Part shown: in pieces, positions 1 through 58,959 of the stretch | Layout: each line of letters begins with the position of its first letter | How positions within the stretch are numbered: the first letter of the stretch is position 1 | Source: an uncultured Saprospiraceae bacterium | GTDB lineage: Bacteria > Actinomycetota > Acidimicrobiia > Spongiisociales > UBA5794 | Reading direction: 5' to 3' | Length of the DNA stretch: 58,959 nucleotides | Assembly (NCBI GenBank): GCA_964195515.1 | Contig: CAXMQO010000036.1 | Span: 1 to 58,959 of the forward strand | The notes under the pieces: model-generated | The model's database searches: none | What the model was told of the DNA's origin: nothing | What the model saw: only the letters and a program-made list of their open reading frames with translations | Translations under genes and position numbers: made by a program

Positions 1-297
1 GTCTGGCCGCGGGCCGAGGAGTTCGGCTTCGACGACGAGATGGATGCATTTGGGCTCCAATTCGGCCATGGGCTCGGTGTAGGCCTCCACGAACGACCGA
101 TCATCAGCCGCCTGAACTCCCTCGACGACCCCGTCGAGATCAAGGAGGGCATGGTGTTTGCTCTCGAGACCTATGCGCCAGCGACCGACGGCCGGTCCGC
201 TGCTCGCATCGAAGAAGAGGTGGTCGTCACCGCAGAGGGACCGAAGATCATCACGCTCTTCCCCTGTGAAGAGCTCATGGTTGCCAACGAGTACTAG
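1..297 (+). CDS. M24 (Xaa-Pro peptidase/pita-bread fold) family protein, 3' part only
   Basis: Frame open from base 1 (VWPRAEEFGF...); M24 motifs FGHGLGVGLHERP, FALET, RIEEEVVVT; stop at 295-297. Confidence 0.85.
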   Translation, partial: VWPRAEEFGFDDEMDAFGLQFGHGLGVGLHERPIISRLNSLDDPVEIKEGMVFALETYAPATDGRSAARIEEEVVVTAEGPKIITLFPCEELMVANEY

Positions 298-310
298 AGG
301 AAACGAAGGC

Positions 311-1150
311 GTGAACAGCCCGCTGGTTACCACTCAATGGCTCGCGGACCATCTTGATGACCCCACCGTCGTGATCCTCGAGGTGTCCATCGATCCGCTC
401 GCCGAAGCTGACTACCGAGCCGGACATATCCCGGGATCTCACTTCGTATATTGGAAGGACCTGCTCTGGCACGACAGCGACCGGGAATTCCCTTCGCCCG
501 AGGTGCTGGCAGAACGGCTCCGGGCGCTCGGCGTCAACCACGACACGGCGGTCGCTCTGATCGGTGACCCGTTCCAGTTCGGTGCCTATGCGTACTGGGT
601 CATGACGATGTCGGGACAAGAAGACCGCTGCCGCCTCGTGGACGGGGGACGCCGAACCTGGGTGGCCGAGCAGCGTCCGCTCACAACCGACGTCCTTGAG
701 CCATTCGTCGGCGACCTCACTGCCGGTTCCGTTGACTCGAGTCCGCGAATCGGGCGAGATGAGGTCAGGGCGGGTCTCGGCTCCGACGGTCCGCTCCTCA
801 TCGACATGCGATCACCTGAGGAGTATCGGGGTGAACGGGTCTCCCCGCCCTGGCTGGCCTTCGATCACGGAGCAGAGCGGCGAGGTCACATCCCAGGAGC
901 ACGCAGTTTGTTCATCGACAACCTGCTGACCGACACCGGCACGCTGCTGCCGCCCAACGAACTGAGTGAACGCTTCGAAGCCGTTGGGGTCCGGGATGAC
1001 ATCGACATCGTCACGTACTGCCGCCTGAGCCATCGTGGATCGCTCGCCTGGTTCATCCTGACGCGTTTGCTTGGGGAATCGGACGTGCGGGTGTACGACG
1101 GCAGCTGGACCGAGTGGGGAAGTATCGTCGGATTCCCCATCGAACGTTGA
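311..1150 (+). CDS. Two-domain rhodanese / thiosulfate sulfurtransferase
   Basis: GTG start at 311 (PLVTTQWLADHL); GHIPGS and GHIPGA motifs, active-site loop CRLSHR, C-terminal YDGSWTEWG signature. Confidence 0.9.
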   Translation: MNSPLVTTQWLADHLDDPTVVILEVSIDPLAEADYRAGHIPGSHFVYWKDLLWHDSDREFPSPEVLAERLRALGVNHDTAVALIGDPFQFGAYAYWVMTMSGQEDRCRLVDGGRRTWVAEQRPLTTDVLEPFVGDLTAGSVDSSPRIGRDEVRAGLGSDGPLLIDMRSPEEYRGERVSPPWLAFDHGAERRGHIPGARSLFIDNLLTDTGTLLPPNELSERFEAVGVRDDIDIVTYCRLSHRGSLAWFILTRLLGESDVRVYDGSWTEWGSIVGFPIER

Positions 1151-1269
1151 TTCGTGGTGCCGGGTGTTCCGGCCTTCCACGGTGGATTTGGTCAGAGGCA
1201 GATCGCTAAGGTCGGCGTGCTCCCCTCGGAGCGCGCCATTGTCAATCAATCGAGACGACAGGGGACGAG

Positions 1270-1938
1270 ATGGCCAGGTTCGCGAGACTTACCGTGCTCA
1301 ACTCGATGATCGACGTCGGGTTGGTTCCCGTCTTCCATCATGATGGAGTCGACACAGCGTGCTCCATCGTCGCCGCATTGAGCCGAGGCGGAGCACGCGC
1401 CATCGAATTCACGAATCGCGGCGACCACGCCTTCGAGATCTTTTCTGAACTGGAGCGGTACTGCTCGTCCGAACACCCGGACGTGATACTCGGAGCCGGA
1501 ACCGTCATCGATGAGATCACAGCCGGCACCTACATCAACCTCGGCGCCAACTTCGTCGTAGGTCCCGCGCTCGACCGCCGGGTGGCGGAAGTGTGCAATC
1601 GTCGGAAGGTTGCCTATTCACCCGGCTGTGGATCAGCGACGGAGATTACGTTCGCTCACGAGCTTGGCTGCGAAATCGTGAAGGTGTTCCCCGGCGGACT
1701 CGTCGGTGGCCCCGCCTTCGTCAAAGCTGTTCGCGGACCATGCCCGTGGGCACTTCTCATGCCAACCGGCGGTGTGGATATCACGCGTGAATCACTGACG
1801 GGTTGGTTCGCAGCGGGGGTTCCCTGCGTCGGGATCGGGTCCAAACTCGTGAGCAAGGCACTCGTGGAAGCGGCAGATTGGGAAACCCTCGAGCAGCGCA
1901 CGGCCGATGTGCTCTCGATCATTTCGAGTCTGCGATAG
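1270..1938 (+). CDS. eda: KDPG/KHG aldolase
   Basis: IEFTNR, GAGTV, FVVGP, KVFPG (Schiff-base Lys), MPTGGV; adjacent to KDG kinase. Confidence 0.9.
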   Translation: MARFARLTVLNSMIDVGLVPVFHHDGVDTACSIVAALSRGGARAIEFTNRGDHAFEIFSELERYCSSEHPDVILGAGTVIDEITAGTYINLGANFVVGPALDRRVAEVCNRRKVAYSPGCGSATEITFAHELGCEIVKVFPGGLVGGPAFVKAVRGPCPWALLMPTGGVDITRESLTGWFAAGVPCVGIGSKLVSKALVEAADWETLEQRTADVLSIISSLR

Positions 1939-1983
1939 ACGGGATATCGTCGAGTTCGGTCACCCGGAGTAGGAGGCGTGGAC

Positions 1984-3084
1984 ATGTCAACGCTGGATCT
2001 GAAGAGCCGAGAAGCGTGCCGGTGGGACGCGGTCGCCCTCGGTGAGGTCATGTTGCGGCTCGACCCAGGTTCGGGACGAGTCCGCACGACCCGATCGTTC
2101 CAGGTTTGGGAAGGTGGGGGCGAGTACAACGTGGCCCGCGCCTTGCGCAAGTGTTTCGGCCTCCGCACTGCCGTGGTGACCGCACTCGTCGACAACGAAG
2201 TCGGTCACCTCGTCGAAGACCTCATGCTGACGGGCGGAGTGGATGTCTCGCACGTGAAATGGGTCCCCTTCGATGGTCTCGGACGTGCGTCGCGTGTTGG
2301 GCTCAACTTCACCGAGAAGGGGTACGGAATCAGGTCTGCCTTGGGAACCTCAGATCGAGGGCATACGGCCGCCTCGCAGTTGCGCCCAGGTGACATCGAT
2401 TGGGAACAGCTCTTCGGTAGCGAGGGTGTCCGGTGGTTCCACACGGGTGGGATCTTCGCCGCGCTGTCCGCCGAGACGCCCGACGTGGTCATTGAAGCCA
2501 TCACTGCGGCAAGACGATACGGAACGATCGTCTCGTACGATCTCAACTTCAGACCCTCCTTGTGGGAATCACACGGAGGCAATGAGCGGGCTATCGAGGT
2601 GAACCGGACGATTGCGCCCATGGTCGACGTCATGATCGGCAACGAGGAGGACTTCACCGCCTCGCTCGGTTTCACCGTCGAAGGTGTGGAGGAATCGTTG
2701 TCGAAAATCGACCCAGCCGCATTCGGCCGCATGATGACTGCACTTGTCGAGGAATACCCCAACTTCACGGTGGTGGCGACAACGCTGCGCGACGCCAAGA
2801 CGGCGACCATCAACGACTGGTCGGCTGTCCTGTACGCCGATGGTGGCCTTCACGTCGCACGGCGGCGAGAGAACCTCGAGATCTACGATCGCGTCGGTGG
2901 CGGTGACGGATTTGCTTCCGGCATGGCGTATGCCTTCCTCACCGACCGAACTCCGGCCGAAGCGGTCGAATTCGGAGCGACCCACGGAGCCCTCGCCATG
3001 ACAACCCCCGGAGACACGTCGATGGTCACCTTGGCGGAGGTTGAGCGCGCAATGGGAGCCTCGGGCGCACGTGTGATCCGGTGA
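1984..3084 (+). CDS. kdgK: 2-keto-3-deoxygluconate kinase (PfkB family)
   Basis: GEVMLRL, GGGEYNVA, SYDLNFR, DRVGGGDGF PfkB signature; AGGAGG 6 nt before ATG 1984. Confidence 0.88.
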   Translation: MSTLDLKSREACRWDAVALGEVMLRLDPGSGRVRTTRSFQVWEGGGEYNVARALRKCFGLRTAVVTALVDNEVGHLVEDLMLTGGVDVSHVKWVPFDGLGRASRVGLNFTEKGYGIRSALGTSDRGHTAASQLRPGDIDWEQLFGSEGVRWFHTGGIFAALSAETPDVVIEAITAARRYGTIVSYDLNFRPSLWESHGGNERAIEVNRTIAPMVDVMIGNEEDFTASLGFTVEGVEESLSKIDPAAFGRMMTALVEEYPNFTVVATTLRDAKTATINDWSAVLYADGGLHVARRRENLEIYDRVGGGDGFASGMAYAFLTDRTPAEAVEFGATHGALAMTTPGDTSMVTLAEVERAMGASGARVIR

Positions 3085-3208
3085 GCGGCCCATTCCCCCA
3101 ACCACGCCGAACACCCGCGTCCACCACGGATCGCTCGGCCTTCCCGAAGTGAGTCCGGCGATTCGCTAGCCTCCCCGAGCAACTGCATCGCGGCAGGGCA
3201 AGGAGAGA

Positions 3209-4090
3209 ATGGCTATGGGTGGGGCAGCGTGGGCCCTCTTTGCCGGCGTGTCCTTCGGCATCTTCCAGGCCGTCAACCGACGGGCCAACCAACTCATCGA
3301 TCCCTATCGGACCACGTTCGCCCTTCTCTTGGTCGCGGTCGTCGGGCTCGGCATCTTCTCCGCCGCTACCCAGGACCTCGCGCTGCTCTCGTCGGCGCCG
3401 GTCTTCGCCCTCCTCGCCTTCGGGGCCGCCGGGGTGATCCACTTCTTCTTCGGCTGGACGTTCCTCAGCCTTAGCCAGCAGCGAATCGGGGCGTCCAACA
3501 CCGGTGTGGTCACGGCTGCTACACCTCTGATCGGCAGCCTGCTGGCTGTGCTTGTGCTCGACGAGAAGTTGGGTCCTGTTGCGCTGGTGGCGATCGCCCT
3601 TGTATCCGCAGGTGTGATCCTGATCGCACGTCGAGCAAGTGGCGGTGGCGATCAACGGCTCACCTATCCGTGGTTTGCCCTCGCTGCCTCGCTGTCGTGG
3701 GGTACCAGTCCGCTGTTCATCCGCTGGGGTCTGGAAGGCTTGTCGAGCCCAGTGATCGGCGTCACGATCGGCCTGGCCGCCGCAACCGCGCTGTACGCCG
3801 TCGTGCTGGCCTCGGGAAGGGTACCAACCACATCAGGAGTGCCGCCTGAGGTACGCCGCTGGATTCTGATCGGTGGGATCCTCGTAGCGGTGGCGATTGC
3901 AGCACAGTGGACAGCGCTCGACCTCGTCGAAGTCAATGTTGTCGTGACACTGCAGCAAGCGGCAACCCCTGTTGTTGTGCTCATAGCCCCGTTCATCGTC
4001 GGGACGGTGATCGAGCGGTGGACATGGCGTCTCATTCTCGGCATGGTGGCCGTCATCGCCGGCTCGACCATGGTGATCTGGGCCAACTGA
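3209..4090 (+). CDS. DMT/EamA family transporter
   Basis: About 10 hydrophobic segments in two repeats, IGASNTG and VLDEKLG EamA-like motifs; GGAG upstream of the ATG. Confidence 0.85.
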   Translation: MAMGGAAWALFAGVSFGIFQAVNRRANQLIDPYRTTFALLLVAVVGLGIFSAATQDLALLSSAPVFALLAFGAAGVIHFFFGWTFLSLSQQRIGASNTGVVTAATPLIGSLLAVLVLDEKLGPVALVAIALVSAGVILIARRASGGGDQRLTYPWFALAASLSWGTSPLFIRWGLEGLSSPVIGVTIGLAAATALYAVVLASGRVPTTSGVPPEVRRWILIGGILVAVAIAAQWTALDLVEVNVVVTLQQAATPVVVLIAPFIVGTVIERWTWRLILGMVAVIAGSTMVIWAN

Positions 4091-4153
4091 GGCACCAGTT
4101 CAACCGACCCTGCGGTGGGTGGTGGGCGCTTGTTGCACCGCCGGAGGGGACGA

Positions 4154-5416
4154 CTACTTGGGCACCTGGGCCACAATCTCCTCGGCGAGCGCCAGCGCGG
4201 CGGTAGCGCCGGGAGAGGGGGCGTTGCGGACGGCCACCACTCGATCGGTGCGTGTAACAACGAAGTCACTGAGGAGATCGCCGTTTCTGCTCACTGCTTG
4301 GGCCCTCACCCCGGCTCTGGCCGGCGCCAGATCGTCGGACTCAATCGATGGCACATACTTCTGAAGCTCCCGCACATATGCACCCCTGTTCAGGGAGCGC
4401 CAGGCTTCGATCGTCCCTCGTCGCCAATGCCGAGCAGCCAACCGCCACATTCCCGGCAGACGCAGGAGTTCGCCAACGTACCTCGCGTCAATGTCGCCCC
4501 ACCGGTAGCCGTCGCGCGAAAGAGCTAGCAAGGCATTGGGCCCGACGAGCACCTCGCTATGCACGGTTGGGGTGAAGTGGACGCCGAGGAACGGATAACG
4601 CGGATCCGGCAACGGGTAGATGAGCCCATTTACGAGTTCCTTCGACGAACCGACGAGATGCATGTACTCGCCACGGAACGGGACGATCGTGGGCTCCAAC
4701 GCATCGCCGGCTGTTCGGGCCAGCCGATCCGACTGAAGACCGGCGCAGATGATGGCCGATCCAGCCGTGACAGTGATGCCGCCACGGGTCGAGATCTCGA
4801 CCCGCGATGACGTCGACGTCATGCCGGATACCTCGACGCCGGTGTGCACCGATCCACCCATCGACGTCACATCGTCGCCCATGGCCCCCGCAAGGGCTGC
4901 GAAGTCCGTGATCGCCGTCGTCGGGGACCAGATGGCCGCATGGCCGGCCGCGGCCGGCTCTCGCTCCCTGATGCCGGCTCCGTCCAGTACTTCCAGCCCT
5001 GGTACGCCGTTGGCCGTAGCGTTGTCGAGAAGGCTCCCGAGCCGATCCGACTCGTGTGGGGAAGTAGCGATCACCAACTTCCCGCACTCCTCGTAGGGGA
5101 CGTGTTTCTCACGAGCGAAGTCACGAAGCAGCGGGATGGCCCGTTTGGTCAAGGTGGCCTTCTGCGATCCCGGTGGGTAGTAGATGCCGGCGTGGACGAC
5201 GCCGCTATTCCTACCCGTCTGGTGCATGGCGATCGCGCGTTCCGTCTCGAGAACGACGACGTCGCTGCGGGGGCGCTCGAGGAGGAGTTGGCGCGCTACG
5301 GCGAGACCGATGATGCCGCCACCGACTACCACGTAGTCCGCTGTCGCTGACGGCGCGTCGCCACCCGCGGGGTGGTTCTGTTCTGCCTCGGCCTGCGGGG
5401 CGGATGAGTTCATCAT
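4154..5416 (-). CDS. lhgO: L-2-hydroxyglutarate oxidase
   Basis: VVGGGIIG FAD motif, HQTGRNSGVVHAGIYY, FRGEY, PFLGVHFT, AGVRAQA, NAPSPGAT; start uncertain, ATG 5416 chosen. Confidence 0.85.
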   Translation of the reverse strand: MMNSSAPQAEAEQNHPAGGDAPSATADYVVVGGGIIGLAVARQLLLERPRSDVVVLETERAIAMHQTGRNSGVVHAGIYYPPGSQKATLTKRAIPLLRDFAREKHVPYEECGKLVIATSPHESDRLGSLLDNATANGVPGLEVLDGAGIREREPAAAGHAAIWSPTTAITDFAALAGAMGDDVTSMGGSVHTGVEVSGMTSTSSRVEISTRGGITVTAGSAIICAGLQSDRLARTAGDALEPTIVPFRGEYMHLVGSSKELVNGLIYPLPDPRYPFLGVHFTPTVHSEVLVGPNALLALSRDGYRWGDIDARYVGELLRLPGMWRLAARHWRRGTIEAWRSLNRGAYVRELQKYVPSIESDDLAPARAGVRAQAVSRNGDLLSDFVVTRTDRVVAVRNAPSPGATAALALAEEIVAQVPK

Positions 5417-5514
5417 GTCATGGTAGGAGCGATCGCCGGCGACGTCCTGCGGCAGCAAGAATCCCTGTCTCGGAGTCCGCGTCGACGTGATTGCCACCGG
5501 GGTATGCTCCACCA

Positions 5515-5526
5515 TCAAACGATTGC
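5515..5526. promoter_or_regulatory. LacI-type operator TCAAACGATTGC
   Basis: Between divergent lhgO and the 5561 dehydrogenase; near-copy of the motif at 7053, 14078, 18788. Confidence 0.6.
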
Positions 5527-5560
5527 GACGCCCTGCACATGGGCGATTCTGGAGATTCAC

Positions 5561-6496
5561 ATGGAAGCTGGGTACTCGCACACGATCGGTTGGATCGGCG
5601 CCGGCCGAATGGGCTCAGCGCTGATCAAGCGACTGCTCGCAAACGGCTGCGACGTGTCCGTGTACAACCGAACCAGGGCCAAGGCTGAAGCGCTCGTTGA
5701 GTTCGGAGCAAAGGTGGTCGACAGCCCGGCCGACCTCGCCGATCGCGACATCGTCTTCACCACGGTGGCCGGCCCCAAAGATGTCATCGAGGTCACGCTC
5801 GGCGAGAACGGCGTCTTCTCCCGCGCCGACACCTGTCCGCGCATCATCGTCGACTCCACGACGATCAATCCCGACGCATCGGTGACGCTGCGAGAAGGTG
5901 CGGGAAGGCGTGGTGCTGCTGTGGTGGCCGCCCCGGTTAGCGGCAATGCCAAGGTGGTGCGGTCCGGCAGGCTCACCGCGGTGGCTTCCGGCCCGCTCGA
6001 GGCCTACGAAGAGGTGCTTCCGTATCTCGACATGTACGGCGAGAAGGTCACCTATGTCGGGACGGGAGACGAGGCTCGGTTGGTCAAGATATGCCACAAC
6101 CTGCTCCTTGGTGTCGTCACCCAGACGATGGCCGAAATCACAGTGCTCGCTGAGGCCGGCGGAGTCTCGCGTGCCGACTTCCTCGAATTCTTGAACGACA
6201 GCGTGATGGGATCGACGTTCTCCCGATACAAGACACCGGCGTTCGTCAACCTCAAGTGGGTGCCCACCTTCACCTGGCACTTGCTGCGCAAGGACTTCGA
6301 ACTCGGTCTCGAGCAAGGCAGGGCACTTAACGTGCCTCTGCCGACGTCCGCCCTCGCCCATCAGATCGTGGTGGAGGGCATCGCTCGAGGCTGGGGAGAC
6401 GAAGATTTCGCAGCCCTGCTCGAACTCCAGGCTGCTGCCTCCGGCAGGACACTTGAACCGGAGAACGTCGAAGTGGACGACGGCCTGTCGGGCTGA
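5561..6496 (+). CDS. Beta-hydroxyacid dehydrogenase (3-hydroxyisobutyrate DH / tartronate semialdehyde reductase family)
   Basis: GWIGAGRMG Rossmann motif, YNRT, APVSG, VKICHN catalytic Lys; GGAG before ATG 5561. Confidence 0.88.
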   Translation: MEAGYSHTIGWIGAGRMGSALIKRLLANGCDVSVYNRTRAKAEALVEFGAKVVDSPADLADRDIVFTTVAGPKDVIEVTLGENGVFSRADTCPRIIVDSTTINPDASVTLREGAGRRGAAVVAAPVSGNAKVVRSGRLTAVASGPLEAYEEVLPYLDMYGEKVTYVGTGDEARLVKICHNLLLGVVTQTMAEITVLAEAGGVSRADFLEFLNDSVMGSTFSRYKTPAFVNLKWVPTFTWHLLRKDFELGLEQGRALNVPLPTSALAHQIVVEGIARGWGDEDFAALLELQAAASGRTLEPENVEVDDGLSG

Positions 6497-6535
6497 TCCG
6501 CCCGCGGTCGTCGCGACCTCAATGGTGCGACGTGC

Positions 6536-7030
6536 TCACGCTTCGCGCGCCTTGGCTACCCACAACATTTCGACGTTGACGCCCGCGTCCTTCACCAGGT
6601 TGTAGACCGGACAGCGGGCTTCGGTTTCCTCCACAACAGCAGCCAGCCTCTCCGGGCTCTCATCGGTGACAACCGTGGCTTGCACGCGAATCGTCTGGAA
6701 GTGCGGTCTCACCTCTCGAACGCCCATACGTCCTCTGATATCGATGGTGAACTCCGCTTCGAAATCGATACCGTCGTAGCTGAAGTCCATGTCGTCGGAC
6801 GTACGGTGAAATGTCACGGACTCACAACCGCAAAGCGCACCGAGCACTGCTTGCAGCGGTGAAGGGCCCTCCCCGGCCCCGCCGTGGGCAATTGGCTCAT
6901 CGGTGACCATGTGCCCATATTCGCCGTAGTCGTGGACGGCCATCATCGACCCGTCGTTGTAGACCGAAACCGTCTTGCGGCGAATGATGGGCTCCGGCAT
7001 GTCCTCGGACGTGGTTACGTGGGTCGCCAT
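6536..7030 (-). CDS. OsmC/Ohr family protein
   Basis: DEPIAHGG, PSPLQAVLGALCGC and RCPVYN Cys motifs; AGGAGG before ATG 7030. Confidence 0.85.
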   Translation of the reverse strand: MATHVTTSEDMPEPIIRRKTVSVYNDGSMMAVHDYGEYGHMVTDEPIAHGGAGEGPSPLQAVLGALCGCESVTFHRTSDDMDFSYDGIDFEAEFTIDIRGRMGVREVRPHFQTIRVQATVVTDESPERLAAVVEETEARCPVYNLVKDAGVNVEMLWVAKAREA

Positions 7031-7052
7031 GTTCCTCCTGCGCTGCCGGTCT

Positions 7053-7064
7053 ACAATCGATTGC
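7053..7064. promoter_or_regulatory. LacI-type operator ACAATCGATTGC overlapping a TACAAT -10-like hexamer
   Basis: Between divergent osmC and lacI; TACAAT at 7052-7057 on + strand. Confidence 0.65.
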
Positions 7065-7181
7065 GGGAGCCTACCCGATAGCGGCACAACCTTCGGTAGA
7101 CGGGCTTGGCAGCGTCTCGAACGCGGCGAGTCCTTCCGTCGATCCGCTACGGACGAGAAGACAGAGGGGGGCCATCTGATA

Positions 7182-8216
7182 GTGAAAGCCATCACACTCA
7201 AGGACGTCGCACGCGAAGCCGGTGTCCACATTTCGACGGCCTCACGCGGCCTCAACGAAGAGACACGGTCCGAATTGAGTGTCGAAACCGCCGACCGGGT
7301 CATCGCCGCAGCCGAACTCCTCGGATATCAGCCTCACCCCTTCGCCAGAGGTTTGCGGACCAACCGCACGCAGTCGGTGGGTATGGTCGTGCCAGATCTA
7401 ATCAGCCCGTTCATCCCGCCCATCCTCGCGGGCGCCCAACGCAGTTTGAGCAAGGCCGGGTACTCGCTGCTGATCGGCTCAGACGACGAAGGTTCGCAGC
7501 GCACCAAGACCGCGGTGGAGACCTTCCTGGACCGGCGTGTTGATGGGCTGATCGTGGCCAATGCCCGTCTTGACTTCACACCCCCCGAGCCGGTGTTGCT
7601 CCACGAGGTGCCGACCGTCCTGGTCGGCCGGTCAGTGGAGAACGAGTCCCTCCCGGCAATCGTGGGCGACGACAAGGCCGCGCTTGCTCTGGTCGTTCGT
7701 CACCTCGTGGAGCTAGGGCACACAAGGATCGCACACATCGCAGGCCCGCTCGACATCTCAACCGGCCTCTTCCGGAGGGACGGCTTCATCGACGCAATCG
7801 AAGGAGCGGGACTCGCCGCCTCCGACTGCAGGATCTTCGAAGCGGGGTCGTTCCGTTTAGAGGACGGTCACGCCGCGTGTGACCGACTGCTGGATTCGGA
7901 TGGCGTGATCACCGCGATCGTCGCCGCGAACGATCTCCTTGCGCTCGGCTGCATCGACGCAATCCGAGAACGCGGGCTCAGCATCCCGGGGGATCTCTCG
8001 GTCACGGGCTATGACGACATTGCGCTCGTCGATCGACTCGATCCGGCTCTGACCACAATCTCGCTCCCCTACGAAGCGATGGGTGGGGCAGCAGGATGCC
8101 TCCTGCTCGACCTGTTGGCCGAAGATGATCGCACCGTCGAGACGTCGTACGAGCCGATGCGCCTGACTCCTTCGCTCGTGGTCCGCTCCTCGACGGGCCC
8201 GGTCGGCTCGAGGTAG
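7182..8216 (+). CDS. LacI family transcriptional regulator
   Basis: Read directly on + strand (track label is wrong): ITLKDVAREAGVHISTASRGL HTH, LGYQPHPFARGL hinge, DLSVTGYDD, LTTI. Confidence 0.95.
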   Translation: MKAITLKDVAREAGVHISTASRGLNEETRSELSVETADRVIAAAELLGYQPHPFARGLRTNRTQSVGMVVPDLISPFIPPILAGAQRSLSKAGYSLLIGSDDEGSQRTKTAVETFLDRRVDGLIVANARLDFTPPEPVLLHEVPTVLVGRSVENESLPAIVGDDKAALALVVRHLVELGHTRIAHIAGPLDISTGLFRRDGFIDAIEGAGLAASDCRIFEAGSFRLEDGHAACDRLLDSDGVITAIVAANDLLALGCIDAIRERGLSIPGDLSVTGYDDIALVDRLDPALTTISLPYEAMGGAAGCLLLDLLAEDDRTVETSYEPMRLTPSLVVRSSTGPVGSR

Positions 8217-8229
8217 GCCGGCCGAAACC

Positions 8230-8973
8230 TCACGCAAGCCCGGACCACAGCAGCCGAACTGCTGCGATGCCTAGCACGACGAGAACGGCGTATTGGAAGG
8301 CCTGCACGGACAATCTCCTGCCAACGCGCATGGCGATTGGTGTCACCACGACAACGGGAATACAGGCGATGATCCCAGCGGTGACTCTCGCCTGGTCGTA
8401 GCCGCCGAGCGCCGCGAGCGAAGCGATCTGCATCAGCCCGAGGAAGAAGAACGGCGCCGCGACGGCGAATACGAATCCGGAGCGAGCGAGACGGAGGCTG
8501 TGGACATAGGTACCGACCACCGGTGCTGAGATTCCAGTGGCGCCGGCCAGCACACCGGCTCCGAACCCGGCCGGCGCCGCGAGACGACGTGCCGTTCGAT
8601 TGTCGATCTTCCGCTCCGGATTGAGGAAGTACCAGATGATGTACAGCAACATGAAGACACCAAGCAACACAGACATGATCCGGTCATCGATGTTCAACAG
8701 GAGCCACACACCCAGCAGCGTCCCGACCACCCCGGTTGCCATCATCGGAACGAGAAACCACCGGATATCAGATGCAGCCGACCGGTTCTCGATCATCAGC
8801 CAGAAGTTGGCGAGGGCCGCCGGGATCGCGATCACCGCGACTGCATATTCGACACCCATGAACGACGCCAGAACCGGGATCGCGAGCGGCGGGCCACCGA
8901 GGCCGGTAACACCTTTGGCAAAGAACCCAACCGCCACAGCCGCCAACACGAGGAGGATCTCACCAACTTCCAT
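8230..8973 (-). CDS. Sulfite exporter TauE/SafE family protein
   Basis: GFFAKGVTGLGG and GVLAGATGISAP repeats; about 8 TM segments. Confidence 0.85.
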   Translation of the reverse strand: MEVGEILLVLAAVAVGFFAKGVTGLGGPPLAIPVLASFMGVEYAVAVIAIPAALANFWLMIENRSAASDIRWFLVPMMATGVVGTLLGVWLLLNIDDRIMSVLLGVFMLLYIIWYFLNPERKIDNRTARRLAAPAGFGAGVLAGATGISAPVVGTYVHSLRLARSGFVFAVAAPFFFLGLMQIASLAALGGYDQARVTAGIIACIPVVVVTPIAMRVGRRLSVQAFQYAVLVVLGIAAVRLLWSGLA

Positions 8974-9025
8974 CTACGTCAGAGACGCGGCGACAGAGGA
9001 TTGGCCGAAACCGAGGTGGGGCACG

Positions 9026-10069
9026 TCAATCCCAGTTGAGGAACGCAGGTAATCGATTCATCTTTCGAAGTGTCCCGACGACGCCGAGTGGGAAGAACAA
9101 CAGCACCGCGACCAGCATGGTGCCTTGAATCACGATGTTGAACTCAGTGGCGCCGAAGAAGACGAGCGATAGCTCATTGATGGCGTAGATGAGAACGGCG
9201 CCCACGACCGGCCCTGCAACCGTCCCCTTCCCTCCGATGATGGCCATCAACACCATTTGCGCCGAGATCGCAATGGTGAAGAACACCGTCGGCCGGATGA
9301 ACGCGATTGAGTAGCCGTAGATCGCGCCGGCGACGCCCACCCAGAAGGCACTCATCGCAAATGCGGAGATCTTGTAGAGGCGGGTGGGAACGCCTGCGAC
9401 CTCGGCCTTCACCTCGTCTTCGGCGATCGCGCGCAGACCCATGCCGAACTTCGAGTGGGCAACTCGATAGGCCGTCCAGACTGCCCCCATCGCAATGAGA
9501 AGCATCGCGTAGTAGAACGGCACACGGAGCCACTCTTGTGAGAGTTCCAGAGGGGGAAGCGGAAGCCCTGCGGCACCACCCAGATATTCGAAGTTGTCGG
9601 TCATGAGCAGGAACATGAACAGCAGCGCAATCGTCGAGATGATGAAGGCCGGGCCACGGGTGCGCAGTGTGATGAACCCTGCAAGGAAGCCGATTGCCAC
9701 TGCCACCAGACCGCCGAGGGGAGCGGTCAGGAATGGGCTGACGCCGTGGTAATAGAGCAAGACGCCTGCGACATACCCGCCGACTCCCATGAACACACTG
9801 TGACCGAGCGAGATGTAGCCGGCAAATCCGCCAAGGATGTTCCAACTCGAACTCATTGCCACCCACATCAGAACGAGGGCTCCGATGGTCAACACATAGT
9901 TATAGGAACTGATCATCGGCCGGAACAACGGCAACGCCAGCAGGGCTACGACCACCGCTGCCAGCACGTACCAGCGATAGCGCGCCGGCCCTGGCGGGCG
10001 CTGGACCTCCTTGTGTTCCGGTTCGGGGGCGGAACCGTCGGGACCTACGGCGGCGCGGTCTTCGATCAC
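9026..10069 (-). CDS. Branched-chain-amino-acid-type ABC permease (LivM-like)
   Basis: SWNILGGFAGYISLGH, GLRAIAEDE, GGKGTVAGP; GTG start overlaps upstream stop (GTGA). Confidence 0.9.
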   Translation of the reverse strand: MIEDRAAVGPDGSAPEPEHKEVQRPPGPARYRWYVLAAVVVALLALPLFRPMISSYNYVLTIGALVLMWVAMSSSWNILGGFAGYISLGHSVFMGVGGYVAGVLLYYHGVSPFLTAPLGGLVAVAIGFLAGFITLRTRGPAFIISTIALLFMFLLMTDNFEYLGGAAGLPLPPLELSQEWLRVPFYYAMLLIAMGAVWTAYRVAHSKFGMGLRAIAEDEVKAEVAGVPTRLYKISAFAMSAFWVGVAGAIYGYSIAFIRPTVFFTIAISAQMVLMAIIGGKGTVAGPVVGAVLIYAINELSLVFFGATEFNIVIQGTMLVAVLLFFPLGVVGTLRKMNRLPAFLNWD

Positions 10070-10965
10070 ACTGGGGCCTCCTTGCCGAACAGGCCTTGAG
10101 GCCGGACGAGCAGTATCAGGAATAGGGCCAGGTAGAAGGTCATGGGGCCCCACGTCGGCCCTATCTGGTCAACAACAAATGAACTGGCGACACCGAGAAC
10201 CAGGGCCCCGATGACAGCGCCCTTCATGCTTCCCATGCCGCCCAACACGACCAACGCCAACAGAACCGCAACCCACTGCCAGTGACGGAACGGGAAGAAC
10301 GGGAAGAGGTAGCTCATCAGCGCGCCGGAAGCGCCCGCGAGCGCCGTCGACAGACCAAAGGAGATAGCAGAAACCCTCCGGACGTTCACTCCGACGATCT
10401 GCGCGGCCGCGCGATTCTGCGTGGTCGCCCGGATGGCATACCCCGTGTGGCTGTATCTCAGGAATGCCCAGAGCCCGACCAGCAGCACGATGCTCATCAG
10501 GGATGCATAGAACTGGCCCTTCGGGATGAAGAGGATGTCGCCCTGGGGAAGGAACAGACCGTCGACGATGAACGACTCGTTGGCGTATCCCGGCTGCGCC
10601 TTTCGGTAGATCCCGGTGAAGACGAACCCCAGGAGACCTTCGACCATGATTGCGATCCCGAACGTGAGCAACACAGTCATCTCGCCGAACTTGGCCGAGC
10701 CTTCGATCCTCCGAAACAAGACCTGGTAGACGGCGACGCCGAAGAGGAACATGATCGGCATGACGAACACCACCGATAGCAGCGGATCGATGCCGAGCTT
10801 GTCGAACGCGAAGAACGATATGTAGGCAGAAGCAATGATGAACGCTGCATGGGCGAGGTTCACGATCCGCATGACGCCGAACGCCAACGTCAAACCAGCT
10901 GCCATCAGGGCGTAGACACCACCGAGCAGGAGTCCGAGGATCGCGACCTGGATCAGATTGGTCAT
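10066..10965 (-). CDS. Branched-chain-amino-acid-type ABC permease (LivH-like)
   Basis: GLTLAFGVMRIVNLAH, GYAIRAT, VVLGGMGS. Confidence 0.92.
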   Translation of the reverse strand: MTNLIQVAILGLLLGGVYALMAAGLTLAFGVMRIVNLAHAAFIIASAYISFFAFDKLGIDPLLSVVFVMPIMFLFGVAVYQVLFRRIEGSAKFGEMTVLLTFGIAIMVEGLLGFVFTGIYRKAQPGYANESFIVDGLFLPQGDILFIPKGQFYASLMSIVLLVGLWAFLRYSHTGYAIRATTQNRAAAQIVGVNVRRVSAISFGLSTALAGASGALMSYLFPFFPFRHWQWVAVLLALVVLGGMGSMKGAVIGALVLGVASSFVVDQIGPTWGPMTFYLALFLILLVRPQGLFGKEAPV

Positions 10966-11699
10966 TTCTTGTCTCCCGAACCCGCTGCTTTGCCGAGATA
11001 GAGTTCGCGAACACGGGGATCTCCGAGAATGCCGTCCGACGGCCCCTCAAAGCGGACGATGCCCAGATCGAGCACCACACCCCAGTCGGCGAGTTCGAGT
11101 CCGCGTTGTGCGTTCTGTTCAACGATCACCACGGTGAGGCCCATGCTCTTCAGCTGCTCGACCTGCGAGAAGATCTGCTGGGCAATCTGGGGCGCCAAAC
11201 CGAGAGTTGGTTCGTCGAGCATGAGCAGAATAGGATCGATCATGAGGGCGCGACCCATTGCCAGCATCTGCTGCTGACCGCCCGACATCTTGCCAGCGTC
11301 CTGGCCTGCTCGCTCCGAAAGGATGGGGAACATCTCGTACACCCGGGCGAGGCGCTCCTTGACGATGGCGCGATCCTTCACGAGGTAGGCACCCATGATC
11401 AGGTTCTCACGAACACTCATCTCAGGGAACAACGCCTGATCCTGAGGGACGAAACACACTCCGGCTGCCAGCACCTGGTCGGGTCTCCGGTGTGCCAGCG
11501 ACTCGCCCCGGAACACGACGTCACCGGATCGCGGATGAAGCAGCCCTGCAATCACCTTGAGTAGCGTTGACTTGCCTGCACCGTTCGGGCCGATGATGCA
11601 ATAAGATTTGGCCTCTTCGACTTCGAGCGAGAGGCCCTGGAGAATGTTGGGCCCTGATCCGTACCCAGCACTGACGTCGGTGACCTCGAGAATCGGCAT
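10962..11699 (-). CDS. ABC ATP-binding protein (LivF-like)
   Basis: GPNGAGKS, MSGGQQQ, LDEP. Confidence 0.93.
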   Translation of the reverse strand: MPILEVTDVSAGYGSGPNILQGLSLEVEEAKSYCIIGPNGAGKSTLLKVIAGLLHPRSGDVVFRGESLAHRRPDQVLAAGVCFVPQDQALFPEMSVRENLIMGAYLVKDRAIVKERLARVYEMFPILSERAGQDAGKMSGGQQQMLAMGRALMIDPILLMLDEPTLGLAPQIAQQIFSQVEQLKSMGLTVVIVEQNAQRGLELADWGVVLDLGIVRFEGPSDGILGDPRVRELYLGKAAGSGDKK

Positions 11700-11700
11700 G

Positions 11701-12438
11701 TCAAGCCATCCCTAGATAGGCATCGAGCACGCGGCCATCACTCTGCACCTCTTCCGGTGTCCCATGCGTGAGCACTTCGCCGTGGGCCATGACGATCACA
11801 GAATCACTGAGGTCCATGACGAGGTCCATGTTGTGCTCCACGATGAAGAATGTGAGACCCTCCGCGTTGAGCCGCCGGATCCGGTCGACCATGCGCTCCA
11901 GCAGCGCAGGATTCACGCCGCCCGCCGGCTCGTCGAGCATGACAAGTCGGGGATTCGACATAAGCACTGCAGAGAACTCCAGGAGTTTGCGCTGTCCGAA
12001 CGACAACAACTCCGCTTTTGAATAGGCGTACTGTTGGATACCGACGAACTCGAGGAGGCTGAGGGCTCGCTCGGTCTCGGTATCGAGCATTCGCGAACCG
12101 AAAGTGCCCCGGAGGTCTTGGGCAGAGGACCCGACCACCATGTTTTCGATCACCGTCATGTCGTCGAGGGCCCTGGTGACCTGAAACGTCCTCCCGATGC
12201 CGAGCCGGGTCAGCTTGTGCGGCATCTTCTTGGTGATCTCGGTGCCTTCGAACGTCACCGATCCGGAGTCGGCCCTGATCACGTTGTTGATGAGGTTGAA
12301 CGTGGTGGTCTTGCCGGCACCGTTCGGCCCGATAAGGGAAGTGATGGTTCCTTCCTCGATGTCGAAGCTGACATCGTTCACCGCTTGGATGCCGCCAAAT
12401 CCCTTGTTGAGGTTCCGGGCCTCGAGCATCAGGCCCAC
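11701..12438 (-). CDS. ABC ATP-binding protein (LivG-like)
   Basis: GPNGAGKT, LSFGQRK, LDEPAGG, VEHNM. Confidence 0.93.
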   Translation of the reverse strand: MGLMLEARNLNKGFGGIQAVNDVSFDIEEGTITSLIGPNGAGKTTTFNLINNVIRADSGSVTFEGTEITKKMPHKLTRLGIGRTFQVTRALDDMTVIENMVVGSSAQDLRGTFGSRMLDTETERALSLLEFVGIQQYAYSKAELLSFGQRKLLEFSAVLMSNPRLVMLDEPAGGVNPALLERMVDRIRRLNAEGLTFFIVEHNMDLVMDLSDSVIVMAHGEVLTHGTPEEVQSDGRVLDAYLGMA

Positions 12439-12532
12439 GATCGCCCTCCAACCGCCGTTCTGCGTCGAAATGCACTCACGAGTGCAACTCCCGCCTCTCG
12501 CTGATCTTCGCTACTGCGTGTTCATCTGGTCA

Positions 12533-12569
12533 GAAGGTGGGGCACCGACATCTGCGGTGCCCCACCTTC
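12533..12569. terminator. 15-bp perfect stem-loop downstream of the solute-binding protein gene
   Basis: GAAGGTGGGGCACCG-ACATCTG-CGGTGCCCCACCTTC; terminator or mRNA-stabilising hairpin. Confidence 0.7.
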
Positions 12570-12600
12570 GTTGTCTATCTGTTCAATCGTCGGTTGGGAA

Positions 12601-14004
12601 CTAAGGCCTCGGGTAGACGAGGTCCACCGTGCCCGGGAATTCACCAACCGGGTAGACGAACTTGAGTTCGTTGTCCTGCCACTGCACCATGATCATGGAG
12701 CGATCGATCGGCAGCCCTCGTTCATCCCATACCCATTCCCCGAGAATGGTCATGACCGGATCGGCCGACGTACGTGCGTGCATCCATTCCGACATCGCCA
12801 CATTGTCCGTCGAGCCGACACCGAGGATTGCCTGCTCTACGCCCTGGCAGAGCGAGAACGGGATCGCCTCGTCTTCATCCGGGGCCCGCCCGAACGATGC
12901 GGTGAAGCCGTCAATGAAGTCGGTGTTCGTGTAGACCTCACCACCGAGCACGCCTTCCCAATCGGCAAGCGGATGCCAGGCCGAGTGGATCGTGACGCCG
13001 TTGGCCAGATCTCCGAGCGTCTCTTCGAACTCGCTCTGTGCACCCTGTGACATCCAGATCAGCTTCGGGTTGTATTGCACCGTGGCGAATGCGTTGATCA
13101 GCGAAATCGCCTCATCCGGCGAAGCGGTCGCGGCAGCAACCATCTCGGCCCCGCTGTTCTTAATCGAGTTGGCCAACGTCAGCCAGTCGGTGAACGGAAC
13201 AGGCCACTGCTCCTGGTACACAACCTCGATGCCCGCCGGTTCGAGGTAGCCATCAACCGCCACGACCACATCCGAATCCGGGATCGCGACCTCGCCACCG
13301 ACCAGGCCTGTGACGATCGCGTTGGCGAAGAAGTCATCGGCGTGCACGATCGCCACCGTGCTGATCGCCGGATCGATGACACCGGTGCCGGTGTAGTACT
13401 CGATCATCGAGACAGGCGAGAAGCCGATCAGCTCGGCCGCGTTCTGCTGGAAGTAGAAGATGTTGTCGAATCCCCGCTCCCAAATACGCAGCGCAGCACC
13501 CGAAGGGATCGGATACATCATGCTGGCCTGGTTCGCCACGGTTGATGCCGGGAAGGTCAGCAAGCTCGAGAACGTGCCGAGCAACGCGTCTGCTCCCTCG
13601 ACCTCGATCTGGCGCTGAACCTGCGACACCGTGATCTCCGGATCGGACCGGTTGTCTTCGACGAGCAACTCGACCGGACGCCCGAGGATCCCACCCCGTG
13701 CGTTGATCTCATCGACGCAGAACTGATACCCATCGGCGTGTTTGCTGCCCGGAATGGCGAAGTCACCCGTGAGGGGCAACGACGCGGCGAACAGGATCGG
13801 ATCATCCGACATGGCGGCCGTGGTAGTGGTCTCCTCGGTCGCTGCTGCAGTTGTGGTGGTTTCTTCGGCTGCCGCTGCCGTTGTGGTGGTCTCCTCGCCA
13901 CCGGCTGCTGCTGTGGTGGTTGTGTCGTCACTGTCGCTGCTGCAGGAAGCCACAATGAGGGCAAACACCGCCAGCAGGGTCAAGAGTCTCGTGAATCGAA
14001 TCAT
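12601..14004 (-). CDS. ABC solute-binding lipoprotein (LivJ/PBP1 type) with Thr/Ala-rich linker
   Basis: Signal peptide with lipobox IVASC, repeated TTTTAAA linker, LPLTG, GGILGRPVELLVEDN; GGAGG upstream. Confidence 0.9.
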   Translation of the reverse strand: MIRFTRLLTLLAVFALIVASCSSDSDDTTTTAAAGGEETTTTAAAAEETTTTAAATEETTTTAAMSDDPILFAASLPLTGDFAIPGSKHADGYQFCVDEINARGGILGRPVELLVEDNRSDPEITVSQVQRQIEVEGADALLGTFSSLLTFPASTVANQASMMYPIPSGAALRIWERGFDNIFYFQQNAAELIGFSPVSMIEYYTGTGVIDPAISTVAIVHADDFFANAIVTGLVGGEVAIPDSDVVVAVDGYLEPAGIEVVYQEQWPVPFTDWLTLANSIKNSGAEMVAAATASPDEAISLINAFATVQYNPKLIWMSQGAQSEFEETLGDLANGVTIHSAWHPLADWEGVLGGEVYTNTDFIDGFTASFGRAPDEDEAIPFSLCQGVEQAILGVGSTDNVAMSEWMHARTSADPVMTILGEWVWDERGLPIDRSMIMVQWQDNELKFVYPVGEFPGTVDLVYPRP

Positions 14005-14046
14005 GCGCTACCTCCTACGCAATCGATGATCGATATGCCGTGCGGC

Positions 14047-14075
14047 ACAATACGGATTGCCTCGATCGTTTGCAA
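14047..14075 (-). promoter_or_regulatory. Putative sigma-70-type promoter for the ABC operon
   Basis: Minus strand TTGCAA-N17-TATTGT. Confidence 0.45.
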
Positions 14076-14077
14076 CT

Positions 14078-14089
14078 GCAAACGATTGC
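14078..14089. promoter_or_regulatory. LacI-type operator GCAAACGATTGC
   Basis: Between divergent SBP and flavin oxidoreductase genes; weaker half-copies nearby at about 14019 and 14062-14073. Confidence 0.7.
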
Positions 14090-14304
14090 GCTTTGGGCAC
14101 CCTCGGAGGTGCGGTTGACCGCGTCGGGAGGCTCGACCTACCATGGCGATCGCCAAACGATGGCGACGACGGCGTAGATCGAGACGCTCAGAAGAGCCGG
14201 GTTGATCCCCCATCGACGTTGAGCGATGCGGTTCTCGCGGACGACAAGCAGGCTCGGTTGAATGACCCGCAGAGCCATCAGCCTCTTCAGAAAAGGGATG
14301 TGGA

Positions 14305-15741
14305 ATGGCAGCCTCGCGGAGACGGTTCCCCCAAGTCAAGAAAATCGGAACGCCGGAGGCCATGCGCGCCTACTTGGCGGAGCAGGGCATCGACCTGCCA
14401 CTCGATACCGTCGTGGAGCCGGCACCCGAGGGACCACTCGCAACCCCGATCCGGATTGGCTCGCACCTCGAGGCCGAGAACCGGTTCGCGATCCTTCCGA
14501 TGGAGGGTTGGGATGGAACGACGGACGGGCTGCCGACACCGGATCTGGAGCGCCGCTGGCTGCGCTTCGGGGCTTCCGGAGCTGGCCTGGTGTGGGGCGA
14601 GGCCACCGCCGTTGCCCCGGAGGGCAGAGCAAACCCGAACCAGTTGATGATCAACGAAGAGACGGCGGAGTTCCTCGGCGACCTCCGAAGCCGGATGGTA
14701 GCCGCGCGGGCCCGCGAGTTCGATGGAGCGCACCTCGTCGCCGGTCTCCAACTCACCCACAGCGGTCGATGGTCTCGACCACTCGGTGAGCCGCTACCCC
14801 GTACCGCCTACCGGCAGCCTCAGCTCGACGAACGGCTTCCCGTATCCGATGCCTCGGTCTTGAGCGACGACGAACTCGACGAGCTGGTCGGCGTCTACGT
14901 CCGGGCCGGCATACTCGCCGCGGACGCCGGCTTTGATTTCGTGGACATCAAACACTGCCACGGCTATCTCCTCCACGAACTGCTGAGCGCCCGAACCAGG
15001 CCCGGTCGCTACGGCGGATCATTCGAAGGACGGACGAGGGTCTTGCGCTCCGTCGTGGAGCAATTGAGAGCACAGCGCCCGAACCTCACCATCGCGGTGC
15101 GGCTGAGCGCAGTGGATCCCGGACCGTACCTCGAAGACTCGGACGGAGTCGGGTACCCGGAACCGCTCGATCAGCCACCCTTCGTCTTCGGTCCCGACGA
15201 TCAAGGCAACCCCCTCGGGGAGACCCACCAGTTCCTCAATCTTTGTGCCGAGTTGGGGGTCGAACTCGTATGCGTCACGATTGGGAGCCCGTACTACAAC
15301 CCCCATGTGACCCGGCCCGCCTATCACCCCGCGCTCGACGGCTATCTCCCGCCGCGCGACCCGCTTGCCGAAGTCGCGTATCACCTCGAAACTACCGCCG
15401 CCCTGACGAGAGCTCACCCGGACCTCGTGCTGTTGGGTAGCGGCTACAGCTATCTGCAAGAGCTGCTCCCGAACGTCGCCCAATACCAGGTACGAACCGG
15501 GGGCGTTGGCATGGTCGGTGTGGGCAGAATGGCCCTCAGCTACCCACAACTGCCGGCGGATGTGCTCGCCGGGCACGCCATCGATCCGAAGATGATCTGT
15601 CGGACCTTCAGTGACTGCACCACCGGGCCTCGCATCGGTTTGGCCTCGGGTTGCTACCCGCTGGACGATCACTACAAGAAGAGCGAATCGCGCGTTACGA
15701 TCGCCGCCGCCAAGAAGGAGAAGCGATCGAAGTCCGGCTGA
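14305..15741 (+). CDS. NADH:flavin oxidoreductase (Old Yellow Enzyme-like)
   Basis: NRFAILPMEG, GLQLTHSGR, DIKHCHGYLLHELL, YGGSFEGR; C-terminal CRTFSDC...GC Cys cluster. Confidence 0.85.
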   Translation: MAASRRRFPQVKKIGTPEAMRAYLAEQGIDLPLDTVVEPAPEGPLATPIRIGSHLEAENRFAILPMEGWDGTTDGLPTPDLERRWLRFGASGAGLVWGEATAVAPEGRANPNQLMINEETAEFLGDLRSRMVAARAREFDGAHLVAGLQLTHSGRWSRPLGEPLPRTAYRQPQLDERLPVSDASVLSDDELDELVGVYVRAGILAADAGFDFVDIKHCHGYLLHELLSARTRPGRYGGSFEGRTRVLRSVVEQLRAQRPNLTIAVRLSAVDPGPYLEDSDGVGYPEPLDQPPFVFGPDDQGNPLGETHQFLNLCAELGVELVCVTIGSPYYNPHVTRPAYHPALDGYLPPRDPLAEVAYHLETTAALTRAHPDLVLLGSGYSYLQELLPNVAQYQVRTGGVGMVGVGRMALSYPQLPADVLAGHAIDPKMICRTFSDCTTGPRIGLASGCYPLDDHYKKSESRVTIAAAKKEKRSKSG

Positions 15742-15839
15742 CGTGGGGCTCGTCCGTTTCCCGCGTCGCCCTGCCGCCGTGCTAGCTTCGCACGAAGATG
15801 CAACATGGTGCAGTTGCTCACCGAGACTCGGAGCGCGTC

Positions 15840-17231
15840 TTGATCAAGATTGACCCCTCAATCGAACCGGCGTCACTCAACCCGGACCTGACCCGGCTGT
15901 GGGAAGTCTCCGGCCCCAAAGTCAAGCGACTGTGCCGCAGGAAGTCACCGGATCTCGCAACACCGGTGTACACGGTCGACGGTCGGTACACCGCACGCGG
16001 TTGGACCGAGTGGACCCAGGGTTTTCTCTACGGTGAAGCCATCCTGCAATTCGACGCTACCGGAGATGACGAAGCGCTCGAACTGGGTCGCCGTCTCACA
16101 CGCGATCACATGTCGCCGCATCTCACCCATGAAGGCGTGCACGACCACGGGTTCAACAACGTCAGCACCTACGGCAACCTCAGGAGACTGATGCTCGAGG
16201 GTCGAATCCCATTCGATGCCTGGGAGTTGGCGTTCTACGAGAACGCACTGCGAGTAAGCGGAGCGGTTCAGGCGATGCGTTGGACCGAGACCGCAGACGG
16301 CGGCGGTTTCATTCATTCGTTCAACGGTCCTCACTCACTCTTCTGCGACACGATGCGTTCGCTTCGATCCCTCATGTTGGCGCACCACCTCGGCCATTGC
16401 TTGCTCGGCGAGAACGACCGATCCATCTCTTTGCTCGAACGTGGCGTGCAACATGCCGCAACCACGGCCACCCACAACGTCTTCTACGGCGAAGGCCGCG
16501 ACGTGTACGACATTCGCGGACGGGTTGCCCACGAGTCGTTGTTCAACGTCACCGACGGCAACTACCGGGCGCCAAGCACGCAGCAGGGGTACTCGCCGTT
16601 CACCACGTGGACCCGCGGCCTGTCCTGGGTCATGTCCGGCTATGCCGAGCAACTCGAATTCCTCGAAACCATCGAGGATCTGGAACTCGAACCTCTCGGC
16701 GGGAGAGAGTCGGTCCGTTCGATGATGATCGCCGCGGCCACCGCCTCCTGCGACTTCTACATCGACCAGACGCCGCTCGACGGTGTGCCGTATTGGGATA
16801 CGGGCGCCCCGGGTCTGACATCGATGGGCAACTATCTCGACCGACCGGCCGAGCCACACAATGCCCACGAGCCGGTCGACAGTTCGGCTGCAGCCATCGC
16901 CTCGCAAGGGTTGCTCCGGCTCGGTCGCTACCTCACCGGCGCAGGAGATCCAGCCGGAGACCGCTACACCAGAGCGGGACTCACCGTCCTGCAGACCCTG
17001 CTCGGCGACGGGTACCTAAGTCTCGATCCGGATCATGAAGGCATCCTCCTCCACGGCGTCTACCACCGGCCCAACGGATGGGACCATGCTCCGAACGACA
17101 GCGGTGTCCCATCCGGCGAATCGGTGATGTGGGGCGACTACCACCTCATGGAGGCGGCCCTCTACGCCCAACGCCTCGCCGATGGCCTGCCGTATCTCAC
17201 CTTCTTTGGGCCGGTTGAGGATCTGCTATGA
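15840..17231 (+). CDS. Glycoside hydrolase family 88 (unsaturated glucuronyl hydrolase-like)
   Basis: EWTQGF, HDHGF, DTM, WTRGLSW, DSSAAAI, WGDY motifs of the (alpha/alpha)6 GH88 fold; TTG 15840 with GGAG (ATG 15798 alternative). Confidence 0.75.
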   Translation: MIKIDPSIEPASLNPDLTRLWEVSGPKVKRLCRRKSPDLATPVYTVDGRYTARGWTEWTQGFLYGEAILQFDATGDDEALELGRRLTRDHMSPHLTHEGVHDHGFNNVSTYGNLRRLMLEGRIPFDAWELAFYENALRVSGAVQAMRWTETADGGGFIHSFNGPHSLFCDTMRSLRSLMLAHHLGHCLLGENDRSISLLERGVQHAATTATHNVFYGEGRDVYDIRGRVAHESLFNVTDGNYRAPSTQQGYSPFTTWTRGLSWVMSGYAEQLEFLETIEDLELEPLGGRESVRSMMIAAATASCDFYIDQTPLDGVPYWDTGAPGLTSMGNYLDRPAEPHNAHEPVDSSAAAIASQGLLRLGRYLTGAGDPAGDRYTRAGLTVLQTLLGDGYLSLDPDHEGILLHGVYHRPNGWDHAPNDSGVPSGESVMWGDYHLMEAALYAQRLADGLPYLTFFGPVEDLL

Positions 17232-17998
17232 CGACACGCAGCGCACTCGTGACCGGCGGTTCCCGCGGCATCGGACTCGGTATCGCCGAAAGGCTCCTCA
17301 CCGACGGCTACCGGGTGGTGATCAACGGGGTTCGGGCCCCCGAAGCTGTAGCTGCGACGCTCGAAACGCTCTCACAATTGGGCGATATCACCTACGTCGC
17401 CGCCGATATTGGAACCGCAGACGGGCGAAGCCGACTGGTAACCGAGACGCTGGGGGTGGTCGGGCGCCTCGATGTGCTGGTCAACAACGCAGGGATCACC
17501 TCGCCGGGGCGCAAGGACATACTCGAAGCGACGGAGGCAGACCTCGACACCGTACTCGCCGTCAACCTCAAGGGTCCCTTCCTGCTCACACAGAGTCTGG
17601 CGCGGCACATGATCGAGAAGCGCAAGGCGGACCCGGCATTCCGCGGACGCGTCGTGAACATCACTTCGATCAGCGCCGCGGTCGCTTCGCCGAACCGAGC
17701 CGAATACTGCATCAGCAAGGCCGGCCTCTCCATGACGACGATGTTGTGGGCAACCCGCCTCGCCGAGTTCGGCATCGACGTCTTCGAGGTGCGTCCCGGC
17801 GTCATCCAGACGGACATGACCGCACCCGTTGCGGAGAAGTACGAATCTCTGATCAAGGCAGGACTCACACTCGATCGGCGACTTGGAATGCCGGAGGACG
17901 TTGCGGCGGTGGTTGCTGCGCTGGCCGCCGGGAACATTCCCTACTCCACAGGGCAGATCCTCACGGTCGACGGTGGATTGACGATCGCGCGGCTCTGA
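17228..17998 (+). CDS. Short-chain dehydrogenase/reductase
   Basis: TGGSRGIG, NNAG, YCISK; ATGA overlap with GH88 gene. Confidence 0.92.
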   Translation: MTTRSALVTGGSRGIGLGIAERLLTDGYRVVINGVRAPEAVAATLETLSQLGDITYVAADIGTADGRSRLVTETLGVVGRLDVLVNNAGITSPGRKDILEATEADLDTVLAVNLKGPFLLTQSLARHMIEKRKADPAFRGRVVNITSISAAVASPNRAEYCISKAGLSMTTMLWATRLAEFGIDVFEVRPGVIQTDMTAPVAEKYESLIKAGLTLDRRLGMPEDVAAVVAALAAGNIPYSTGQILTVDGGLTIARL

Positions 17999-18022
17999 GC
18001 GACAGCACCTCGTTCGCCGAGA

Positions 18023-18595
18023 TCAGTCGTCGGCGGAAGAGCCGGCTGCGAGGCCGGCGTCCGTATCAGCCAGTATCTCGCGGTGCCCGAGATCCAGCGT
18101 CTTGAGCCAGCGCTGCTGGCCGGACGTCAGCGCGATGAAGAACCCGAGCTCGGCCAGTTCAGGCGAAGTGAAGTGGGCGTGGAGGTCGTGCCACAGTGCG
18201 TCGTCTGCGAAGTCGGCGTTCCAGACGATCGCATCGGTGTAGCCCAGGGCAGCCTTCTCCCGTTCGCTGTACCTGGGGGAGGTTCGGAACTCCAGGAGAT
18301 CCGAGTAGTGGTCCTCCTCGACCGCGGCATCCTCTGAACGCTGCGCCGCGCAGTAGCCGCACTCGACCGTCTTCGTGACGTACACGCGGCAGAGTTCCTT
18401 GAGGTCGTGCTCCACGACGCCGTTGACAAACGTCTCTTCCCACGCCGCGGAGAAGGTCTTGACGACTGCCGGCACATGGGACCGAATCGCCTGAGACTCG
18501 GGCCGGGGCGTCCCGTTTCGGCGTGCTCGATCCAGAATCGCCAGGACTTCGGGATCCTCGATGGCGTTCAGATCCGGGTAGGGGATTCGCGGCAT
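18023..18595 (-). CDS. Carboxymuconolactone decarboxylase/AhpD-like protein
   Basis: LKELCRVYV...ECGYC (CxxC), SEREKAALGY, HFTSPELAEL. Confidence 0.8.
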   Translation of the reverse strand: MPRIPYPDLNAIEDPEVLAILDRARRNGTPRPESQAIRSHVPAVVKTFSAAWEETFVNGVVEHDLKELCRVYVTKTVECGYCAAQRSEDAAVEEDHYSDLLEFRTSPRYSEREKAALGYTDAIVWNADFADDALWHDLHAHFTSPELAELGFFIALTSGQQRWLKTLDLGHREILADTDAGLAAGSSADD

Positions 18596-18785
18596 CGTGG
18601 GGCACCTTTCGTAGACCTCGGTGATCGTATCTCCAACGCGTTGGCCTCACAGTACCGCCTCTCCCGGACGGGCCGCGACGCCGATCTACGCCACCTGACT
18701 TGCGCACCCCATGACACACCTGGTTGACTGTTCACATCCTGCGAGAGCACGACACGAGCCGCCAATGGCGAGACGAGGAGCACCA

Positions 18786-19880
18786 ATGCAATCGATTGCG
18801 ACCGAGACAGCCCTCCCTGCCGGCATGGACGCCCTGGTCTTGCTTGGTCCAAACGAGTTCGAGGTACAGAGCGTCCCAGTGCCGGAGCCCGGTCGGCACG
18901 AGGTCCTGTGTGAGGTTCACTCCGTGGCAATCTGCGGCACCGACAAAGAGCTCATCTCGGGGAACTTCCTGAAGAAGGGCTGGCCGCGCGGATATCCGTA
19001 CACACCCGGCCACGAATGGTCCGGTGTCGTCATTGCCGCTGGTGAAGGATCAGCCGAGCTTGGCTTCCGGCCCGGCGACCGCGTGGCCGGGACCGCTCAC
19101 GACGGCTGCGGCAACTGCCGGATGTGTGCGATCGGCCGCTACAACCTCTGCGATAACTACGGGAACGAGGATCTCGGCCATCACCACTACGGCCACTACT
19201 CCACCGGTGCCATGCGCGAGTATCACAACACGTCGATCAAGAGCGTGTTCAAGATCCCGGGCTCCATGACGCTCGAACAGGCCGCATTGGTGGACGCCAG
19301 TTCGATCGCCCTACACGCCGTCAAGAGGGTCGGAGTGGGTCCCGGTGAAGTCGGGGCAATCATCGGTCCCGGCGCCCAGGGGCTACTGGCCGGCCAGATC
19401 GCAGGACTCCTCGGGGCAGCCCGGGTGATCCTTGTTGGAAGAGGTGACCGTCTCAAGACCGCGGCCGCGATGGGGTTCGAAGTGGTCGACAATTCGCAGG
19501 TAGACGGACCCGAGAGGGTGAGGGAACTCACCGATGGGAAGGGAGCCCATTTCACGATCGACACCGCAGCGCGCGGCAACACGCCGGCGGATGCGGTGGC
19601 CATGACGAGAAAGGGCGGACGCGTTGCCCTCATCGGTGTGCCGTTGGAGCCGTGCGTCCTGCCGCTGCAGCGGATCGTGTTCGAGGAGATGGACCTCTTT
19701 GGTGTACGGGCCAATCCGGGAACATGTGAGGAGGTCATTCCTCTCATCACAGAAGGCAAGCTGGACGTCGACGCCGTCACCACGCATACCTTCCCGCTGG
19801 CTGACTTCGCAGAGGCCTACGAGACCTTCACGCAACGCAAGGACGGAGCGATCAAGGTCCTGATCCAGCCCGGTGCCTGA
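18786..19880 (+). CDS. Zn-dependent medium-chain (polyol-type) dehydrogenase
   Basis: ICGTD, GHEWSG, CGNCRMC...C Zn sites, IGPGAQG; GAGGAG before ATG 18786. Confidence 0.9.
   Translation: MQSIATETALPAGMDALVLLGPNEFEVQSVPVPEPGRHEVLCEVHSVAICGTDKELISGNFLKKGWPRGYPYTPGHEWSGVVIAAGEGSAELGFRPGDRVAGTAHDGCGNCRMCAIGRYNLCDNYGNEDLGHHHYGHYSTGAMREYHNTSIKSVFKIPGSMTLEQAALVDASSIALHAVKRVGVGPGEVGAIIGPGAQGLLAGQIAGLLGAARVILVGRGDRLKTAAAMGFEVVDNSQVDGPERVRELTDGKGAHFTIDTAARGNTPADAVAMTRKGGRVALIGVPLEPCVLPLQRIVFEEMDLFGVRANPGTCEEVIPLITEGKLDVDAVTTHTFPLADFAEAYETFTQRKDGAIKVLIQPGA
18788..18799. promoter_or_regulatory. LacI-type operator GCAATCGATTGC overlapping the first codons of the dehydrogenase
   Basis: Perfect 12-bp palindrome matching the three intergenic copies. 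Confidence 0.55.
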
Positions 19881-19947
19881 TGAGAATCCACACGCCGGCA
19901 CCGGCACACGGAATCGGAAGACGACAAACGAGGAAGAGGAGGTAGGC

Positions 19948-20925
19948 ATGAGCAAATGGCAGATCCCGCCAGACGGCGGCCACATGGAGCGCCCGACGGG
20001 CATCTATCACCAGACGATGACGGGGAAGCAGATCGAGGACCGGCTCAAGGAGAACGACCTCATCATCATCCCAATCGGGAGCACCGAGGCCCATGGTCTG
20101 GCTCAGAATCCCGGTGAAGACACGTTCCTCGTCACCAGGCAGGCGGAGCAGGTGGCCCAGGCGACCGGTTGTACAGTGGCTGAACCTATCTGGTATGGGT
20201 CCCATCCCTTCCATCACCTCGGCATGCCCGGGAACATCGTCATCCCTGAAGAGACGTTCAACGCCTACCTGCGAGCGGTCATCGCGGGCTACTGGAATGC
20301 CGGATTCCGTAAGCAGATTCTGCTGAACGGGCACGGCCAGGACTACGTGATTCCTGCCGCAATGCACCAGTTCGGGAAGAAGTATCAGGTCCCCGCCATC
20401 CTGGTCAACGTCAACTGGTGGTTCGTGATCCCGGAGCACCTCCGCGACAAGGAACACGGTGGGCCGTTCGATACTGCGTTCATCCACGGCGACGAATGCG
20501 AAGCCTCATTCTCGATGGCGCTCTTCCCGGAGTTCATCGACATACAGCACGCCGAGAAGACGTCGTTCACACCCTTGCTGCCTCCCGGGCACATCAACAA
20601 GTCGGGTTCGGCGTTGCCGCTTTCCGAGGGACCGCTTCCGTTCTGGCAGCAGGTCGGCGGTTCTCCTCTCGAGGTAGTCGCAACCCCGGAGGGTTCGGTC
20701 GGCGACCCCACGCTGGCCGATCCGGAAAAGGCGAAGGGCGGGGTCAACGCGATCCTCGACTACTTGGAGCGATTGGTCAACGACATCATGGAGATGTACC
20801 CGCCGGGGGTGCTCCCTCCGATCGAACAGGTGAGCATGCGTCCTCGAGAGGATGTCGAAGCCGTACTCAAGGGCCCACGAGAGCCAGGAGGCCGTCACCT
20901 GTACACGTTCGCCTATCCGCCGTAA
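19948..20925 (+). CDS. iolN: 3-dehydro-scyllo-inosose hydrolase (creatininase family)
   Basis: MERPTGIYHQTMT, GSTEAHG...GEDTFLVTR, AGYWNAGFRKQILLNGHG, FIHGDECE; close to Thermotoga IolN as recalled. Confidence 0.8.
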   Translation: MSKWQIPPDGGHMERPTGIYHQTMTGKQIEDRLKENDLIIIPIGSTEAHGLAQNPGEDTFLVTRQAEQVAQATGCTVAEPIWYGSHPFHHLGMPGNIVIPEETFNAYLRAVIAGYWNAGFRKQILLNGHGQDYVIPAAMHQFGKKYQVPAILVNVNWWFVIPEHLRDKEHGGPFDTAFIHGDECEASFSMALFPEFIDIQHAEKTSFTPLLPPGHINKSGSALPLSEGPLPFWQQVGGSPLEVVATPEGSVGDPTLADPEKAKGGVNAILDYLERLVNDIMEMYPPGVLPPIEQVSMRPREDVEAVLKGPREPGGRHLYTFAYPP

Positions 20926-20970
20926 ACGCGGGCGACCGCACTGGAAGTCCGGAATGGGGGTTGATGTCTG

Positions 20971-21780
20971 ATGTTCAAGACAAGCATGGCCATCTCCCCC
21001 ACTCCGGCCGTTTTTGCCCCGTTGCTCTTCGCCGGTGACTGGACGTCGGCACTCGATGCCGCAGTTGACTTGGGATACGACGCGATCGAGATCAGCGTCC
21101 GCGATCCCGGAGACCCGGCGGTGGTGTCGTGTGATGATGGCCTGCGCCGACGCGGCCTTCAACTTTCAGCGATCGCCACGGGACAGTCGTTCTACTCGGA
21201 CGGATGGTCGCCGACCTCGGATGATCCCGCGGTGCGAGCGCTCCTCGATGTGCGTATGTACCGCATCATCGACCTCGCCGCCCCATGGGAGGCGATGGTC
21301 GTGATCGGGGGCGTACGTGGCACGCTGACCGGATCGGATCTCGAACATATCGACCAGTACCACCGGGCCGTGGACGCGGTTCGCCGGTATGCCGAATACG
21401 CGCTCGCACAGAATGTCTCACTTGTCATCGAACCGATCAACCGATACGAGACGAACTACATCAACACCATCGAGGAGGCGCTGCAGTTCATCGGCGACGT
21501 TGATCTCGACAACCTTGGAATCCTCGCCGACACCTTCCACATGAATATCGAGGAGGCGAACCTGGCCGAGTCGTTGCGATCGGCCGGCGAGCGTATCCAC
21601 CACGTGCAGTTCACGGATAGCAATCGCCTGGCGGCAGGCCGGGGCCACATCGACTTCCACGCCTTGGCGGCGGTGCTCAGGGAGTCCGGCTATCGCGGAT
21701 ACCTCTCCACTGAGACGCTGCCACTGCCGGACAGCCGGACCGCCGCCCAACAGGCGATCGAGTTGTTCCGCACGCTCTGA
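20971..21780 (+). CDS. iolO: 5-keto-L-gluconate epimerase-like (TIM-barrel sugar epimerase)
   Basis: EISVRDP, TGQSF, IEPINRYET, DTFHMNIEE, DSNR, ETLPLP; directly after iolN. Confidence 0.72.
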   Translation: MFKTSMAISPTPAVFAPLLFAGDWTSALDAAVDLGYDAIEISVRDPGDPAVVSCDDGLRRRGLQLSAIATGQSFYSDGWSPTSDDPAVRALLDVRMYRIIDLAAPWEAMVVIGGVRGTLTGSDLEHIDQYHRAVDAVRRYAEYALAQNVSLVIEPINRYETNYINTIEEALQFIGDVDLDNLGILADTFHMNIEEANLAESLRSAGERIHHVQFTDSNRLAAGRGHIDFHALAAVLRESGYRGYLSTETLPLPDSRTAAQQAIELFRTL

Positions 21781-21895
21781 ATTCAACCGTGCTCGGGATC
21801 CGTGACCCGACAACATCGAACGTCGCCTCCCGAGCCTCCGGTTGAACCACTATGGCTCGGCGATCACATTCAGCGCACCGTCGCGACGCTCCTGC

Positions 21896-21986
21896 CACCC
21901 GGCACAGGACCTCCCGGGGTCCAGGCGCCGGCTTGGGCACCTCCTCGATGCCGAACGTCGTTCGGGGCGGCGAACACTACGGCCTC
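21896..21986 (-). pseudogene. 5' remnant of a Zn-dependent dehydrogenase
   Basis: EAVVFAAPND / IEEVPKPAPGPREVLCRV across a 1-nt frameshift; no start codon; resembles the N-terminus of 18786-19880. Confidence 0.6.
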
Positions 21987-22002
21987 TGTGAATCGTCTCC
22001 GC

Positions 22003-22893
22003 TCAGAGCATCGCCAACGGATCGACCATCGAGCCTGTGGCCCCGCGGATCTTCAGCGGCAGCATTACGAAGAGGAACTCGTACACCCGGTCGCGAGCGA
22101 TCTCCTCGAGGTAGATGCTCTCGAGCAGGTAGATCCCGTTCTCGATCAGCAGCTTCGTGTGGACCGGCTGCGGGTTCGCAGGCGAACCACGATCCGGTGT
22201 CGGCATCACCTCGTAGGTCTCGGTATCGGTGCCGGTGGCGACCACACCTTTCTCCAGTAGCCATTCGGCCGCGGAGAGATCAGGGCCGGCCGTCTTGTGC
22301 TCGGCCATCGCCTCGGCGTCCGGCCAGTACTTGAGATACCCCGTGCGGATGAGCACGACATCCCACGGCCGAATCTCGACGCCCTGTGCCTCTGCAATGG
22401 CCTGCAACTCGTCCGCCCCGATGGGTTCACTCGACGGAAGGGCATCGATGCCGCGATAGGCAGGCGGATCCAGCAAGACACCGCGAGTGAAGAACGGCGG
22501 GAGGTGCGAGGCATCCCCGACGATCGGACCGTGGTCCGTAAGGTGCTCCGCGGTGTTGCCGCCTCCGTACCAGTGATTGTCGTCGCCAATGGTCATGTGG
22601 CCAAGGCCGTCGATGTGGGCGCCGGAGTGCGAACACGCCATCACGTACTCAGCCATATATCCGAGACCCACCTCGTTCGGCGGTCCCCACGGCTGAACCC
22701 CTCCGGCCTTGATGCCGGGAGGCGTCCGATAGTTGAGCACCTGGAACGGCGGATGGCCGGGGAAGAGCGGCATCCCGGTGAATCGAGGAACCGACAACGA
22801 GTAGGAGCGCCCCTCCTTCACCATCTGCGCTGCTTCAACAACCTTCTCTGCCGGCATGTCCCTCACGGGACCAACGTGTTGAATCTCGCTCAT
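22003..22893 (-). CDS. Cyclase family metal-dependent hydrolase (kynurenine formamidase-like)
   Basis: HSGAHIDGLGH, RGVLLD, LIRTG, GTDT, VHTKLL, ATGSMVDP; ATGA overlap with upstream gene. Confidence 0.87.
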   Translation of the reverse strand: MSEIQHVGPVRDMPAEKVVEAAQMVKEGRSYSLSVPRFTGMPLFPGHPPFQVLNYRTPPGIKAGGVQPWGPPNEVGLGYMAEYVMACSHSGAHIDGLGHMTIGDDNHWYGGGNTAEHLTDHGPIVGDASHLPPFFTRGVLLDPPAYRGIDALPSSEPIGADELQAIAEAQGVEIRPWDVVLIRTGYLKYWPDAEAMAEHKTAGPDLSAAEWLLEKGVVATGTDTETYEVMPTPDRGSPANPQPVHTKLLIENGIYLLESIYLEEIARDRVYEFLFVMLPLKIRGATGSMVDPLAML

Positions 22894-25142
22894 GTCTTCT
22901 GCTCCCTCATTGCTTCCCAAACTCGCTGCGGCGTCAACGGCAGATCTCGGATCACGAGACCGGTAGCGTCGCGCACTGCGGCGCCGACGGCCGGGGCAGT
23001 GCACAACAGGCTGCCTTCGCTGACACCTTTCACGCCGTAAGGCCCCGGTCCATCATGATTCTCGATACTGGCGCTGATCAACTCGGTCGGGAGATCCTTG
23101 CTCGTGGGAATGCGATAGTCGATGGCACCCAGGTTCCTGGTGCGTCCCTGCTCATCGAGGATGAGTCCTTCCATCAAGGAATGGCCGAGGCCCATAATCG
23201 CCGCACCGTCGTCCTGCCCCTGCACCTGCTGTGGGTTGAGCGCCGTTCCGACGTCGCCGACCGTTACGTGTTTGACGATCTCGATCTCACCCGTCTCGTC
23301 GTCGACCTCGGCTTCGATAGCCGTACAGTTGAACTCGAAGAACGCGGCATTCCCGGCGAGGGGGTGGCCGGGAACCTTGTCCTTCCGCATCTCCCCGTTG
23401 CCGATGACTTCTCCGCCGAGTGCACCGAGGCCTGCCGTGACCACATCAGTGATCGCCAACTCCTCGCCGGCCATACGTACGACCCCGCCATCCACTTCAA
23501 TTTCGGCTTCGTCGGTCTCATGGACCCGGGCGGCCATTGCCCTCACCTTGCCATGGATGTCTTTGCATGCTCGATAGACCGAGGTGCCCATAAGCACAGT
23601 CGATCGGCTTGCGGATGTCTGCTGGTCGTACGGCACCGTGGCCGTATCACCCATGATGACGTTGACGTTCTCGATCGGAATGCCCATCTCCTGGGCAACG
23701 ATCTGAGCGAACACGGTTCGGGCGCCTTGGCCCATGTCAGAGGTGCCGCAGAAGATGATCGCGCTGCCGTCGGCGAGGAGCCTCACCGTCGAGTACGACA
23801 AACCGGTCGTCGGACCCGACTTGATTCCGAAGGCGATACCTCGACCACGGCCTTCTGGCAGCGGTGTTCCCCAGCTGATCAACTCTGCGGCTTTGTCCGC
23901 CGTCTGGCGCCAATCCCCGTCGGCGGGCGTATCGCCCGGCACGAACTCAAAGCCCTTCTCCGGCAGGTTGCGCCGCCGGATCTCGAAACGATCGACGCCG
24001 AGGTCGAGGGCCGCCTCGTCCAGCGTCGACTCGCGGGCCCACGTGATTTGGGGGACGCCGAAACCGCGAAACGCCGTTGTCGGTGTGGTGTTCGAGAGAA
24101 TGGTCCTTCCGGCGATCTTCACCACTGGAACCCGGTACGGGCCGGCGGCCAGATACGACGACTTCTCAGCCACTCGATCTGCGATATCGACGTATGCCCC
24201 AATGAGGTAGTCCGTCGCGATGTCCTGGAAGACCATGTCACCATCGTTGGTGAGCCCCATCTTCACCCGAACCCGGGTCGACGGACGCCGGACGGCCTGG
24301 AAAGTCTCCTCGAGCGACATGATCAGCCGCACCGGCTTGCCGGTCTTCAGCGCCATATAACAAACCAGAGGTTCGAGCTTCGGATGCTGCTTGCCGCCGA
24401 AACCGCCACCTGGATCGGGAGCGAAGACCCGCATCTTGGAGAGCGGAATGTCGAGGAGATTTGCAAGCGTCTTCTGCAGTTGGAACGGGTGCTGGATCGT
24501 GCTCCAGACGTTCAGCCCATCGTCCACCGGTTCAGCGATGAAACCATGCGGCTCGATGGCAAAGTGGGTGATCATCGGAAACTCGTACTCCCGCTCGATC
24601 ACGTAGTCCGCGTCACCTTCGACCGCCGCAACGTCGCCCCAGCCGAAGTTGATCTCGGTCTTGATGTTGGTGTGCGCGAGTGGCTCGCCGGGTCGGAGCG
24701 ATGGATCTTGCACGAGCGGCGCATCGGGATCCAACGCGGCGTCGATCGTGTGGACCTCGGGCAGAACCTCATACTCGACGTGCACGAGATCGGCCGCCTC
24801 CTCGGCGGCCTCCTTCGTGTCGGCGGCCACGGCAGCAACCGGCTCTCCGTGGTAGTTGACGGTTCCCACAGCGAGGACCGGACGATCCTGATACTGGGGC
24901 CCGAATCGCGGCATCGGCTTGGGGAGATCGTCCGGGGTCAGAATCAAACGGACACCGGGGACCTGCTCTGCTTTGGTGGTGTCGATCGAGACGATCCGGG
25001 CGCGGGACTCATCGATCTTGACGAGCTTGGCGTGCAGCTCGCCCACAGAGTGAATGTCGGCGACGTACTCCTGGGCGCCGGTGACTCGGTCTCGGCCACC
25101 GACCCGATTCGGCGAGGAGCCGATGATCCCGTCGGAACTCAT
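22890..25142 (-). CDS. Xanthine dehydrogenase family molybdopterin-binding (large) subunit 1
   Basis: GGGFGGK, AFRGFG, DMGQG, TSASRST, GQDDG, KGVSE. Confidence 0.92.
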   Translation of the reverse strand: MSSDGIIGSSPNRVGGRDRVTGAQEYVADIHSVGELHAKLVKIDESRARIVSIDTTKAEQVPGVRLILTPDDLPKPMPRFGPQYQDRPVLAVGTVNYHGEPVAAVAADTKEAAEEAADLVHVEYEVLPEVHTIDAALDPDAPLVQDPSLRPGEPLAHTNIKTEINFGWGDVAAVEGDADYVIEREYEFPMITHFAIEPHGFIAEPVDDGLNVWSTIQHPFQLQKTLANLLDIPLSKMRVFAPDPGGGFGGKQHPKLEPLVCYMALKTGKPVRLIMSLEETFQAVRRPSTRVRVKMGLTNDGDMVFQDIATDYLIGAYVDIADRVAEKSSYLAAGPYRVPVVKIAGRTILSNTTPTTAFRGFGVPQITWARESTLDEAALDLGVDRFEIRRRNLPEKGFEFVPGDTPADGDWRQTADKAAELISWGTPLPEGRGRGIAFGIKSGPTTGLSYSTVRLLADGSAIIFCGTSDMGQGARTVFAQIVAQEMGIPIENVNVIMGDTATVPYDQQTSASRSTVLMGTSVYRACKDIHGKVRAMAARVHETDEAEIEVDGGVVRMAGEELAITDVVTAGLGALGGEVIGNGEMRKDKVPGHPLAGNAAFFEFNCTAIEAEVDDETGEIEIVKHVTVGDVGTALNPQQVQGQDDGAAIMGLGHSLMEGLILDEQGRTRNLGAIDYRIPTSKDLPTELISASIENHDGPGPYGVKGVSEGSLLCTAPAVGAAVRDATGLVIRDLPLTPQRVWEAMREQKT

Positions 25143-25615
25143 TGCCTCCCCGCTTCCGCGGCCACCATGACCGCCTCGGTGATCTGCAGGTATCCGGCAC
25201 ACCGGCAGAGATTCCCGCCGAGTGCCTCGTGCACATCGTCAATCGTGGGATCCGCATTGCGCTGGAGCAACGCATGGGCCGACATCAACTGGCCCGGTAT
25301 GCAGAAGCCACACTGGGGGGCGCTGACGTCGAGGAACGCCTGCTGGAGAGCGTTCAGGTGCCCGTCCGCGGCCAAACCCTCGACGGTGGTCACGTCCCGT
25401 CCATCGATCTCAACGGCCAGCATGAGGCACGAGTTCATCGGGATACCATCGACGACGACTGTGCACGCGCCGCACTCGCCCACCACGCAGCACTCCTTCG
25501 TTCCGGTGAGGCCGAGTTGATCGCGGAGAACGTCGAGCAAGGTGTGGTTCGCTGCGACCTCGAACGCACGGTCGCGCCCATTGACGGTTGCTTCGATGTG
25601 GACCGTTTCGCTCAT
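25139..25615 (-). CDS. XDH-family 2x[2Fe-2S] subunit 1
   Basis: GTKECCVVGECGAC...C and QCGFC...CRC. Confidence 0.93.
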   Translation of the reverse strand: MSETVHIEATVNGRDRAFEVAANHTLLDVLRDQLGLTGTKECCVVGECGACTVVVDGIPMNSCLMLAVEIDGRDVTTVEGLAADGHLNALQQAFLDVSAPQCGFCIPGQLMSAHALLQRNADPTIDDVHEALGGNLCRCAGYLQITEAVMVAAEAGRQ

Positions 25616-26484
25616 GACACTCCTTGCAGCTTCTGCAGGCGCTCCGTGGCCCTGCCAACGGCGCGGGCACCAAGCACCCGCAACATCGCCCGTCGATAGT
25701 CCGGGCTCGCACGCATCGATCGCACCGACGGGCTGGCATCGACGAACATCTCTTCGTAGACGGCCGCCTTGGCTTCGCTGGAAGCGGCCGGATCAGCGAG
25801 CACTCCGGTCTCGTCGGTCTTGAGCCAGGCACGCGGTCCGACGCTTCCATAAGCGACTTGTGTGACACCGGCATCGTCGACCGTCGCACACAGCGTGACC
25901 GATGCCAGATCGGTGCCCCTGCGGCGGGTCATCCGCTCATAGGCGCTTCCGACGAGCCTGGGCGGCACCGCAAGTTCGATCGCGATCGCGATCTCGCCTT
26001 CGCGTAGGTCCGTTCGCCCGGGTCCGACGATGAAGTCGTCGATGGGAATCTTCCGGGTACCCTCGGACCCGGCCACCACGATGGTGGCGTCGTATGCGAG
26101 CAGCGGTGGCGCCGTGTCGGCAGCCGGTGAGCCGTTGCAGATGTTGCCGAGCAGCGTGGCCCGGTTCCTGATCTGTACCGAACCGACGACGACTGCAGCT
26201 TCAGCCAGCGCCGGGAAATGGGTGTTGATACCCTCGTCAGCCACCACCTCGCTCATCGTGGCTGTGGGGCTGAGTGTCACCGTATCTCCGTCCCAGGTGA
26301 GCGACGGAGAGAACTCGGCGATGTGCTTGATGTCGACGACAACCTTGGGCTGGGCGTATCGATCCCGCATGGCGATCACCAGATCGGTCCCACCGGCAAG
26401 GATCTCGGCTTCCGAACCATTGGCGCCGAGCACCTGCAGCGCTTCTTCGAGCGATTCAGGGCGTTCGTACGAGAACTCCTTCAT
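25612..26484 (-). CDS. XDH-family FAD-binding subunit 1
   Basis: LAGGTDL, QIRNRATLLGN, SPAADT, RASPDYRR. Confidence 0.92.
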   Translation of the reverse strand: MKEFSYERPESLEEALQVLGANGSEAEILAGGTDLVIAMRDRYAQPKVVVDIKHIAEFSPSLTWDGDTVTLSPTATMSEVVADEGINTHFPALAEAAVVVGSVQIRNRATLLGNICNGSPAADTAPPLLAYDATIVVAGSEGTRKIPIDDFIVGPGRTDLREGEIAIAIELAVPPRLVGSAYERMTRRRGTDLASVTLCATVDDAGVTQVAYGSVGPRAWLKTDETGVLADPAASSEAKAAVYEEMFVDASPSVRSMRASPDYRRAMLRVLGARAVGRATERLQKLQGVS

Positions 26485-26505
26485 GTCGTCACGCTTCCTT
26501 GTTCG

Positions 26506-27393
26506 TCAAATGACCTTGTCAACCTCGTCCATGAGCGCCTGCGGATTGGCGGCCCGAATCATGTAGAACGAGCGGGGAGCGCAGAAGCTCTCCGTGAATT
26601 CAGCCCGCGCCTTGCGCAGTGCCTCCGTGTCGGTCAGCGGCATCGAGTGGCCTATTGCGAGCAGTTCGTTGGTGAGGAAGTAGTTCTGTAGCGAGTGGAA
26701 GTTCTGGAACTGCGCCTCGAACTGGCCGAGTTCGGCCGTCGTTGGATCGAAGTTGCCGTCGATTGCGGGGACGATGACGATGTCGACGTTGCTCGGCTTG
26801 TCGTAGTCCTCCCACGTCGGCATCTCGTCACCGAAAAAGATCTGGGCTCCACGCTCGGGAGCTGCCTTGTCGGCACGCTCGGTCCCCTTGGCGCGGCTCT
26901 TGATGAAGACCGTCTTGGACCCCATGATCACGGTTCCGGTCTCATCGATCACCGTGGTCTCCGTCGAGATGAGGTCTCCACCGCGCCGGCACGCCTCGAT
27001 CTGGCACATGCTTTTGCCGTGGTTGGACTCGCCGCCGAGGAAGAGCACAGTCTTACCCTTGTAGCGCACAGCCGACGAGTGGAAGGGGTGCAGGCCTTCG
27101 GCCTCCATGCGAAGTGCGAGAACGGTGACGATCGCCTTCTGGATCGGCCCCTCGGCCCAATCACCGCTGAAGCGCATCGTTCTGCCGTCCCAGGTCACCG
27201 ACTTGTCTTCCGCATCGCGATCCCAAACGAGGTCCGGTTCGCCGACAATGGATTCGGTCGCCAATTGAACGTCCGCTAGCCGGTAGTTCATGAAGTCCAT
27301 GTTCTGGAGCACATGCTCGGGAACCTCGGAACCGATGACGTCGATCCTGATCCTCGCGGTGCTTGCCACCATCTCCTCGGTGAGCGTTGCCAT
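26506..27393 (-). CDS. HprK-related P-loop protein of unknown function
   Basis: FHSSAV followed by VLFLGGESNHGKS (Walker A) and LISTE where the family usually has SDD. Confidence 0.55.
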   Translation of the reverse strand: MATLTEEMVASTARIRIDVIGSEVPEHVLQNMDFMNYRLADVQLATESIVGEPDLVWDRDAEDKSVTWDGRTMRFSGDWAEGPIQKAIVTVLALRMEAEGLHPFHSSAVRYKGKTVLFLGGESNHGKSMCQIEACRRGGDLISTETTVIDETGTVIMGSKTVFIKSRAKGTERADKAAPERGAQIFFGDEMPTWEDYDKPSNVDIVIVPAIDGNFDPTTAELGQFEAQFQNFHSLQNYFLTNELLAIGHSMPLTDTEALRKARAEFTESFCAPRSFYMIRAANPQALMDEVDKVI

Positions 27394-27616
27394 TGTGGTT
27401 TCTCCTCAATCTGTTGTTGGTTCCTCGTATGGTCAGTTCGGGCGACCCTGGGCCGCCCGGCGATCGCGGTGAAGCCTTCGGCCATCCGGGCCCAGGCCAG
27501 GTGCCGATCACCGGCAGGGCTCTCGTCTAATCTCTGTTCCGCGGCGCCTCATCGCTCGTGGGGTTCTCGTGCCAGGGGTCGTCGCCACCGCTCCCCGCGA
27601 TCTCTCAACGTTCTTC

Positions 27617-28309
27617 CTAGCCCTCGGCAACTCCCTCGCCTACCCGGTCGAGGCCTTTGAGTAGGACGGCAGCCTCAGCAGCGTGCTTGCGACTCAACTC
27701 CGCCGCAAGCTCGGGATCCTGATCACGGATGGCGGCAAGGAGCGGCTCGTGCCTTGCCGACAGCCAGTGGAGGTCCATGCCGGGCGCCGAAGCCGTAACG
27801 TAGGTCCGGGCGAACGGTTCGAGCATCGACCACTGGCGCTGCAACGTTCGATTCTGGGACGCCGCGATGATCCTGGCGTGGAACCGGGTGTTGTTCAACG
27901 CTTGATCGTGGGCGTCTCCACGGTCGGCCGCTTCCTCCATCGCTGTATACAGCTCCTCGAGGTCGACGAGACATCGCTCGGAGCGGCGCTCCGCGGCCAG
28001 TCGGCCACCAAGCGCCTCGAGTTCAGCGCGCACCTCGATGGCTTCGGTGAGCTCCTCCATGGTTGGTTTGCGAACCCTTGCACCCTTGTGAGGTTTCATC
28101 TCGACGAACCCGAGGATCGCGAGATCGCGGAGCGCTTCCCTGACGGGAGCCTGGCTCACGCCCAGGTCGCGGGCCACCCGGGTCTCGACGATGCGAGACC
28201 CGGGCGCCAGCTCTCCTTCGAGAATCCACGTGAGAATGCGGTCCTTGACCCCGTCGGAGAGAATTTCTCTCGTCACATGGGTCGGTTGCTTCTCTTGTCG
28301 ATTCGTCAT
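27617..28309 (-). CDS. GntR family regulator (FCD-type effector domain)
   Basis: ELAPGSRIVETRVARDLGVSQAPVREAL HTH, NTRFHARI FCD motif. Confidence 0.92.
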   Translation of the reverse strand: MTNRQEKQPTHVTREILSDGVKDRILTWILEGELAPGSRIVETRVARDLGVSQAPVREALRDLAILGFVEMKPHKGARVRKPTMEELTEAIEVRAELEALGGRLAAERRSERCLVDLEELYTAMEEAADRGDAHDQALNNTRFHARIIAASQNRTLQRQWSMLEPFARTYVTASAPGMDLHWLSARHEPLLAAIRDQDPELAAELSRKHAAEAAVLLKGLDRVGEGVAEG

Positions 28310-28346
28310 GTCTGCTTTCAGGCTCTCGGGGAGCCCTCTCCTATCC

Positions 28347-30101
28347 CTAGAGGATCTCGACGAGGCCGTTGGTGCCGTCGACCCGCAGGCGATCGCCGGT
28401 CTTGATCTCGCGGGTGGCGACACCGGTGCCGGTGACACCGGGGATACCAAACTCACGAGCCATGACGGCCGGATGCGCAACCATGCCCCCGGCGTCGCAC
28501 ACGATTCCGCCGATGATGGCGAACAGCGTGGTCCATGCAGGGTTGGTCATCTGGCAGACCAGAATGTCGCCCGGCTGCACCTCATCAAACTCTGCCGGCG
28601 AGGAAACGACCTTGGCGATGCCCTCGATGACGCCGGGGGAGACGCCGAGACCTTCGACCCTGCCCGCGGTCTCCGTGTCGAACCCGAGCTTCTCGGGGAA
28701 GCCCCAGAGGTTCAGGTACGGGAACTGCATCTGGTCTTCGGTCGCCGTGCCGATGAAGTCCGGCGGACGGATCTTCTCATGCTTGGCACGAGTCGCACGC
28801 CGCTCGGCGACGATCGCCTTTGCGTCGAGCAGACTCGGATCACCCATCAAGTAGCGGAGCTCGTTGTACTTGAGATAGATGACGTCATCCGGCTCATTGA
28901 GCAGACCCATCTCGACCAGCTTCCGACCGATGCAGATCAGCACCACACGAGTGTGCTGGTGCGTGCCCTGATCGATGTAGAAATGGTGGTCCGGGGTGAG
29001 CGGAGCCATCTGCAAGTTGATCTCGTTGGCTGCCTTGAGTGCCTCGAGCTCGTCTCCTTCTTCGATCCCCTCGAGCAGCTCCTCGGCCGCAGCCTTGATG
29101 TCTACCTCGAGATGGGCAACGATCGGACGGTGGTCATAGTCGGAGTCCAGATAGCCCTTGAGCATGTCGAGCACCGGCTCCGGTGTCTCGAACCGTGACG
29201 GGTAGATGAACTCGTGGCTCCACACGGCGTGCCAGCCGAACTCGCGCTGATAGGCCTTCAGGCCCCCGGCGATGAACTCACGGCCGCTCTCGGTCGATTC
29301 GAGAGCTGCGAGGATGTCGGCGCCCTTCTCATTGGCGAATGCCGCCATGAGGTCGTCGTCTGCCTTGATCTCGTCCTTCAGGCCGACGAGGACCTCGATC
29401 GCGTCCCAGTTGCGGTCGGCGGCCGAGTTCTGCAGACGGCCGAGGATCTCCTCGTGCGTCGGCGTGATCTTGTCCTCTCCGCCGAGGGCTGCGCCAAGAG
29501 TGCCGCGGAGTGCCAGTGTCGATGACAACTGCGAGAAGTTGAGCATCCAGTGGATCTTCCAGTGGCGATCGACGATGTCGATTGCGTCTTCGAGGATCGT
29601 GGCCCACTCCATGAGCGGGATGTTCTCGTAGTCGTCGATCTTCTCTTCGAGATAGGCCAGATTTCCTGCCATCTCCGGGACCAGGCGTTCGGCCCACCAC
29701 GTCGGGAAGTTCGCGCCGTATGTCGGAAGGACTGCACCCAGGTAGGCGCCGATCTTGGCGCCATATTCGGGGTCATCCTTCGGAACACGCGGAAAGTAGA
29801 CGTTGCCGAACTCCGTTGCCGGAACGGCCATGTCCGGATCGCACGGAACCGCAGCGGTGTACAGGTACCCGTTGACGACCTTCTTGATCCAGTCAGACGC
29901 GAACGGCGTGCCGAACCTGCGGAACATGTGATCGCAGGTGTTCACCCAGTTGGCGATGTCGTCATACATCGGCGACACGGGGCGTGGGCAGTGCAGATCG
30001 TCGTAGACCCAGAACAGCTTCTTCTCTTGCTCCGATTCCCACTCAACGGGGAAGCTCTCGTCTCCGAAGAACTCCGCTATGACCTTGCTGGTATCTGCCA
30101 T
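28347..30101 (-). CDS. PEP-utilising enzyme: substrate-binding plus phosphohistidine swivel domain, no ATP-grasp (phenylphosphate synthase A/RPH-like)
   Basis: FWVYDDLHCPRP N-terminal motif; C-terminal MTNPAW, GGMVAHPAVMAREFGIP, RVDGTNG; GGAG before ATG 30101. Confidence 0.82.
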   Translation of the reverse strand: MADTSKVIAEFFGDESFPVEWESEQEKKLFWVYDDLHCPRPVSPMYDDIANWVNTCDHMFRRFGTPFASDWIKKVVNGYLYTAAVPCDPDMAVPATEFGNVYFPRVPKDDPEYGAKIGAYLGAVLPTYGANFPTWWAERLVPEMAGNLAYLEEKIDDYENIPLMEWATILEDAIDIVDRHWKIHWMLNFSQLSSTLALRGTLGAALGGEDKITPTHEEILGRLQNSAADRNWDAIEVLVGLKDEIKADDDLMAAFANEKGADILAALESTESGREFIAGGLKAYQREFGWHAVWSHEFIYPSRFETPEPVLDMLKGYLDSDYDHRPIVAHLEVDIKAAAEELLEGIEEGDELEALKAANEINLQMAPLTPDHHFYIDQGTHQHTRVVLICIGRKLVEMGLLNEPDDVIYLKYNELRYLMGDPSLLDAKAIVAERRATRAKHEKIRPPDFIGTATEDQMQFPYLNLWGFPEKLGFDTETAGRVEGLGVSPGVIEGIAKVVSSPAEFDEVQPGDILVCQMTNPAWTTLFAIIGGIVCDAGGMVAHPAVMAREFGIPGVTGTGVATREIKTGDRLRVDGTNGLVEIL

Positions 30102-30462
30102 GCGGCAAATCTCCTTCCTCAACGGACCTGCACCGGGATCGGCCCACGATGGACTCGATCGGACTCCGGCGCCCTTCTGTGTTCTCTGAGAGTTCCGACT
30201 CCTGCGTTGGTGCTCCTCTCACTACGTCGGTCGGACCGACTCGACGCGAAGCCCTCGTGGGACACGTCGCTCTCGAGCCTTCATCACGTCTGGTGCCGCT
30301 GTATCGAGGGGAGCGACGGCAACCATGCTCACATCCCCGAAACCGTTGGACATCCCGGCGCATCAAAGAGAATCCGCCGGACGCTCCCCAGGATATGGAG
30401 GGTCGTCACCGCAAGAGCCATCACGATGGGACGGTCTTTTCCGACACCTGCACGCATCATCC

Positions 30463-30477
30463 TCGATAATCGATTAC
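30463..30477. promoter_or_regulatory. Repeated operator TCGATAATCGATTAC
   Basis: Just downstream of the -10 box; 18 nt (ATCCTCGATAATCGATTA) identical to the site at 40144. Confidence 0.72.
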
Positions 30478-30481
30478 TTGC

Positions 30482-30511
30482 AGTTTACGGATGTGACCGC
30501 AGATCCGTCAA
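30482..30511 (-). promoter_or_regulatory. Sigma-70-type promoter for the PEP-utiliser operon
   Basis: Minus strand TTGACG-N18-TAAACT. Confidence 0.62.
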
Positions 30512-30543
30512 CTCAAGAATGGGTGGGAAGGTGCCAGTTCGAG

Positions 30544-30674
30544 GTCGCCAGTCGCCAGTCGCCGATCGCCGGCCAGAAACCCGCGTGGCGAAGCCCCCCT
30601 TCTGATAGATGCCGCCCCCTAAGCATTCGCCACCTTCCCCCATTGGGAAGGAATAGGAGTGGTGGCTGGCGACC
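30544..30674. repeat. Heptamer tandem (GTCGCCA)n with inverted partial copy and an internal hairpin
   Basis: GTCGCCA x2, GTCGCCG, ATCGCCG at 30544-30571; TGGCTGGCGACC at 30663-30674; CCTTCCC/GGGAAGG stem at 30633-30651. Confidence 0.55.
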
Positions 30675-30684
30675 GGAGACGGGT

Positions 30685-32976
30685 TCAGTCCGTCTCCAAC
30701 TCACCCATCGCCTTCAGCACCTTTTCCGGGGTGATCGGGAGGTCTCTGATGCGTACACCGATCGCGTCGTAGAGCGCGTTGGCGATCGCGGGCGGAGTCG
30801 CGGCCGCTGCCGGTTCTCCGACACCCTTGGCACCGTAGGGGGCCTCGTCGTGGACGGACTCGACGATGATCGGAGTGATCTCGGGCATGTCCATGATCGT
30901 CGCGACCTTGTAGTCCGCAAGATTCCCGTTCTCGATGCGGCCATCCCGGTATGAGAATCCTTCGAGGATCCCGTTCGAGAGACCCATCACGACGCCACCC
31001 TCGATCTGCTGCTCGACCGTCATCGGATTGATGGCCTTTCCGACATCGGCTGCGGCGGCGACCTTGAGGACGCGGATCACGCCGGTCTCGGTGTCTACCT
31101 CGATCTCTGCGGCCTGGGTGCACAACATCCAAAAGATGCTGCTCATCCACTCCTCACCGGGATCGGCCTTGAGCAGCGGCGACTTCGCGCTCGAGAAGCG
31201 CGCTCCGGCGGTGACCGAGTACCCCTCTCCGGAGTACTTCGCCAACAGATCCTTCAGCGTGATCTGGAGTTCGCCGTCGAGGTCGCAGATGGCGCCGTCG
31301 CGCATTTCGAGCGCCTCGGGTTCAACCTCGAGCACCTCGCCGGCAAGGCTAAGGACCTGTTCGCGGATCTCGGCACCGGCGGAAAGGATCGCATTGCCCA
31401 TGTGGTACGTCGTGCGACTTGACGCCACTGGTCCGTTGTATGGGGTCATGAGCGTGTCGGTGCGCGGAACCACAACATCGGTGAGCGGCACGCCGATCGC
31501 GTCTGCAGCCATCTGGGCGAGAACGGTGTCCTGCCCGGATCCGATCTCGGGAGCAGCACAGATCACGGTTGCACGTCCGTCTTGTTCGAGGTTGATGACA
31601 ACGTTCGAACTCGACGGTGTCATCGTGGGCTTGATCATGGTCGCTATGCCCTTGCCTCGCCGAAGGTGCGGCGCAGGTTCACGTTCGCCCGAACCCCACC
31701 CGATCTCAACGGCCGATCGCTCGATCGTCTCGTGCAAGCCGACGCTGTGCATGATCTGGCCGTTGAGGTAGGCGTCGCCCTCTACGTATCCATTCAGGAG
31801 ACGAATCTGCACGGGATCGATGCCCAGTTCAACAGCGATCTCGTCCATCTGCGTCTCGCACGCCCAGGTGACCTGGGTCGTGCCGTACCCGCGGTACGAG
31901 CCGGTGATCGACTTGTTGGTGTAGACCTGACGGGAGAGGATCTTGAGGTCAGGAATCCGGTACGGTCCGACGATGGTCTGGGACCCGCGGATCGCGACAC
32001 CGACCGTATACGCCGTGTAGGCGCCGCTGTCCCAGAGGACCTCGGCGCTCCGAGCGATCATGTGCCCGTCGCGGCTCACGCCCGTCTTCAGCTTCATGAT
32101 TGCCGGCACCCGCAACTGGGACGCAACGAGGTCTTCCTCGCGGGTGAATTCGACGCGGACGGGCCGGCCGCCGGCATGGCGGGCCAGCGCAACGGCGATC
32201 GCCTCGGCGACGGGAACACCTTTGCCTCCGAACGAGCCGCCAACCTGAGCGACGATGAGGCGGACGCGGCTGCTGTCGACGCCGAGACCGGCAGCGAGTT
32301 CATTGCGCAGCAGGAACGGCCGATCGGTGGAGACCCAAAGCGTGTAGCCGCCGGAGCCGGAGTCGTATTGGGCGATTGCGGCGTGCACCTCGAGGGCGAC
32401 GTGGCTGATGGCGTGGGCGGAGTACTCCCCTTCGACAACCAGGTCTGCTGCCGCGAATCCGGCCTCGACGTCGCCGCGCTCGTAGCGGTAGATCGTGTTG
32501 ATGTTGGTGTGCGGGACGATGTCGCTCGGGCCCCGTTTGTAAGCATGGAGGTCGGGGTGGACGAGCGGAGCGTCTGGGTCCAGAGCGGCGCGCATGTCGA
32601 CGACGGCAGGCATCTCTTCGTAGTCGACGCGAACGAGGTCGAGCGCCTCCTGCGCCTGTGCCTCGGTAGCCGCGGCGACGGCTACGACCGGTTCACCGAC
32701 GTAGCGCACACGGTCGATCGCCAGGAACGGCTGGTCTTTGATAGCCGCACCGAAGAGGAGCGGGAAGTCGCGACCGGTGACGACGATCTCCACGCCTGGA
32801 GCGGCTTCGGCTGCCGCCGTGTCGATCGACACGATGCGCGCATGTGGATGCGGGCTTCGAAGAACGGCGCCGTGCAGCATGCCGGGCATTGCGACGTCGA
32901 CGCCGTACACAGCGCTGCCTGTGACCTTCTCAACCGAATCGACCCGGGGTGCCCGGGTACCCACATACATCGTCAT
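30685..32976 (-). CDS. Xanthine dehydrogenase family molybdopterin-binding (large) subunit 2
   Basis: GGSFGGK, SYRGYG, EIGSG, VASSRTT, QQIEGG, KGVGEP. Confidence 0.92.
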   Translation of the reverse strand: MTMYVGTRAPRVDSVEKVTGSAVYGVDVAMPGMLHGAVLRSPHPHARIVSIDTAAAEAAPGVEIVVTGRDFPLLFGAAIKDQPFLAIDRVRYVGEPVVAVAAATEAQAQEALDLVRVDYEEMPAVVDMRAALDPDAPLVHPDLHAYKRGPSDIVPHTNINTIYRYERGDVEAGFAAADLVVEGEYSAHAISHVALEVHAAIAQYDSGSGGYTLWVSTDRPFLLRNELAAGLGVDSSRVRLIVAQVGGSFGGKGVPVAEAIAVALARHAGGRPVRVEFTREEDLVASQLRVPAIMKLKTGVSRDGHMIARSAEVLWDSGAYTAYTVGVAIRGSQTIVGPYRIPDLKILSRQVYTNKSITGSYRGYGTTQVTWACETQMDEIAVELGIDPVQIRLLNGYVEGDAYLNGQIMHSVGLHETIERSAVEIGWGSGEREPAPHLRRGKGIATMIKPTMTPSSSNVVINLEQDGRATVICAAPEIGSGQDTVLAQMAADAIGVPLTDVVVPRTDTLMTPYNGPVASSRTTYHMGNAILSAGAEIREQVLSLAGEVLEVEPEALEMRDGAICDLDGELQITLKDLLAKYSGEGYSVTAGARFSSAKSPLLKADPGEEWMSSIFWMLCTQAAEIEVDTETGVIRVLKVAAAADVGKAINPMTVEQQIEGGVVMGLSNGILEGFSYRDGRIENGNLADYKVATIMDMPEITPIIVESVHDEAPYGAKGVGEPAAAATPPAIANALYDAIGVRIRDLPITPEKVLKAMGELETD

Positions 32977-33437
32977 GCGCCTTCTCCTTTGACCTCGAGC
33001 ACTGCTTCGAGGATCTTGGGATAGGCACCGCACCGGCAGAGGATGCCACCGAGCGCCTTCTTCACGTCCTCAACGTCCGGCTGATCGTCCTTCCTGAACA
33101 GAGCGGTGGTCGTCAGCACCATGGCAGGGGTGCAGAAGCCACATTGAAATGCTCCGGTCTTGACGAACGCGTGCTGGACGTCACTGAGTTCACCGTCCGA
33201 GGCTAGGCCCTCGATGGTCTCGATGTGAACGCCGTCTGCATCCGCTGCCAGCACCAAGCACGATGTGATCGGCTCGCCGTCTGCGAGCACCACACAGGTC
33301 CCGCATTCACCGACGCCGCATCCCTCCTTTGTTCCGGTCAGCACCATGTTCTCGCGGAGCACCTCCAGAAGCGTGAGCCTGGCGTCGACAACGATCTGAA
33401 TTCGCTTGCCGTTGACGGTGAGATCGAGGCTGATCAT
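32973..33437 (-). CDS. XDH-family 2x[2Fe-2S] subunit 2
   Basis: GTKEGCGVGECGTC...C and QCGFC...CRC. Confidence 0.93.
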   Translation of the reverse strand: MISLDLTVNGKRIQIVVDARLTLLEVLRENMVLTGTKEGCGVGECGTCVVLADGEPITSCLVLAADADGVHIETIEGLASDGELSDVQHAFVKTGAFQCGFCTPAMVLTTTALFRKDDQPDVEDVKKALGGILCRCGAYPKILEAVLEVKGEGA

Positions 33438-34327
33438 CAGACCGCCACCTCGACACCGGCAGATCGGACGGCACCCCGGAGTGCCCGCAGCGTCAACACC
33501 CGCGCGAGGGTCGTGCGATACGAAGCGCTTGCCCGCATGTCACCGATCGGCCTGGCCTCGCCGCTCGCGGCTTCGGCAGCCGCTGCCAGCAGTGCCTCTG
33601 TTGGCATCTCGGAGCGCAGGAGCGACTCCGTGCCCAACGCTCGAAACGGTGTCGGCCCCAGCGAGGCCAGGGCGATTCGACAGTCGAGGATCTCACCGCC
33701 GTCGCCGATGACAACACTTGCCGACACGCCGGCGAGCGCGATATCGGTCCCGCTGCCTCGTTTGCCGAGCTTCACGTGCGCCGAGCCAAAGCCGGGTGGT
33801 GGTTGCGGCAAGGTGAAGAAGGTGATGATGTCGGACGGGGCCAGAGACGTGGCGCCGGGCCCGATGTACAAGTCTTCGGCGAGTTCGTCTCTGTCTCCAT
33901 CAACGCCTACGACGGCGGCACGGGCCTCGTGAACGATGAGGGCCGGTCCGAGGTCCGATGCCGGCGATGCGCGCCCGACGTTGCCGCCGATGGTGGCCAG
34001 AGCCCGGACGGGAGGTGATGCCAGAATCGAGGCCGCTTGCGCAAGCGCCGGGTGACGCTGCTGAACGAGAAGGGACGCCTCGACGGCGGCCACCTTCGTG
34101 AGCGCACCAATCCGGGTCCCGCCCGCATTGTCCTCAACGCCGCTGAGACCGGGAATTCGCTTGAGGTTGACGACCGTAGATGGTCGCATGCGACCCATCT
34201 TCATGTCCACGACCAGGTCGGTCCCTCCCGCGAGGACGCGTGCCCCATCACCCGCGATGGCGAGGATCTGAACCGCCTCATCGAGGGAGGTCGGTTCGTA
34301 GTAGTCGAATTCACGGAGTCGTTTCAA
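33437..34327 (-). CDS. XDH-family FAD-binding subunit 2
   Basis: LAGGTDL, ATIGGN, SPASD, RASASYR; TTG start. Confidence 0.92.
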   Translation of the reverse strand: MKRLREFDYYEPTSLDEAVQILAIAGDGARVLAGGTDLVVDMKMGRMRPSTVVNLKRIPGLSGVEDNAGGTRIGALTKVAAVEASLLVQQRHPALAQAASILASPPVRALATIGGNVGRASPASDLGPALIVHEARAAVVGVDGDRDELAEDLYIGPGATSLAPSDIITFFTLPQPPPGFGSAHVKLGKRGSGTDIALAGVSASVVIGDGGEILDCRIALASLGPTPFRALGTESLLRSEMPTEALLAAAAEAASGEARPIGDMRASASYRTTLARVLTLRALRGAVRSAGVEVAV

Positions 34328-34352
34328 ACTCCGCCCCTCCTGTCGATCGGTT

Positions 34353-34739
34353 TCATTTCTGCTGCAGCAACTCGAGCGTAACGCCGTCGGGAGTCTCTAC
34401 GAAGGCGATAGTGAAGCCTCCTGCACCTGGCCGTGGCCCGTCGACCATCAGTCCCTGCTCACGAAACCGGTCCAGGTCCGCATCGAGGTCTGCGGTGAGG
34501 ATGCCGATGTGTTCCAGTCCCAGGTAGGGGATGGCCGGGGGATCATCGATCGACTCGTCCTCCCCGGGACCGGGTGTGGTGATGTTGAGTCGGACCCCGT
34601 CGAACTCGACCGGAGTGAACAGCATCGTCCCGAACTGGATCTCCGGAAGTCTCGTTCCGCCGAACATGTCGAGCCACCACTCGGCGCTCGCATCCGGGTC
34701 TCTCGACTTGATGTGAATGTGATGGAGGGCGTGTGCCAT
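34353..34739 (-). CDS. VOC/glyoxalase family protein
   Basis: LHHIHI, LEHIGI, FVETPDGVTLEL metal-binding pattern. Confidence 0.88.
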   Translation of the reverse strand: MAHALHHIHIKSRDPDASAEWWLDMFGGTRLPEIQFGTMLFTPVEFDGVRLNITTPGPGEDESIDDPPAIPYLGLEHIGILTADLDADLDRFREQGLMVDGPRPGAGGFTIAFVETPDGVTLELLQQK

Positions 34740-34975
34740 GTTGCTCCTTCGGTCTCGTCATTCCCTGCATACTCTCGTGACGTGATGACGGTGGTTGCCC
34801 CACCACCGTCATACCGCTCTCCAACCGTTCGAATTCGGTCACCGACCATCGGTTGACAGCCGCAACGTTAGCCAGACGAGCTGAGCCTCTCGCAAGCGGA
34901 TCCCTGGAATCGGGTACAGCGAACTCGCTACAGCGGCTGCTGCGCTGAAGTGGTGTGAACCCATTCCTCGTTGGT

Positions 34976-35005
34976 TTGACGGGGCCCAAACACAAAACAT
35001 ATAAT
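34976..35005 (+). promoter_or_regulatory. Near-consensus sigma-70 promoter for ABC operon 2
   Basis: TTGACG-N18-TATAAT in a roughly 65% GC background. Confidence 0.72.
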
Positions 35006-35012
35006 CGATTAT
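35001..35012. promoter_or_regulatory. Operator ATAATCGATTAT overlapping the -10 box
   Basis: Perfect 12-bp palindrome, same core as 30463, 40148, 46758. Confidence 0.72.
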
Positions 35013-35178
35013 CTATGAACGATAGTTCTGCGGCAACCGCCGCGACGCATCACGACGCGATGGCAGCAATGGATTGCGGGCCACCGTCGAGACACCTTGT
35101 CGAAGGTGTGTCAGCCCCTAGGCTGTCGTTGTCCCTTGGGGCGACGACACCAAGTGGACCGGGAGAGACCGAGGTCTG

Positions 35179-36051
35179 ATGGACATCATCTCCGACTCAA
35201 TCGTTGTTGGCCTGACGGAGCAGGCTCCCCTCATTCTCGCCGCCATGGGCTTCGCTCTTCTGTACCGCCTCACGGGTCTCATCAATGTGGCCTACTCAGA
35301 GACGATCACGCTCGGCGCCTACATGGCGATGTGGATCAACACTACGTTCGACCTCAACTTCTACACCATCCTCATTCCGACCGGGATTCTCGCGGGGCTG
35401 ATCAGCGTAGCCACCTACTTCGCGGTCTTCAGACCGGCCAAACTCCGCCACGTCGGCGGTCTGGAAATGATCATCATCTCCTTTGGCCTATCCGTCTTCC
35501 TCCGCCACGGCCTGCAGTTCGTGTTCGGTTACCCGGTCCGGTTCTTCGACGTACCCGCCCCGCACACGATCTTCGTGCTGGGAGTGGGAGTCTCGTCGTT
35601 CCGCCTCGTCGCCGTGATCAGTGTCTTTGTCCTCGCCCTGGGACTCTTCTGGTTCATCCAGAAGACCAGCTACGGACTCCAAATCCGAGCCCTGGCCAGC
35701 GACGAGGGTCTGGCGCAGGTCAGCGGGATCCGGCCGCTGGCCGTCACCGTCTTGATCTGGTTCCTCGCCGGTGTCGCCGGCGGCCTCGCCGGTGCGTTCT
35801 ACGGCGTCGGTTCCGCAGCCGCTCCATTGCTCGGATGGCGACAGTTCCTCTTCATCCTGCTGGTCGTTCTGGTGGGAGGGGCCAAGAACATTGGAGGCGT
35901 CATCATCGTCGGAGCGATTACGGCCGTGTCGCTCACCTTCATGACGCTTCAATTCGGTCAGGCGCTCTACTCCCAACTGGTGCTCATCGTTGTGTTCATC
36001 GTCATCCTGAAGGTCCGCGGAACGCGGGCGGCCGAAGCGGGGAAGGTCTAG
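35179..36051 (+). CDS. Branched-chain-amino-acid-type ABC permease (LivH-like)
   Basis: GLINVAYSE, GLQIRALAS, VLVGGAKNIGG. Confidence 0.88.
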   Translation: MDIISDSIVVGLTEQAPLILAAMGFALLYRLTGLINVAYSETITLGAYMAMWINTTFDLNFYTILIPTGILAGLISVATYFAVFRPAKLRHVGGLEMIIISFGLSVFLRHGLQFVFGYPVRFFDVPAPHTIFVLGVGVSSFRLVAVISVFVLALGLFWFIQKTSYGLQIRALASDEGLAQVSGIRPLAVTVLIWFLAGVAGGLAGAFYGVGSAAAPLLGWRQFLFILLVVLVGGAKNIGGVIIVGAITAVSLTFMTLQFGQALYSQLVLIVVFIVILKVRGTRAAEAGKV

Positions 36052-36055
36052 CGGC

Positions 36056-37006
36056 ATGAACTTGGACTGGCTCGACGCATTCCTCGTATACGGACTCTTC
36101 TCCGTCTTGATGGTGATCGGTCTGGCCCTGCTGCTTCATCTACAGCTGGGACTCGCCCGGATCGCCAACTTCGGCATCGTCGGCTTCTGGGGTTTGGGGA
36201 TGTACGCCTTCGGTGTGCTGTTCGTCCGGGTCGACTGGCCCTTTGGCGAGGTCTGGGCATTCCTCATATCTATGGCATTCGGTACGCTCGTGGCCGGTCT
36301 CGCCGGCCTCGCCGTCGGATGGGTGATCGCCGACCTCGACACGGACGGCGTGCTCGTGGGCACGCTCGGCTTCGCCACCTGCGTGTGGATCGTGGCAACG
36401 ACCGAGCAAGACCTGACGGGTGGGGCGCTCGGAATGGGCGGACTCGGCTTCCCCTATGACATCGGCAGCGTCAAGGCGAACGAGACACTGTGGCTGGCGA
36501 TCCTGGCCATCGTGGTCGCCTTGATCCTCTACTACGTGTCTCGCGTCCACAAGTCGTCATACGGCCGATTGCTCATTTCGATCGGTGACAACGAGCCGCT
36601 GGCACGCAGCCTGGGAAAGCGGTCTTTCCGAACCAAGCTGTTGCTGTTCGCCGGCACTTCGGCGGCCATGGGATTCCTGGGCGCCATCTTCGGGGTGATG
36701 GAGCGGTTCCTGGATACCGGCAACCTCGGAATCGATATCACCCTCGCAGCCATGGTCGCACTGGTGGTCGGCGGTACCACGCGGACCTGGGGAGCCGTCG
36801 TCGGCGCCGCTCTGACCGTGGCGATTTTCGACATTCTCTTTCAGTCCTACATCCCGTTCCCTCAGTCGTGGTATGGACAAGCAATTCCGAACATTCGGGA
36901 GATGACGTTCGGCGCCGCTCTCATTCTCGTTCTCATGTTCCGGCCGAACGGCATGCTCGGCGAGATGCGAAGGGATAAGTTGATGCGGAGGATGCATGGC
37001 AGCTGA
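36056..37006 (+). CDS. Branched-chain-amino-acid-type ABC permease (LivM-like)
   Basis: GLARIANFG, YGRLLISIGDNE, VVGGTTRTWG. Confidence 0.88.
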   Translation: MNLDWLDAFLVYGLFSVLMVIGLALLLHLQLGLARIANFGIVGFWGLGMYAFGVLFVRVDWPFGEVWAFLISMAFGTLVAGLAGLAVGWVIADLDTDGVLVGTLGFATCVWIVATTEQDLTGGALGMGGLGFPYDIGSVKANETLWLAILAIVVALILYYVSRVHKSSYGRLLISIGDNEPLARSLGKRSFRTKLLLFAGTSAAMGFLGAIFGVMERFLDTGNLGIDITLAAMVALVVGGTTRTWGAVVGAALTVAIFDILFQSYIPFPQSWYGQAIPNIREMTFGAALILVLMFRPNGMLGEMRRDKLMRRMHGS

Positions 37007-37823
37007 TACCAGCGACACCGCGTCGACCGCGGAGCCCACCGGTGGCAGCGCAGGTTCGCGTCCCAATGTCCACATCCAAGACGCCACGAAGAGCTTCGGT
37101 GGACGCGTCGTCGTGGATATCGACGATTTGATCTTGGGGACGCACCCGATCGAAGGACTGATCGGCCCAAACGGAGCGGGCAAGACCACGCTCATGCGGA
37201 TGATCACGCACGCCATCTCCCTCGACAAGGGCACCGTCACACTCTCGGCCCATGACAACGACGGACCGGTGGTTCTCTCGAACCTGCCGACCAGCAGCAT
37301 GGCTCAACACGGCGTGGCGAAGACGAACCAGGTGATCACCGACTTCGAACAACTGACGATCCTGGACTCGATGCTCCTCTCGATCGCGAAGGGGCCCGAC
37401 GAGCGGGCCTACAAGATCTACCGAGAGCAAGGCCTCTACGCGGACCACATCGATGAGATCCAGTGGTATCTCGATCAGTTCGACTTCGAGGATCCGTATG
37501 GGTTCGCCGGCTCAGCCGGTGAGAAGAAGCTCCTGGACATCATTCGCTGTCTGCTGCTGAGGCCGCGGGTCCTGCTCCTCGACGAGCCAACCGCGGGCCT
37601 CCCCGACCACGTCCGCGATCAACTCATGGAACTCATCAAGCAGAAGACCGCAGAGGAGAATATGGCTGTCGTGATCGTCGAGCACGATCTGCATGTGATC
37701 TGGACCATGTGTGACTACGTCCATTTCATGGCCGAGGGGAGCGTTGTGCTGCAGGGCGAACCCGCGTACATCAGGGACCACGAAACCGTGATCGAGCAGT
37801 ACTTGGGCAGCGGCCATGTTTGA
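36996..37823 (+). CDS. ABC ATP-binding protein (LivG-like)
   Basis: GPNGAGKT, LLLDEPTAG, VEHD; degenerate signature GSAGEKK. Confidence 0.87.
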   Translation: MAADTSDTASTAEPTGGSAGSRPNVHIQDATKSFGGRVVVDIDDLILGTHPIEGLIGPNGAGKTTLMRMITHAISLDKGTVTLSAHDNDGPVVLSNLPTSSMAQHGVAKTNQVITDFEQLTILDSMLLSIAKGPDERAYKIYREQGLYADHIDEIQWYLDQFDFEDPYGFAGSAGEKKLLDIIRCLLLRPRVLLLDEPTAGLPDHVRDQLMELIKQKTAEENMAVVIVEHDLHVIWTMCDYVHFMAEGSVVLQGEPAYIRDHETVIEQYLGSGHV

Positions 37824-38508
37824 GGCCAACGGCATCCGCAGCGGCTACACCGGTGTGACGGTGATCAAGGACTTCGATTTCAGCGTGGAACACGAGATCT
37901 TCGCGATCCTCGGTGCGAACGGAGCAGGCAAGACGACCCTGCTCGCCACCCTGGCTCGGCTCATCCCCCTGATGGCTGGCCAGATGCAATTCGACGGAAC
38001 GGACATCACGACATCTCACCCCTGGGACACCGCTGCACTCGGTCTCGGATACGTGCCCCAGGAGAAAGGTATCTTCCCGGACCTGACCGTGCTAGAGAAC
38101 CTGCAAGTCGGAGCGATGATCGGCGACCGGCCTCGACAAGAACGGATCGACGAGATCGTCGAGTTGTTCCCCGACATCGGGAAGCGACATGCCCAGCTGG
38201 CAGGGACGCTGAGCGGCGGCGAGTCGCGAATGGTCGCCTGTGGACGGGCGCTGATGCAGGATCCTAAGATGTTGTTGCTGGACGAACCGACCGCCGGGCT
38301 CTCGCCGCTCTACGTCGACACATTCTTCGAGAAGATCCGAGAGATTCACGAATCGAAAGGCGTCAGCATCATCCTCGCGGAGCAGAACGCCACGAAGGCA
38401 CTCGAGATTTCCGATCGCGTCATGGTGCTGAACCTCGGTGAGGCGTCCGAGGTGCTCAACGCCTCCGACTTGACGACGGAGCAACTCAAAGAGGGGTATC
38501 GGATCTGA
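37816..38508 (+). CDS. ABC ATP-binding protein (LivF-like)
   Basis: ATG TTT GAG at 37816 on + strand (track label is wrong); GANGAGKT, LSGGE, LLLDEP. Confidence 0.92.
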   Translation: MFEANGIRSGYTGVTVIKDFDFSVEHEIFAILGANGAGKTTLLATLARLIPLMAGQMQFDGTDITTSHPWDTAALGLGYVPQEKGIFPDLTVLENLQVGAMIGDRPRQERIDEIVELFPDIGKRHAQLAGTLSGGESRMVACGRALMQDPKMLLLDEPTAGLSPLYVDTFFEKIREIHESKGVSIILAEQNATKALEISDRVMVLNLGEASEVLNASDLTTEQLKEGYRI

Positions 38509-38544
38509 TCGCCGTACGGCGATCCGTTTGGAGGAAAAGAAAGG

Positions 38545-39975
38545 ATGGGACGAATGCGAATACGCTCAAAGAGGTTCGCTAGCGGATTAATTCTGCTGTT
38601 CGTGCTTTCGTTGATCGCCGCTGCGTGCAGCAGTGATAGCACAGACGAGGCGAGCGACACGACCGTGGCAACCGAAACAACGGCAGCAACCGAAACAACC
38701 GAAGCAATGTCCAGCGAACCAGTCATCGTGTGTGAGCTCGCCTACTTCACAGGGGAGTTCGCAGCCTACGGACCGTCACTCACGGCGGATGTCGAGTTCC
38801 CGATCTCTCAGGTCATCAATCTCGATCCACCGCTCGGCCGCGAGTGGCAGCTCATCTCCGAAGATATCGGCACGCCCGGTGAGGCTCAGGCAGCTCGTAT
38901 CTGCCTCGAGCAACACAACGCTGAGGTCTTGGTGAGCCAGGCTCACGGCTATCGGACGTACCGCGACTTCATGCTGGAGTACCTTGCCGAGAATGACAAA
39001 CCGCTCGGACCAACGGTCCACGGCGGCGGCATCCCCGGGAATATCGGTGGAGTCGGTTCCGAACCGCTCTTCCGTGCCCAGGGACTCGACGAGGCGCTGG
39101 GGATGACCGGTGCCGTGGCCGCCCAGGCCGCTGGTGCTCAGTCCGTGGTCATCTTCGCAACCCAGGTCGAAGGCTTCCAGCTCGCCGCGGATGCGGCCGA
39201 GAAGACAGCTGCTGCACTCGGGATCGAAGTGCTTGACCGCATCGACGTTCCCGCGGAGCAGCCATCATACGGGGCCGAAGCCCAACTGATCGCTGGCCTG
39301 GACCCGGACGCCGTGATCGTGCAAGCAGGTTCGGTGGAGTCGGCCACGCTGATCAAGGCGGCTTCCGAAGCCGGCTTGTCCCTCGCATGGATCGGTGAGA
39401 CCGGCTGGATCCAGCCGGAGTTCATCGGAACCCTGGGAACGGATGCCATTGCCACCCAGGAGGGCATCGGCTACGCGGCGTTCGCCTACAACGACACAAC
39501 TCCCGCATGGGAGTTCTACCAGCCGCTGTGGGATGACACCCCCGGATACGGTGACCTGTACGGCCCGGCGACGGACCAGTACCACTTCTCGACGTACGAC
39601 GTGATGACACACACGGCGCTGGCCGTTGCGTACGCAGGTTCGTATGCGGCAAGTGCGTGGGCACCGGCGATGTTCGAGGTTGGGAACCCGCCTGGCACCA
39701 TGTGCTACAGCTATCCGGAGTGCAAGGCGTTGATCGACGCCGGTGAGGACATCGACTACGACGGTGTCACCGGACCCGGCACGTATAGCGCCGGCGGGGT
39801 CAACGTCATCGTTCAGTCATTCACCCCGTTCAATGACGACGGCACCATCGGTACGGCAGTCATTCTCGATCCGAAAGTTGCGCTGACGGTACTCGAGCAG
39901 ATCGCCATCCAGGCCGAGTGCGAAACTCCGAACCCGGCAGGGACGGATCCCGCATCACCGAAGTGTGAGTGGTAA
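38545..39975 (+). CDS. ABC solute-binding lipoprotein (PBP1 type)
   Basis: Lipobox AAAC, Thr-rich linker, DPPLGREWQLISED, DIDYDGVTG; last gene of the operon. Confidence 0.85.
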   Translation: MGRMRIRSKRFASGLILLFVLSLIAAACSSDSTDEASDTTVATETTAATETTEAMSSEPVIVCELAYFTGEFAAYGPSLTADVEFPISQVINLDPPLGREWQLISEDIGTPGEAQAARICLEQHNAEVLVSQAHGYRTYRDFMLEYLAENDKPLGPTVHGGGIPGNIGGVGSEPLFRAQGLDEALGMTGAVAAQAAGAQSVVIFATQVEGFQLAADAAEKTAAALGIEVLDRIDVPAEQPSYGAEAQLIAGLDPDAVIVQAGSVESATLIKAASEAGLSLAWIGETGWIQPEFIGTLGTDAIATQEGIGYAAFAYNDTTPAWEFYQPLWDDTPGYGDLYGPATDQYHFSTYDVMTHTALAVAYAGSYAASAWAPAMFEVGNPPGTMCYSYPECKALIDAGEDIDYDGVTGPGTYSAGGVNVIVQSFTPFNDDGTIGTAVILDPKVALTVLEQIAIQAECETPNPAGTDPASPKCEW

Positions 39976-40010
39976 GCGATAGTCAGTCCGAAGACAACGA
40001 GTAACACAGA

Positions 40011-40044
40011 AGAGGCGGCAGCGGGACCACCCGCTGCCGCCTCT
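40011..40044 (+). terminator. 15-bp stem-loop after SBP gene 2
   Basis: AGAGGCGGCAGCGGG-ACCA-CCCGCTGCCGCCTCT followed by CTCTAT. Confidence 0.75.
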
Positions 40045-40147
40045 CTCTATGAGAAGCGCCTCGTAGCTACTCCGGCGTTCCGCTACCTCTCGCCGACCCA
40101 ACACTCACACCACCAACGCCCGCGTGCAGTTCCCTTTTCCAAGATCC

Positions 40148-40162
40148 TCGATAATCGATTAT
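40148..40162. promoter_or_regulatory. Operator TCGATAATCGATTAT
   Basis: 70 nt upstream of the AhpD-PTP-PPDK-Tm-1 gene run. Confidence 0.72.
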
Positions 40163-40232
40163 GCTGCCCGAGTCGCTCTCGTCGAGGCTCAAATCCACCT
40201 CGGGAGACGCAGCCACAAGCAAAGGAGAACTC

Positions 40233-40850
40233 ATGTCCCGCCTCGAAGCGCTGCCCCTCGAAGAGGTTCCCGGCATGGAGGAGATCGCAGAACGGTACGA
40301 ACGGGTCTTCGGCTTCGTTCCCAACGGTGTGCGCATCATGGCTCGGCGGCCAGCGATCGTTGAGGGATTTCTCCACCTGCGCGGCGCCGTCTTCGATCCG
40401 GCGACGAGCGAGGTACCGCCCGAGCTGAAGGGCCTGATCGGGCATATCGCCAGCAAGACCGCAGGCTGCCGGTACTGCCAGGCCCACGCGATCTACGGTG
40501 CGGACCGCGCCGGAACGGACCGGGCTCGTCTCGACGAACTGTGGGAGTTCGAGACCAGCGATCTCTTCGACGAGTCCGAACGGGTCGCGTTGCGCTTCGC
40601 CGTCTCGGCTGCCGCCTCACCAAGCGGGGTCACCGACGAAGACTTCGTGCGACTGAACGAGTACTGGGACGACGGACAGATCGTCGAGATCCTCGCCGTC
40701 GTCGCGCTCTACGGATTCCTCAACCGGTGGAACGACTCACTCGCCACCACCCTCGAAGAGCCGTCCCAGACGGTCACCGAAGAGGTCCTCGGTTCGAAGG
40801 GCTGGGAAGTCGGCAAGCATCGTCGCAATGAGGCGGCGGACGTTGACTGA
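40233..40850 (+). CDS. Carboxymuconolactone decarboxylase/AhpD-like peroxidase
   Basis: GFVPN, AGCRYCQAH (CxxC), SERVAL, QIVEIL; AAGGAG before ATG 40233. Confidence 0.85.
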   Translation: MSRLEALPLEEVPGMEEIAERYERVFGFVPNGVRIMARRPAIVEGFLHLRGAVFDPATSEVPPELKGLIGHIASKTAGCRYCQAHAIYGADRAGTDRARLDELWEFETSDLFDESERVALRFAVSAAASPSGVTDEDFVRLNEYWDDGQIVEILAVVALYGFLNRWNDSLATTLEEPSQTVTEEVLGSKGWEVGKHRRNEAADVD

Positions 40851-41640
40851 AGCATCCTCCCCCACCGCGACCGTGGTGGTCGACGGAGCGCCGAACTTCC
40901 GCGATGTCGGCGGGTACGAGACGGCCGATGGTCGCCGCGTCCGCTACGGCAAGCTGTTCCGCTCAGGGATGCTGGTCGGCGTCTCCGACGATGGCGTCGC
41001 AACACTTGACGCCCTCGGAATCCGAACGGTCGTCGATCTGCGAACCCAGGTCGAGGTCGATGCGCTCGGGCCCGATCGCCTGCCGGAAGGCACGCGCGTC
41101 GTACAGATCCGGATCCCCAGCGCCGGGGCCGACCCGATGGTCGTCGAGGCACTCAAGACCGGCCACTTCCCCTACCTCCCCGATCTCGTGTCTGCAAACC
41201 GGGCCTACATCACCGATGACGCCGTCCAGTTCGGCGACCTCTTCGCGCTGCTCACCGACTCGGCCAACCTCCCCGTCATCATCCATTGCCTCGGGGGGAA
41301 GGACCGGACCGGCGTGAGCATCGCTCTGCTGCTCACGATCCTCGGCGTCCCATGGCCGATCGTGCGACAGGACTACCTCCTCTCAAACGTCTACTTCGCG
41401 AACTCGGCCGGTGACCAACCAGACTCCCTGAACCGGGTCATGGAGCGAAGCCTCGGTCATGCCCCCGACTTCGGTGACGAGGAGTCAAGGAGGGAATTCT
41501 TTGTGCTTCGTCCCGAGTACATCGACGTCGTGCTCGACGAGACCACGAAGAACGGGCGTACCTTTGACGAGTTCGTCCGGGACGAACTGAGACTCTCGGC
41601 CGCAAACGTGGAACGACTCCGCGCGGATTTTCTGGAGTGA
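40828..41640 (+). CDS. Tyrosine-protein phosphatase family (PtpB/Y_phosphatase3-like)
   Basis: NFRDVGG, LFRSG, VDLRT, HCLGGKDRTG (CX5R), DYLLSN. Confidence 0.9.
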   Translation: MRRRTLTEASSPTATVVVDGAPNFRDVGGYETADGRRVRYGKLFRSGMLVGVSDDGVATLDALGIRTVVDLRTQVEVDALGPDRLPEGTRVVQIRIPSAGADPMVVEALKTGHFPYLPDLVSANRAYITDDAVQFGDLFALLTDSANLPVIIHCLGGKDRTGVSIALLLTILGVPWPIVRQDYLLSNVYFANSAGDQPDSLNRVMERSLGHAPDFGDEESRREFFVLRPEYIDVVLDETTKNGRTFDEFVRDELRLSAANVERLRADFLE

Positions 41641-41703
41641 ACGATGAATCGGACACGAAGACGTGTATGACAAACAGAACAACCGATCGGGGAGATTGAC
41701 GAG

Positions 41704-43863
41704 ATGACCTACGTCTATGCATTCGACCACCAGCACGAGGGCTCGTTCGACGAGACCAAGGCACTCGTCGGCGGCAAAGGGGCGAACCTCGCGGTGATGA
41801 CGAGCGAGTTGGGTCTTCCGGTCCCCCCCGGGTTCACGATTTCAACAGAGGCGTGCCGGTTGTACCTCGCCGAGGGCTGGCCGCCCGGCCTCGACACCGA
41901 ACTGCGCGACCACATCGGTCGTGTCGAGGCGGCCGTCGGACGGCGATTCGGAGATCCCTCTAATCCGCTGCTCGTCAGCGTCCGCTCCGGAGCATCGGTC
42001 TCGATGCCGGGCATGATGGACACGATCCTCAACCTCGGTATCAACGACGCCACCGAGCAAGGACTGGTCACGGTCTCAGGGGATCCTGAGTTCGTTGCGG
42101 CGTGTCGCGGCCGCTTCGTCTCGACGTACCGCGAGGTCGTCGGTGTCGCCGAGGTTCCGGTGGACCCCTTCGACCAGCTTCGTGGGGCAGTCGAGGCGGT
42201 CTTCCGCTCCTGGAATGGCGATCGTGCCCGTGCCTACCGCACCCACGAGAGGATTCCCGATGACCTCGGCACCGGGGTCACGGTCCAGGCGATGGTGTTC
42301 GGCAACAGCGGTCCGAACTCGGCGACGGGAGTCGTGTTCACTCGCAACCCCGCAACCGGCGAACGGGTCCTCTACGGGGACGTCCTCTTCAACGCACAGG
42401 GCGAAGACGTCGTGGCAGGAACTCACGCAACACAACCCATCGCCTACCTCGACGAACGGGAACCGGTGATCGCAGAGGAACTCAAACGTTATGCCGACCA
42501 CCTCGAACGTCACTACGTGGACGTGTGCGACATCGAGTTCACGATCGAAGCAGGTCGGCTGTGGATGCTGCAGACGCGGATCGGCAAACGCTGCCCGGAG
42601 GCGGCCCTCCGTATCGCCAAGGAGATGGCCGAGGATCCCGACTTCCCACTCTCGCGTCGCGAAGCCGTGATCCGAGTCGCGGATCATCTCGCGTCGCCTC
42701 CCACCGCGGCTACGAAGCGCTCGGCGGAGGCGGCGCCCATCGTCACGGGTCTCGGTGCTTCCCCAGGGCTCGTCGCCGGAGAGATCGTAACAACACCCAA
42801 TGCCGCCGTGGAAGCCGTCGCGAAGGGCAGGTCGGTCATTCTCGTCCGCAGGGAGACCTCCCCCGACGACGTTCATGGCATGGCGGCCGCCGCGGGCATC
42901 CTCACGGCGACCGGGGGCCTCGCCTCCCACGCCGCCGTCGTCGCCCGGGGTTGGGGAATCCCGGCGGTAGTGGGCGCCGCAGCGATGGAGATCGGAGAAG
43001 CGACGGTGGCGATCGGCGACCACGTTCTCGTCGTTGGCGATGCCTTGACCATCGACGGCGGCACGGGCGAAGTCTTCCTCGGTGAGATCGTCGGAGAAGC
43101 AGTCGTCGTGCCCGAAGCCGAGCAGCTTCTCTCCTGGGCGGACGAGTTGGGGATCGAAATCGTCCCGATCGATGAGCAGGAGACAGAACCGACGGACGCC
43201 AACGACACCGGGAACAGTGGAGGTCAAACCATGTGCAGTAGCTCCGCAACCGTCGAGGCGATGGTGCGCCTCCTCGGCATCAAAGGATTCGCGACTTCAG
43301 ACGCGGCCGCGGCCGCTCTCCTGACGACGGAGGAGGACGCCACCGGGATCCTCCATCAGATGGCTGCAGACGGCCTGGTCACGACGATGGGTGCCATGTT
43401 CAGCCTCACCGACGACGGAAAGGCGGTCGCGGGAGAGCTCCTCGCCGTAGACCAGGAAGCATGGGGTGCGGACGATGCCCTGGCGGCGCTCGATAGCTTC
43501 CTCGCTCTGGACGGCCGCATCAAACAAATCGTTACGGACTGGCAGATGCGAGAAGTCGACGGCCTCCCAGTGCTCAACGACCATGCCGACTCGGACTACG
43601 ACGCAGCGGTCCTCACGGACCTCGAAGCGCTCCACGTCGACGCGGACGCGTGGCTCAATCGACTGCGTGGAGAGCTACCTCGGCTGGGCGCATACGCCGC
43701 GAGACTCGGTCGGGCGGCGGGATTCATAGCCGAGGGCGACTACGCCTACATCGCTTCCCCCCGACTGGACAGCTACCACAACGTCTGGTTCGAACTCCAC
43801 GAGGATCTCATTCTGCTCGCCGGTCGCACGCGGGAGGACGAGGTCGCGTCGGGCCGCGCCTGA
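41704..43863 (+). CDS. Truncated pyruvate phosphate dikinase (ATP-grasp + His swivel) fused to an Rv1126c-like C-terminal domain
   Basis: GGKGANL, LLVSVRSGA, PGMMDTILNLG, QGEDVVAG, GGLASHAAVVARG; no PEP-binding TIM barrel; C-terminus IVTDWQ...DSYHNVWFELHEDL. Confidence 0.8.
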   Translation: MTYVYAFDHQHEGSFDETKALVGGKGANLAVMTSELGLPVPPGFTISTEACRLYLAEGWPPGLDTELRDHIGRVEAAVGRRFGDPSNPLLVSVRSGASVSMPGMMDTILNLGINDATEQGLVTVSGDPEFVAACRGRFVSTYREVVGVAEVPVDPFDQLRGAVEAVFRSWNGDRARAYRTHERIPDDLGTGVTVQAMVFGNSGPNSATGVVFTRNPATGERVLYGDVLFNAQGEDVVAGTHATQPIAYLDEREPVIAEELKRYADHLERHYVDVCDIEFTIEAGRLWMLQTRIGKRCPEAALRIAKEMAEDPDFPLSRREAVIRVADHLASPPTAATKRSAEAAPIVTGLGASPGLVAGEIVTTPNAAVEAVAKGRSVILVRRETSPDDVHGMAAAAGILTATGGLASHAAVVARGWGIPAVVGAAAMEIGEATVAIGDHVLVVGDALTIDGGTGEVFLGEIVGEAVVVPEAEQLLSWADELGIEIVPIDEQETEPTDANDTGNSGGQTMCSSSATVEAMVRLLGIKGFATSDAAAAALLTTEEDATGILHQMAADGLVTTMGAMFSLTDDGKAVAGELLAVDQEAWGADDALAALDSFLALDGRIKQIVTDWQMREVDGLPVLNDHADSDYDAAVLTDLEALHVDADAWLNRLRGELPRLGAYAARLGRAAGFIAEGDYAYIASPRLDSYHNVWFELHEDLILLAGRTREDEVASGRA

Positions 43864-43904
43864 GTTCCGGAGAGCGTTCACGCTGATAGCGATAGCCTGA
43901 TCAC

Positions 43905-45188
43905 ATGGCCACAGCGGTACTCCTCGGAACACTCGACACGAAGGGAGGCGAGTATGCCTTCCTCCGAGATCGCGTAATCGAAGCCGGCTGCGATGTCGTG
44001 ATGATCAACGCCGGCGTGCTCGGTGACCCCGAGTACCCGGTTGCCTTCGGTCGGACCGACGTCGCTCATGAGGCAGGGGCCGACATCGAGACCCTCGTGG
44101 CAGCCGGAGACCGCGGCGCCGCCGTCACGGCTATGGCCGAAGGGGCGACCGCTCTTGTCCTTCGCCTGTGTGAGGAAGGCCGGATCCACGGCGTCCTCGG
44201 TATCGGCGGTTCCGGCGGTTCCTCGATCATCAGCCAGGCCATGCGGAAACTCCCGATCGGCTTCCCCAAACTCCTCGTGTCAACGATGGGTGCGGGCGAC
44301 GTAAGCGCCTTCGTCGGCACGTCGGACATCGCCATGATGTACTCGGTGGTCGACATCGCCGGTATCAACGCGGTCTCGTCGAGCATCCTCGGCAACGCCG
44401 CCGCGGGCCTGGCAGGCATGGCCAAAGCCTTCGAGGTCCGTGATCCGTCCGTCGACGGCCGTCCGCTCATCGGTGCGACGATGTATGGAACCACCACGCC
44501 GTGCGTCAATGCCGCCCGTGCCGTGCTGCAGGAGTTGGGATACGAAGTCCTGGTCTTCCACGCGACCGGGACCGGCGGTCGTTCGATGGAAGCCCTCATG
44601 AAGAGCGGCTACATCACTGCGGCACTCGACGTTACGACCACCGAACTCACCGACGAGATCGCTGGCGGAACGCTCACGGCCGGTCCTGACCGTCTGGAGG
44701 CGGCCGGCGATCTCGGTCTTCCGCAGGTGGTCTCGATCGGCGCAACCGACCAGATCACGTTCACTCCCCCGAGTGCCGTGCCCACCGAATACTGGGACCG
44801 CAACTGCTACGCCCACAACCCCAGCATCACTCTCGTGCGCACCAATGCAGAAGAGAGCGACGAATTGGGTCGTATGCTCGCCGAGAAGCTCAACCGGGCC
44901 ACCGGACCGGTCTCGCTCTTCGTTCCACTCCGCGGCGCCTCGTCCTATGCAGTCGCCGGTGCCGTCTTCCACGACCCGATCGCCGATGAAGCCCTGGTCT
45001 CGAGCCTCCGCACGCATCTCGACTCGACGGTGGAGTTGATCGAGATGGACACCGACATCAACGATCCCATCTTCGCGGAAGCCATGGCGCGTCGCCTCGA
45101 TCAGCACTACCGGACATGGTCGAAGGCTCGCTCCAACTCGGCCGACGTCGGGCAGTCCACGTCACCAGCGTCTCCACCGACTGGGTAG
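43905..45188 (+). CDS. Tm-1-like ATP-binding domain protein (UPF0261)
   Basis: LLGTLDTKG, GGSGG, LPIGFPKLLVST, VVDIAGIN, FHATGTGG, INDPIFA. Confidence 0.88.
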   Translation: MATAVLLGTLDTKGGEYAFLRDRVIEAGCDVVMINAGVLGDPEYPVAFGRTDVAHEAGADIETLVAAGDRGAAVTAMAEGATALVLRLCEEGRIHGVLGIGGSGGSSIISQAMRKLPIGFPKLLVSTMGAGDVSAFVGTSDIAMMYSVVDIAGINAVSSSILGNAAAGLAGMAKAFEVRDPSVDGRPLIGATMYGTTTPCVNAARAVLQELGYEVLVFHATGTGGRSMEALMKSGYITAALDVTTTELTDEIAGGTLTAGPDRLEAAGDLGLPQVVSIGATDQITFTPPSAVPTEYWDRNCYAHNPSITLVRTNAEESDELGRMLAEKLNRATGPVSLFVPLRGASSYAVAGAVFHDPIADEALVSSLRTHLDSTVELIEMDTDINDPIFAEAMARRLDQHYRTWSKARSNSADVGQSTSPASPPTG

Positions 45189-45198
45189 CCGCCGGACG

Positions 45199-46713
45199 TT
45201 AGGTCCGCGAAATGGTTCCTTCCCACGTGTCGACCCGCTCGCCCTTCATGGCTTCCTCGTCGAACCAGAAACTCGTGACAGCCTTCGTCTCGGTGTAGAA
45301 CATGACTCCATCGCGTCCCATGACGTGGAGGTCACCGAAGAAGCTGTTCTTGTGCCCGCTGAACGGGAACACCGAGATGGGAACCGGGATGCCAACGTTG
45401 ACGCCGACCATGCCGGCGTCGATGCGGCGAGCGAACTCACGTGCGTAGTAGCCGCTCTGGGTGAAGATCGAAGCACCGTTGGCAAACTCGCTGGAGTTGA
45501 TGAGTTCAACACCCTCATTGAAGTCGGCGACCCGCTTCACATACAAGACGGGGCCGAACACCTCTTCATTGCCGCACGACATCTCCGGCTTGACGTGGTC
45601 GAACACGGTCGGGCCCATGAAGAAGCCGCCTTCATGGCCTTCGACCTCGACTGTCCGCCCGTCGAGCACAGCCACGGCACCCTCGTCGATCGACTTGTCG
45701 ATCCAGCCGTTGACAAACGCGAAGTGCTCGGCATTGACGAGTGGGCCCATCTCGGTCGACTCATCGTACGCGGGGCCGATCTTGAGGTCCTTCGCGAGTT
45801 CAGTGATCGTTGCGACGAGTTCATCTGCGATCGATTCCTCGACGGCGATGGCGGGGAGCGCCATGCAGCGCTCGCCGGCGCATCCGAACGCCGAGTTGAT
45901 GATCCGCTGTGCGGTTGCTCGAATCGGAGCGTCGGCGAGCACGAGCGCATGGTTCTTTGCCTCGGTGAGTGCCTGCACCCGCTTGCCGTTCGCCGAAGCA
46001 GTGGAGTAGATGTGCTTACCAACGGCCGTGGATCCGACGAAGCTCACGCCTTTGACCTTCGGATGCACGAGCAGTCGTTCGGCCTCGTGTCGGGAGCAGG
46101 TCACCAGATTGAAGACACCGGGCGGCAACCCGGCCTCTTCCAGCAGTTCGGCCATCCGCATCGCCGTTTGCGGCACATACGAGGCAGCCTTGAGAACGAA
46201 GGTGTTGCCGGTCGTGACGGCAAGCGGCATCATCCATCCCATCGGGATCATTGCCGGGAAGTTCCAGGGCACGATCCCGGCGAAGACGCCCAGCGGCTCA
46301 CGGAACGTTACCGTGTCGAAGCCGGTGGCAACATTCATGAGGGAGTCACCCATCATCGTGACCGGCGCCGCACACGCGAGTTCGACAACCTCGATCGCCT
46401 TCAGCACATCGCCTCGAGCCTCGGTGTAGCTCTTCCCCATCTCGGTTGCGAGCAGCATTGACAGGTCGTGCAGATTGTCTTCGAGCAGGCCCTTGAGACG
46501 GAACATCACCTGAACGCGCTTGGTGATCGGAGTGTCGCGCCACCCGGGGAACGCTGCGGCTGCAGCCTCGACCGCTGCATCGACTTCCTCCGCCGTGCAG
46601 CGGGGGGCTTCGGCCATCACTTCGCCGGTGCTGCTGTTGGTGATCTCGTAGTAGACACCGCTCTCGGTGTCCTTCCACTCGCCTGCTACCAGATACTTCA
46701 GACGTTTCGGCAT
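45199..46713 (-). CDS. mmsA: CoA-acylating (methyl)malonate-semialdehyde dehydrogenase
   Basis: PWNFPAMIP, FVGST, AKNH, AFGCAGERCMA, EEVFGP, FSGHKNSFFGDLH. Confidence 0.92.
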   Translation of the reverse strand: MPKRLKYLVAGEWKDTESGVYYEITNSSTGEVMAEAPRCTAEEVDAAVEAAAAAFPGWRDTPITKRVQVMFRLKGLLEDNLHDLSMLLATEMGKSYTEARGDVLKAIEVVELACAAPVTMMGDSLMNVATGFDTVTFREPLGVFAGIVPWNFPAMIPMGWMMPLAVTTGNTFVLKAASYVPQTAMRMAELLEEAGLPPGVFNLVTCSRHEAERLLVHPKVKGVSFVGSTAVGKHIYSTASANGKRVQALTEAKNHALVLADAPIRATAQRIINSAFGCAGERCMALPAIAVEESIADELVATITELAKDLKIGPAYDESTEMGPLVNAEHFAFVNGWIDKSIDEGAVAVLDGRTVEVEGHEGGFFMGPTVFDHVKPEMSCGNEEVFGPVLYVKRVADFNEGVELINSSEFANGASIFTQSGYYAREFARRIDAGMVGVNVGIPVPISVFPFSGHKNSFFGDLHVMGRDGVMFYTETKAVTSFWFDEEAMKGERVDTWEGTISRT

Positions 46714-46757
46714 GAACCCACTCCTCCTCGACGGCAGACTCGGATGGTCTCAGTAGA

Positions 46758-46772
46758 ATAATCGATTATCGA
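46758..46772. promoter_or_regulatory. Operator (minus-strand TCGATAATCGATTAT)
   Basis: Between divergent mmsA and MFS genes, 45 nt upstream of mmsA. Confidence 0.72.
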
Positions 46773-46901
46773 CAATATCTCGAATTGGCCATCGCGTCGA
46801 GTGCCCCCTCTTCGCTCCGTGCACAGGTGCGTCCGATCCCGCGACTGAGCGCCGCCGGCGTTGTGTGATCATAGAAACATGACGAGGACCATTGGCATCA
46901 C

Positions 46902-48110
46902 ATGACTGAGACCACATCGACCGCAGACCTCGATCAGGGTGAGAGCGGTGAGTTCCAGACCGGACGAGTCGTCTCTATTGCCGGCGGCCATGCCGTCCAC
47001 GACACCTTCACCGCATTCCTGGCCCCCCTCCTGCCGACGTTCGTCGAGAAGTTCTCTCTTACCAACGCGGCCGCCGGTCTTCTCGCTGCATTCCTCCAGA
47101 TCCCCTCGCTCCTACAACCGGTGATCGGGCACCTCGCCGATCGAACCACGCTTCGATGGATCGTCGTGCTCGGCCCCGGCGTCACCGCAACGGTGATGAG
47201 CTTCCTGGGTTGGGCGCCAACCTATGCGACGCTCGCCATTCTCCTGTTTGCAGCCGGATTGAGCGTGGCAGCCTTCCATGCCACGGCGCCGGTCGCCGTC
47301 GGATACCTGTCCGGGAATCGACTCGGGCGCGGCATGGGCTTCTGGATGGTCGGAGGCGAACTGGGCCGCACGTTCGGACCGCTCGTCCTCGTCAGCGCGT
47401 TGGTCGTCATGTCATTGAAGCAGACCGCCTTCTTGTCTCTCGCCGGAATCGCCACGTCGGCGATCCTCTACTTCCTGCTCCGGGATGTGCCGCTTCGAAC
47501 CCGCGACCACGGCGAGCAGGTGCCCTGGAGGACCGCCCTTCGGGGAATGCGGAACTTCATGCTGGTGCTCGGCGGGCTCACCGTCATGCGGAGCATGATG
47601 ATGCTGGCAACCACCGTCTTCCTGCCGCTGTATCTCACGGAGAGCGGATCGAGTATCTGGTTGGCCGGGGCTGCTCTGTCGATTGTCGAAGCCGCGGGGG
47701 TCGCCGGGGCCTTCGCCGGAGGCTGGATCAGCGACCAGGTCGGGCGACGGGCGGTGCTCATCTTCGGTCAGGTCACGGCCCCCGTCGCCCTCTGCCTCTT
47801 TCTCGTCGCGGATGGCTGGCTGCGCATCGCTGCCCTGCCGTTGATCGGCTTCTCACTGCTCGCCGTTCCGCCGGTCATCATGGCCCTGGTTCAAGAGCAG
47901 GCGCCGAGGAGTCGGGCGCTTGCCAATGGTTTCTATCTCTCGATGTCGATGGCCATCCGGTCGATCGCTGCCGTCGGCTACGGCGCCTTCGCCGACCGAT
48001 TCGGCTTGGAGACCGCGATGGTCATGGGAGTCATCTCCATGTTCGGCGGTCTCCCGCTCATCTGGCTCCTCTTCCGCCCCCTTGGTGCTCCGCGAACCCA
48101 AGGCTCGTAG
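46902..48110 (+). CDS. MFS transporter (FsR-like)
   Basis: HAVHD, GHLADR, AFHAT, GGELG, GGWISDQVGRR; about 12 TM segments. Confidence 0.85.
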   Translation: MTETTSTADLDQGESGEFQTGRVVSIAGGHAVHDTFTAFLAPLLPTFVEKFSLTNAAAGLLAAFLQIPSLLQPVIGHLADRTTLRWIVVLGPGVTATVMSFLGWAPTYATLAILLFAAGLSVAAFHATAPVAVGYLSGNRLGRGMGFWMVGGELGRTFGPLVLVSALVVMSLKQTAFLSLAGIATSAILYFLLRDVPLRTRDHGEQVPWRTALRGMRNFMLVLGGLTVMRSMMMLATTVFLPLYLTESGSSIWLAGAALSIVEAAGVAGAFAGGWISDQVGRRAVLIFGQVTAPVALCLFLVADGWLRIAALPLIGFSLLAVPPVIMALVQEQAPRSRALANGFYLSMSMAIRSIAAVGYGAFADRFGLETAMVMGVISMFGGLPLIWLLFRPLGAPRTQGS

Positions 48111-48256
48111 ATGCGCACAGGTGTCTCCGGGAGCCCACAGTTCCAGAAGCGCCCCCCATCTGTCGACCGGGAGACCACTTCAATCGCACAGAGCACATGC
48201 CGCGTTGTCAGGAGACGGGTCGAACCAGCCGACTACGAACGGGCTTCGACCAGCGC

Positions 48257-48361
48257 TTCCTCGGACTCCCCCACCCCACCCGGTTCTACTACCGGGGCAA
48301 ACCGTGGTTCCTCCCCGCGGGCGGTGTGCTTCTCCGCAATCTCGACCGGATCGGCCGATAG
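48257..48361 (+). pseudogene. 3' remnant of a FAD-dependent oxidoreductase (PuuB/DadA-like)
   Basis: FLGLPHPTRFYYRGKPWFLPAGGVLLRNLDRIGR-stop with high GC3; upstream body absent. Confidence 0.5.
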
Positions 48362-48441
48362 GCCAAATCCCGGTCCGGGCAACCGCTGACCCGACCTGAT
48401 CCGTCGGAATATGCCGCCTCGATCGGTAGGTTGCGGTCAAC

Positions 48442-49281
48442 ATGGAGCCTGTTGAAACGACCGTACCTGTCTGCTATCGGCACCCGGACCGCATCACCGG
48501 CCTGTCATGCAGTCGCTGTGGAAAGCCGATCTGCGTCGAGTGCAGTCACGACCACCCGGTCGGCCAACTCTGCCCGGAGTGCGCGGCTCCCAGCGGACGA
48601 CACAAGGTTATTCAGGGCCGTGAGATCTACGGCAAGTCAACGTTCCAAACGGCACCGGTCAGTTTCTCGATCATGGCCGTCACGGTCGCGATCTACATCG
48701 CCGGGATACTCTCCGTCGATCTCGACGACCTGCTGTTCCAGAACCTCGCCCAGGCGAACTGGCTTGTCGCCGCCGGCGAATGGTGGCGCATCTTCACGGC
48801 GGCCCTCCTCCACGGATCGTGGATGCACATCGGGTTCAACATGTACGCGCTGTATCTCTTCGGACCCCGGATGGAGCAACAGGTCGGATCACCGTCGTTT
48901 GCCGCGCTGTACGTCGCCGCAGCCGGAGCCGGAGGATTGGCGTCGTATCTCTTCGGCTCGATCGACCAGGTCAGCATCGGGGCCTCCGGTGCGATCTTCG
49001 GTCTCTTCGGTGCGTGGATCTTCGTGGCGTGGAAGATGCGCCACACGCCGGGTGGCCGATCGATGTTCACTCAGTTGTTCGTACTTCTCGCGATCAATGT
49101 CGTCATCAGCTTCGCCCCCGGCATCGACGGATTGGCCCACCTCGGCGGATTCATCGCCGGTATCGGCATCGCTGCTCTGTGGTCGTTCCTCGCCGTAGGC
49201 AAGTCGAATGCGGTAGGGATTCGAACCGCAATAGCACTCGGAGTGATTGCCCTGGACCTGGCCGCCGTCCTCCTCTTGTGA
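48442..49281 (+). CDS. Rhomboid intramembrane serine protease with N-terminal B-box-like Zn finger
   Basis: CYRH...CSRC...CVEC...CPEC; WWRIFTAALLH, GASGA, AHLGG. Confidence 0.92.
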   Translation: MEPVETTVPVCYRHPDRITGLSCSRCGKPICVECSHDHPVGQLCPECAAPSGRHKVIQGREIYGKSTFQTAPVSFSIMAVTVAIYIAGILSVDLDDLLFQNLAQANWLVAAGEWWRIFTAALLHGSWMHIGFNMYALYLFGPRMEQQVGSPSFAALYVAAAGAGGLASYLFGSIDQVSIGASGAIFGLFGAWIFVAWKMRHTPGGRSMFTQLFVLLAINVVISFAPGIDGLAHLGGFIAGIGIAALWSFLAVGKSNAVGIRTAIALGVIALDLAAVLLL

Positions 49282-49283
49282 CG

Positions 49284-49315
49284 AGTAGAGCAGAGAAGCA
49301 GTAGAGCAGTAGACC
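49284..49315. repeat. Octamer tandem (AGTAGNNN)n
   Basis: AGTAGAGC AGAGAAGC AGTAGAGC AGTAGACC between convergent genes. Confidence 0.6.
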
Positions 49316-49326
49316 CGTGGGCATAC

Positions 49327-49995
49327 CTACCCGGTGTCGCGGTAGGCAGGTAGGCCCTCGATGGCAAGGGCTTCGACCGCTACTTCTTCGAGCCGATTTG
49401 GATCGACCAGGAGTGCCCGGACCACGAACGTGGCGGTTCGAGTCGGCAGATGTGTCGGCAGCTTCTCGCCGAGCGACCGCCCTCGAATCGTCTCCAGCAT
49501 CAGCCCGGAAACGGCCTGACGGGCGAAGCTGACCTCGATCTCGATGAACTCGCCGGATTCGATGCCCTGCCGGATGAGGTCCGCGACGGCAACGTGCAGC
49601 TTGAGGGCAGTCTGACCCCACGGCTTGAACTCCTCATCCATCAGCACGTCGCTGTTGAAGATCCCCCGAAGGTCGTATGGGGACTCCATGAGGTACCGGA
49701 AGTCCTCGACGAGGAACCGGTAGAGCCGGGCGGCGGGGCTCCCGGATACGCCTGCCAGATGCTCGGCTACGACGGCGGAGTCATCGAGAGAGTAGCTGAG
49801 GAGTTCCTGGAATATGGCTTCTTTGTTCGGAAAGTGGTGGAACAGCGAAGGCTGCCGAATGCCGACCGCCGTGGCAATGTCACGAGTCGAGGTGCCGTAG
49901 TAGCCACGCACCGCGAACAAGCGGGACGCCTCACGCAAGATCCGCTCGCGAGTCGTGATCGTCTGTTCGGTCGGAGATGCCGCTGCTGCACTCAC
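49327..49995 (-). CDS. TetR family regulator
   Basis: TRERILREASRLF...GYYGTSTRDIATAVGIRQPSLFHHFPNKE. Confidence 0.92.
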   Translation of the reverse strand: MSAAAASPTEQTITTRERILREASRLFAVRGYYGTSTRDIATAVGIRQPSLFHHFPNKEAIFQELLSYSLDDSAVVAEHLAGVSGSPAARLYRFLVEDFRYLMESPYDLRGIFNSDVLMDEEFKPWGQTALKLHVAVADLIRQGIESGEFIEIEVSFARQAVSGLMLETIRGRSLGEKLPTHLPTRTATFVVRALLVDPNRLEEVAVEALAIEGLPAYRDTG

Positions 49996-50109
49996 GACGA
50001 CAGCCTACCGCTCGATAGGGTCGTGGCTCGAGGTGGATGAGTACGGAAGCCAACGATTGAGACCATGTGAGTGCCGGCGAGCACACGAGGGGGTGGTAGC
50101 TTGTCCATC

Positions 50110-50871
50110 GTGATTGTGGCCATCACCCGCCCAACGGGCACCGAACTTCGTGATTGCGAACTGACACACGTCGACCGGATCCCGATCGACGTGGAACGGG
50201 CCCTCGCACAGCACAACGACTACCAGAGTGTGTTGCGCTCCCTCGGGGTGAAGGTCGTTGAACTTCCCCGACTCCCGAGTCACCCTGACGCCGTCTTCGT
50301 GGAAGACACGGCGCTGGTCCTACCCGAGGTTGCCGTGTTGTTGCGGCCCGGCCCCGAGTCACGACGGGCTGAGGTGCCGTCCATGGCGACAGCGCTCGCC
50401 GACTATCGAGAGCTTCGCGAGATGGAGGCGCCGGCAACGCTTGACGGAGGTGACGTCATCGTCTTCGGCAAGAACCTGCTCGTGGGACAGACGACCCGAT
50501 CGAACCCTGCCGGGATAGCCGCACTGGCCGACCTGTTGTCACCGTTCGGCTACACGGTTGAGGCAGTCCCGGTTTACGGAGTGCTGCACCTGAAATCGGC
50601 TACCACCGTCGTCGACGACGAGACGCTGATCGTCTTCTCGCCCTCCGTCGATCTGACCGCTCTCGGAGCCAGGCTGCTCCAGGCTCATCCCGATGAACCA
50701 CGGGGAGCCAATGTCGTGCGCGTGGGGGACACGCTGTTGGTGGATGGCTCGGCGCCACGGACCATGGCCATGCTGGGTGCCTTCGTCGACAACATCGTGG
50801 AGGTACACGTCGACGAGTTCGCCAAAGCCGAAGGCGCCATCAGCTGCAAAGGCGTCATCTTCGAGGCGTAA
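50110..50871 (+). CDS. Dimethylarginine dimethylaminohydrolase (amidinotransferase fold)
   Basis: AITRP, PDAVFVEDT, LDGGD, HLKS, EGAISC; start approximate. Confidence 0.87.
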   Translation: MIVAITRPTGTELRDCELTHVDRIPIDVERALAQHNDYQSVLRSLGVKVVELPRLPSHPDAVFVEDTALVLPEVAVLLRPGPESRRAEVPSMATALADYRELREMEAPATLDGGDVIVFGKNLLVGQTTRSNPAGIAALADLLSPFGYTVEAVPVYGVLHLKSATTVVDDETLIVFSPSVDLTALGARLLQAHPDEPRGANVVRVGDTLLVDGSAPRTMAMLGAFVDNIVEVHVDEFAKAEGAISCKGVIFEA

Positions 50872-50937
50872 GTTCCCGGCCTGGTGGTCTGTCGGTCAAC
50901 TGGTGATCCCGGTCTGGAGCAGATCCGGGCCGCTCAC

Positions 50938-51582
50938 CTACGTCCGCGCCCTCCAGATCGGCCACTCCTCCGGGGCGATGAAGGCCTCCGGGAAAGGCTT
51001 GGTAGGGCGATGATCCCCGCTCCCCAGACCACCTTCGTACCAGGGAATCCGATCGACACACTCAAGCAGTTCATAGGCCATGGACTTGAGCGTGCACGGG
51101 ATAGCACCGGCCTGATACAAACGACGAAGCGCAGGGCCGGGCTGGGGCTCCGTGGTGAACAAGCAGTCCTCCAGCAGGAACACCTCGTAGCCCATCTCCA
51201 GCAGCCCAAGCGTCGACTGCAAGACACAGACGTCGGTCTCAGCGCCTGCCACGGCGAACTGCCGCACGGGGAGTCGCTCAATAACCTCGCGAATTTCGGG
51301 TTCGGACGCACTGCCGAAGTAGTTCTTCACGTACCGCTCGCCGCTTGCAGGGGAGAGTGCCTCGAGCCGGTCTGGGAGTTCGCCGTTCTCGGAAACCGGC
51401 TGCTCGAAGGTGGTGATCAGCGGCAGGTCCATCCAGTCGGTCAACATCAGCAAGTGTTCGAGTCGCATCAGAAGCGCCTCGCGTTCCTCGTCCCGATCGG
51501 CGAACGCAAGGTCCACGAAGAACGGCTGGACATCGATCAAGAGGACGCCAATGTCCGAGCGATCAATCCTCGCGATACCCAC
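50938..51582 (-). CDS. Isochorismatase family hydrolase
   Basis: Minus strand (track label is wrong); LLIDVQ, TFEQP, KNYFG, GAETDVCVLQS; GGAGG 7 nt before GTG 51582. Confidence 0.85.
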   Translation of the reverse strand: MGIARIDRSDIGVLLIDVQPFFVDLAFADRDEEREALLMRLEHLLMLTDWMDLPLITTFEQPVSENGELPDRLEALSPASGERYVKNYFGSASEPEIREVIERLPVRQFAVAGAETDVCVLQSTLGLLEMGYEVFLLEDCLFTTEPQPGPALRRLYQAGAIPCTLKSMAYELLECVDRIPWYEGGLGSGDHRPTKPFPEAFIAPEEWPIWRART

Positions 51583-51841
51583 TTGCTTTCCTCCTCGGTG
51601 GTGTAGCGAAGCAGAGTAGTTGAGGCCCTCAGGGGCGCCGAAAGCACTCAGCTTCCCGTCAGTCCTCATATCCATGGTCCCCGCCCCGAAAGCCCCCCTG
51701 CTTCGTCGCTGACGCTCCTCGCGTCCCCCGCAAAGTCTGGATCCGCGATTGCGCGGTGTCGATTCGTCCGGATCCTCTTGCTCTGTAGCGGTTTGCCGGC
51801 GTGTTCTGGATGCACAGTTCTGGTGGGTTCGGAGCGAACAG

Positions 51842-52084
51842 CCTCTCCCGCGCAGCGGGGGAGGTGGGCCGAGAGGGCCGGGGATCGGAGGGGGCATCTG
51901 CGCGGGCGGCTGTTCGAATCGAGTGGCCCCCTCTGCCCTGCCGGGCATCTCCCCCACTTCGTGGTGGAGAGACTCAGACTCGGCTGAAGCACCGAGAAAC
52001 CCCGGATTGAGGCAAAGCCGGGGGGACAGTTCTTCTCCTCTCCCGTGGAGCGGGGGAGGTGCCGACGTAGGAGGCGGAGGGGGC
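51842..52084. repeat. Cluster of three REP-like palindromic units in alternating orientation
   Basis: About 50-nt units CCTCTCCC..GGGGGAGG..GGAGGGGGC at 51842-51895 (+), 51926-51973 (inverted), 52037-52084 (+). Confidence 0.65.
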
Positions 52085-52231
52085 TTCGGATCGGAGGCTG
52101 CTCTGGGAACCCGTATCAACGTGATGTGGTCGAGAGGCCCCACAACCGCGGGGAACATGAAGGCGGTCCCCCATCTTCAGAGCGGGGGGACCTGCCTGTC
52201 TGTTTCGGAGCTACTGCGACATTCGCCGGAC

Positions 52232-53164
52232 TCAGCCTCCCGTGAAGTAGTGGTCCGCGACGAGCAACGCGCCGTCCGTCCCCGTGACGATCCGCCGCAC
52301 ACCCGTCGCGGGATAGTCCGTGCCACTCCGATTGATCGTGCCGCCCTCCGATGACACGAGCCAAGTCCCGCTGCCGGTCTCGACGGCGTAGTACGGCCCT
52401 TCGTTCGTAGAGTGCCAGTTCACGCTCTCCGACCAGCCAAACAGGGACGACCGAACACCCTCCATGTCGGAATCAACCACCTCGCCCTCTGAGTGGACTC
52501 GGTACTGCGGTGTCACCAGCACTTCGAGGGCGTCCGCGTCGTACGCGTTCCACGCCGCGTTGTACTCCTGTATGAGCTCCACAACTTCGGGCGGGGCGGC
52601 CGTCGGGCTGGCGGGGCGCATCATCAGGGTCATCCAGGCGATGAGGCCGACCAGAGCGATTGCCATGACGACGATCACCGCGATCGGCCACCGGCTCCGT
52701 TGCTCCGCCTTCTCGGTCGTTTGATCTTCGGTATCGGTTTGCTCGATGGTCTCCATGACCCTCACCCTTCCTTGGTCGGGTTCGATCTCTTCCTCGTTCT
52801 CTGTTCGCTTCATCGATCGGTGCACCAGCCACACGACGAACCCGGCGGCAACGGCGGCAACGGCTGCTGCAATCAGCCAGACCCCGATCGTGCCCCCGTC
52901 AACCTCAACGCCCTCGGCGGCTCCAGCTCCCGCGTCACCGTAGATCCGGGGGGTGAGTTTCAGGACGGAGGCCAGACCTCCGAGGCCGACGAGGGTCGCT
53001 GCGAACGCCCCGACCGCTGCCCAAGCAGGCTGGAGGTTGCGCTTCGCATGGAGCGGCCGAAGCGTGCCTTCACTGACCCTGGCCCGGGCGATGACGTCCT
53101 CGACGGAGATCCGCTCGACACCAGCGTCGAAGTACTCACGCAGTTGCGTTTCAGGCCGTGACAT
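52232..53164 (-). CDS. Membrane protein, putative anti-sigma, with C-terminal NTF2/SnoaL-like domain
   Basis: Overlaps the ECF gene end; three hydrophobic segments; YNAAWNAYDADALEVLVTP NTF2-like start. Confidence 0.55.
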   Translation of the reverse strand: MSRPETQLREYFDAGVERISVEDVIARARVSEGTLRPLHAKRNLQPAWAAVGAFAATLVGLGGLASVLKLTPRIYGDAGAGAAEGVEVDGGTIGVWLIAAAVAAVAAGFVVWLVHRSMKRTENEEEIEPDQGRVRVMETIEQTDTEDQTTEKAEQRSRWPIAVIVVMAIALVGLIAWMTLMMRPASPTAAPPEVVELIQEYNAAWNAYDADALEVLVTPQYRVHSEGEVVDSDMEGVRSSLFGWSESVNWHSTNEGPYYAVETGSGTWLVSSEGGTINRSGTDYPATGVRRIVTGTDGALLVADHYFTGG

Positions 53165-53645
53165 CTGCGCTCACCCCCAATGCCTGCCGTATCCGCCGCA
53201 GCCCCCGTTCGGCGTGCGTCCTCACCGACCAGCGGGAGATACCGAGCAGATCGGCCACCTCCCGTTCGCTGTGCTCCATCCCGTGGATCAGCACGACGGC
53301 CACCCTCTGGTTCTTCGACAGGCTGGCGAGCGCATCGGTGAGACCGGGCTCGACCCTGGGGATCTCGGTCGCGGGCAGAACGGGAAACTGCACCTGGGAG
53401 CGGTAGTACCGGCGGGCCTTCGACTGGCCGACCCGGTACAGGTAGCCGGCAGGGTTGCGTTTGTCCTCGAGGGTCTCCCAGTGTTCCCAGGCCCATGCCA
53501 ACGCATCCGCGGTTGCCTCCGCCCCGACTTCTAACCCGTACGCTGCGGCGAGTGCGTACGAGAGTCGCGGCTCCGTCTCCTTGACGAATCGGGTGAACGC
53601 TTGTCGCTCATCGGGTTCCACGGTCCCTCCGTGACTCTCATCCAA
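53151..53645 (-). CDS. ECF RNA polymerase sigma factor
   Basis: EATADALAWAWEHW, AGYLYRVG, LSKNQRVAVVL...EVADLLGISRWSVRTHAERG; start uncertain. Confidence 0.85.
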   Translation of the reverse strand: MDESHGGTVEPDERQAFTRFVKETEPRLSYALAAAYGLEVGAEATADALAWAWEHWETLEDKRNPAGYLYRVGQSKARRYYRSQVQFPVLPATEIPRVEPGLTDALASLSKNQRVAVVLIHGMEHSEREVADLLGISRWSVRTHAERGLRRIRQALGVSADVTA

Positions 53646-53734
53646 TTAGACCATCGAACACCCCTCGGTGGGCGACAAACACTATCGATGGACGTACCGG
53701 CCGCCGACGCCAAGTACGCTTTGGGGCGAATCCC

Positions 53735-54751
53735 ATGAGTACCTACCACAAGACCGGCGCCGATCTCAACGCAGGCGAAGCCCTCGTCGACCGGATTGGT
53801 TGGAGGGTAATGTCGACCTGGACCGATGACGTGATCCCGGGGTTCGGTGGATTCGCCGCCGGAATCCGCGTCCCACCCGGCTACCAGAGACCTGTGCTGA
53901 TGATGGCGACGGGCGGAATCGGCACGAAGGCCGAGATTGCCCGGGTCACCGGCCTCGTCGAAGGTCTCGGTTATGACCTCCTTGCCCTCGTTGGTGACGA
54001 CCTCGCCGCCGCCGGAGCGATCCCGATCGCCATACAGGACTACATCGCCGTCGGATATCTGGATCTGGATCGAATTGAGATGCTCGTTGAGTCGGTCGTC
54101 GATGCATGCGCCGACAACGACGTGGCGCTTCTCAGCGGTGAGACGGCCGAACACCCGGGAACCATCGAAGGAGATCGCTTCGACCTCGCAGCCACGGCGC
54201 TCGGCATCGTCGAACTCGGAGACGAAGTCGACAATGGACGGATCGAAGTTGGCGACGTGATCATCGGCGTGTTCAGCCCCAATCTCCGATCGAACGGGTT
54301 CTCTCTCGTCAGGGCGCTCATCGTCGATCAACTCGACCTCGACGCCCCGTTCCCCGGTTCGGATCGAACGGTCGCAGAGACCCTCCTCGACCCGTCGGTC
54401 GTCTACGCCCCCGCCGTCATGAACGCCCTCGCACGATCCGAAGCCCACGGGCTGGCTCACATCACGGGGGGCGGAATTCCCGGCAACATCGCCGGGATCC
54501 TCCCGGAAGGGACCGCCGCCGACATCGAACGATCCCGATGGACGATTCCAGACGTCTTCCACGTCATCCAGGATCTCGGGTCCGTTGCCGAAGAAGAGAT
54601 GTTCCGAACCTTCAATATGGGTATCGGGTTCGTCGCCGTCGCCCCCGAAGGCGATGCCGATCTACTCATCAGGGGCTTCGATTCCCACGGTCACGGCGCA
54701 ACCGTGATAGGAAGGATCGTAGAGGGTGAGCAAACGGTGAAGATCGACTGA
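53735..54751 (+). CDS. purM: Phosphoribosylformylglycinamidine cyclo-ligase (AIR synthase), variant
   Basis: GFGGF, GETAEHP, SNGFSL, AHITGGG, EMFRTFNMG; TGGIGTK in place of TDGVGTK. Confidence 0.8.
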   Translation: MSTYHKTGADLNAGEALVDRIGWRVMSTWTDDVIPGFGGFAAGIRVPPGYQRPVLMMATGGIGTKAEIARVTGLVEGLGYDLLALVGDDLAAAGAIPIAIQDYIAVGYLDLDRIEMLVESVVDACADNDVALLSGETAEHPGTIEGDRFDLAATALGIVELGDEVDNGRIEVGDVIIGVFSPNLRSNGFSLVRALIVDQLDLDAPFPGSDRTVAETLLDPSVVYAPAVMNALARSEAHGLAHITGGGIPGNIAGILPEGTAADIERSRWTIPDVFHVIQDLGSVAEEEMFRTFNMGIGFVAVAPEGDADLLIRGFDSHGHGATVIGRIVEGEQTVKID

Positions 54752-54760
54752 GTTGATCCC

Positions 54761-54918
54761 AGTAGCGGAGTAGCCGAGTAGCCGAGTAGCGGAGTAGCTG
54801 AGAAGAGCTGCCTCGTACCAACTTGCACCTTTGGCTGTGACCGATCATGCGAACAGATGCTCGCGACGACTGAGGGGAGTCTTCCTCCAGTGCTCGGCTA
54901 CTCCGCTACTCCGCTACC
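54761..54918. repeat. Inverted arrays of (AGTAGCSG)n octamers
   Basis: Six octamers at 54761-54808 and three reverse-complement octamers at 54895-54918, between convergent genes. Confidence 0.75.
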
Positions 54919-54921
54919 TGC

Positions 54922-55725
54922 TTACTCGCCACACGTCACTCCGCCGAGAATGCTCGTAGTCAGATCGGCGTCCCCCTGACCGGTCGCGTAGCCGAACAGT
55001 TGAGCATCGTCGGATGGGTCGCTGTCGATCCACCACACGCCGTCGGTCGGATCCCAGGGGCTCTCGTCGATCTCGATCGTCGGGTACATCCCTCGAGCAG
55101 CCAACAGGGTCGTCCCCACCGTCATCCCCGGCTCTGTGGTGAGAGCGAGGTCGCCGCCGTAGTAGTCGTATCCGAACAGGTGCTCTCCGCCCGCCGGCTT
55201 GTGACTTGTCGATGCTTTCGTGAACAACAAAGTGAAGGCGTGGCCGAAGCCGCTCGGGCTCTCGCCCCATTGAACGCCGCGCACCTCGGGTGGTGGGCAG
55301 GTCCCAAACTCACTGAACGAATCCACCCACCCCGTGTCGCGATCAGCCGGACCAAGGACCGCCGTTGCATACGCGATCGCCTGGTCCGGAGATGCCCCGA
55401 ATCCAACGCCGCCAATGCCGTCGGACTGCAAGACGAGGGGAGGAATCGTGGTGGTCGTCGTCGAAGTAGTCGTCGATGAGGGCGTCGCCGTGGTCGTTGA
55501 CACGGTCGTGGTGGTTGGCGCCTCAGTGGTCGTCGTCGCCTCGCTCGTCGTCTCTTCCACCGAACTCGTCGTCGCTTCAGTCGTGCTGATTGGCAGCGTT
55601 GTGGTCTCCAACGCTTCGTCGCTCCCGCCGACGGTGCGCAGCAGAAACAGCACAATGAGGGCCAGAATCAACCCGCCGACGACTCCGAGGAGAATCGCCA
55701 AGAATTGCGACTTTCGTTCTGCCAC
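54922..55725 (-). CDS. Membrane-anchored exported protein with Thr-rich stalk
   Basis: N-terminal TM helix, long Thr/Ser/Glu tract, C-terminal globular part with two Cys. Confidence 0.7.
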   Translation of the reverse strand: MAERKSQFLAILLGVVGGLILALIVLFLLRTVGGSDEALETTTLPISTTEATTSSVEETTSEATTTTEAPTTTTVSTTTATPSSTTTSTTTTTIPPLVLQSDGIGGVGFGASPDQAIAYATAVLGPADRDTGWVDSFSEFGTCPPPEVRGVQWGESPSGFGHAFTLLFTKASTSHKPAGGEHLFGYDYYGGDLALTTEPGMTVGTTLLAARGMYPTIEIDESPWDPTDGVWWIDSDPSDDAQLFGYATGQGDADLTTSILGGVTCGE

Positions 55726-55780
55726 GAATGCAGCCTACGCGGACTGAGCAGAAGACCGCGGACCAAGTAGCGTTGCGACC

Positions 55781-56389
55781 ATGAGCGGACCCCCCACGTA
55801 CCCAATCACCGTCGAATCCCCGGTTGACGACGAGGAAAGGAACCGGTGGCTCGCAGCCTCGGGGATCATCCTGGTCAAGGCCATTCTCCTCCTGCCGCAC
55901 ATCGTGCTTTTGTTCCTGTTCGGCTTGATGATCCAGATCCTGGCGTGGATCGGCTACTGGGGTATCGCTTTCACCGGCCACATGCCCGACCTCATCCGCC
56001 GCCTCGAACTCATCTTCCTTCGGTGGATCACGCGGATCGTTGCCTGGTTCGCCGGCACCACCGACGTCTACCCGACGTTCGGCGCCGAGCAGAACTATCC
56101 CGTGACGGTCTCGATCGAGCCGGCGCCGGAACCGCAGAGTCGCCTCCTCGCCATGCTCGGCATCGTGCTTCTCCGCTCGATCGCCGCACTTCCACATTTC
56201 CTCATCCTGTTCCTAATGAGCTTCGGGGTACTGCTCGTCGCTTGGATCGGCTACTTCGTCGTCGTGCTCACCGGCCAGTTGCCTCTCGGCATCCATGAGT
56301 TCGTCCTCAACTACCAGCGCTGGTTGGCTCGAGCGTGGGGTTGGACGGTTGGACTCACCGACGAGTATCCCCCGTTCACGCTGGGGTGA
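55781..56389 (+). CDS. DUF4389 domain membrane protein (two repeats)
   Basis: ATG AGC GGA at 55781 on + strand (track label is wrong); duplicated LPHI/LPHF...AW segments and YPTF/YPPF motifs. Confidence 0.78.
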   Translation: MSGPPTYPITVESPVDDEERNRWLAASGIILVKAILLLPHIVLLFLFGLMIQILAWIGYWGIAFTGHMPDLIRRLELIFLRWITRIVAWFAGTTDVYPTFGAEQNYPVTVSIEPAPEPQSRLLAMLGIVLLRSIAALPHFLILFLMSFGVLLVAWIGYFVVVLTGQLPLGIHEFVLNYQRWLARAWGWTVGLTDEYPPFTLG

Positions 56390-56392
56390 CAT

Positions 56393-56413
56393 CCAGCTGC
56401 CAGCTACCAGGTA
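56393..56413. repeat. Heptamer tandem CCAGCTR
   Basis: CCAGCTG CCAGCTA CCAGGTA in a 35-nt gap between convergent genes. Confidence 0.4.
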
Positions 56414-56424
56414 CCACACGATTC

Positions 56425-57387
56425 CTACTCGTCGAGCGACTCTGATTCTGCTTGGTCCGGCTTGCGGCGACGGATGGCCCTGATCGCCATCCAGAGGCCG
56501 AGGCCGATCAGGGCCAAGAGGATGAATGGGAATGCGAAGGCTGCGCCGATGATGAGACCGCCGACCGTCGCGAACAACACTTCACCCGCCTGGTCGATCG
56601 CCTCTTCGAGCACTCCCGGGTCGTCCGGTTCCTCGATCGGCGTGCTCCCCGGTACCTCTGTCAGGCCAACGGTGAGTGTTGAAAAGCTGGTACGGCTGTC
56701 CAAGTAGCGGAGCCGCCCCTCGGTCTGCTCGATGTTCAGCAGCACATCCTGCATCCGGGTCTGGATCGTCACGAGATCGTCGATTTCTGTTGCCTCAGCC
56801 ATGAGGCGGGTGTAGAACTCCTCCTGGGTCTTCCAATAGCGAAGTCGCCCCTCGAGATCCACATACTCCTCGGTCACGTCCTGGCTCGACACATTGAGAC
56901 TCAACCGCTCGCCCAGACCATCCACCCGATCGAGAGCGTCATCGAAGCGGTCCTCGGGAATCCGCATTGTCAACCAACCGACGGTGTAGTTGACGCCGTC
57001 GATCTCCTGGAGGTAGGTCTCGCCGGCAGTGATGTAGCCGCCGAGGTCCTGGGCGATGCTCCGAAGCTGCGATGAAATCTGGCCGAACGTCCCGACTTCA
57101 ACTCTCAACTCGACGCGACCATCGCGGATCACCTTGAGTCCGTCGGGCACATCGGTGCCGATGGGAGCCGCTATGGCGATCATCTGCGTCTCTTCCATGT
57201 CAACGTCGCCGGACGCCATGTTCTCGTCCGAGGCGTACGCCACCGTGGTGACATACTCCTCCGCGCCGTATCCGATGGTTTCGGATGCTTCGCCGGAGTC
57301 GCCGCTGCAGGCCCCCAGCAACAGAACGGCGGCCAGCGAGGCCGCCACCGCAATTCGAGTCTTCCCCGTCAGGTCGGAAATCGTCAT
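56425..57387 (-). CDS. DUF4349 domain lipoprotein
   Basis: Lipobox LGAC, MRIPEDRFD, DVTEEYVDLEGRL, EQTEGRLRYL, C-terminal TM. Confidence 0.85.
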   Translation of the reverse strand: MTISDLTGKTRIAVAASLAAVLLLGACSGDSGEASETIGYGAEEYVTTVAYASDENMASGDVDMEETQMIAIAAPIGTDVPDGLKVIRDGRVELRVEVGTFGQISSQLRSIAQDLGGYITAGETYLQEIDGVNYTVGWLTMRIPEDRFDDALDRVDGLGERLSLNVSSQDVTEEYVDLEGRLRYWKTQEEFYTRLMAEATEIDDLVTIQTRMQDVLLNIEQTEGRLRYLDSRTSFSTLTVGLTEVPGSTPIEEPDDPGVLEEAIDQAGEVLFATVGGLIIGAAFAFPFILLALIGLGLWMAIRAIRRRKPDQAESESLDE

Positions 57388-57588
57388 CAGATTCTCTCCT
57401 CGTTGGGTGCGATCCGGCGTCTACGCCGGTCCTCATCCGGTATGACGGTTGAGAGTCGGATCCAGGTTCTCGGCTTCAGGGTGCTCAGCGAAGCCCGGCC
57501 GCCAACTGCGGTAACGCGTATCCTTCGCCCGTCGGTCTCGACGAGGGACTCCGCCGGTTGACGTGAATCCGTTCGCTACGCTCCCGGC

Positions 57589-58428
57589 ATGGAACCCACC
57601 TCACCCGTCACCGTCGAGCGCCGCGACCATGTTGCCGTGGTGTGGCTCGACCGGCCCGACCAACGCAACGCACTCGCCCCGGCATTTTGGACCTCATTCC
57701 CGACCGTCATCGATGAGTTGGGTGACGATCCCGAGATTCGCGCCGTTGTCGTAGCTGCGAAGGGACCGGCCTTCACCGTCGGGATCGATCTGAAGGCGTT
57801 TGGGCCAGCGCTCGTCACCGGGAACATCGATCCCACAGCGCCGGCGCCTGCCTCTCCCGTTGCTCAGCGCACCCAGACACTTCGTCTCGTCAAGACGATG
57901 CAACGGACCTTCTCCTCGCTGGCCGCGTGTCCGAAGCCGGTGATCGCAGCGATTCATGGATTCTGCATCGGAGCGGGTGTCGACCTCATCACTGCGTGCG
58001 ACATCCGCTACTCCGCAGTAGACGCGGTCTTCTCGATCCGAGAGACCAGACTCGCGATGGTGGCCGACGTAGGGACACTCCAGCGCCTCCCGAGGATCAT
58101 CGACCCCGGCAGCGTCGCCGAACTCGCTTACACCGGCCGCGACTTCGACGCCGGTGAGGCTGCCCTACTCGGTCTCGTCACCCGCCTACTGCCCGACGCG
58201 GAAGCCACCATCGCCGCGGCGATCGAGACCGCAGAAGCCATCGCAGCGAATTCCCCGCTGGCCGTTCAGGGCACAAAGGCAGTTCTTCGAGCGGGCGATG
58301 GTCGAACCGTCGACGAAGCCCTCGACTACGTGGCTCTCTGGAACGCCGCCTTCCTCCACTCGAACGACCTCGGCGAAGCAATGGCATCGTTCATGGAACG
58401 AAGAGACCCAGAATTCCGTGGCGAGTAG
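57589..58428 (+). CDS. Crotonase/enoyl-CoA hydratase family (dienoyl-CoA isomerase-like)
   Basis: LDRPDQRNAL, FTVGIDL, HGFCIGAGVDL, ADVGTLQRL. Confidence 0.9.
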   Translation: MEPTSPVTVERRDHVAVVWLDRPDQRNALAPAFWTSFPTVIDELGDDPEIRAVVVAAKGPAFTVGIDLKAFGPALVTGNIDPTAPAPASPVAQRTQTLRLVKTMQRTFSSLAACPKPVIAAIHGFCIGAGVDLITACDIRYSAVDAVFSIRETRLAMVADVGTLQRLPRIIDPGSVAELAYTGRDFDAGEAALLGLVTRLLPDAEATIAAAIETAEAIAANSPLAVQGTKAVLRAGDGRTVDEALDYVALWNAAFLHSNDLGEAMASFMERRDPEFRGE

Positions 58429-58466
58429 CAAGACATAGGCCGGGTCGAGTGTTGTGTGTTGCCACT

Positions 58467-58498
58467 GATCTACCGCTCTACTGGGCTACTGATCTACT
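58467..58498. repeat. Reverse-complement octamer tandem (AGTAGNNN)n
   Basis: Minus strand AGTAGATC AGTAGCCC AGTAGAGC GGTAGATC. Confidence 0.6.
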
Positions 58499-58639
58499 CA
58501 CTCCGACGGCGCAGCCGTTGGAATAGGGCATAATGGGGTCATGTTCGGGACCCCCCAGACCGACCGCGGCCACCTCTTCGCCTCCCCGTAGGGACGGGTG
58601 AGTTCCGTACGCCCGCACCCCCGAACAAGGAGGAATACC

Positions 58640-58959
58640 GTGACCGACCTCTCCACCCGACTCCACAACACCATCGCCCCCGTCATCGTGTTCGACTCCG
58701 AGATCGAGATCGTCGATGGCCAGGGAAGCTGGGTCACCGCTGCCGACGGCAAGCGCTACCTAGACTTCACCTGCGGCATTGCCGTAACCAATCTCGGACA
58801 TCGTCCCCCAACCCTCGAAGCCGCCGCCCAGGACCAACTATCGCGTCTCTGGCACACCGGTAGCTCATACCTGTACGACTCGATCATCAACGCAGGTGAG
58901 AAGATCATCGAGGTCGCCCCCGATAGCGTCGAGCAGGTGTTTTTCGTGAACTCGGGTGC
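58640..58959 (+). CDS. Class III aminotransferase, 5' part only
   Basis: AGGAGG then GTG; GQGSWVTAADGKRYLDFTCGIAVTNLGH, VFFVNSG; runs off the window. Confidence 0.88.
   Translation, partial: MTDLSTRLHNTIAPVIVFDSEIEIVDGQGSWVTAADGKRYLDFTCGIAVTNLGHRPPTLEAAAQDQLSRLWHTGSSYLYDSIINAGEKIIEVAPDSVEQVFFVNSG

Follow-up and report, generated by a model that had tools for sequence, protein, structure and literature searches.

Annotation pipelines label IolN everywhere as '3-dehydro-scyllo-inosose hydrolase', yet its partners differ at most of the 80 closest loci, and the question at stake is whether the name 'IolN pathway' covers one route or several related ways of opening a ring. We addressed this question at a locus from an uncultured Acidimicrobiia bacterium (assembly GCA_964195515.1, contig CAXMQO010000036.1; "the window" denotes the whole stretch of 58,959 nt that was analysed), in which genes for an MDR dehydrogenase, IolN and an IolO-like protein form a co-directional trio at 18786-21780. 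The window is a clean, regulon-defined case where a dehydrogenase of unrelated ancestry has taken the place of the usual one and the classical downstream steps are missing, and it also raises the question of which food source abundant soil and freshwater Acidimicrobiia exploit through the IolN route. In Thermotoga maritima, the enzymes encoded by TM0411-TM0416 were reportedly assigned as IolG, IolM, IolN and IolO by Rodionova and colleagues in 2013. The intermediates of the Thermotoga-type inositol route are listed in PMC5931981; besides this source and PMC12632266, nothing relevant was found in the literature on IolN, IolM or IolO variants. All genome-wide absences reported below apply to an assembly of 2.14 Mb in 132 contigs that is 83.5% complete.

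The original prediction of an MDR-iolN-iolO row was borne out by gene models and by Pfam and NCBIfam matches (Table 1). A GAGGAG motif lies 6 nt 5' of the MDR ATG, and this gene start is the first coordinate of that prediction. The intergenic gaps measure 67 nt between MDR and IolN and 45 nt between IolN and the IolO-like gene, and a terminator and promoter scan, overall uninformative, returned no terminator-like site in either of them.

Table 1. Genes and LacI-type sites of the window discussed in the text.
Feature	Position	Strand	Remarks
eda, KHG/KDPG aldolase	1270-1938	+	NF005499, 307.2 bits (cut-off 275)
KDG-kinase-like PfkB kinase	1978-3084	+	below equivalog cut-offs
L-2-hydroxyglutarate oxidase	4154-about 5443	-	divergent from beta-hydroxyacid dehydrogenase
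LacI site, one mismatch	5515-5526		between L-2-hydroxyglutarate oxidase and beta-hydroxyacid dehydrogenase genes
beta-hydroxyacid dehydrogenase, tartronate-semialdehyde-reductase-like	5579-6496	+	
LacI-family repressor	7185-8216 (start approximate)	+	one-mismatch operator upstream, 7053-7064
Liv/HAAT-type ABC importer	9026-14004	-	2 permeases, 2 ATPases, Peripla_BP_6 binding protein (12601-14004)
LacI-type site GCAAACGATTGC, perfect	14078-14089	.	divergent promoter, importer operon / OYE-like operon
OYE-like flavoprotein	14305-15741	+	co-regulated operon 14305-17998
GH88-like protein	15798-17231	+	same operon
SDR	17228-17998	+	same operon
YciW/AhpD-like gene	18023-18595	-	between two operons; weak NF053654 match
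LacI-type palindrome GCAATCGATTGC, perfect	18788-18799	.	overlaps MDR start codon
MDR zinc dehydrogenase, type C, 364 aa	18786-19880	+	Pfam ADH_N + ADH_zinc_N
IolN, 3-dehydro-scyllo-inosose hydrolase family, creatininase fold, 325 aa	19948-20925	+	Pfam Creatininase; NCBIfam
IolO-like ketose/5-keto-aldonate epimerase, xylose-isomerase-like TIM barrel, 269 aa	20971-21780	+	Pfam AP_endonuc_2; NCBIfam

The IolN assignment was made with the NCBIfam model NF041098 in place of a direct comparison with TM0413; the protein matches profile positions 1-307 with 504.7 bits (cut-off 245) and is thus scored as an equivalog. Six predicted metal ligands (E47, H49, D58, H129, H180 and E185), which we take to be those of the creatininase fold, are invariant across the IolN alignment (A1). 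The IolO-like protein falls below its equivalog cut-off (264.3 vs 300 bits, NF041099), with IolO still its best family. Since none of the 43 IolN-linked IolO-like proteins, those of true IolG/IolM clusters included, reaches about 300 bits, this cut-off discriminates poorly. The best PDB match of the IolO-like protein is TM0416 (2zvr; 190 bits, E 3.5e-55; runner-up at 105 bits), to which it is 41% identical over 256 positions; it keeps the EP-NRYET, DTFHMNIEE, DSNR and S-E motifs, and E154, D187, H190, E194 and E248 are invariant in its alignment (A2). Both predicted assignments hold, IolN as a strong family member and the IolO-like protein as closest to TM0416. In these respects the locus resembles T. 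maritima TM0411-TM0416, as it also does in having a zinc MDR next to IolN and KDG-kinase-like and Eda genes nearby.

Unlike in T. maritima, this MDR is not IolM. It scores 174.4 bits on the IolM model (NF041097, cut-off 450), with threonine dehydrogenase close behind at 154.6 (NCBIfam), as compared to 536.7 bits for the true IolM of a Spirochaete locus (L039). IolM profile positions 1-38 are unmatched, in keeping with the original remark that the dehydrogenase lacks the IolM-type N-terminal extension. In the MDR tree, a long branch (3.2 substitutions per site) leads to the IolM rows, and the window MDR nests elsewhere, in a cyclase-linked clade (SH-aLRT 96-99). Among PDB relatives, sorbitol dehydrogenase and an NADP(H)-dependent ketose reductase come at the top, and 3ip1, presumably TM0412, ranks 45th with 75 bits vs 139 for sorbitol dehydrogenase. 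The catalytic Cys/His/Glu and the structural 4-Cys zinc site are kept; the cofactor loop reads VGRG, and the acidic NAD residue of IolM-type enzymes is missing. HMM score, PDB ranking, phylogeny and cofactor motif thus agree that the MDR is no IolM orthologue.

The cofactor site looks NADP(H)-type and would suit a reductase too, which counts against an oxidative role of the MDR. It could then be a UxaB-like ketose reductase acting after IolN and IolO with NADPH on the 5-keto group of tagaturonate or 5-keto-L-gluconate, the diketone being supplied by the SDR, the OYE-like protein or an IolG-like paralogue. We regard this as distinctly improbable, even though it agrees with the closest PDB relatives and the VGRG loop devoid of the acidic residue, and would supply the absent UxaB activity. 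The route would still lack an altronate dehydratase, and the adjacency of MDR and IolN is the most conserved feature across cluster types: the two genes adjoin in all 10 type-C loci, in 31 type-B and in 9 type-A loci, and the pair is kept in nine related Acidimicrobiia loci. Furthermore, two of the related loci (L007, L008) carry an MDR-IolN-class II aldolase-PfkB operon devoid of IolO, in which the MDR stays beside IolN and the aldolase and kinase that replace IolO need the keto group; this gene order implies that the MDR acts before IolN. Finally, outgroup MDRs pair with a hydrolase and not with a sugar-acid pathway. Every one of the nearest adjoins a protein of the 'cyclase' family, which includes a proven retro-Claisen hydrolase acting on a cyclic 1,3-dione (PMC10470551), so a ring-opening hydrolase is the habitual partner of this MDR lineage. 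With the first MDR of such 'cyclase-MDR-MDR' cassettes (L085-L088), the window MDR shares 52-66% identity. A cyclase gene of the window itself (22003-23004) was ruled out as the MDR partner: it is only 24-31% identical to the cassette cyclases, over partial stretches, and is part of a neighbouring Mo-hydroxylase cluster.

True IolM/IolG partners were found in only 9 of the 80 closest IolN loci; in the others, IolN goes with at least three alternative redox partners, and the exits are of several kinds. Because the majority of public-genome IolN loci are devoid of true IolM, the replacement of this dehydrogenase stands out less than it first seemed to. The original interpretation is partly supported: IolN, IolO, the non-IolM dehydrogenase and the absence of Ashwell-type genes from the 83.5%-complete assembly stand, and another cyclitol as substrate and the SDR in the IolG role are conjecture. 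Family membership, conserved synteny and a shared operator are observed at this locus, a genuine though modest departure from the known pathway: the ring-opening core is kept, the dehydrogenase is unrelated, and the first and last steps are missing.

Judged from sequence, the chances are about even that MDR, IolN and IolO form a variant oxidise-hydrolyse-epimerise module that would open an inosose-like six-carbon ring, a scheme that is inferential throughout, from the substrate and each reaction to the exit. The MDR would oxidise a ring hydroxyl two carbons away from an existing ketone to yield a cyclic 1,3-diketone; this would be the IolM step, taken over by an enzyme that is not an IolM orthologue and probably uses NADP. 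IolN would then hydrolyse a C-C bond by a retro-Claisen reaction to yield a 5-keto-aldonate of the 5-keto-L-gluconate type, and the IolO-like epimerase would invert the carbon beside the ketone to give a tagaturonate-type product. The uncharacterised 'cyclase-MDR-MDR' cassettes likewise place a redox enzyme beside a metal hydrolase able to open a cyclic 1,3-dione, albeit of the cyclase fold (PF04199) instead of the creatininase fold. The same redox-enzyme/hydrolase logic is found with the dihydrophloroglucinol cyclohydrolase of Clostridium scatologenes (PMC10470551), whose pathway, in contrast to the window, uses an SDR reductase and not an MDR. For the third step, LguG of Luteolibacter LG18, a C-4 epimerase that converts 5-keto-L-gluconate into D-tagaturonate (PMC12632266), would share the reaction proposed for the IolO-like protein; the LguG pathway for L-glucose and L-galactose, unlike the window, continues via tagaturonate reductase and altronate dehydratase (PMC12632266).

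A further comparison is with the Spirochaete type A loci (L039, L044 and L047 among them), which carry IolG-IolN-IolO-IolM and a second MDR. As in the window, the genes are co-directional and clustered, and the window proteins are 70-72% (IolN) and 34-40% (IolO-like) identical to theirs; these loci differ from the window in having a true IolM, a true IolG (453.3 bits) and sugar ABC importers. The clade of the window IolN departs from residues that are fixed elsewhere: it has T186A, adjacent to a metal ligand, A53Q, T96N, and Y223L accompanied by an insertion. These substitutions could mean a different substrate and speak against an inosose-like ring.

The regulatory context bears on the same issue. 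The perfect LacI-type palindrome occurs in only two copies in the 2.14-Mb assembly, both inside the window, whose promoter regions hold these two and two one-mismatch operators, all of the central-CG type of a LacI regulon. Operator positions are kept in four related loci, at the MDR start in L002 and L006 and slightly 5' of the MDR in L009 and L010; in the latter two, a LacI orthologue directly precedes the MDR. The shared perfect operators tie the MDR-IolN-IolO operon to the amino-acid-type importer and to the OYE-like/GH88-like/SDR operon, and the LacI repressor would bind GCAAWCGWTTGC and shut off all three. Such a LacI regulator, with co-regulated OYE-like and GH88-like genes and an amino-acid-type importer, differs from the T. 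maritima arrangement. The importer, of amino-acid/carboxylate type where other IolN loci have sugar-type systems, and the absence of IolG from the regulon both argue against the inosose module.

These features would fit a reading, possible although rather unlikely, in which the ring-opening chemistry is kept and the substrate is not inositol. The imported compound would be charged, either a carbocycle or a conjugate, such as a uronosyl-inositol or a cyclitol of the deoxy, carboxy or amino kind; it would enter through the amino-acid-type ABC system and be made into a hydroxy-ketone ring for MDR and IolN by the OYE-like, GH88-like and SDR proteins. Besides the HAAT-type importer, the common operator and the lack of IolG, two further points are in its favour: the IolN clade has lost a hydroxyl side chain at two positions (T186A, Y223L) and acquired amides at two others (A53Q, T96N), and the OYE-like gene is restricted to loci also carrying MDR-IolN and is missing from L094. 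However, IolN is still 70% identical to that of true IolG/IolM clusters, and four loci (L004, L005, L007, L008) have MDR-IolN without OYE, GH88 or SDR. The single shikimate/quinate lead, a Shikimate_DH gene in L094, failed, the gene scoring as an ordinary AroE. Against the inosose module, L094 carries the importer/GH88-like/SDR block without IolN, so co-regulation need not mean one linear pathway.

An unlikely extension is that IolN, the IolO-like protein and the 'cyclase-MDR-MDR' dehydrogenase were recruited into the LacI regulon for a charged non-inositol substrate, GH88-like and SDR proteins replacing the reductase and dehydratase steps to KDG. The importer, a GH88-like hydratase and the SDR would be the conserved core of the regulon, and the module would open a deoxy-, carboxy- or amino-carbocycle or the inositol moiety of a uronosyl-inositol; if true, it would amount to a hydrolytic route not described before.

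We then come back to the inosose-type module and its missing first and last steps. As originally predicted, iolG, uxaB and uxaA are not in the window. Beyond it, and in contrast to T. maritima, E. coli UxaA, UxaB, UxaC, UxuA and UxuB queries gave no tblastn match at E ≤ 1e-3 in the 83.5%-complete assembly, where no IolM was found either. The search for iolG, by tblastn with IolG proteins of the compared loci, had a mixed outcome, with two IolG-like genes on other contigs (C97:516-1505, 273.3 bits; C60:2555-3424, 229.9 bits), both below the TIGR04380 cut-off of 355. Within this assembly, the case of a plain IolM orthologue with the remaining genes elsewhere does not apply. The incompleteness and 132-contig fragmentation of the assembly, together with these IolG-like genes, would leave room for a plain Thermotoga myo-inositol pathway with IolG, IolM and UxaE/UxuB/UxuA in the unassembled 16.5% and the MDR as an unrelated neighbour. 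This is very improbable, as the MDR-IolN pair and the operator are kept in nine other assemblies, some related loci, on contigs 0.36-0.87 Mb long, have no IolM closer than 10 kb, and the MDR start codon lies inside the operon's own operator.

The KDG kinase and KDPG aldolase that a Thermotoga-type route requires are represented by the eda and KDG-kinase-like PfkB genes, and the original claim of kdgK and eda in the same region is upheld in this form. The pair (1270-3084) lies about 16 kb upstream of MDR-IolN-IolO with no LacI site near it, and is a candidate pathway exit indirectly linked to the pathway. The GH88-like protein, SDR, PfkB kinase and Eda aldolase would lead through a 2-keto-3-deoxy acid to pyruvate, bypassing UxaB/UxaA. 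A GH88-like-SDR-Eda set, which may include PfkB, is seen again in L089, L090 and L094, and the window PfkB is 51% identical to that of L089, which precedes GH88-like-SDR-aldolase. Against such an exit, we know of no GH88 enzyme that dehydrates a keto-aldonate. The SDR could not be placed as phloroglucinol-reductase-like or KduD-like, since the PDB search gave only uncharacterised structural-genomics SDRs and FabG-type enzymes. An aldol exit via a TAL/FSA-like protein (L003/L004) or a class II aldolase with PfkB (L007/L008) has no close homologue in the assembly and is an idea for the relatives only. Among the other genes of the region, the beta-hydroxyacid dehydrogenase has a 75%-identical orthologue adjoining LacI in L094, and the YciW/AhpD-like gene is found in 6 related loci.

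The window corresponds to contig C36 of a metagenome-assembled genome of 2.14 Mb (132 contigs, 83.5% complete, 1.03% contaminated) whose closest relatives are uncultured Acidimicrobiia. Gene models and family matches confirmed the predicted row of MDR dehydrogenase, iolN and iolO at 18786-21780; the three genes are co-directional, with intergenic gaps of 67 and 45 nt in which a scan found no terminator-like site. As also predicted for this region, eda and a kdgK candidate, a KDG-kinase-like PfkB gene, were found 16 kb upstream. IolN, present as a single copy in the assembly, scored 504.7 bits in an NCBIfam search (equivalog cut-off 245). IolO was the top NCBIfam family for the TIM barrel (264.3 bits, cut-off 300), and the comparison with TM0416 proposed in the original prediction identified this protein (2zvr) as the closest solved structure (190 bits, E 3.5e-55, 41% identity; runner-up 105 bits). 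The catalytic motifs are kept in 43 IolN-linked homologues; since none of these, genuine IolM/IolG clusters included, reaches about 300 bits, the sub-cut-off score of the window protein has little meaning. Both IolN and IolO are already named by standard databases.

Features of the window (C36), of two other contigs of the assembly (C60, C97) and of related loci
Feature	Position	Strand	Remark
eda	1270-1938		
KDG-kinase-like PfkB gene	1978-3084		
One-mismatch operator copy	5515		between L-2-hydroxyglutarate-oxidase and beta-hydroxyacid-dehydrogenase genes
One-mismatch operator copy	7053		upstream of LacI gene
Perfect GCAAWCGWTTGC	14078		divergent promoter, Liv-type importer / OYE-like operon
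Zinc MDR dehydrogenase	18786-19880	+	ATG preceded 6 nt upstream by GAGGAG
Perfect GCAAWCGWTTGC	18788		overlaps MDR start codon
IolN, creatininase fold	19948-20925	+	
IolO-like, xylose-isomerase-like TIM barrel	20971-21780	+	
LacI paralogue, IolG-like Gfo/Idh/MocA gene (230 bits), hydroxypyruvate-isomerase-like TIM barrel	C60:1351-4409		
IolG-like gene (273 bits), another Gfo/Idh/MocA gene, ALDH, HpcH-type aldolase	C97:516-3796		
MDR-IolN-class II aldolase (PF00596, 194 aa)-PfkB kinase	L007:8901-12620; L008:4052-7912		without IolO
LacI-PfkB-GH88-like-SDR-Eda	L089		
GH88-like-SDR-Eda	L090		
LacI-TauE-Liv importer / GH88-like-SDR-Eda...	L094		OYE-like and IolN absent

The IolN family is large and very conserved (1174 proteins at E <= 1e-20, the best 120 being 69-93% identical), and a contig scan located 587 loci, the best 80 of which (L002-L081) were typed by calling and clustering their ORFs and typing their MDRs. 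Type A, a Thermotoga-like gene set with true IolM (536.7 bits), true IolG (453.3 bits), IolO and a second MDR, accounts for nine loci, mostly from Spirochaetes. In type B (31 loci; Chloroflexota, other Actinomycetota, Bacillota) an MDR of 385-400 aa, which reaches only 140-165 bits with the IolM model (cut-off 450), lies directly downstream of IolN. Its usual companions are a GntR regulator and a sugar ABC importer as well as IolO and a transaldolase/FSA-like gene; these loci also carry DUF6282 and extra TIM barrels. Type C, in which IolN is directly preceded by an MDR of the window type (73-95% identical), comprises all nine Acidimicrobiia loci (L002-L010), and one Spirochaete locus carries a 41% identical relative; in the IolN tree the window belongs to a clade of ten type-C rows that has full support. 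Eleven Thermoflexales and Anaerolineae loci form a group without an MDR; IolN is found there beside an aldehyde:ferredoxin-oxidoreductase-like gene and one of the Ldh_2 family. In L068-L079, from these same taxa, IolN forms a fully supported subclade 62% identical to window IolN, three small genes of no assigned function lie beside it in addition to the two gene types just named, and MDR and IolO are both absent. The name '3-dehydro-scyllo-inosose hydrolase' spans several uncharacterised cluster types, true IolM and IolG occurring in only 9 of the 80 loci.

The window MDR scored 174.4 bits with the IolM model (cut-off 450), hardly exceeding its threonine dehydrogenase score, and 38 N-terminal IolM profile positions have no match in it, in agreement with the reported lack of the long IolM-type N-terminus. 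In a PDB ranking sorbitol dehydrogenase came closest (139 bits), entry 3ip1, which we take to be TM0412, reaching 75 bits. The MDR tree nests the IolN-linked clade (99 SH-aLRT) within cyclase-linked proteins (96-98); the branches that carry true IolM and type B measure about 3.2 substitutions per site. Score, ranking and tree position bear out the claim that a different dehydrogenase occupies the IolM slot. All named homologues at least 72% identical belong to Acidimicrobiia; those of 52-66% identity, where named, come from Dehalococcoidia, Chloroflexi or Gemmataceae, and all four loci inspected from this second group carry a 'cyclase (PF04199)-MDR-MDR' cassette adjoining an importer. One member of the cyclase family is dihydrophloroglucinol cyclohydrolase, which opens a cyclic 1,3-dione by retro-Claisen hydrolysis (PMC10470551). 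From the cassettes, the tree nesting and this activity, the MDR lineage appears to be a habitual neighbour of ring-opening metal hydrolases that in Acidimicrobiia has been joined to IolN instead. In the MDR-relative loci L085-L088 the conserved cassette (cyclase of 253 aa) adjoins Opp-type or NMT1-type importers, accompanied in L088 by HpaB, UbiD and a VOC protein and in L087 by 2-oxoacid dehydrogenase E1/E2; the cassette is a candidate for the ring opening of a cyclic dione. The close relative L002 carries an additional MDR paralogue (11895-13952, minus strand; 47% identical to window MDR) behind a Mo-hydroxylase-cluster cyclase gene, the corresponding window gap (21780-22003) being empty.

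The window MDR retains intact catalytic and structural zinc sites, and its cofactor loop reads VGRG, as across the whole lineage, where types A, B and D carry an acidic residue (FET, LDT, IDP), which suggests NADP rather than NAD as cofactor. Such an NADP-type loop and the kinship with sorbitol dehydrogenase would also suit a keto-reductase acting after IolN. However, the MDR-IolN-aldolase-kinase operon of L007 and L008 offers no such post-IolN step, no feature is better conserved among the cluster types than an MDR adjoining IolN, and the outgroup MDRs have a hydrolase as partner. On these grounds we favour an IolM-like role for the MDR.

The operator GCAAWCGWTTGC occurs in only two perfect copies in the whole assembly, as established by a genome-wide motif count, and putative operators lie at matching positions in L002, L006, L009 and L010; in the last two the MDR is directly preceded by a LacI gene. 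This shared operator and its kept positions indicate that the importer, the OYE-like/GH88-like/SDR operon and MDR-IolN-IolO form one predicted LacI regulon. A small YciW/AhpD-like gene without Pfam match (18023-18595, minus strand) is kept between SDR and MDR in five related loci; in a sixth, L007, it is found next to the LacI block, some 9 kb upstream of the MDR.

E. coli UxaA, UxaB, UxaC, UxuA and UxuB had no tblastn match in the 83.5%-complete assembly, which also lacks type A or type B MDRs. The best IolG-like genes are sub-cut-off paralogues on other contigs (273 and 230 bits, cut-off 355), and the C97 and C60 gene sets may supply the inosose. That window IolN is 70% identical to its counterparts in true inositol clusters speaks for a substrate of the inosose type. 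Three points stand against a plain inositol: the importer is of amino-acid/carboxylate type, the regulon lacks IolG, and IolN shows four substitutions, specific to its clade, where 59 other IolN proteins are invariant (T186A next to a metal ligand, Y223L together with a short insertion, A53Q and T96N). Of the proposed variant pathway, the presence of iolN and iolO and the non-orthology of the dehydrogenase to IolM stood, and its interpretation is partly supported. We conclude from these sequence comparisons that the locus is probably a conserved, regulon-defined Thermotoga-type variant that has a non-orthologous dehydrogenase and lacks both the first and the last steps of the classical route.

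The family of the GH88-like protein is very large and uncharacterised (at least 8000 matches at E <= 1e-10, the best 120 being 63-91% identical). The left half of the window is syntenic with L094 (56-75% identity), and its PfkB is 51% identical to that of L089. GH88-like and SDR (15798-17998 in the window) recur as a pair 56-64% identical across phyla in L089, L090 and L094, where a PF01081 (Eda-type) aldolase follows directly, PfkB preceding in L089; neither lyase nor sugar importer was found beside the pair in these loci or the window. GH88-like, SDR, PfkB and Eda would together lead to a 2-keto-3-deoxy acid and on to pyruvate, a route that may stand in for UxaB/UxaA in processing the IolO product. 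Gene content of L007 and L008, where a class II aldolase and a PfkB kinase occupy the place of IolO, suggests that the ring-opened keto-acid is phosphorylated and aldol-cleaved to DHAP and a C3 semialdehyde. A TAL/FSA-like gene is present in L003 and L004 of the type-C clade and two tartronate-semialdehyde-reductase-like genes lie near the L007 operon, a hint that in type-C relatives the keto-acid leaves by aldol cleavage to C3 units. The window also encodes a CoA-acylating methylmalonate/malonate-semialdehyde dehydrogenase of IolA type (45199-46749, minus strand; TIGR01722, 569 bits), whose 88% identical orthologue in L003 adjoins IolO, LacI and the TAL/FSA-like gene.

Follow-up and report, generated by a model that had tools for sequence, protein, structure and literature searches.

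A conserved 19-bp palindrome as the candidate operator of a GntR-type regulon spanning two molybdenum-hydroxylase operons

The window (the whole stretch of DNA that was analysed, 58,959 nucleotides of a 2.14-Mb metagenome-assembled genome, MAG) carries several operons, a regulator gene and four copies of a palindromic element (Table 1). Operon A extends further than had been noticed, as far as the cyclase gene at 22003; the 223-nt gap between the GntR gene and that for the 295-aa P-loop protein contains neither promoter nor terminator. We propose that the four elements act as operators and would control the genes from 22003 to 48110, including an MFS gene absent from the original prediction.

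Table 1. Genes, promoters and candidate operators in the window
Feature	Position	Strand	Description
Operon A	22003..30101	-	PEP-utiliser (591 aa), GntR, 295-aa P-loop protein, Mo-hydroxylase FAD/FeS/Mo subunits, cyclase
GntR regulator	27617..28309	-	FadR subfamily, proposed binder; wHTH + FCD; second gene of operon A
Operator A	30459..30477	-	GTAATCGATTATCGAGGAT, 27.5 bits; starts 4 nt past -10 box of PEP-utiliser/GntR operon promoter
Promoter of operon A	30482..30511	-	TTGACG-18-TAAACT; both hexamers invariant islands in five-genome alignment
Operon B-left	30685..34739	-	VOC, then second Mo-hydroxylase (FAD, 2Fe-2S, Mo subunits)
Face-to-face promoters	34976..35036		Plus TTGACG-18-TATAAT (34976-35005); minus TTGCCG-17-GATAAT (35036-35008)
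Operator B	35001..35019	+	ATAATCGATTATCTATGAA, 27.1 bits; divergent VOC/XDH-ABC spacer
Operon B-right	35179..39975	+	Liv-type ABC importer: two permeases, two ATPases, binding protein
Operator C	40144..40162	-	ATAATCGATTATCGAGGAT on minus strand, 29.8 bits; 71 nt before CMD/AhpD-like start codon
Operon C	40233..45188	+	CMD/AhpD-like, Y_phosphatase3, truncated PPDK-like (719 aa), UPF0261 (Tm-1/MarK-type)
mmsA	45199..46713	-	CoA-acylating methylmalonate-semialdehyde dehydrogenase family
Operator D	46758..46776	+	ATAATCGATTATCGACAAT, 29.7 bits; between divergent mmsA and MFS genes
MFS transporter	46902..48110	+	Divergent from mmsA, with operator D in common; added to the proposed regulon

No regulator other than GntR was found in the cluster. 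The winged helix-turn-helix of this protein (PF00392, residues 75-136 of the long ORF) scores 53.4 bits against a cut-off of 27 and its FCD domain (PF07729) 78 bits against 24.3. The best NCBIfam matches are PhnR-, NanR-, LldR-, PdhR- and GlcC-type models, every one below its cut-off, and the closest solved structure, 7xp0, is a distant relative (E = 3.6e-26). Among orthologues the helix-turn-helix segment is nearly invariant, and residues D132, H134, H144, H187 and H209, candidates for the Asp/His site that holds metal and ligand in FCD domains, are invariant in the nine compared.

The original prediction described four related sites, all intergenic and 5' of runs of genes, and these are real. 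The sequence ATAATCGATTAT occurs exactly at 35001, 40151 and 46758, with no match in shuffled sequences. With at most one mismatch, the 15-mer TCGATAATCGATTAT is found at 30463, 35001 (minus strand), 40148 and 46758 (minus strand), where 0.01 occurrences are expected by chance, and the 10-bp core TAATCGATTA is present at the four positions and nowhere else in the 2.14-Mb assembly. Two of the copies, at 30459-30476 and 40144-40161, do share 18 identical nucleotides (ATCCTCGATAATCGATTA).

The length and symmetry given to the element have to be revised. It had been read as 15 bp (or 12), but the conserved unit is a 19-bp imperfect palindrome, AT(A/C)ATCGAT-W-ATCGAT(T/G)AT, a register that had been missed and of which the 12-mer represents only the left arm and centre. 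An unbiased 8-mer enrichment places the centre at CGATWATC, not at AATCGATT, and conservation of the flanks is mirror-symmetric about the central A/T (W), ending at +/-9; the true axis is therefore 3.5 bp to the right of that first assigned. A 12-bp palindrome centred on CG was rejected: it does not explain an invariant TCGAnGAT extension, and the 19-mer centred on W accounts for every conserved column. The 19-mer is also periodic (ATAATCG-ATTATCG-ATGAT). FadR-type operators are expected to be palindromes of about 15-19 bp at a promoter, and the W-centred dyad lies over a -10 box or transcription start. They typically have a GT...AC core; the consensus here lacks the canonical NyGT-Nx-ACNy core and has no symmetric GT...AC pair. 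A full-text literature search with the operator sequences returned only primers and CpG oligonucleotides, and no described operator. The element is AT-rich within a genome of 63% G+C.

The promoter geometry originally described at two sites stands. At 35001, the plus-strand promoter (11 of 12 hexamer matches) ends at 35005, within the site, and operator B in fact overlaps both -10 boxes of the face-to-face pair. At 30463, the minus-strand promoter ends at 30482, and since operator A begins 4 nt after this -10 box it covers the predicted transcription start. The gene-proximal end of operator C is overlapped by a conserved TATGCT/TATACT hexamer; promoters at sites C and D are poorly defined. Operator A is followed by a conserved leader of 358 nt, which contains no small ORF, since every frame is interrupted by stop codons in five genomes. 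RNAalifold finds no supporting covariation in this leader (term +2.76), and no Rfam family reaches the gathering threshold in the window. Public DNA runs with this sequence are marine-sediment metagenomes, and fragments at 85-99% likeness are present in four metatranscriptomes. Their contigs cover the junction of PEP-utiliser and GntR and continue through the leader to about 30457-30495, with almost nothing past 30496. They do not fix the transcription start, because the upstream DNA is unconserved among strains and the contigs may include DNA.

The original prediction had called for a genome-wide motif scan, and the motif proves not to be common elsewhere. A weight matrix identifies seven sites in the MAG (25.6-31.2 bits), all intergenic, and the next best match drops to 16.3 bits. 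Four are those in the window and three, overlooked before, are on another contig (C78), where they precede E1alpha/beta with an MFS gene, a cupin-split-transketolase-SDR group, and a Gfo/Idh/MocA-cupin group with a PHP gene. Of the idea of a 25-kb regulon, the single unit can be kept but its confinement to 25 kb cannot, given the three further operators on C78.

That the genes form one regulon is strongly supported by conservation of the operators at orthologous spacers and by their following the same genes when these are rearranged or moved. The four operators are kept at the corresponding positions in at least four congeneric genomes in which the flanking DNA is unalignable, the -35 box, the -10 box and the operator being the sole invariant islands of these spacers. 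Operator A is invariant in five congeners with unalignable upstream DNA. Operator B occupies the same place in four (G004, G006, G016 and G017) and in Thermomicrobium roseum, and operator D is kept in congeners in which some 100 kb separate the mmsA/MFS pair from the cluster. Rearrangement of the gene sets, whether within the family (G033) or within the order (G038, G041, G052 and G060), leaves the operator in front of them. It is again found before these genes in Chloroflexota, where genes of the C78 type adjoin those of the window type.

The sites also accompany the GntR gene. In 61 relatives, the mean count of TCGATWATCGA is 5.2 in the 14 genomes with a GntR orthologue versus 1.1 in the 47 without (Mann-Whitney p = 4e-8), a comparison that cannot fully separate the regulator from catabolic genes travelling with it. 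Of the 79 GntR loci, which come from Acidimicrobiia and Chloroflexota (two phyla), 71 have a site of at least 20 bits, the matrix having been derived from these same 79 loci; the other eight are contigs of 3-14.5 kb. None of the 147 sites found in the GntR loci falls within a mapped gene, and GntR lies co-directionally downstream of an operator in 55 of the 79. Sites with at most two mismatches number 64 in 1.31 Mb, against none in ten dinucleotide shuffles. Half-site variants occur as well, among them sites with a central S and ACAATCG arms in Chloroflexota with several paralogues. Outside the set used to build the matrix, the cultured T. roseum DSM 5159 has a related cluster, with a GntR (TRD_RS09625) of 42% identity. 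The VOC/ABC spacer of this cluster holds the single best-scoring site of the 30.6 kb (26.6 bits), which lies over the -10 box of TTGACA-17-TATGAT, and the exact 11-mer occurs just once in the 918-kb replicon. Two genomes depart from this pattern. In the congener G009 (93% complete) three sites are present, including that of mmsA/MFS, and the GntR and PEP-utiliser genes were not found; since one site is 65 nt away from the end of its contig, the cluster may simply be unassembled. In G054, sites and the PEP-utiliser are present, and no GntR match was obtained at E <= 1e-20.

Our main reading, to which we give a probability of about 0.8, is that the sites are repressor operators of the cluster-encoded FadR-subfamily GntR, which would be autoregulated and released by an effector. 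Its assignment as the binder is supported, on comparative grounds, by its being the only cluster regulator, by its co-direction, by the tracking of site counts, by the 71 loci and by T. roseum. Most likely, one GntR dimer would sit on each operator with one winged helix-turn-helix on each arm. Because the operators cover a -10 box or transcription start, the bound protein would be expected to obstruct RNA polymerase, so that the operons stay silent until a small-molecule effector, probably an acidic intermediate or the substrate of the pathway, binds in the FCD domain and releases it. Location of the GntR gene inside operon A, itself under an operator, suggests negative autoregulation. The regulon in the MAG would comprise the seven operators, four in the window and three on C78.

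The sites could be real operators of this regulon and yet be bound by a transcription factor encoded elsewhere, the local GntR having another target or role. G009, with three sites and no detectable GntR, would fit, as would the missing GT...AC core of the GntR family, and the co-occurrence is confounded by the catabolic genes. We nevertheless consider this unlikely: no second regulator gene is conserved in the loci, GntR belongs to an operon under operator control in 55 of the 79 loci, and does so in three lineages, and tblastn (E < 1e-8) detects no further GntR homologue in the MAG. Nor is it probable that the local GntR binds, cooperatively and as more than one dimer, a 7-bp tandem repeat ATNATCG (about 2.7 copies) in the manner of NanR. 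Mirror symmetry of flank conservation about W, stopping at +/-9, argues against direct repeats, and the secondary matches seen in many loci at an offset of exactly 7 bp are expected from the self-complementary ATCGAT arm, even though the 19-mer is periodic, the periodicity is extended at some sites (L040 and L073) and NanR, itself a FadR-subfamily member, binds direct repeats.

The window also encodes a LacI-family regulator (6975-8216), whose own sites, GCAATCGATTGC, at 7055 and 18790 contain the same AATCGATT core as the operators, and LacI operators have a central CG. It is nevertheless very improbable as the binder: the palindrome is centred on W, 3.5 bp away from the CG, the operator matrix gives the LacI-type sites no more than 12.8 bits, and more than 100 related operator-carrying loci contain no LacI homologue. 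LacI and TetR proteins were both rejected as binders, with no homologue of either in any related locus. Least credible of all is that the motif belongs to a promoter, as a -10-like or UP-like element, or is a dispersed short repeat. Although it is AT-rich against the genome background and a promoter scan calls its GATAAT/GATTAT hexamers -10 boxes, it is palindromic, occurs in both orientations relative to genes, varies in placement with respect to the -35 and -10 boxes (downstream at site A, overlapping at site B) and is limited to one functional gene set across phyla.

Control by the local GntR would resemble that by FadR, PdhR and LldR of Escherichia coli, FadR-subfamily GntR repressors with palindromic operators. 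Common to both are the GntR wHTH with FCD, an odd-centred palindrome of 17-19 bp over a promoter, and a locally encoded, often autoregulated regulator of a catabolic regulon. The half-site here is AT(A/C)ATCGAT, without the GT...AC core, and the hosts are uncultured Acidimicrobiia, Chloroflexota and Thermomicrobia. NanR, also of the FCD type, likewise has an operator of short repeats spaced 7-8 bp; it binds tandem GGTATA repeats in direct orientation only, whereas those here are self-complementary and form a clear dyad.

The gene content recalls the 3hpd cluster for 3-hydroxypyridine catabolism in Ensifer adhaerens HP1 (bioRxiv 10.1101/2020.01.08.898148). According to the accessible part of that report, the cluster includes a multi-subunit Mo hydroxylase, the PPDK-like orf9, the PEP-utilising mobile-domain orf10, the GntR orf7 and an ABC transporter; both phosphotransfer genes are genetically required, and no operator or regulon is described there for orf7. 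The likeness to that portrayal is one of domain content (XDH-family FAD/FeS/Mo subunits, PPDK-like protein, PEP-utiliser and GntR). The regulon here differs in adding UPF0261, the 295-aa P-loop protein, the cyclase and a second hydroxylase, together with split transketolase, E1alpha/beta and mmsA. Phospho-activation of hydroxy-aromatics employs the AcvAB/HpeHI dikinases with a phosphatase, and the UPF0261 kinase MarK (PMC12624787). UPF0261, split dikinase-type proteins and a phosphatase are shared with the present set, which may follow the same logic of phosphorylation, transformation and dephosphorylation, with Mo hydroxylases in place of the biotin carboxylase, which is lacking here.

The switch itself would be unremarkable, a palindromic operator controlled by a locally encoded GntR repressor, of a kind already known. 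The value of the operator is as a label delimiting a kinase-coupled molybdenum-hydroxylase system: being rare (seven copies) and almost unchanged across lineages, it indicates which genes belong, and conservation of the switch across three bacterial lineages ties genes of unclear role into one unit. Transketolase, E1, Gfo/PHP, mmsA and two transporters are linked in this way, which gene order in the MAG alone would not reveal. It is possible, although we lean somewhat against it, that the operator delimits the full gene set of an undescribed phosphorylation-dependent catabolic pathway. Read tentatively in this sense, the set comprises a split dikinase, a UPF0261 kinase, a mini P-loop protein, a phosphatase, two Mo hydroxylases with a cyclase, thiamine-dependent C-C cleavage enzymes (split transketolase and E1alpha/beta) and mmsA. 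If so, the entire route would be predicted by regulon content, beginning with the import of a hydroxylated N-heterocycle or related ring compound and ending at acyl-CoA, and the GntR effector would name the pathway substrate. The sole genetic precedent is 3-hydroxypyridine catabolism, which requires dikinase-type proteins. T. roseum DSM 5159 offers a cultured type strain in which regulator, effector and substrate are testable. The hosts of the system are marine-sediment Acidimicrobiia, soil Chloroflexota and Thermomicrobium.

Exact matches to the 12-mer ATAATCGATTAT occur at 35001, 40151 and 46758 of the window and are absent from 100 dinucleotide shuffles. The 15-mer version, allowing at most one mismatch, is found at 30463, 35001, 40148 and 46758 (0.01 expected), and across the whole assembly (2.14 Mb in 132 contigs, 63% G+C, 83.5% complete) the core TAATCGATTA is confined to these four positions. 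Gene calling with Pfam and NCBIfam scans places all four sites (A to D) between genes and 5' of operons, as originally predicted.

The occurrences therefore stand as predicted; the register and extent of the motif needed correction, to a 19-bp dyad with three additional copies on another contig (C78). Among 39 distinct copies gathered from relatives, one flank is always kept (TC-G-A-n-G-A-T) and the opposite flank is not, so the 12-bp palindrome cannot be the entire site. An unbiased 8-mer enrichment of 366 regions upstream of orthologous genes ranks CGATTATC and CGATAATC at the top (about 100 regions each) and AATCGATT lower (75 regions). With GATWATC as the sole anchor, the flanks of 104 sites show mirror symmetry that extends to +/-9 (A/T at -9/+9, T/A at -8/+8, M/K at -7/+7, A/T at -6/+6, T/A at -5/+5 and C/G at -4/+4). 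The operator is thus a 19-bp palindrome, AT(A/C)ATCGAT-W-ATCGAT(T/G)AT. ATAATCGATTAT, considered as a full palindromic site, is really the left arm and centre of this 19-mer; it seems palindromic because ATCGAT is self-complementary.

Operators (19-mers) and neighbouring gene runs in the window and on contig C78
Feature	Coordinates	Strand	Content or context
Operator A	30459-30477	minus	
Operator B	35001-35019		
Operator C	40144-40162		
Operator D	46758-46776		
Run behind A	30101 down to 22003	minus	PEP-utiliser (591 aa), GntR/FCD regulator, 295-aa protein, Mo-hydroxylase FAD/FeS/Mo subunits, cyclase
Left of B	34739 down to 30685		VOC and second Mo-hydroxylase run
Right of B	35179-39975		Liv-type ABC importer
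Run behind C	40233-45188		CMD/AhpD-like, Y_phosphatase3, PPDK-like (719 aa), UPF0261
One side of D	45199-46713	minus	mmsA
Other side of D	46902-48110		MFS gene
C78 operator	7133-7151		Between PHP-family gene and divergent Gfo/Idh/MocA and cupin pair
C78 operator	10803-10821		Between E1alpha/E1beta genes and divergent MFS gene
C78 operator	17242-17260		5' of cupin, split transketolase, SDR

The 821-aa ORF at 23055-25520 (+), which has no Pfam match, is a shadow frame of the minus-strand Mo-subunit gene (22890-25202), whose orthologues in congeners are 86-93% identical.

A weight matrix was made from the relatives' sites. Scanning the metagenome-assembled genome (MAG), one of its two independent tests, gives seven sites at 25.6-31.2 bits, with the runner-up at 16.3 bits; four are A to D and three lie on C78. 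The motif is not common at unrelated sites. The predicted regulon is retained, but it exceeds the 25 kb first proposed because of the three high-scoring C78 operators. Separate GCAATCGATTGC-type sites at 7055 and 18790, near a LacI gene (6975-8216), also have the AATCGATT core, yet the operator matrix scores none of them above 12.8 bits, and they probably belong to a distinct LacI regulon for sugar and inositol-like genes.

The core is present at all four orthologous spacers in four congeners (G004, G006, G016 and G017; proteins about 80-90% identical); in these genomes about 100 kb separates the cluster from the mmsA/MFS pair, which still has its site. In spacer alignments the only invariant islands are the operator and promoter hexamers, besides ribosome-binding sites, an upstream terminator and one further island, TGTGTGATCAT. 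Gene order differs elsewhere in the order, in other genera and families, with the operator still 5' of each unit, for example UPF0261-PEP-utiliser-GntR-P-loop-XDH-cyclase in one operon, or the PPDK-like gene alone.

The candidate regulator is the FadR-type GntR protein encoded in the run behind site A. The inner 11-mer TCGATWATCGA was counted in 61 relatives: those with a GntR orthologue of at least 52% identity (14 genomes) have 5.2 copies on average, and the 47 without have 1.1 (Mann-Whitney p = 4e-8). In this comparison the regulator is not fully separable from the genes travelling with it. In congeners without the regulator, the MFS orthologue adjoins a different aldehyde dehydrogenase and the operator is absent. 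A profile scan using one genome per species identified 79 GntR-orthologue loci (49-86% identity) in Acidimicrobiia and, at 50-60% identity, in Chloroflexota/Limnocylindria MAGs. These loci (1.31 Mb) contain 64 sites with at most two mismatches to the 19-mer, compared with none in ten dinucleotide shuffles. With the matrix, which was trained on these same loci, 71 of the 79 show a site scoring 20 bits or more; the eight that lack one are 3-14.5 kb contigs. All 147 sites fall outside mapped genes, and the GntR gene is co-directional and downstream of a site in 55 loci. The operator's position, its symmetry and its association with the regulator gene are direct observations.

In the genomes of these loci, Chloroflexota included, C78-type genes (E1alpha/beta, cupin-transketolase-SDR, PHP, Gfo) adjoin window-type genes, each with its own operator, which confirms that the window contig and C78 form one unit. 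The window's LacI and TetR regulators have no homologue in any related locus, and a search of the MAG at E < 1e-8 gave no further GntR homologue. The helix-turn-helix segment is almost invariant across GntR orthologues.

Two genomes keep sites with no GntR gene found. G009 (93% complete) has three sites, with neither a GntR nor a PEP-utiliser gene found; since an operator at 25026-25035 of its contig C15 (locus L031) lies 65 nt from where the contig stops and has a ribosome-binding site and ATG just after it, the cluster may sit in an assembly gap. G054 has sites and the PEP-utiliser, with no GntR match at the threshold used. GntR is present as two or three paralogues in some Chloroflexota loci (L109, L087, L111 and others), where the operator also comes in two forms, one with central W and ACAATCG arms, the other with central C/G (ATCGATSATCGAT), possibly reflecting paralogue-specific recognition.

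Both promoters originally proposed near 30463 and 35001 were found in place. At site A, a minus-strand TTGACG-18-TAAACT stops 4 nt short of the operator. At site B, TTGACG-18-TATAAT (11/12 matches) ends within the operator, as does the -10 box of a facing minus-strand promoter, TTGCCG-17-GATAAT. In the best-supported model, a dimer of the FadR-type regulator would sit on the dyad and occlude the -10 box or transcription start at each promoter, including that of its own operon, until an effector in the FCD domain lifted repression. We infer binding, the sign of regulation and the effector. Sequence comparison supports the regulon and its control by the local GntR; the switch would be a locally encoded repressor of the standard GntR/FadR type, with a new half-site. 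A point against the assignment is that the GT...AC core, usual in this family, is absent from the operator. A full-text literature search found no published operator of such sequence.

The regulon's gene content matches that of the 3-hydroxypyridine catabolism (3hpd) cluster of Ensifer adhaerens HP1 (bioRxiv 10.1101/2020.01.08.898148), where a Mo hydroxylase needs PPDK-like and PEP-utiliser proteins and the cluster also encodes a GntR regulator and an ABC transporter. It also fits the logic of hydroxy-aromatic phosphorylation, UPF0261 having recently been shown to be a kinase, MarK (PMC12624787). The operator delimits an unexplained pathway.

It also points to a culturable organism for tests. 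The megaplasmid (NC_011961.1) of the cultured type strain Thermomicrobium roseum DSM 5159 has a related cluster (L131, 50636-81286), ordered VOC divergent from ABC, Tm-1-like, GntR (TRD_RS09625, 42% identity), cyclase, PEP/pyruvate-binding protein, PEP-utilising enzyme and XDH. In this second independent matrix test, the top match in 30.6 kb (26.6 bits) lies in the VOC/ABC spacer over TTGACA-17-TATGAT, the geometry of site B, and the exact 11-mer has a single copy in the 918-kb replicon. A weaker site (17 bits) is immediately 5' of the T. roseum GntR gene.

Operator A is separated from the start codon of the PEP-utiliser by a 358-nt untranslated leader (30102-30458, minus), moderately conserved in five congeners; DNA upstream of site A is unalignable among congeners. 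The leader has no ORF (stop codons in every frame), matches no Rfam family and lacks covariation support. Since UPF0261 takes its position in other lineages, the leader may be a relic, or else a cis-regulatory RNA that has gone unrecognised. In sediment metatranscriptomes, contigs run across the PEP-utiliser/GntR junction and through the leader as far as about 30457-30495; coverage past that point is almost nil. This fits co-transcription and the predicted start, but as evidence it is weak, since the DNA farther upstream differs from strain to strain and DNA may be present in the contigs. The TGTGTGATCAT island (46862-46872) is the second stretch that six congeners keep invariant between mmsA and the MFS gene; it lies about 30 nt 5' of the MFS start and could serve as an extended -10 box or as some other regulatory site.

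Follow-up and report, generated by a model that had tools for sequence, protein, structure and literature searches.

A PPDK-type kinase fused to an Rv1126c-family domain suggests a working partner for mycobacterial VadK

What does a kinase of the pyruvate, phosphate dikinase (PPDK) type do when its PEP/pyruvate barrel is missing and a different domain stands at its place? The question is raised by one gene in a 58,959-nucleotide stretch of DNA from an uncultured bacterium, the whole of which is called the window below. The features of this gene are as follows.

41689..41694, + strand: Shine-Dalgarno sequence GGGGAG of the fused gene, 9 nt ahead of the ATG (read from the sequence)
41704..43863, + strand: fused gene, barrel-less PPDK-type kinase plus Rv1126c-family domain, 719 aa (Pfam, NCBIfam, AF2)
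41704..42738, + strand: ATP-grasp nucleotide-binding domain, aa 1-345 (PF01326, 7e-50; ATP-site motifs intact)
42739..43161, + strand: phospho-histidine swivel domain, aa 346-486 (PF00391, 8e-21 over aa 377-455)
43162..43242, + strand: acidic, disordered, hypervariable linker, aa 487-513 (pLDDT about 24; alignment columns of 121 relatives)
43219..43233, + strand: GGAGG-N7-ATG (Met510), regarded as fortuitous rather than as a site of initiation
43246..43413, + strand: winged helix-turn-helix (wHTH), MarR/DtxR-like, aa 515-570 (PDB profile, Foldseek, charge analysis)
43414..43860, + strand: helical bundle with invariant polar residues, aa 571-719 (conservation, AF2)

The 719-aa reading frame at 41704-43863 is real, and the N-terminus of its product (MTYVYAFDH..) is kept in relatives. 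The initial annotation had described an ATP-grasp domain and a phospho-histidine domain (GGLASHAAV) without the PEP/pyruvate barrel, and Pfam agrees: a Pfam search of the fused protein did not find the PEP-utilizers_C barrel PF02896. The ATP-site motifs GGKGANL, SVRSGA, SMPGMMDT, DIEFTIE and MLQTR are all found, and the catalytic His409 (nt 42928-42930) lies within GGLASHAAV. The alignment-based AF2 model (mean pLDDT 84.9, pTM 0.64; single-sequence AlphaFold gave a pLDDT of only 37) predicts a disordered linker followed by a folded module at the place of the PPDK barrel. A Foldseek run with the full model returned a list of mostly PPDK structures, including the Clostridium symbiosum enzyme 1kbl (E 8e-44, 42% identity) and, for the swivel region, the PPDK phosphoryl carrier domain 2fm4.

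The first 486 residues thus share the fold and motifs of canonical PPDK (EC 2.7.9.1; TIGR01828), whereas the TIM barrel is replaced by an unrelated domain and the score against the canonical equivalog TIGR01828 (542.8 bits) falls below its cut-off of 843. Since a complete canonical PPDK of 944 aa, with a PF02896 match of 1.4e-80, is encoded elsewhere in the same genome, the fused gene is a PPDK paralogue with another job. This bears out the earlier view that the protein is probably not a gluconeogenic PPDK. It is practically certain that the fused protein is a PPDK paralogue which has lost the barrel and retained the ATP-grasp domain and swivel His409, and equally that it is not the PPDK of this cell.

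The identity of the new domain is indicated by mycobacteria. In Mycobacterium tuberculosis, VadK (Rv1127c, formerly PpdK) has been shown biochemically to autophosphorylate on its swivel histidine in an ATP/Mg-dependent manner, and Rv1126c is its operonic partner, which raises the solubility of VadK and is parted from it only by 2 M NaCl (Pascoe et al., EMBO Rep 2026, PMC13400623). Over 202 aa, the C-terminal domain of the fused protein shares 42.6% identity (E 1.4e-40) with the product of a 201-aa gene in Mycobacterium sp. L093. That gene overlaps the stop and 3' end of a VadK orthologue, which is the position of Rv1126c. The L093 kinase carries the peptides that the published rv1127c primers (PMC13400623) encode; an exact search of the genome contigs gave 0 matches to the native qPCR primer published for rv1127c. 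The initial annotation had called the domain Rv1126c-like, and this assignment is upheld through synteny in other mycobacteria together with the VadK paper. The motif DSYHTVWFELHE that it gave for Rv1126c proves to be the commonest variant in the partner family, and every residue of the family signature WQ..NDHxDxxYD..R..DSYHxVWFELHE is present in the fused protein. The linker, with its acidic stretch VPIDEQETEPTDANDTGNSGGQT, and the following domain of about 205 aa were also described correctly, except that the protein does not quite end in its motif: DSYHNVWFELHEDL stands 17 residues short of the C-terminus. On sequence comparison, the domain belongs almost certainly to the family whose mycobacterial members are free-standing proteins encoded next to VadK.

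Conservation of this domain is concentrated in the predicted helical bundle, in which K607, W613, Q614, N625, H627, D629, D633, R660, D689, S690, Y691, H692, W695, F696, E697, H699, E700 and R710 are invariant. Searches of Pfam, NCBIfam and PDB sequence profiles gave no match for the bundle. The polar cluster is invariant in 81 of 81 sequences, orphan copies included equally, and a barrel-less kinase was not found in six of the eight genomes with orphan copies that were tested. This suggests that the partner domain has a function of its own, for which a VadK-type donor may not be needed.

The fused architecture is widespread. Among 41 relatives, all 12 matches lie in one open frame (718-805 aa), and the architecture recurs in at least 120 protein clusters at 90% identity (707-743 aa) and in about 45 species of Nocardia. 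The clade of the fused protein covers Acidimicrobiia and Chloroflexota at 41-61% identity, and the fusion must therefore be old. It is neither an assembly artefact nor recent. The trees demand at least three changes of fusion state, and natural fusions arose at least twice. Elsewhere kinase and partner are adjacent (L093, G287, G223), and both gene orders occur. In a sample of 401 genomes the partner family is present in only 37; all six genomes with an NF004531 score above 600 bits carry it, in most cases adjacent to the kinase or nearby. The Rosetta-stone reasoning of the initial annotation is borne out by these fused, adjacent, reversed-order and nearby arrangements. By this comparison, the fusion marks the Rv1126c-type partner as a probable working part of the kinase, and the fused gene is best explained as a VadK/Rv1126c system whose two proteins are joined in one chain.

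Candidates for split alleles did not survive inspection. P0108 and P0044 (200-210 aa), which seemed to start at Met510, are both frameshifted fusions, and the splits in L011 and L012 result from a 1-nt indel within conserved kinase sequence. In a kinase tree built from motif-checked frames, with Actinomycetota PPDKs as the only canonical controls, a single branch (SH-aLRT 85) separates all barrel-less kinases from these controls, and the clade of the fused protein branches deepest among the former, as the group closest to canonical PPDKs. This gives moderate support to a single loss of the barrel and to common ancestry with mycobacterial VadK to the exclusion of canonical PPDKs.

Like VadK, the fused protein derives from PPDK, lacks the barrel, retains the ATP-grasp domain and the catalytic histidine of the swivel domain, and is associated with a wHTH-plus-bundle protein of about 200 aa from the same family. 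Unlike VadK and Rv1126c, kinase and partner form one polypeptide here. The kinase half shares only about 44% identity with a mycobacterial orthologue of VadK, has the canonical motif VVARGWGIP where VadK has VVSREL, and reaches 488-490 bits against NF004531, compared with more than 600 for true VadKs; the neighbouring genes also differ. The mycobacterial system is linked to the methylcitrate cycle. Because PrpD (PF03972) was not found in the host genome, which is 83.5% complete, we do not transfer the methylcitrate function to the fused gene. A further parallel is offered by the PEP-synthase-type dikinases, namely rifampin phosphotransferase (5hv1), phenylphosphate synthase PpsABC, HpeHI (9goj) and PigC/RedH, which are weaker Foldseek and NCBIfam matches of the fused protein. 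They combine an ATP-grasp and swivel-histidine engine with a non-barrel acceptor module that is sometimes split across several subunits. Their domain order and acceptor domains are unrelated to those described here, where the acceptor-like module holds a winged helix; the resemblance appears to lie in the way of working and not in membership.

The fused gene belongs to a co-directional run; features of this run and of the putative regulon around it are the following.

28347..30101, - strand: ATP-grasp-less swivel-histidine protein (PRK08296/Rph/PigC-like), in the same putative regulon as the fused gene
40151..40162, no strand: palindrome ATAATCGATTAT at the head of the run (4 copies vs 0 expected)
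40161..40850, + strand: CMD/AhpD-like gene, first of the run (Pfam; same run in L096)
40828..41640, + strand: PtpB-type CX5R phosphatase (Y_phosphatase3; HCLGGKDRTG), directly upstream of the fused gene
43905..45188, + strand: UPF0261 (Tm-1-like) gene, 41 nt downstream of the fused gene

The palindrome ATAATCGATTAT is shared with Mo-hydroxylase operons (30466, 35001) and with position 46758. Genes of Mo-hydroxylases recur beside the kinase/partner system, as do the PtpB-type phosphatase (in four lineages), UPF0261 (present too at L096 and at L090, a fused locus of Chloroflexota) and the ATP-grasp-less swivel protein, of which a 65%-identical orthologue lies immediately 3' of the fused gene in L018. 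A methylmalonate-semialdehyde dehydrogenase adjoins the run.

How might such a protein work? By analogy with M. tuberculosis VadK, the ATP-grasp domain would phosphorylate His409 from ATP, and the swivel domain would then carry the phosphoryl group to the C-terminal module at the place of the PPDK barrel. There the group might be passed on at the invariant cluster H627, D629, D633, R660, D689, H692, E697, H699 and E700, and its receiver would be one of the three invariant histidines, as in a relay, or else a metal-activated substrate or a bound ligand. Resetting of the product could fall to the PtpB-type phosphatase encoded next to the kinase. In this host the system would probably serve a Mo-hydroxylase/cyclase catabolic regulon and not the methylcitrate cycle. 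The suggestion that the C-terminal domain is the acceptor or output of a phospho-histidine relay is plausible. Our best explanation as a whole, to which we give an even chance, is that the swivel histidine has its second station in the partner domain, which takes the place of the barrel. A wider proposal is made more tentatively: that a VadK-type kinase may be no truncated enzyme but, together with an Rv1126c-family module, a full phosphotransferase of three modules and of a new type, in which the wHTH and bundle, with their acidic cluster and three invariant histidines (perhaps metal-dependent), take the place of the barrel as acceptor or catalytic site, and that together with the swivel protein and the PtpB-type phosphatase this may constitute a widespread, undescribed ATP-driven phospho-histidine system on catabolic operons.

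The GGAGG at 43219-43223 does lie 7 nt ahead of an in-frame ATG at 43231, exactly where the initial annotation placed it, at the domain boundary, and the standalone L093 partner starts within about 5 residues of the corresponding Met510. Frameshifted copies also occur in some assemblies (L011, L012), where the split itself is the artefact. The conclusion once drawn from the motif, of a retained internal start, a recent fusion or two proteins, is not supported, because Met510 is not conserved among 121 fused relatives, because the GGAGG represents Ser-Gly-Gly codons of a lineage-specific linker insertion (GNSGGQ), because GGAGG-N5-9-ATG is at chance level (16 in the window vs 13.1 +/- 3.4 in shuffles), and because the fusion is old. 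The frame is moreover unbroken in the 12 related genomes, the clusters and the Nocardia genomes counted above. An assembly or frameshift artefact, or two proteins produced by a restart at Met510, is thus very improbable; the internal GGAGG-ATG is presumably fortuitous, and a single 719-aa protein is made, we infer. Still less credit is due to the idea of an active PPDK completed in trans by a PEP/pyruvate barrel from another protein. Such an enzyme would suit a kinase half from the barrel-less group nearest to canonical PPDKs, with its 42% identity to the C. symbiosum enzyme, but the sole barrel found in the genome is part of the complete 944-aa PPDK, the slot of the barrel is filled by another conserved domain, and M. 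tuberculosis is reported to have neither PPDK flux nor a separate barrel gene (PMC13400623).

Two further readings accept the fusion and assign the C-terminal module a different role. It may be only regulatory, sensing or scaffolding, binding a metabolite or metal at the cluster, gating autophosphorylation or choosing targets, while the phosphoryl group of His409 goes directly to other proteins: metabolic enzymes, as proposed for PrpC and PrpD, or the ATP-grasp-less swivel protein that recurs nearby. The orphan copies, whose conserved cluster in genomes without a barrel-less kinase shows that the domain works alone, speak for this reading, as does its weak DtxR/MntR-like resemblance, which fits a metal- or ligand-sensing architecture. 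PrpC and PrpD are the interactors of VadK given in the results sections of PMC13400623, Rv1126c not being among them, and ATP sensing was proposed there. We nevertheless consider it rather unlikely, since in the model the domain follows a flexible linker and stands in the chain exactly where the catalytic barrel would be, the three invariant histidines and acidic residues resemble a reaction centre more than an allosteric pocket, and repeated independent fusions are typical of consecutive steps. The winged helix could instead point to a DNA-binding transcription factor of the MarR/DtxR type, the fusion being a one-polypeptide kinase-regulator of local operons. The wHTH of about 60 residues is similar to MntR, IdeR and MarR by sequence profile (8pvt/MntR, E 4e-4; other wHTH matches are sub-threshold) and by fold (7kym_B, rmsd 1.6 A over 68 columns), it keeps the MarR-like wing motif RLTxxG, some database entries of the family are named 'MarR family transcriptional regulator', and a candidate operator, the palindrome ATAATCGATTAT, stands where the run begins. 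Against this, the similarity to MarR and DtxR-MntR regulators does not extend over the full length, the family is acidic (pI about 5, mean net charge -9.8) and so is the wHTH, whose supposed recognition helix, expected to be basic and conserved, is in fact unconserved and net negative (mean charge -1.75), and the conserved part is the bundle. VadK exerts no transcriptional control over methylcitrate-cycle genes (PMC13400623), and GntR, LysR and further regulators are already encoded locally. A role as transcription factor thus appears quite improbable.

VadK, a proposed drug target, is needed for the virulence of M. tuberculosis. Rv1126c has so far been treated only as a solubility aid, and PMC13400623 mentions neither fused forms nor a role for it. 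Fusions at the former place of the catalytic barrel suggest that the third module which VadK lacks is to be sought in the Rv1126c family. If the wider proposal of a new three-module phosphotransferase is true, a phospho-histidine system would be attached to Mo-hydroxylase/cyclase operons here and to cholesterol- and propionate-linked genes in Mycobacteriales.

The analysis also bears on annotation. The fused protein passes the NF004531 cut-off of 456 bits with 487.6, canonical PPDKs themselves reach 519-583, and the cut-off is passed by 310 of the 401 genomes, with true VadKs above 600 bits. NF004531 fails to tell the VadK type apart from true PPDKs, and the name 'pyruvate, phosphate dikinase' is wrongly given to hundreds of database entries.

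The fused gene, 41704..43863 (+), encodes 719 amino acids behind a good Shine-Dalgarno sequence (GGGGAG, 9 nt 5' of the start), and is securely identified as a barrel-less PPDK paralogue of the VadK type (VadK is Rv1127c of M. tuberculosis, formerly PpdK) fused to a domain of the Rv1126c family. In the 719-aa protein, Pfam recovers PPDK_N at 7e-50 and, at aa 377-455, the PEP-utilizers swivel domain (8e-21); it recovers no PEP-utilizers_C barrel. The ATP-site motifs of the kinase half are intact, and GGLASHAAV holds the catalytic histidine, His409. What the initial annotation had read from the sequence, namely this swivel motif, the absent barrel and GGAGG-N7-ATG at 43231, is all correct. The protein scores 543 bits against TIGR01828, whose PPDK equivalog cut-off is 843, and 488 bits against NF004531, the short 'PRK05878' model with a cut-off of 456. 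The latter cut-off fails to part VadK-type proteins from true PPDKs: it is passed by 310 of 401 Actinomycetota genomes, mainly via canonical enzymes of 870-1000 aa, and true VadKs score above 600.

An AlphaFold model built with a 60-sequence alignment (mean pLDDT 84.9) assigns residues 1-486 to the PPDK nucleotide-binding and swivel module, which Foldseek matches to 1kbl (E 8e-44, 42% identity, TM 0.58) and more weakly to PEP synthase, rifampin phosphotransferase and HpeI. Predicted disorder at residues 488-513 (pLDDT about 24) is followed by a winged helix (515-570) and then by long helices packed as a bundle, with a single hairpin (571-719). Among the C-terminal parts, relatives were found for the winged helix only; the bundle has no match in Pfam, NCBIfam or PDB sequences.

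An exhaustive search with the partner domain returned 1,434 representative clusters at 50% identity, comprising proteins of ~700-800 aa matched at their C-terminus and many proteins of ~200-215 aa. The signature DSYHxVWFELH is near-universal in this family, most commonly as DSYHTVWFELH. In one Mycobacterium sp. locus (L093), a 201-aa gene comes after a barrel-less kinase and overlaps its end, with an ATG 8 nt ahead of the kinase stop. The published native rv1127c primer has no match in the genome collection; the L093 kinase contains AVFASWNSP and GATSHAAVVSREL, and the rv1127c primers of the VadK paper encode AVFASWNSP and GAAS(H>A)AAVVSREL (PMC13400623). Because it carries these primer-encoded peptides, the L093 kinase is a VadK orthologue. 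Residues 510-719 are 42.6% identical to the adjacent 201-aa product over 202 aa (E 1.4e-40), and the kinase halves are 43.8% identical. This supports the proposed homology of the C-terminal domain with Rv1126c, the link running through synteny in L093 and not through direct comparison with H37Rv. The VadK paper names Rv1126c the 'operonic partner', reports that co-expression with it improves VadK solubility and that separating the two requires 2 M NaCl, and makes no mention of a fused form (PMC13400623). Whereas VadK and Rv1126c are two proteins in M. tuberculosis, here they form one polypeptide.

Independent assemblies rule out the fusion as an artefact. The partner domain occurs in 12 of 41 related genomes, each time within a single open frame of 718-805 aa. 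The fused architecture is shared by at least 120 clusters (90% identity level, 707-743 aa), whose alignments cover 100% of the protein at 62-93% identity; where the source names them, the name is 'pyruvate, phosphate dikinase'. Of the 401 genomes sampled from the phylum, 37 encode the partner domain, about 5-6 of them apparently as a fusion; NF004531 exceeds 600 bits in six, and all six are among the 37. Partner and kinase are adjacent in G287, G223, G129 and G410. The comparison of fused and split forms that the initial annotation proposed, made by tblastn classification of 80 named loci, recovered both.

Arrangements of kinase and partner genes (tblastn)
Fused: about 45 Nocardia species, Acidimicrobiia, one Chloroflexota
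Kinase directly followed by partner: Mycobacterium L093
Kinase and partner in this order, with GntR and acyl-CoA dehydrogenase between them: five mycobacterial loci
Partner first, kinase second: Gordonia, Marinibaculum
Kinase close by but on the other strand: Nocardioides, Haloechinothrix
No kinase within 4 kb: 20 Acidimicrobiales-type loci

At L037, L055, L057, L073 and L089 (Mycobacterium and relatives), the GntR/FCD regulator and acyl-CoA dehydrogenase between kinase and partner share their strand, and an enoyl-CoA hydratase-like ORF comes next. A third kind of fusion is apparent in a Solirubrobacteraceae locus (L052 2144-4597), where the partner domain seems to be joined to a swivel-only, ATP-grasp-less protein instead of a VadK-type kinase. 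A larger architecture is seen in the metagenome representative P0242 (1049 aa), with two PEP-utilizers swivel domains, PPDK_N and a C-terminal partner domain at aa 850-1048.

The partner-domain tree requires 5 changes of fusion state, of which 3 or more fall on well-supported branches. The fused protein groups with Acidimicrobiia and one Chloroflexota sequence in a clade (SH-aLRT 96) made up of fused forms alone, and the fused Nocardia clade is separate, nested among unfused Mycobacteriales. The fusion is therefore old and recurrent, not recent as initially suggested. In the kinase-half tree, a single branch (SH-aLRT 85) parts 14 canonical PPDKs from 23 barrel-less kinases, so that one barrel loss suffices. 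The clade of the window protein is the barrel-less group nearest the canonical PPDKs, which explains its modest NF004531 score. The fused protein is not the cell's PPDK, and the earlier view that it is probably no gluconeogenic PPDK is supported: it has no barrel, and a complete enzyme (PF02896 at 1.4e-80) is encoded on another contig of the genome:

C61 34041-35669 (L013 454-3285, - strand), canonical PPDK of 944 aa with PEP-utilizers_C barrel

The internal GGAGG (43219-43223) lies 7 nt 5' of the in-frame ATG at 43231 (Met510). In 121 fused relatives the Met510 column holds mainly A, V, P, E, S or a gap, and GGAGG is spelled by the Ser-Gly-Gly codons of GNSGGQ, a lineage-specific insertion in the hypervariable linker. 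The window has 16 GGAGG-N5-9-ATG occurrences against 13.1 +/- 3.4 expected. A retained internal start yielding two proteins is thus not borne out; the sole point in favour of a functional start is its position, which differs by no more than about 5 residues from the beginnings of standalone partners. Two database 'standalone' partners starting exactly at Met510 proved to be frameshifted fusions. In two ENA assemblies, 1-nt indels in conserved kinase sequence (L011 about 3855-3860, L012 about 3790-3860) split the fused gene, and gene callers consequently place false 'standalone' partners of 200-210 aa in protein databases.

Within the partner domain, K607, W613, Q614, N625, H627, D629, D633, R660, D689, S690, Y691, H692, W695, F696, E697, H699, E700 and R710 are invariant in 81/81 sequences, orphans (partner genes without a nearby kinase) included; residues 689-696 belonged to the fishing pattern that gathered the sequences, and the others lie outside it. 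Six of eight orphan-bearing genomes have canonical PPDKs only, or none, and no barrel-less kinase, so the domain has an intrinsic function. Acidimicrobiales orphans (L020, L026, L044-46, L051, L054, L059 and others), with no kinase within 4 kb, often stand beside AMP-binding acyl-CoA ligases, and their polar cluster is fully conserved.

There is perhaps an even chance that the partner domain serves as a second station for the swivel histidine, His409, as a relay or a catalytic site. We favour this reading because the domain takes exactly the barrel's place, beyond a flexible linker, because its active-site-like cluster has three invariant histidines, and because fusion with the kinase, or a position next to it, has come about repeatedly. 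A role confined to regulation or scaffolding seems rather unlikely. DNA binding is less probable still: the winged helix resembles MntR/IdeR/MarR (PDB profile, E 4e-4) and fits 7kym_B by fold (Foldseek, rmsd 1.6 A), but the family is acidic (mean net charge -9.8) and its presumed recognition helix carries negative charge and is not conserved, which argues against a classical DNA-binding regulator.

CMD, PtpB-type phosphatase (HCLGGKDRTG), fusion and UPF0261 genes form a co-directional run, also present in a 78%-identical relative. At all Nocardia loci a gene of the phosphatase family overlaps the fused gene at its 3' end, and in Nocardioides and Haloechinothrix such a gene is the divergent neighbour of the partner. 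UPF0261 is found again at the Chloroflexota locus. More distant fused genes lie directly 3' of an XDH-type Mo-hydroxylase trio, a cyclase and a Zn-ADH, and the Mo-hydroxylase operons of the window are 6-20 kb upstream of the fusion. The palindrome ATAATCGATTAT has 4 copies in the window (one with 1 mismatch) against 0 expected, and the loci sharing it look like one regulon.

Features around the run
28347-30101, - strand, ATP-grasp-less swivel-His protein (PRK08296/Rph/PigC-like) in a Mo-hydroxylase operon
30466-30477 and 35001-35012, palindrome at the heads of two Mo-hydroxylase operons
40151-40162, palindrome at the head of the CMD-phosphatase-fusion-UPF0261 run
45199-46713, - strand, CoA-acylating methylmalonate-semialdehyde dehydrogenase (TIGR01722, 570 bits), adjoining the run
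46758-46769, palindrome in the MMSDH/MFS divergent region

A 65%-identical orthologue of the swivel-His protein lies immediately 3' of the fused gene in an Acidimicrobiia genome (L018 4867-6606), which suggests that these two phospho-His proteins work together; its relatives flank the kinase/partner system in Gordonia, Mycobacterium and Nocardia. Methylmalonate-semialdehyde dehydrogenase produces propionyl- or acetyl-CoA; PrpD was not found in the genome. The divergent neighbour in Nocardia belongs to the FadD3 family of acyl-CoA ligases.
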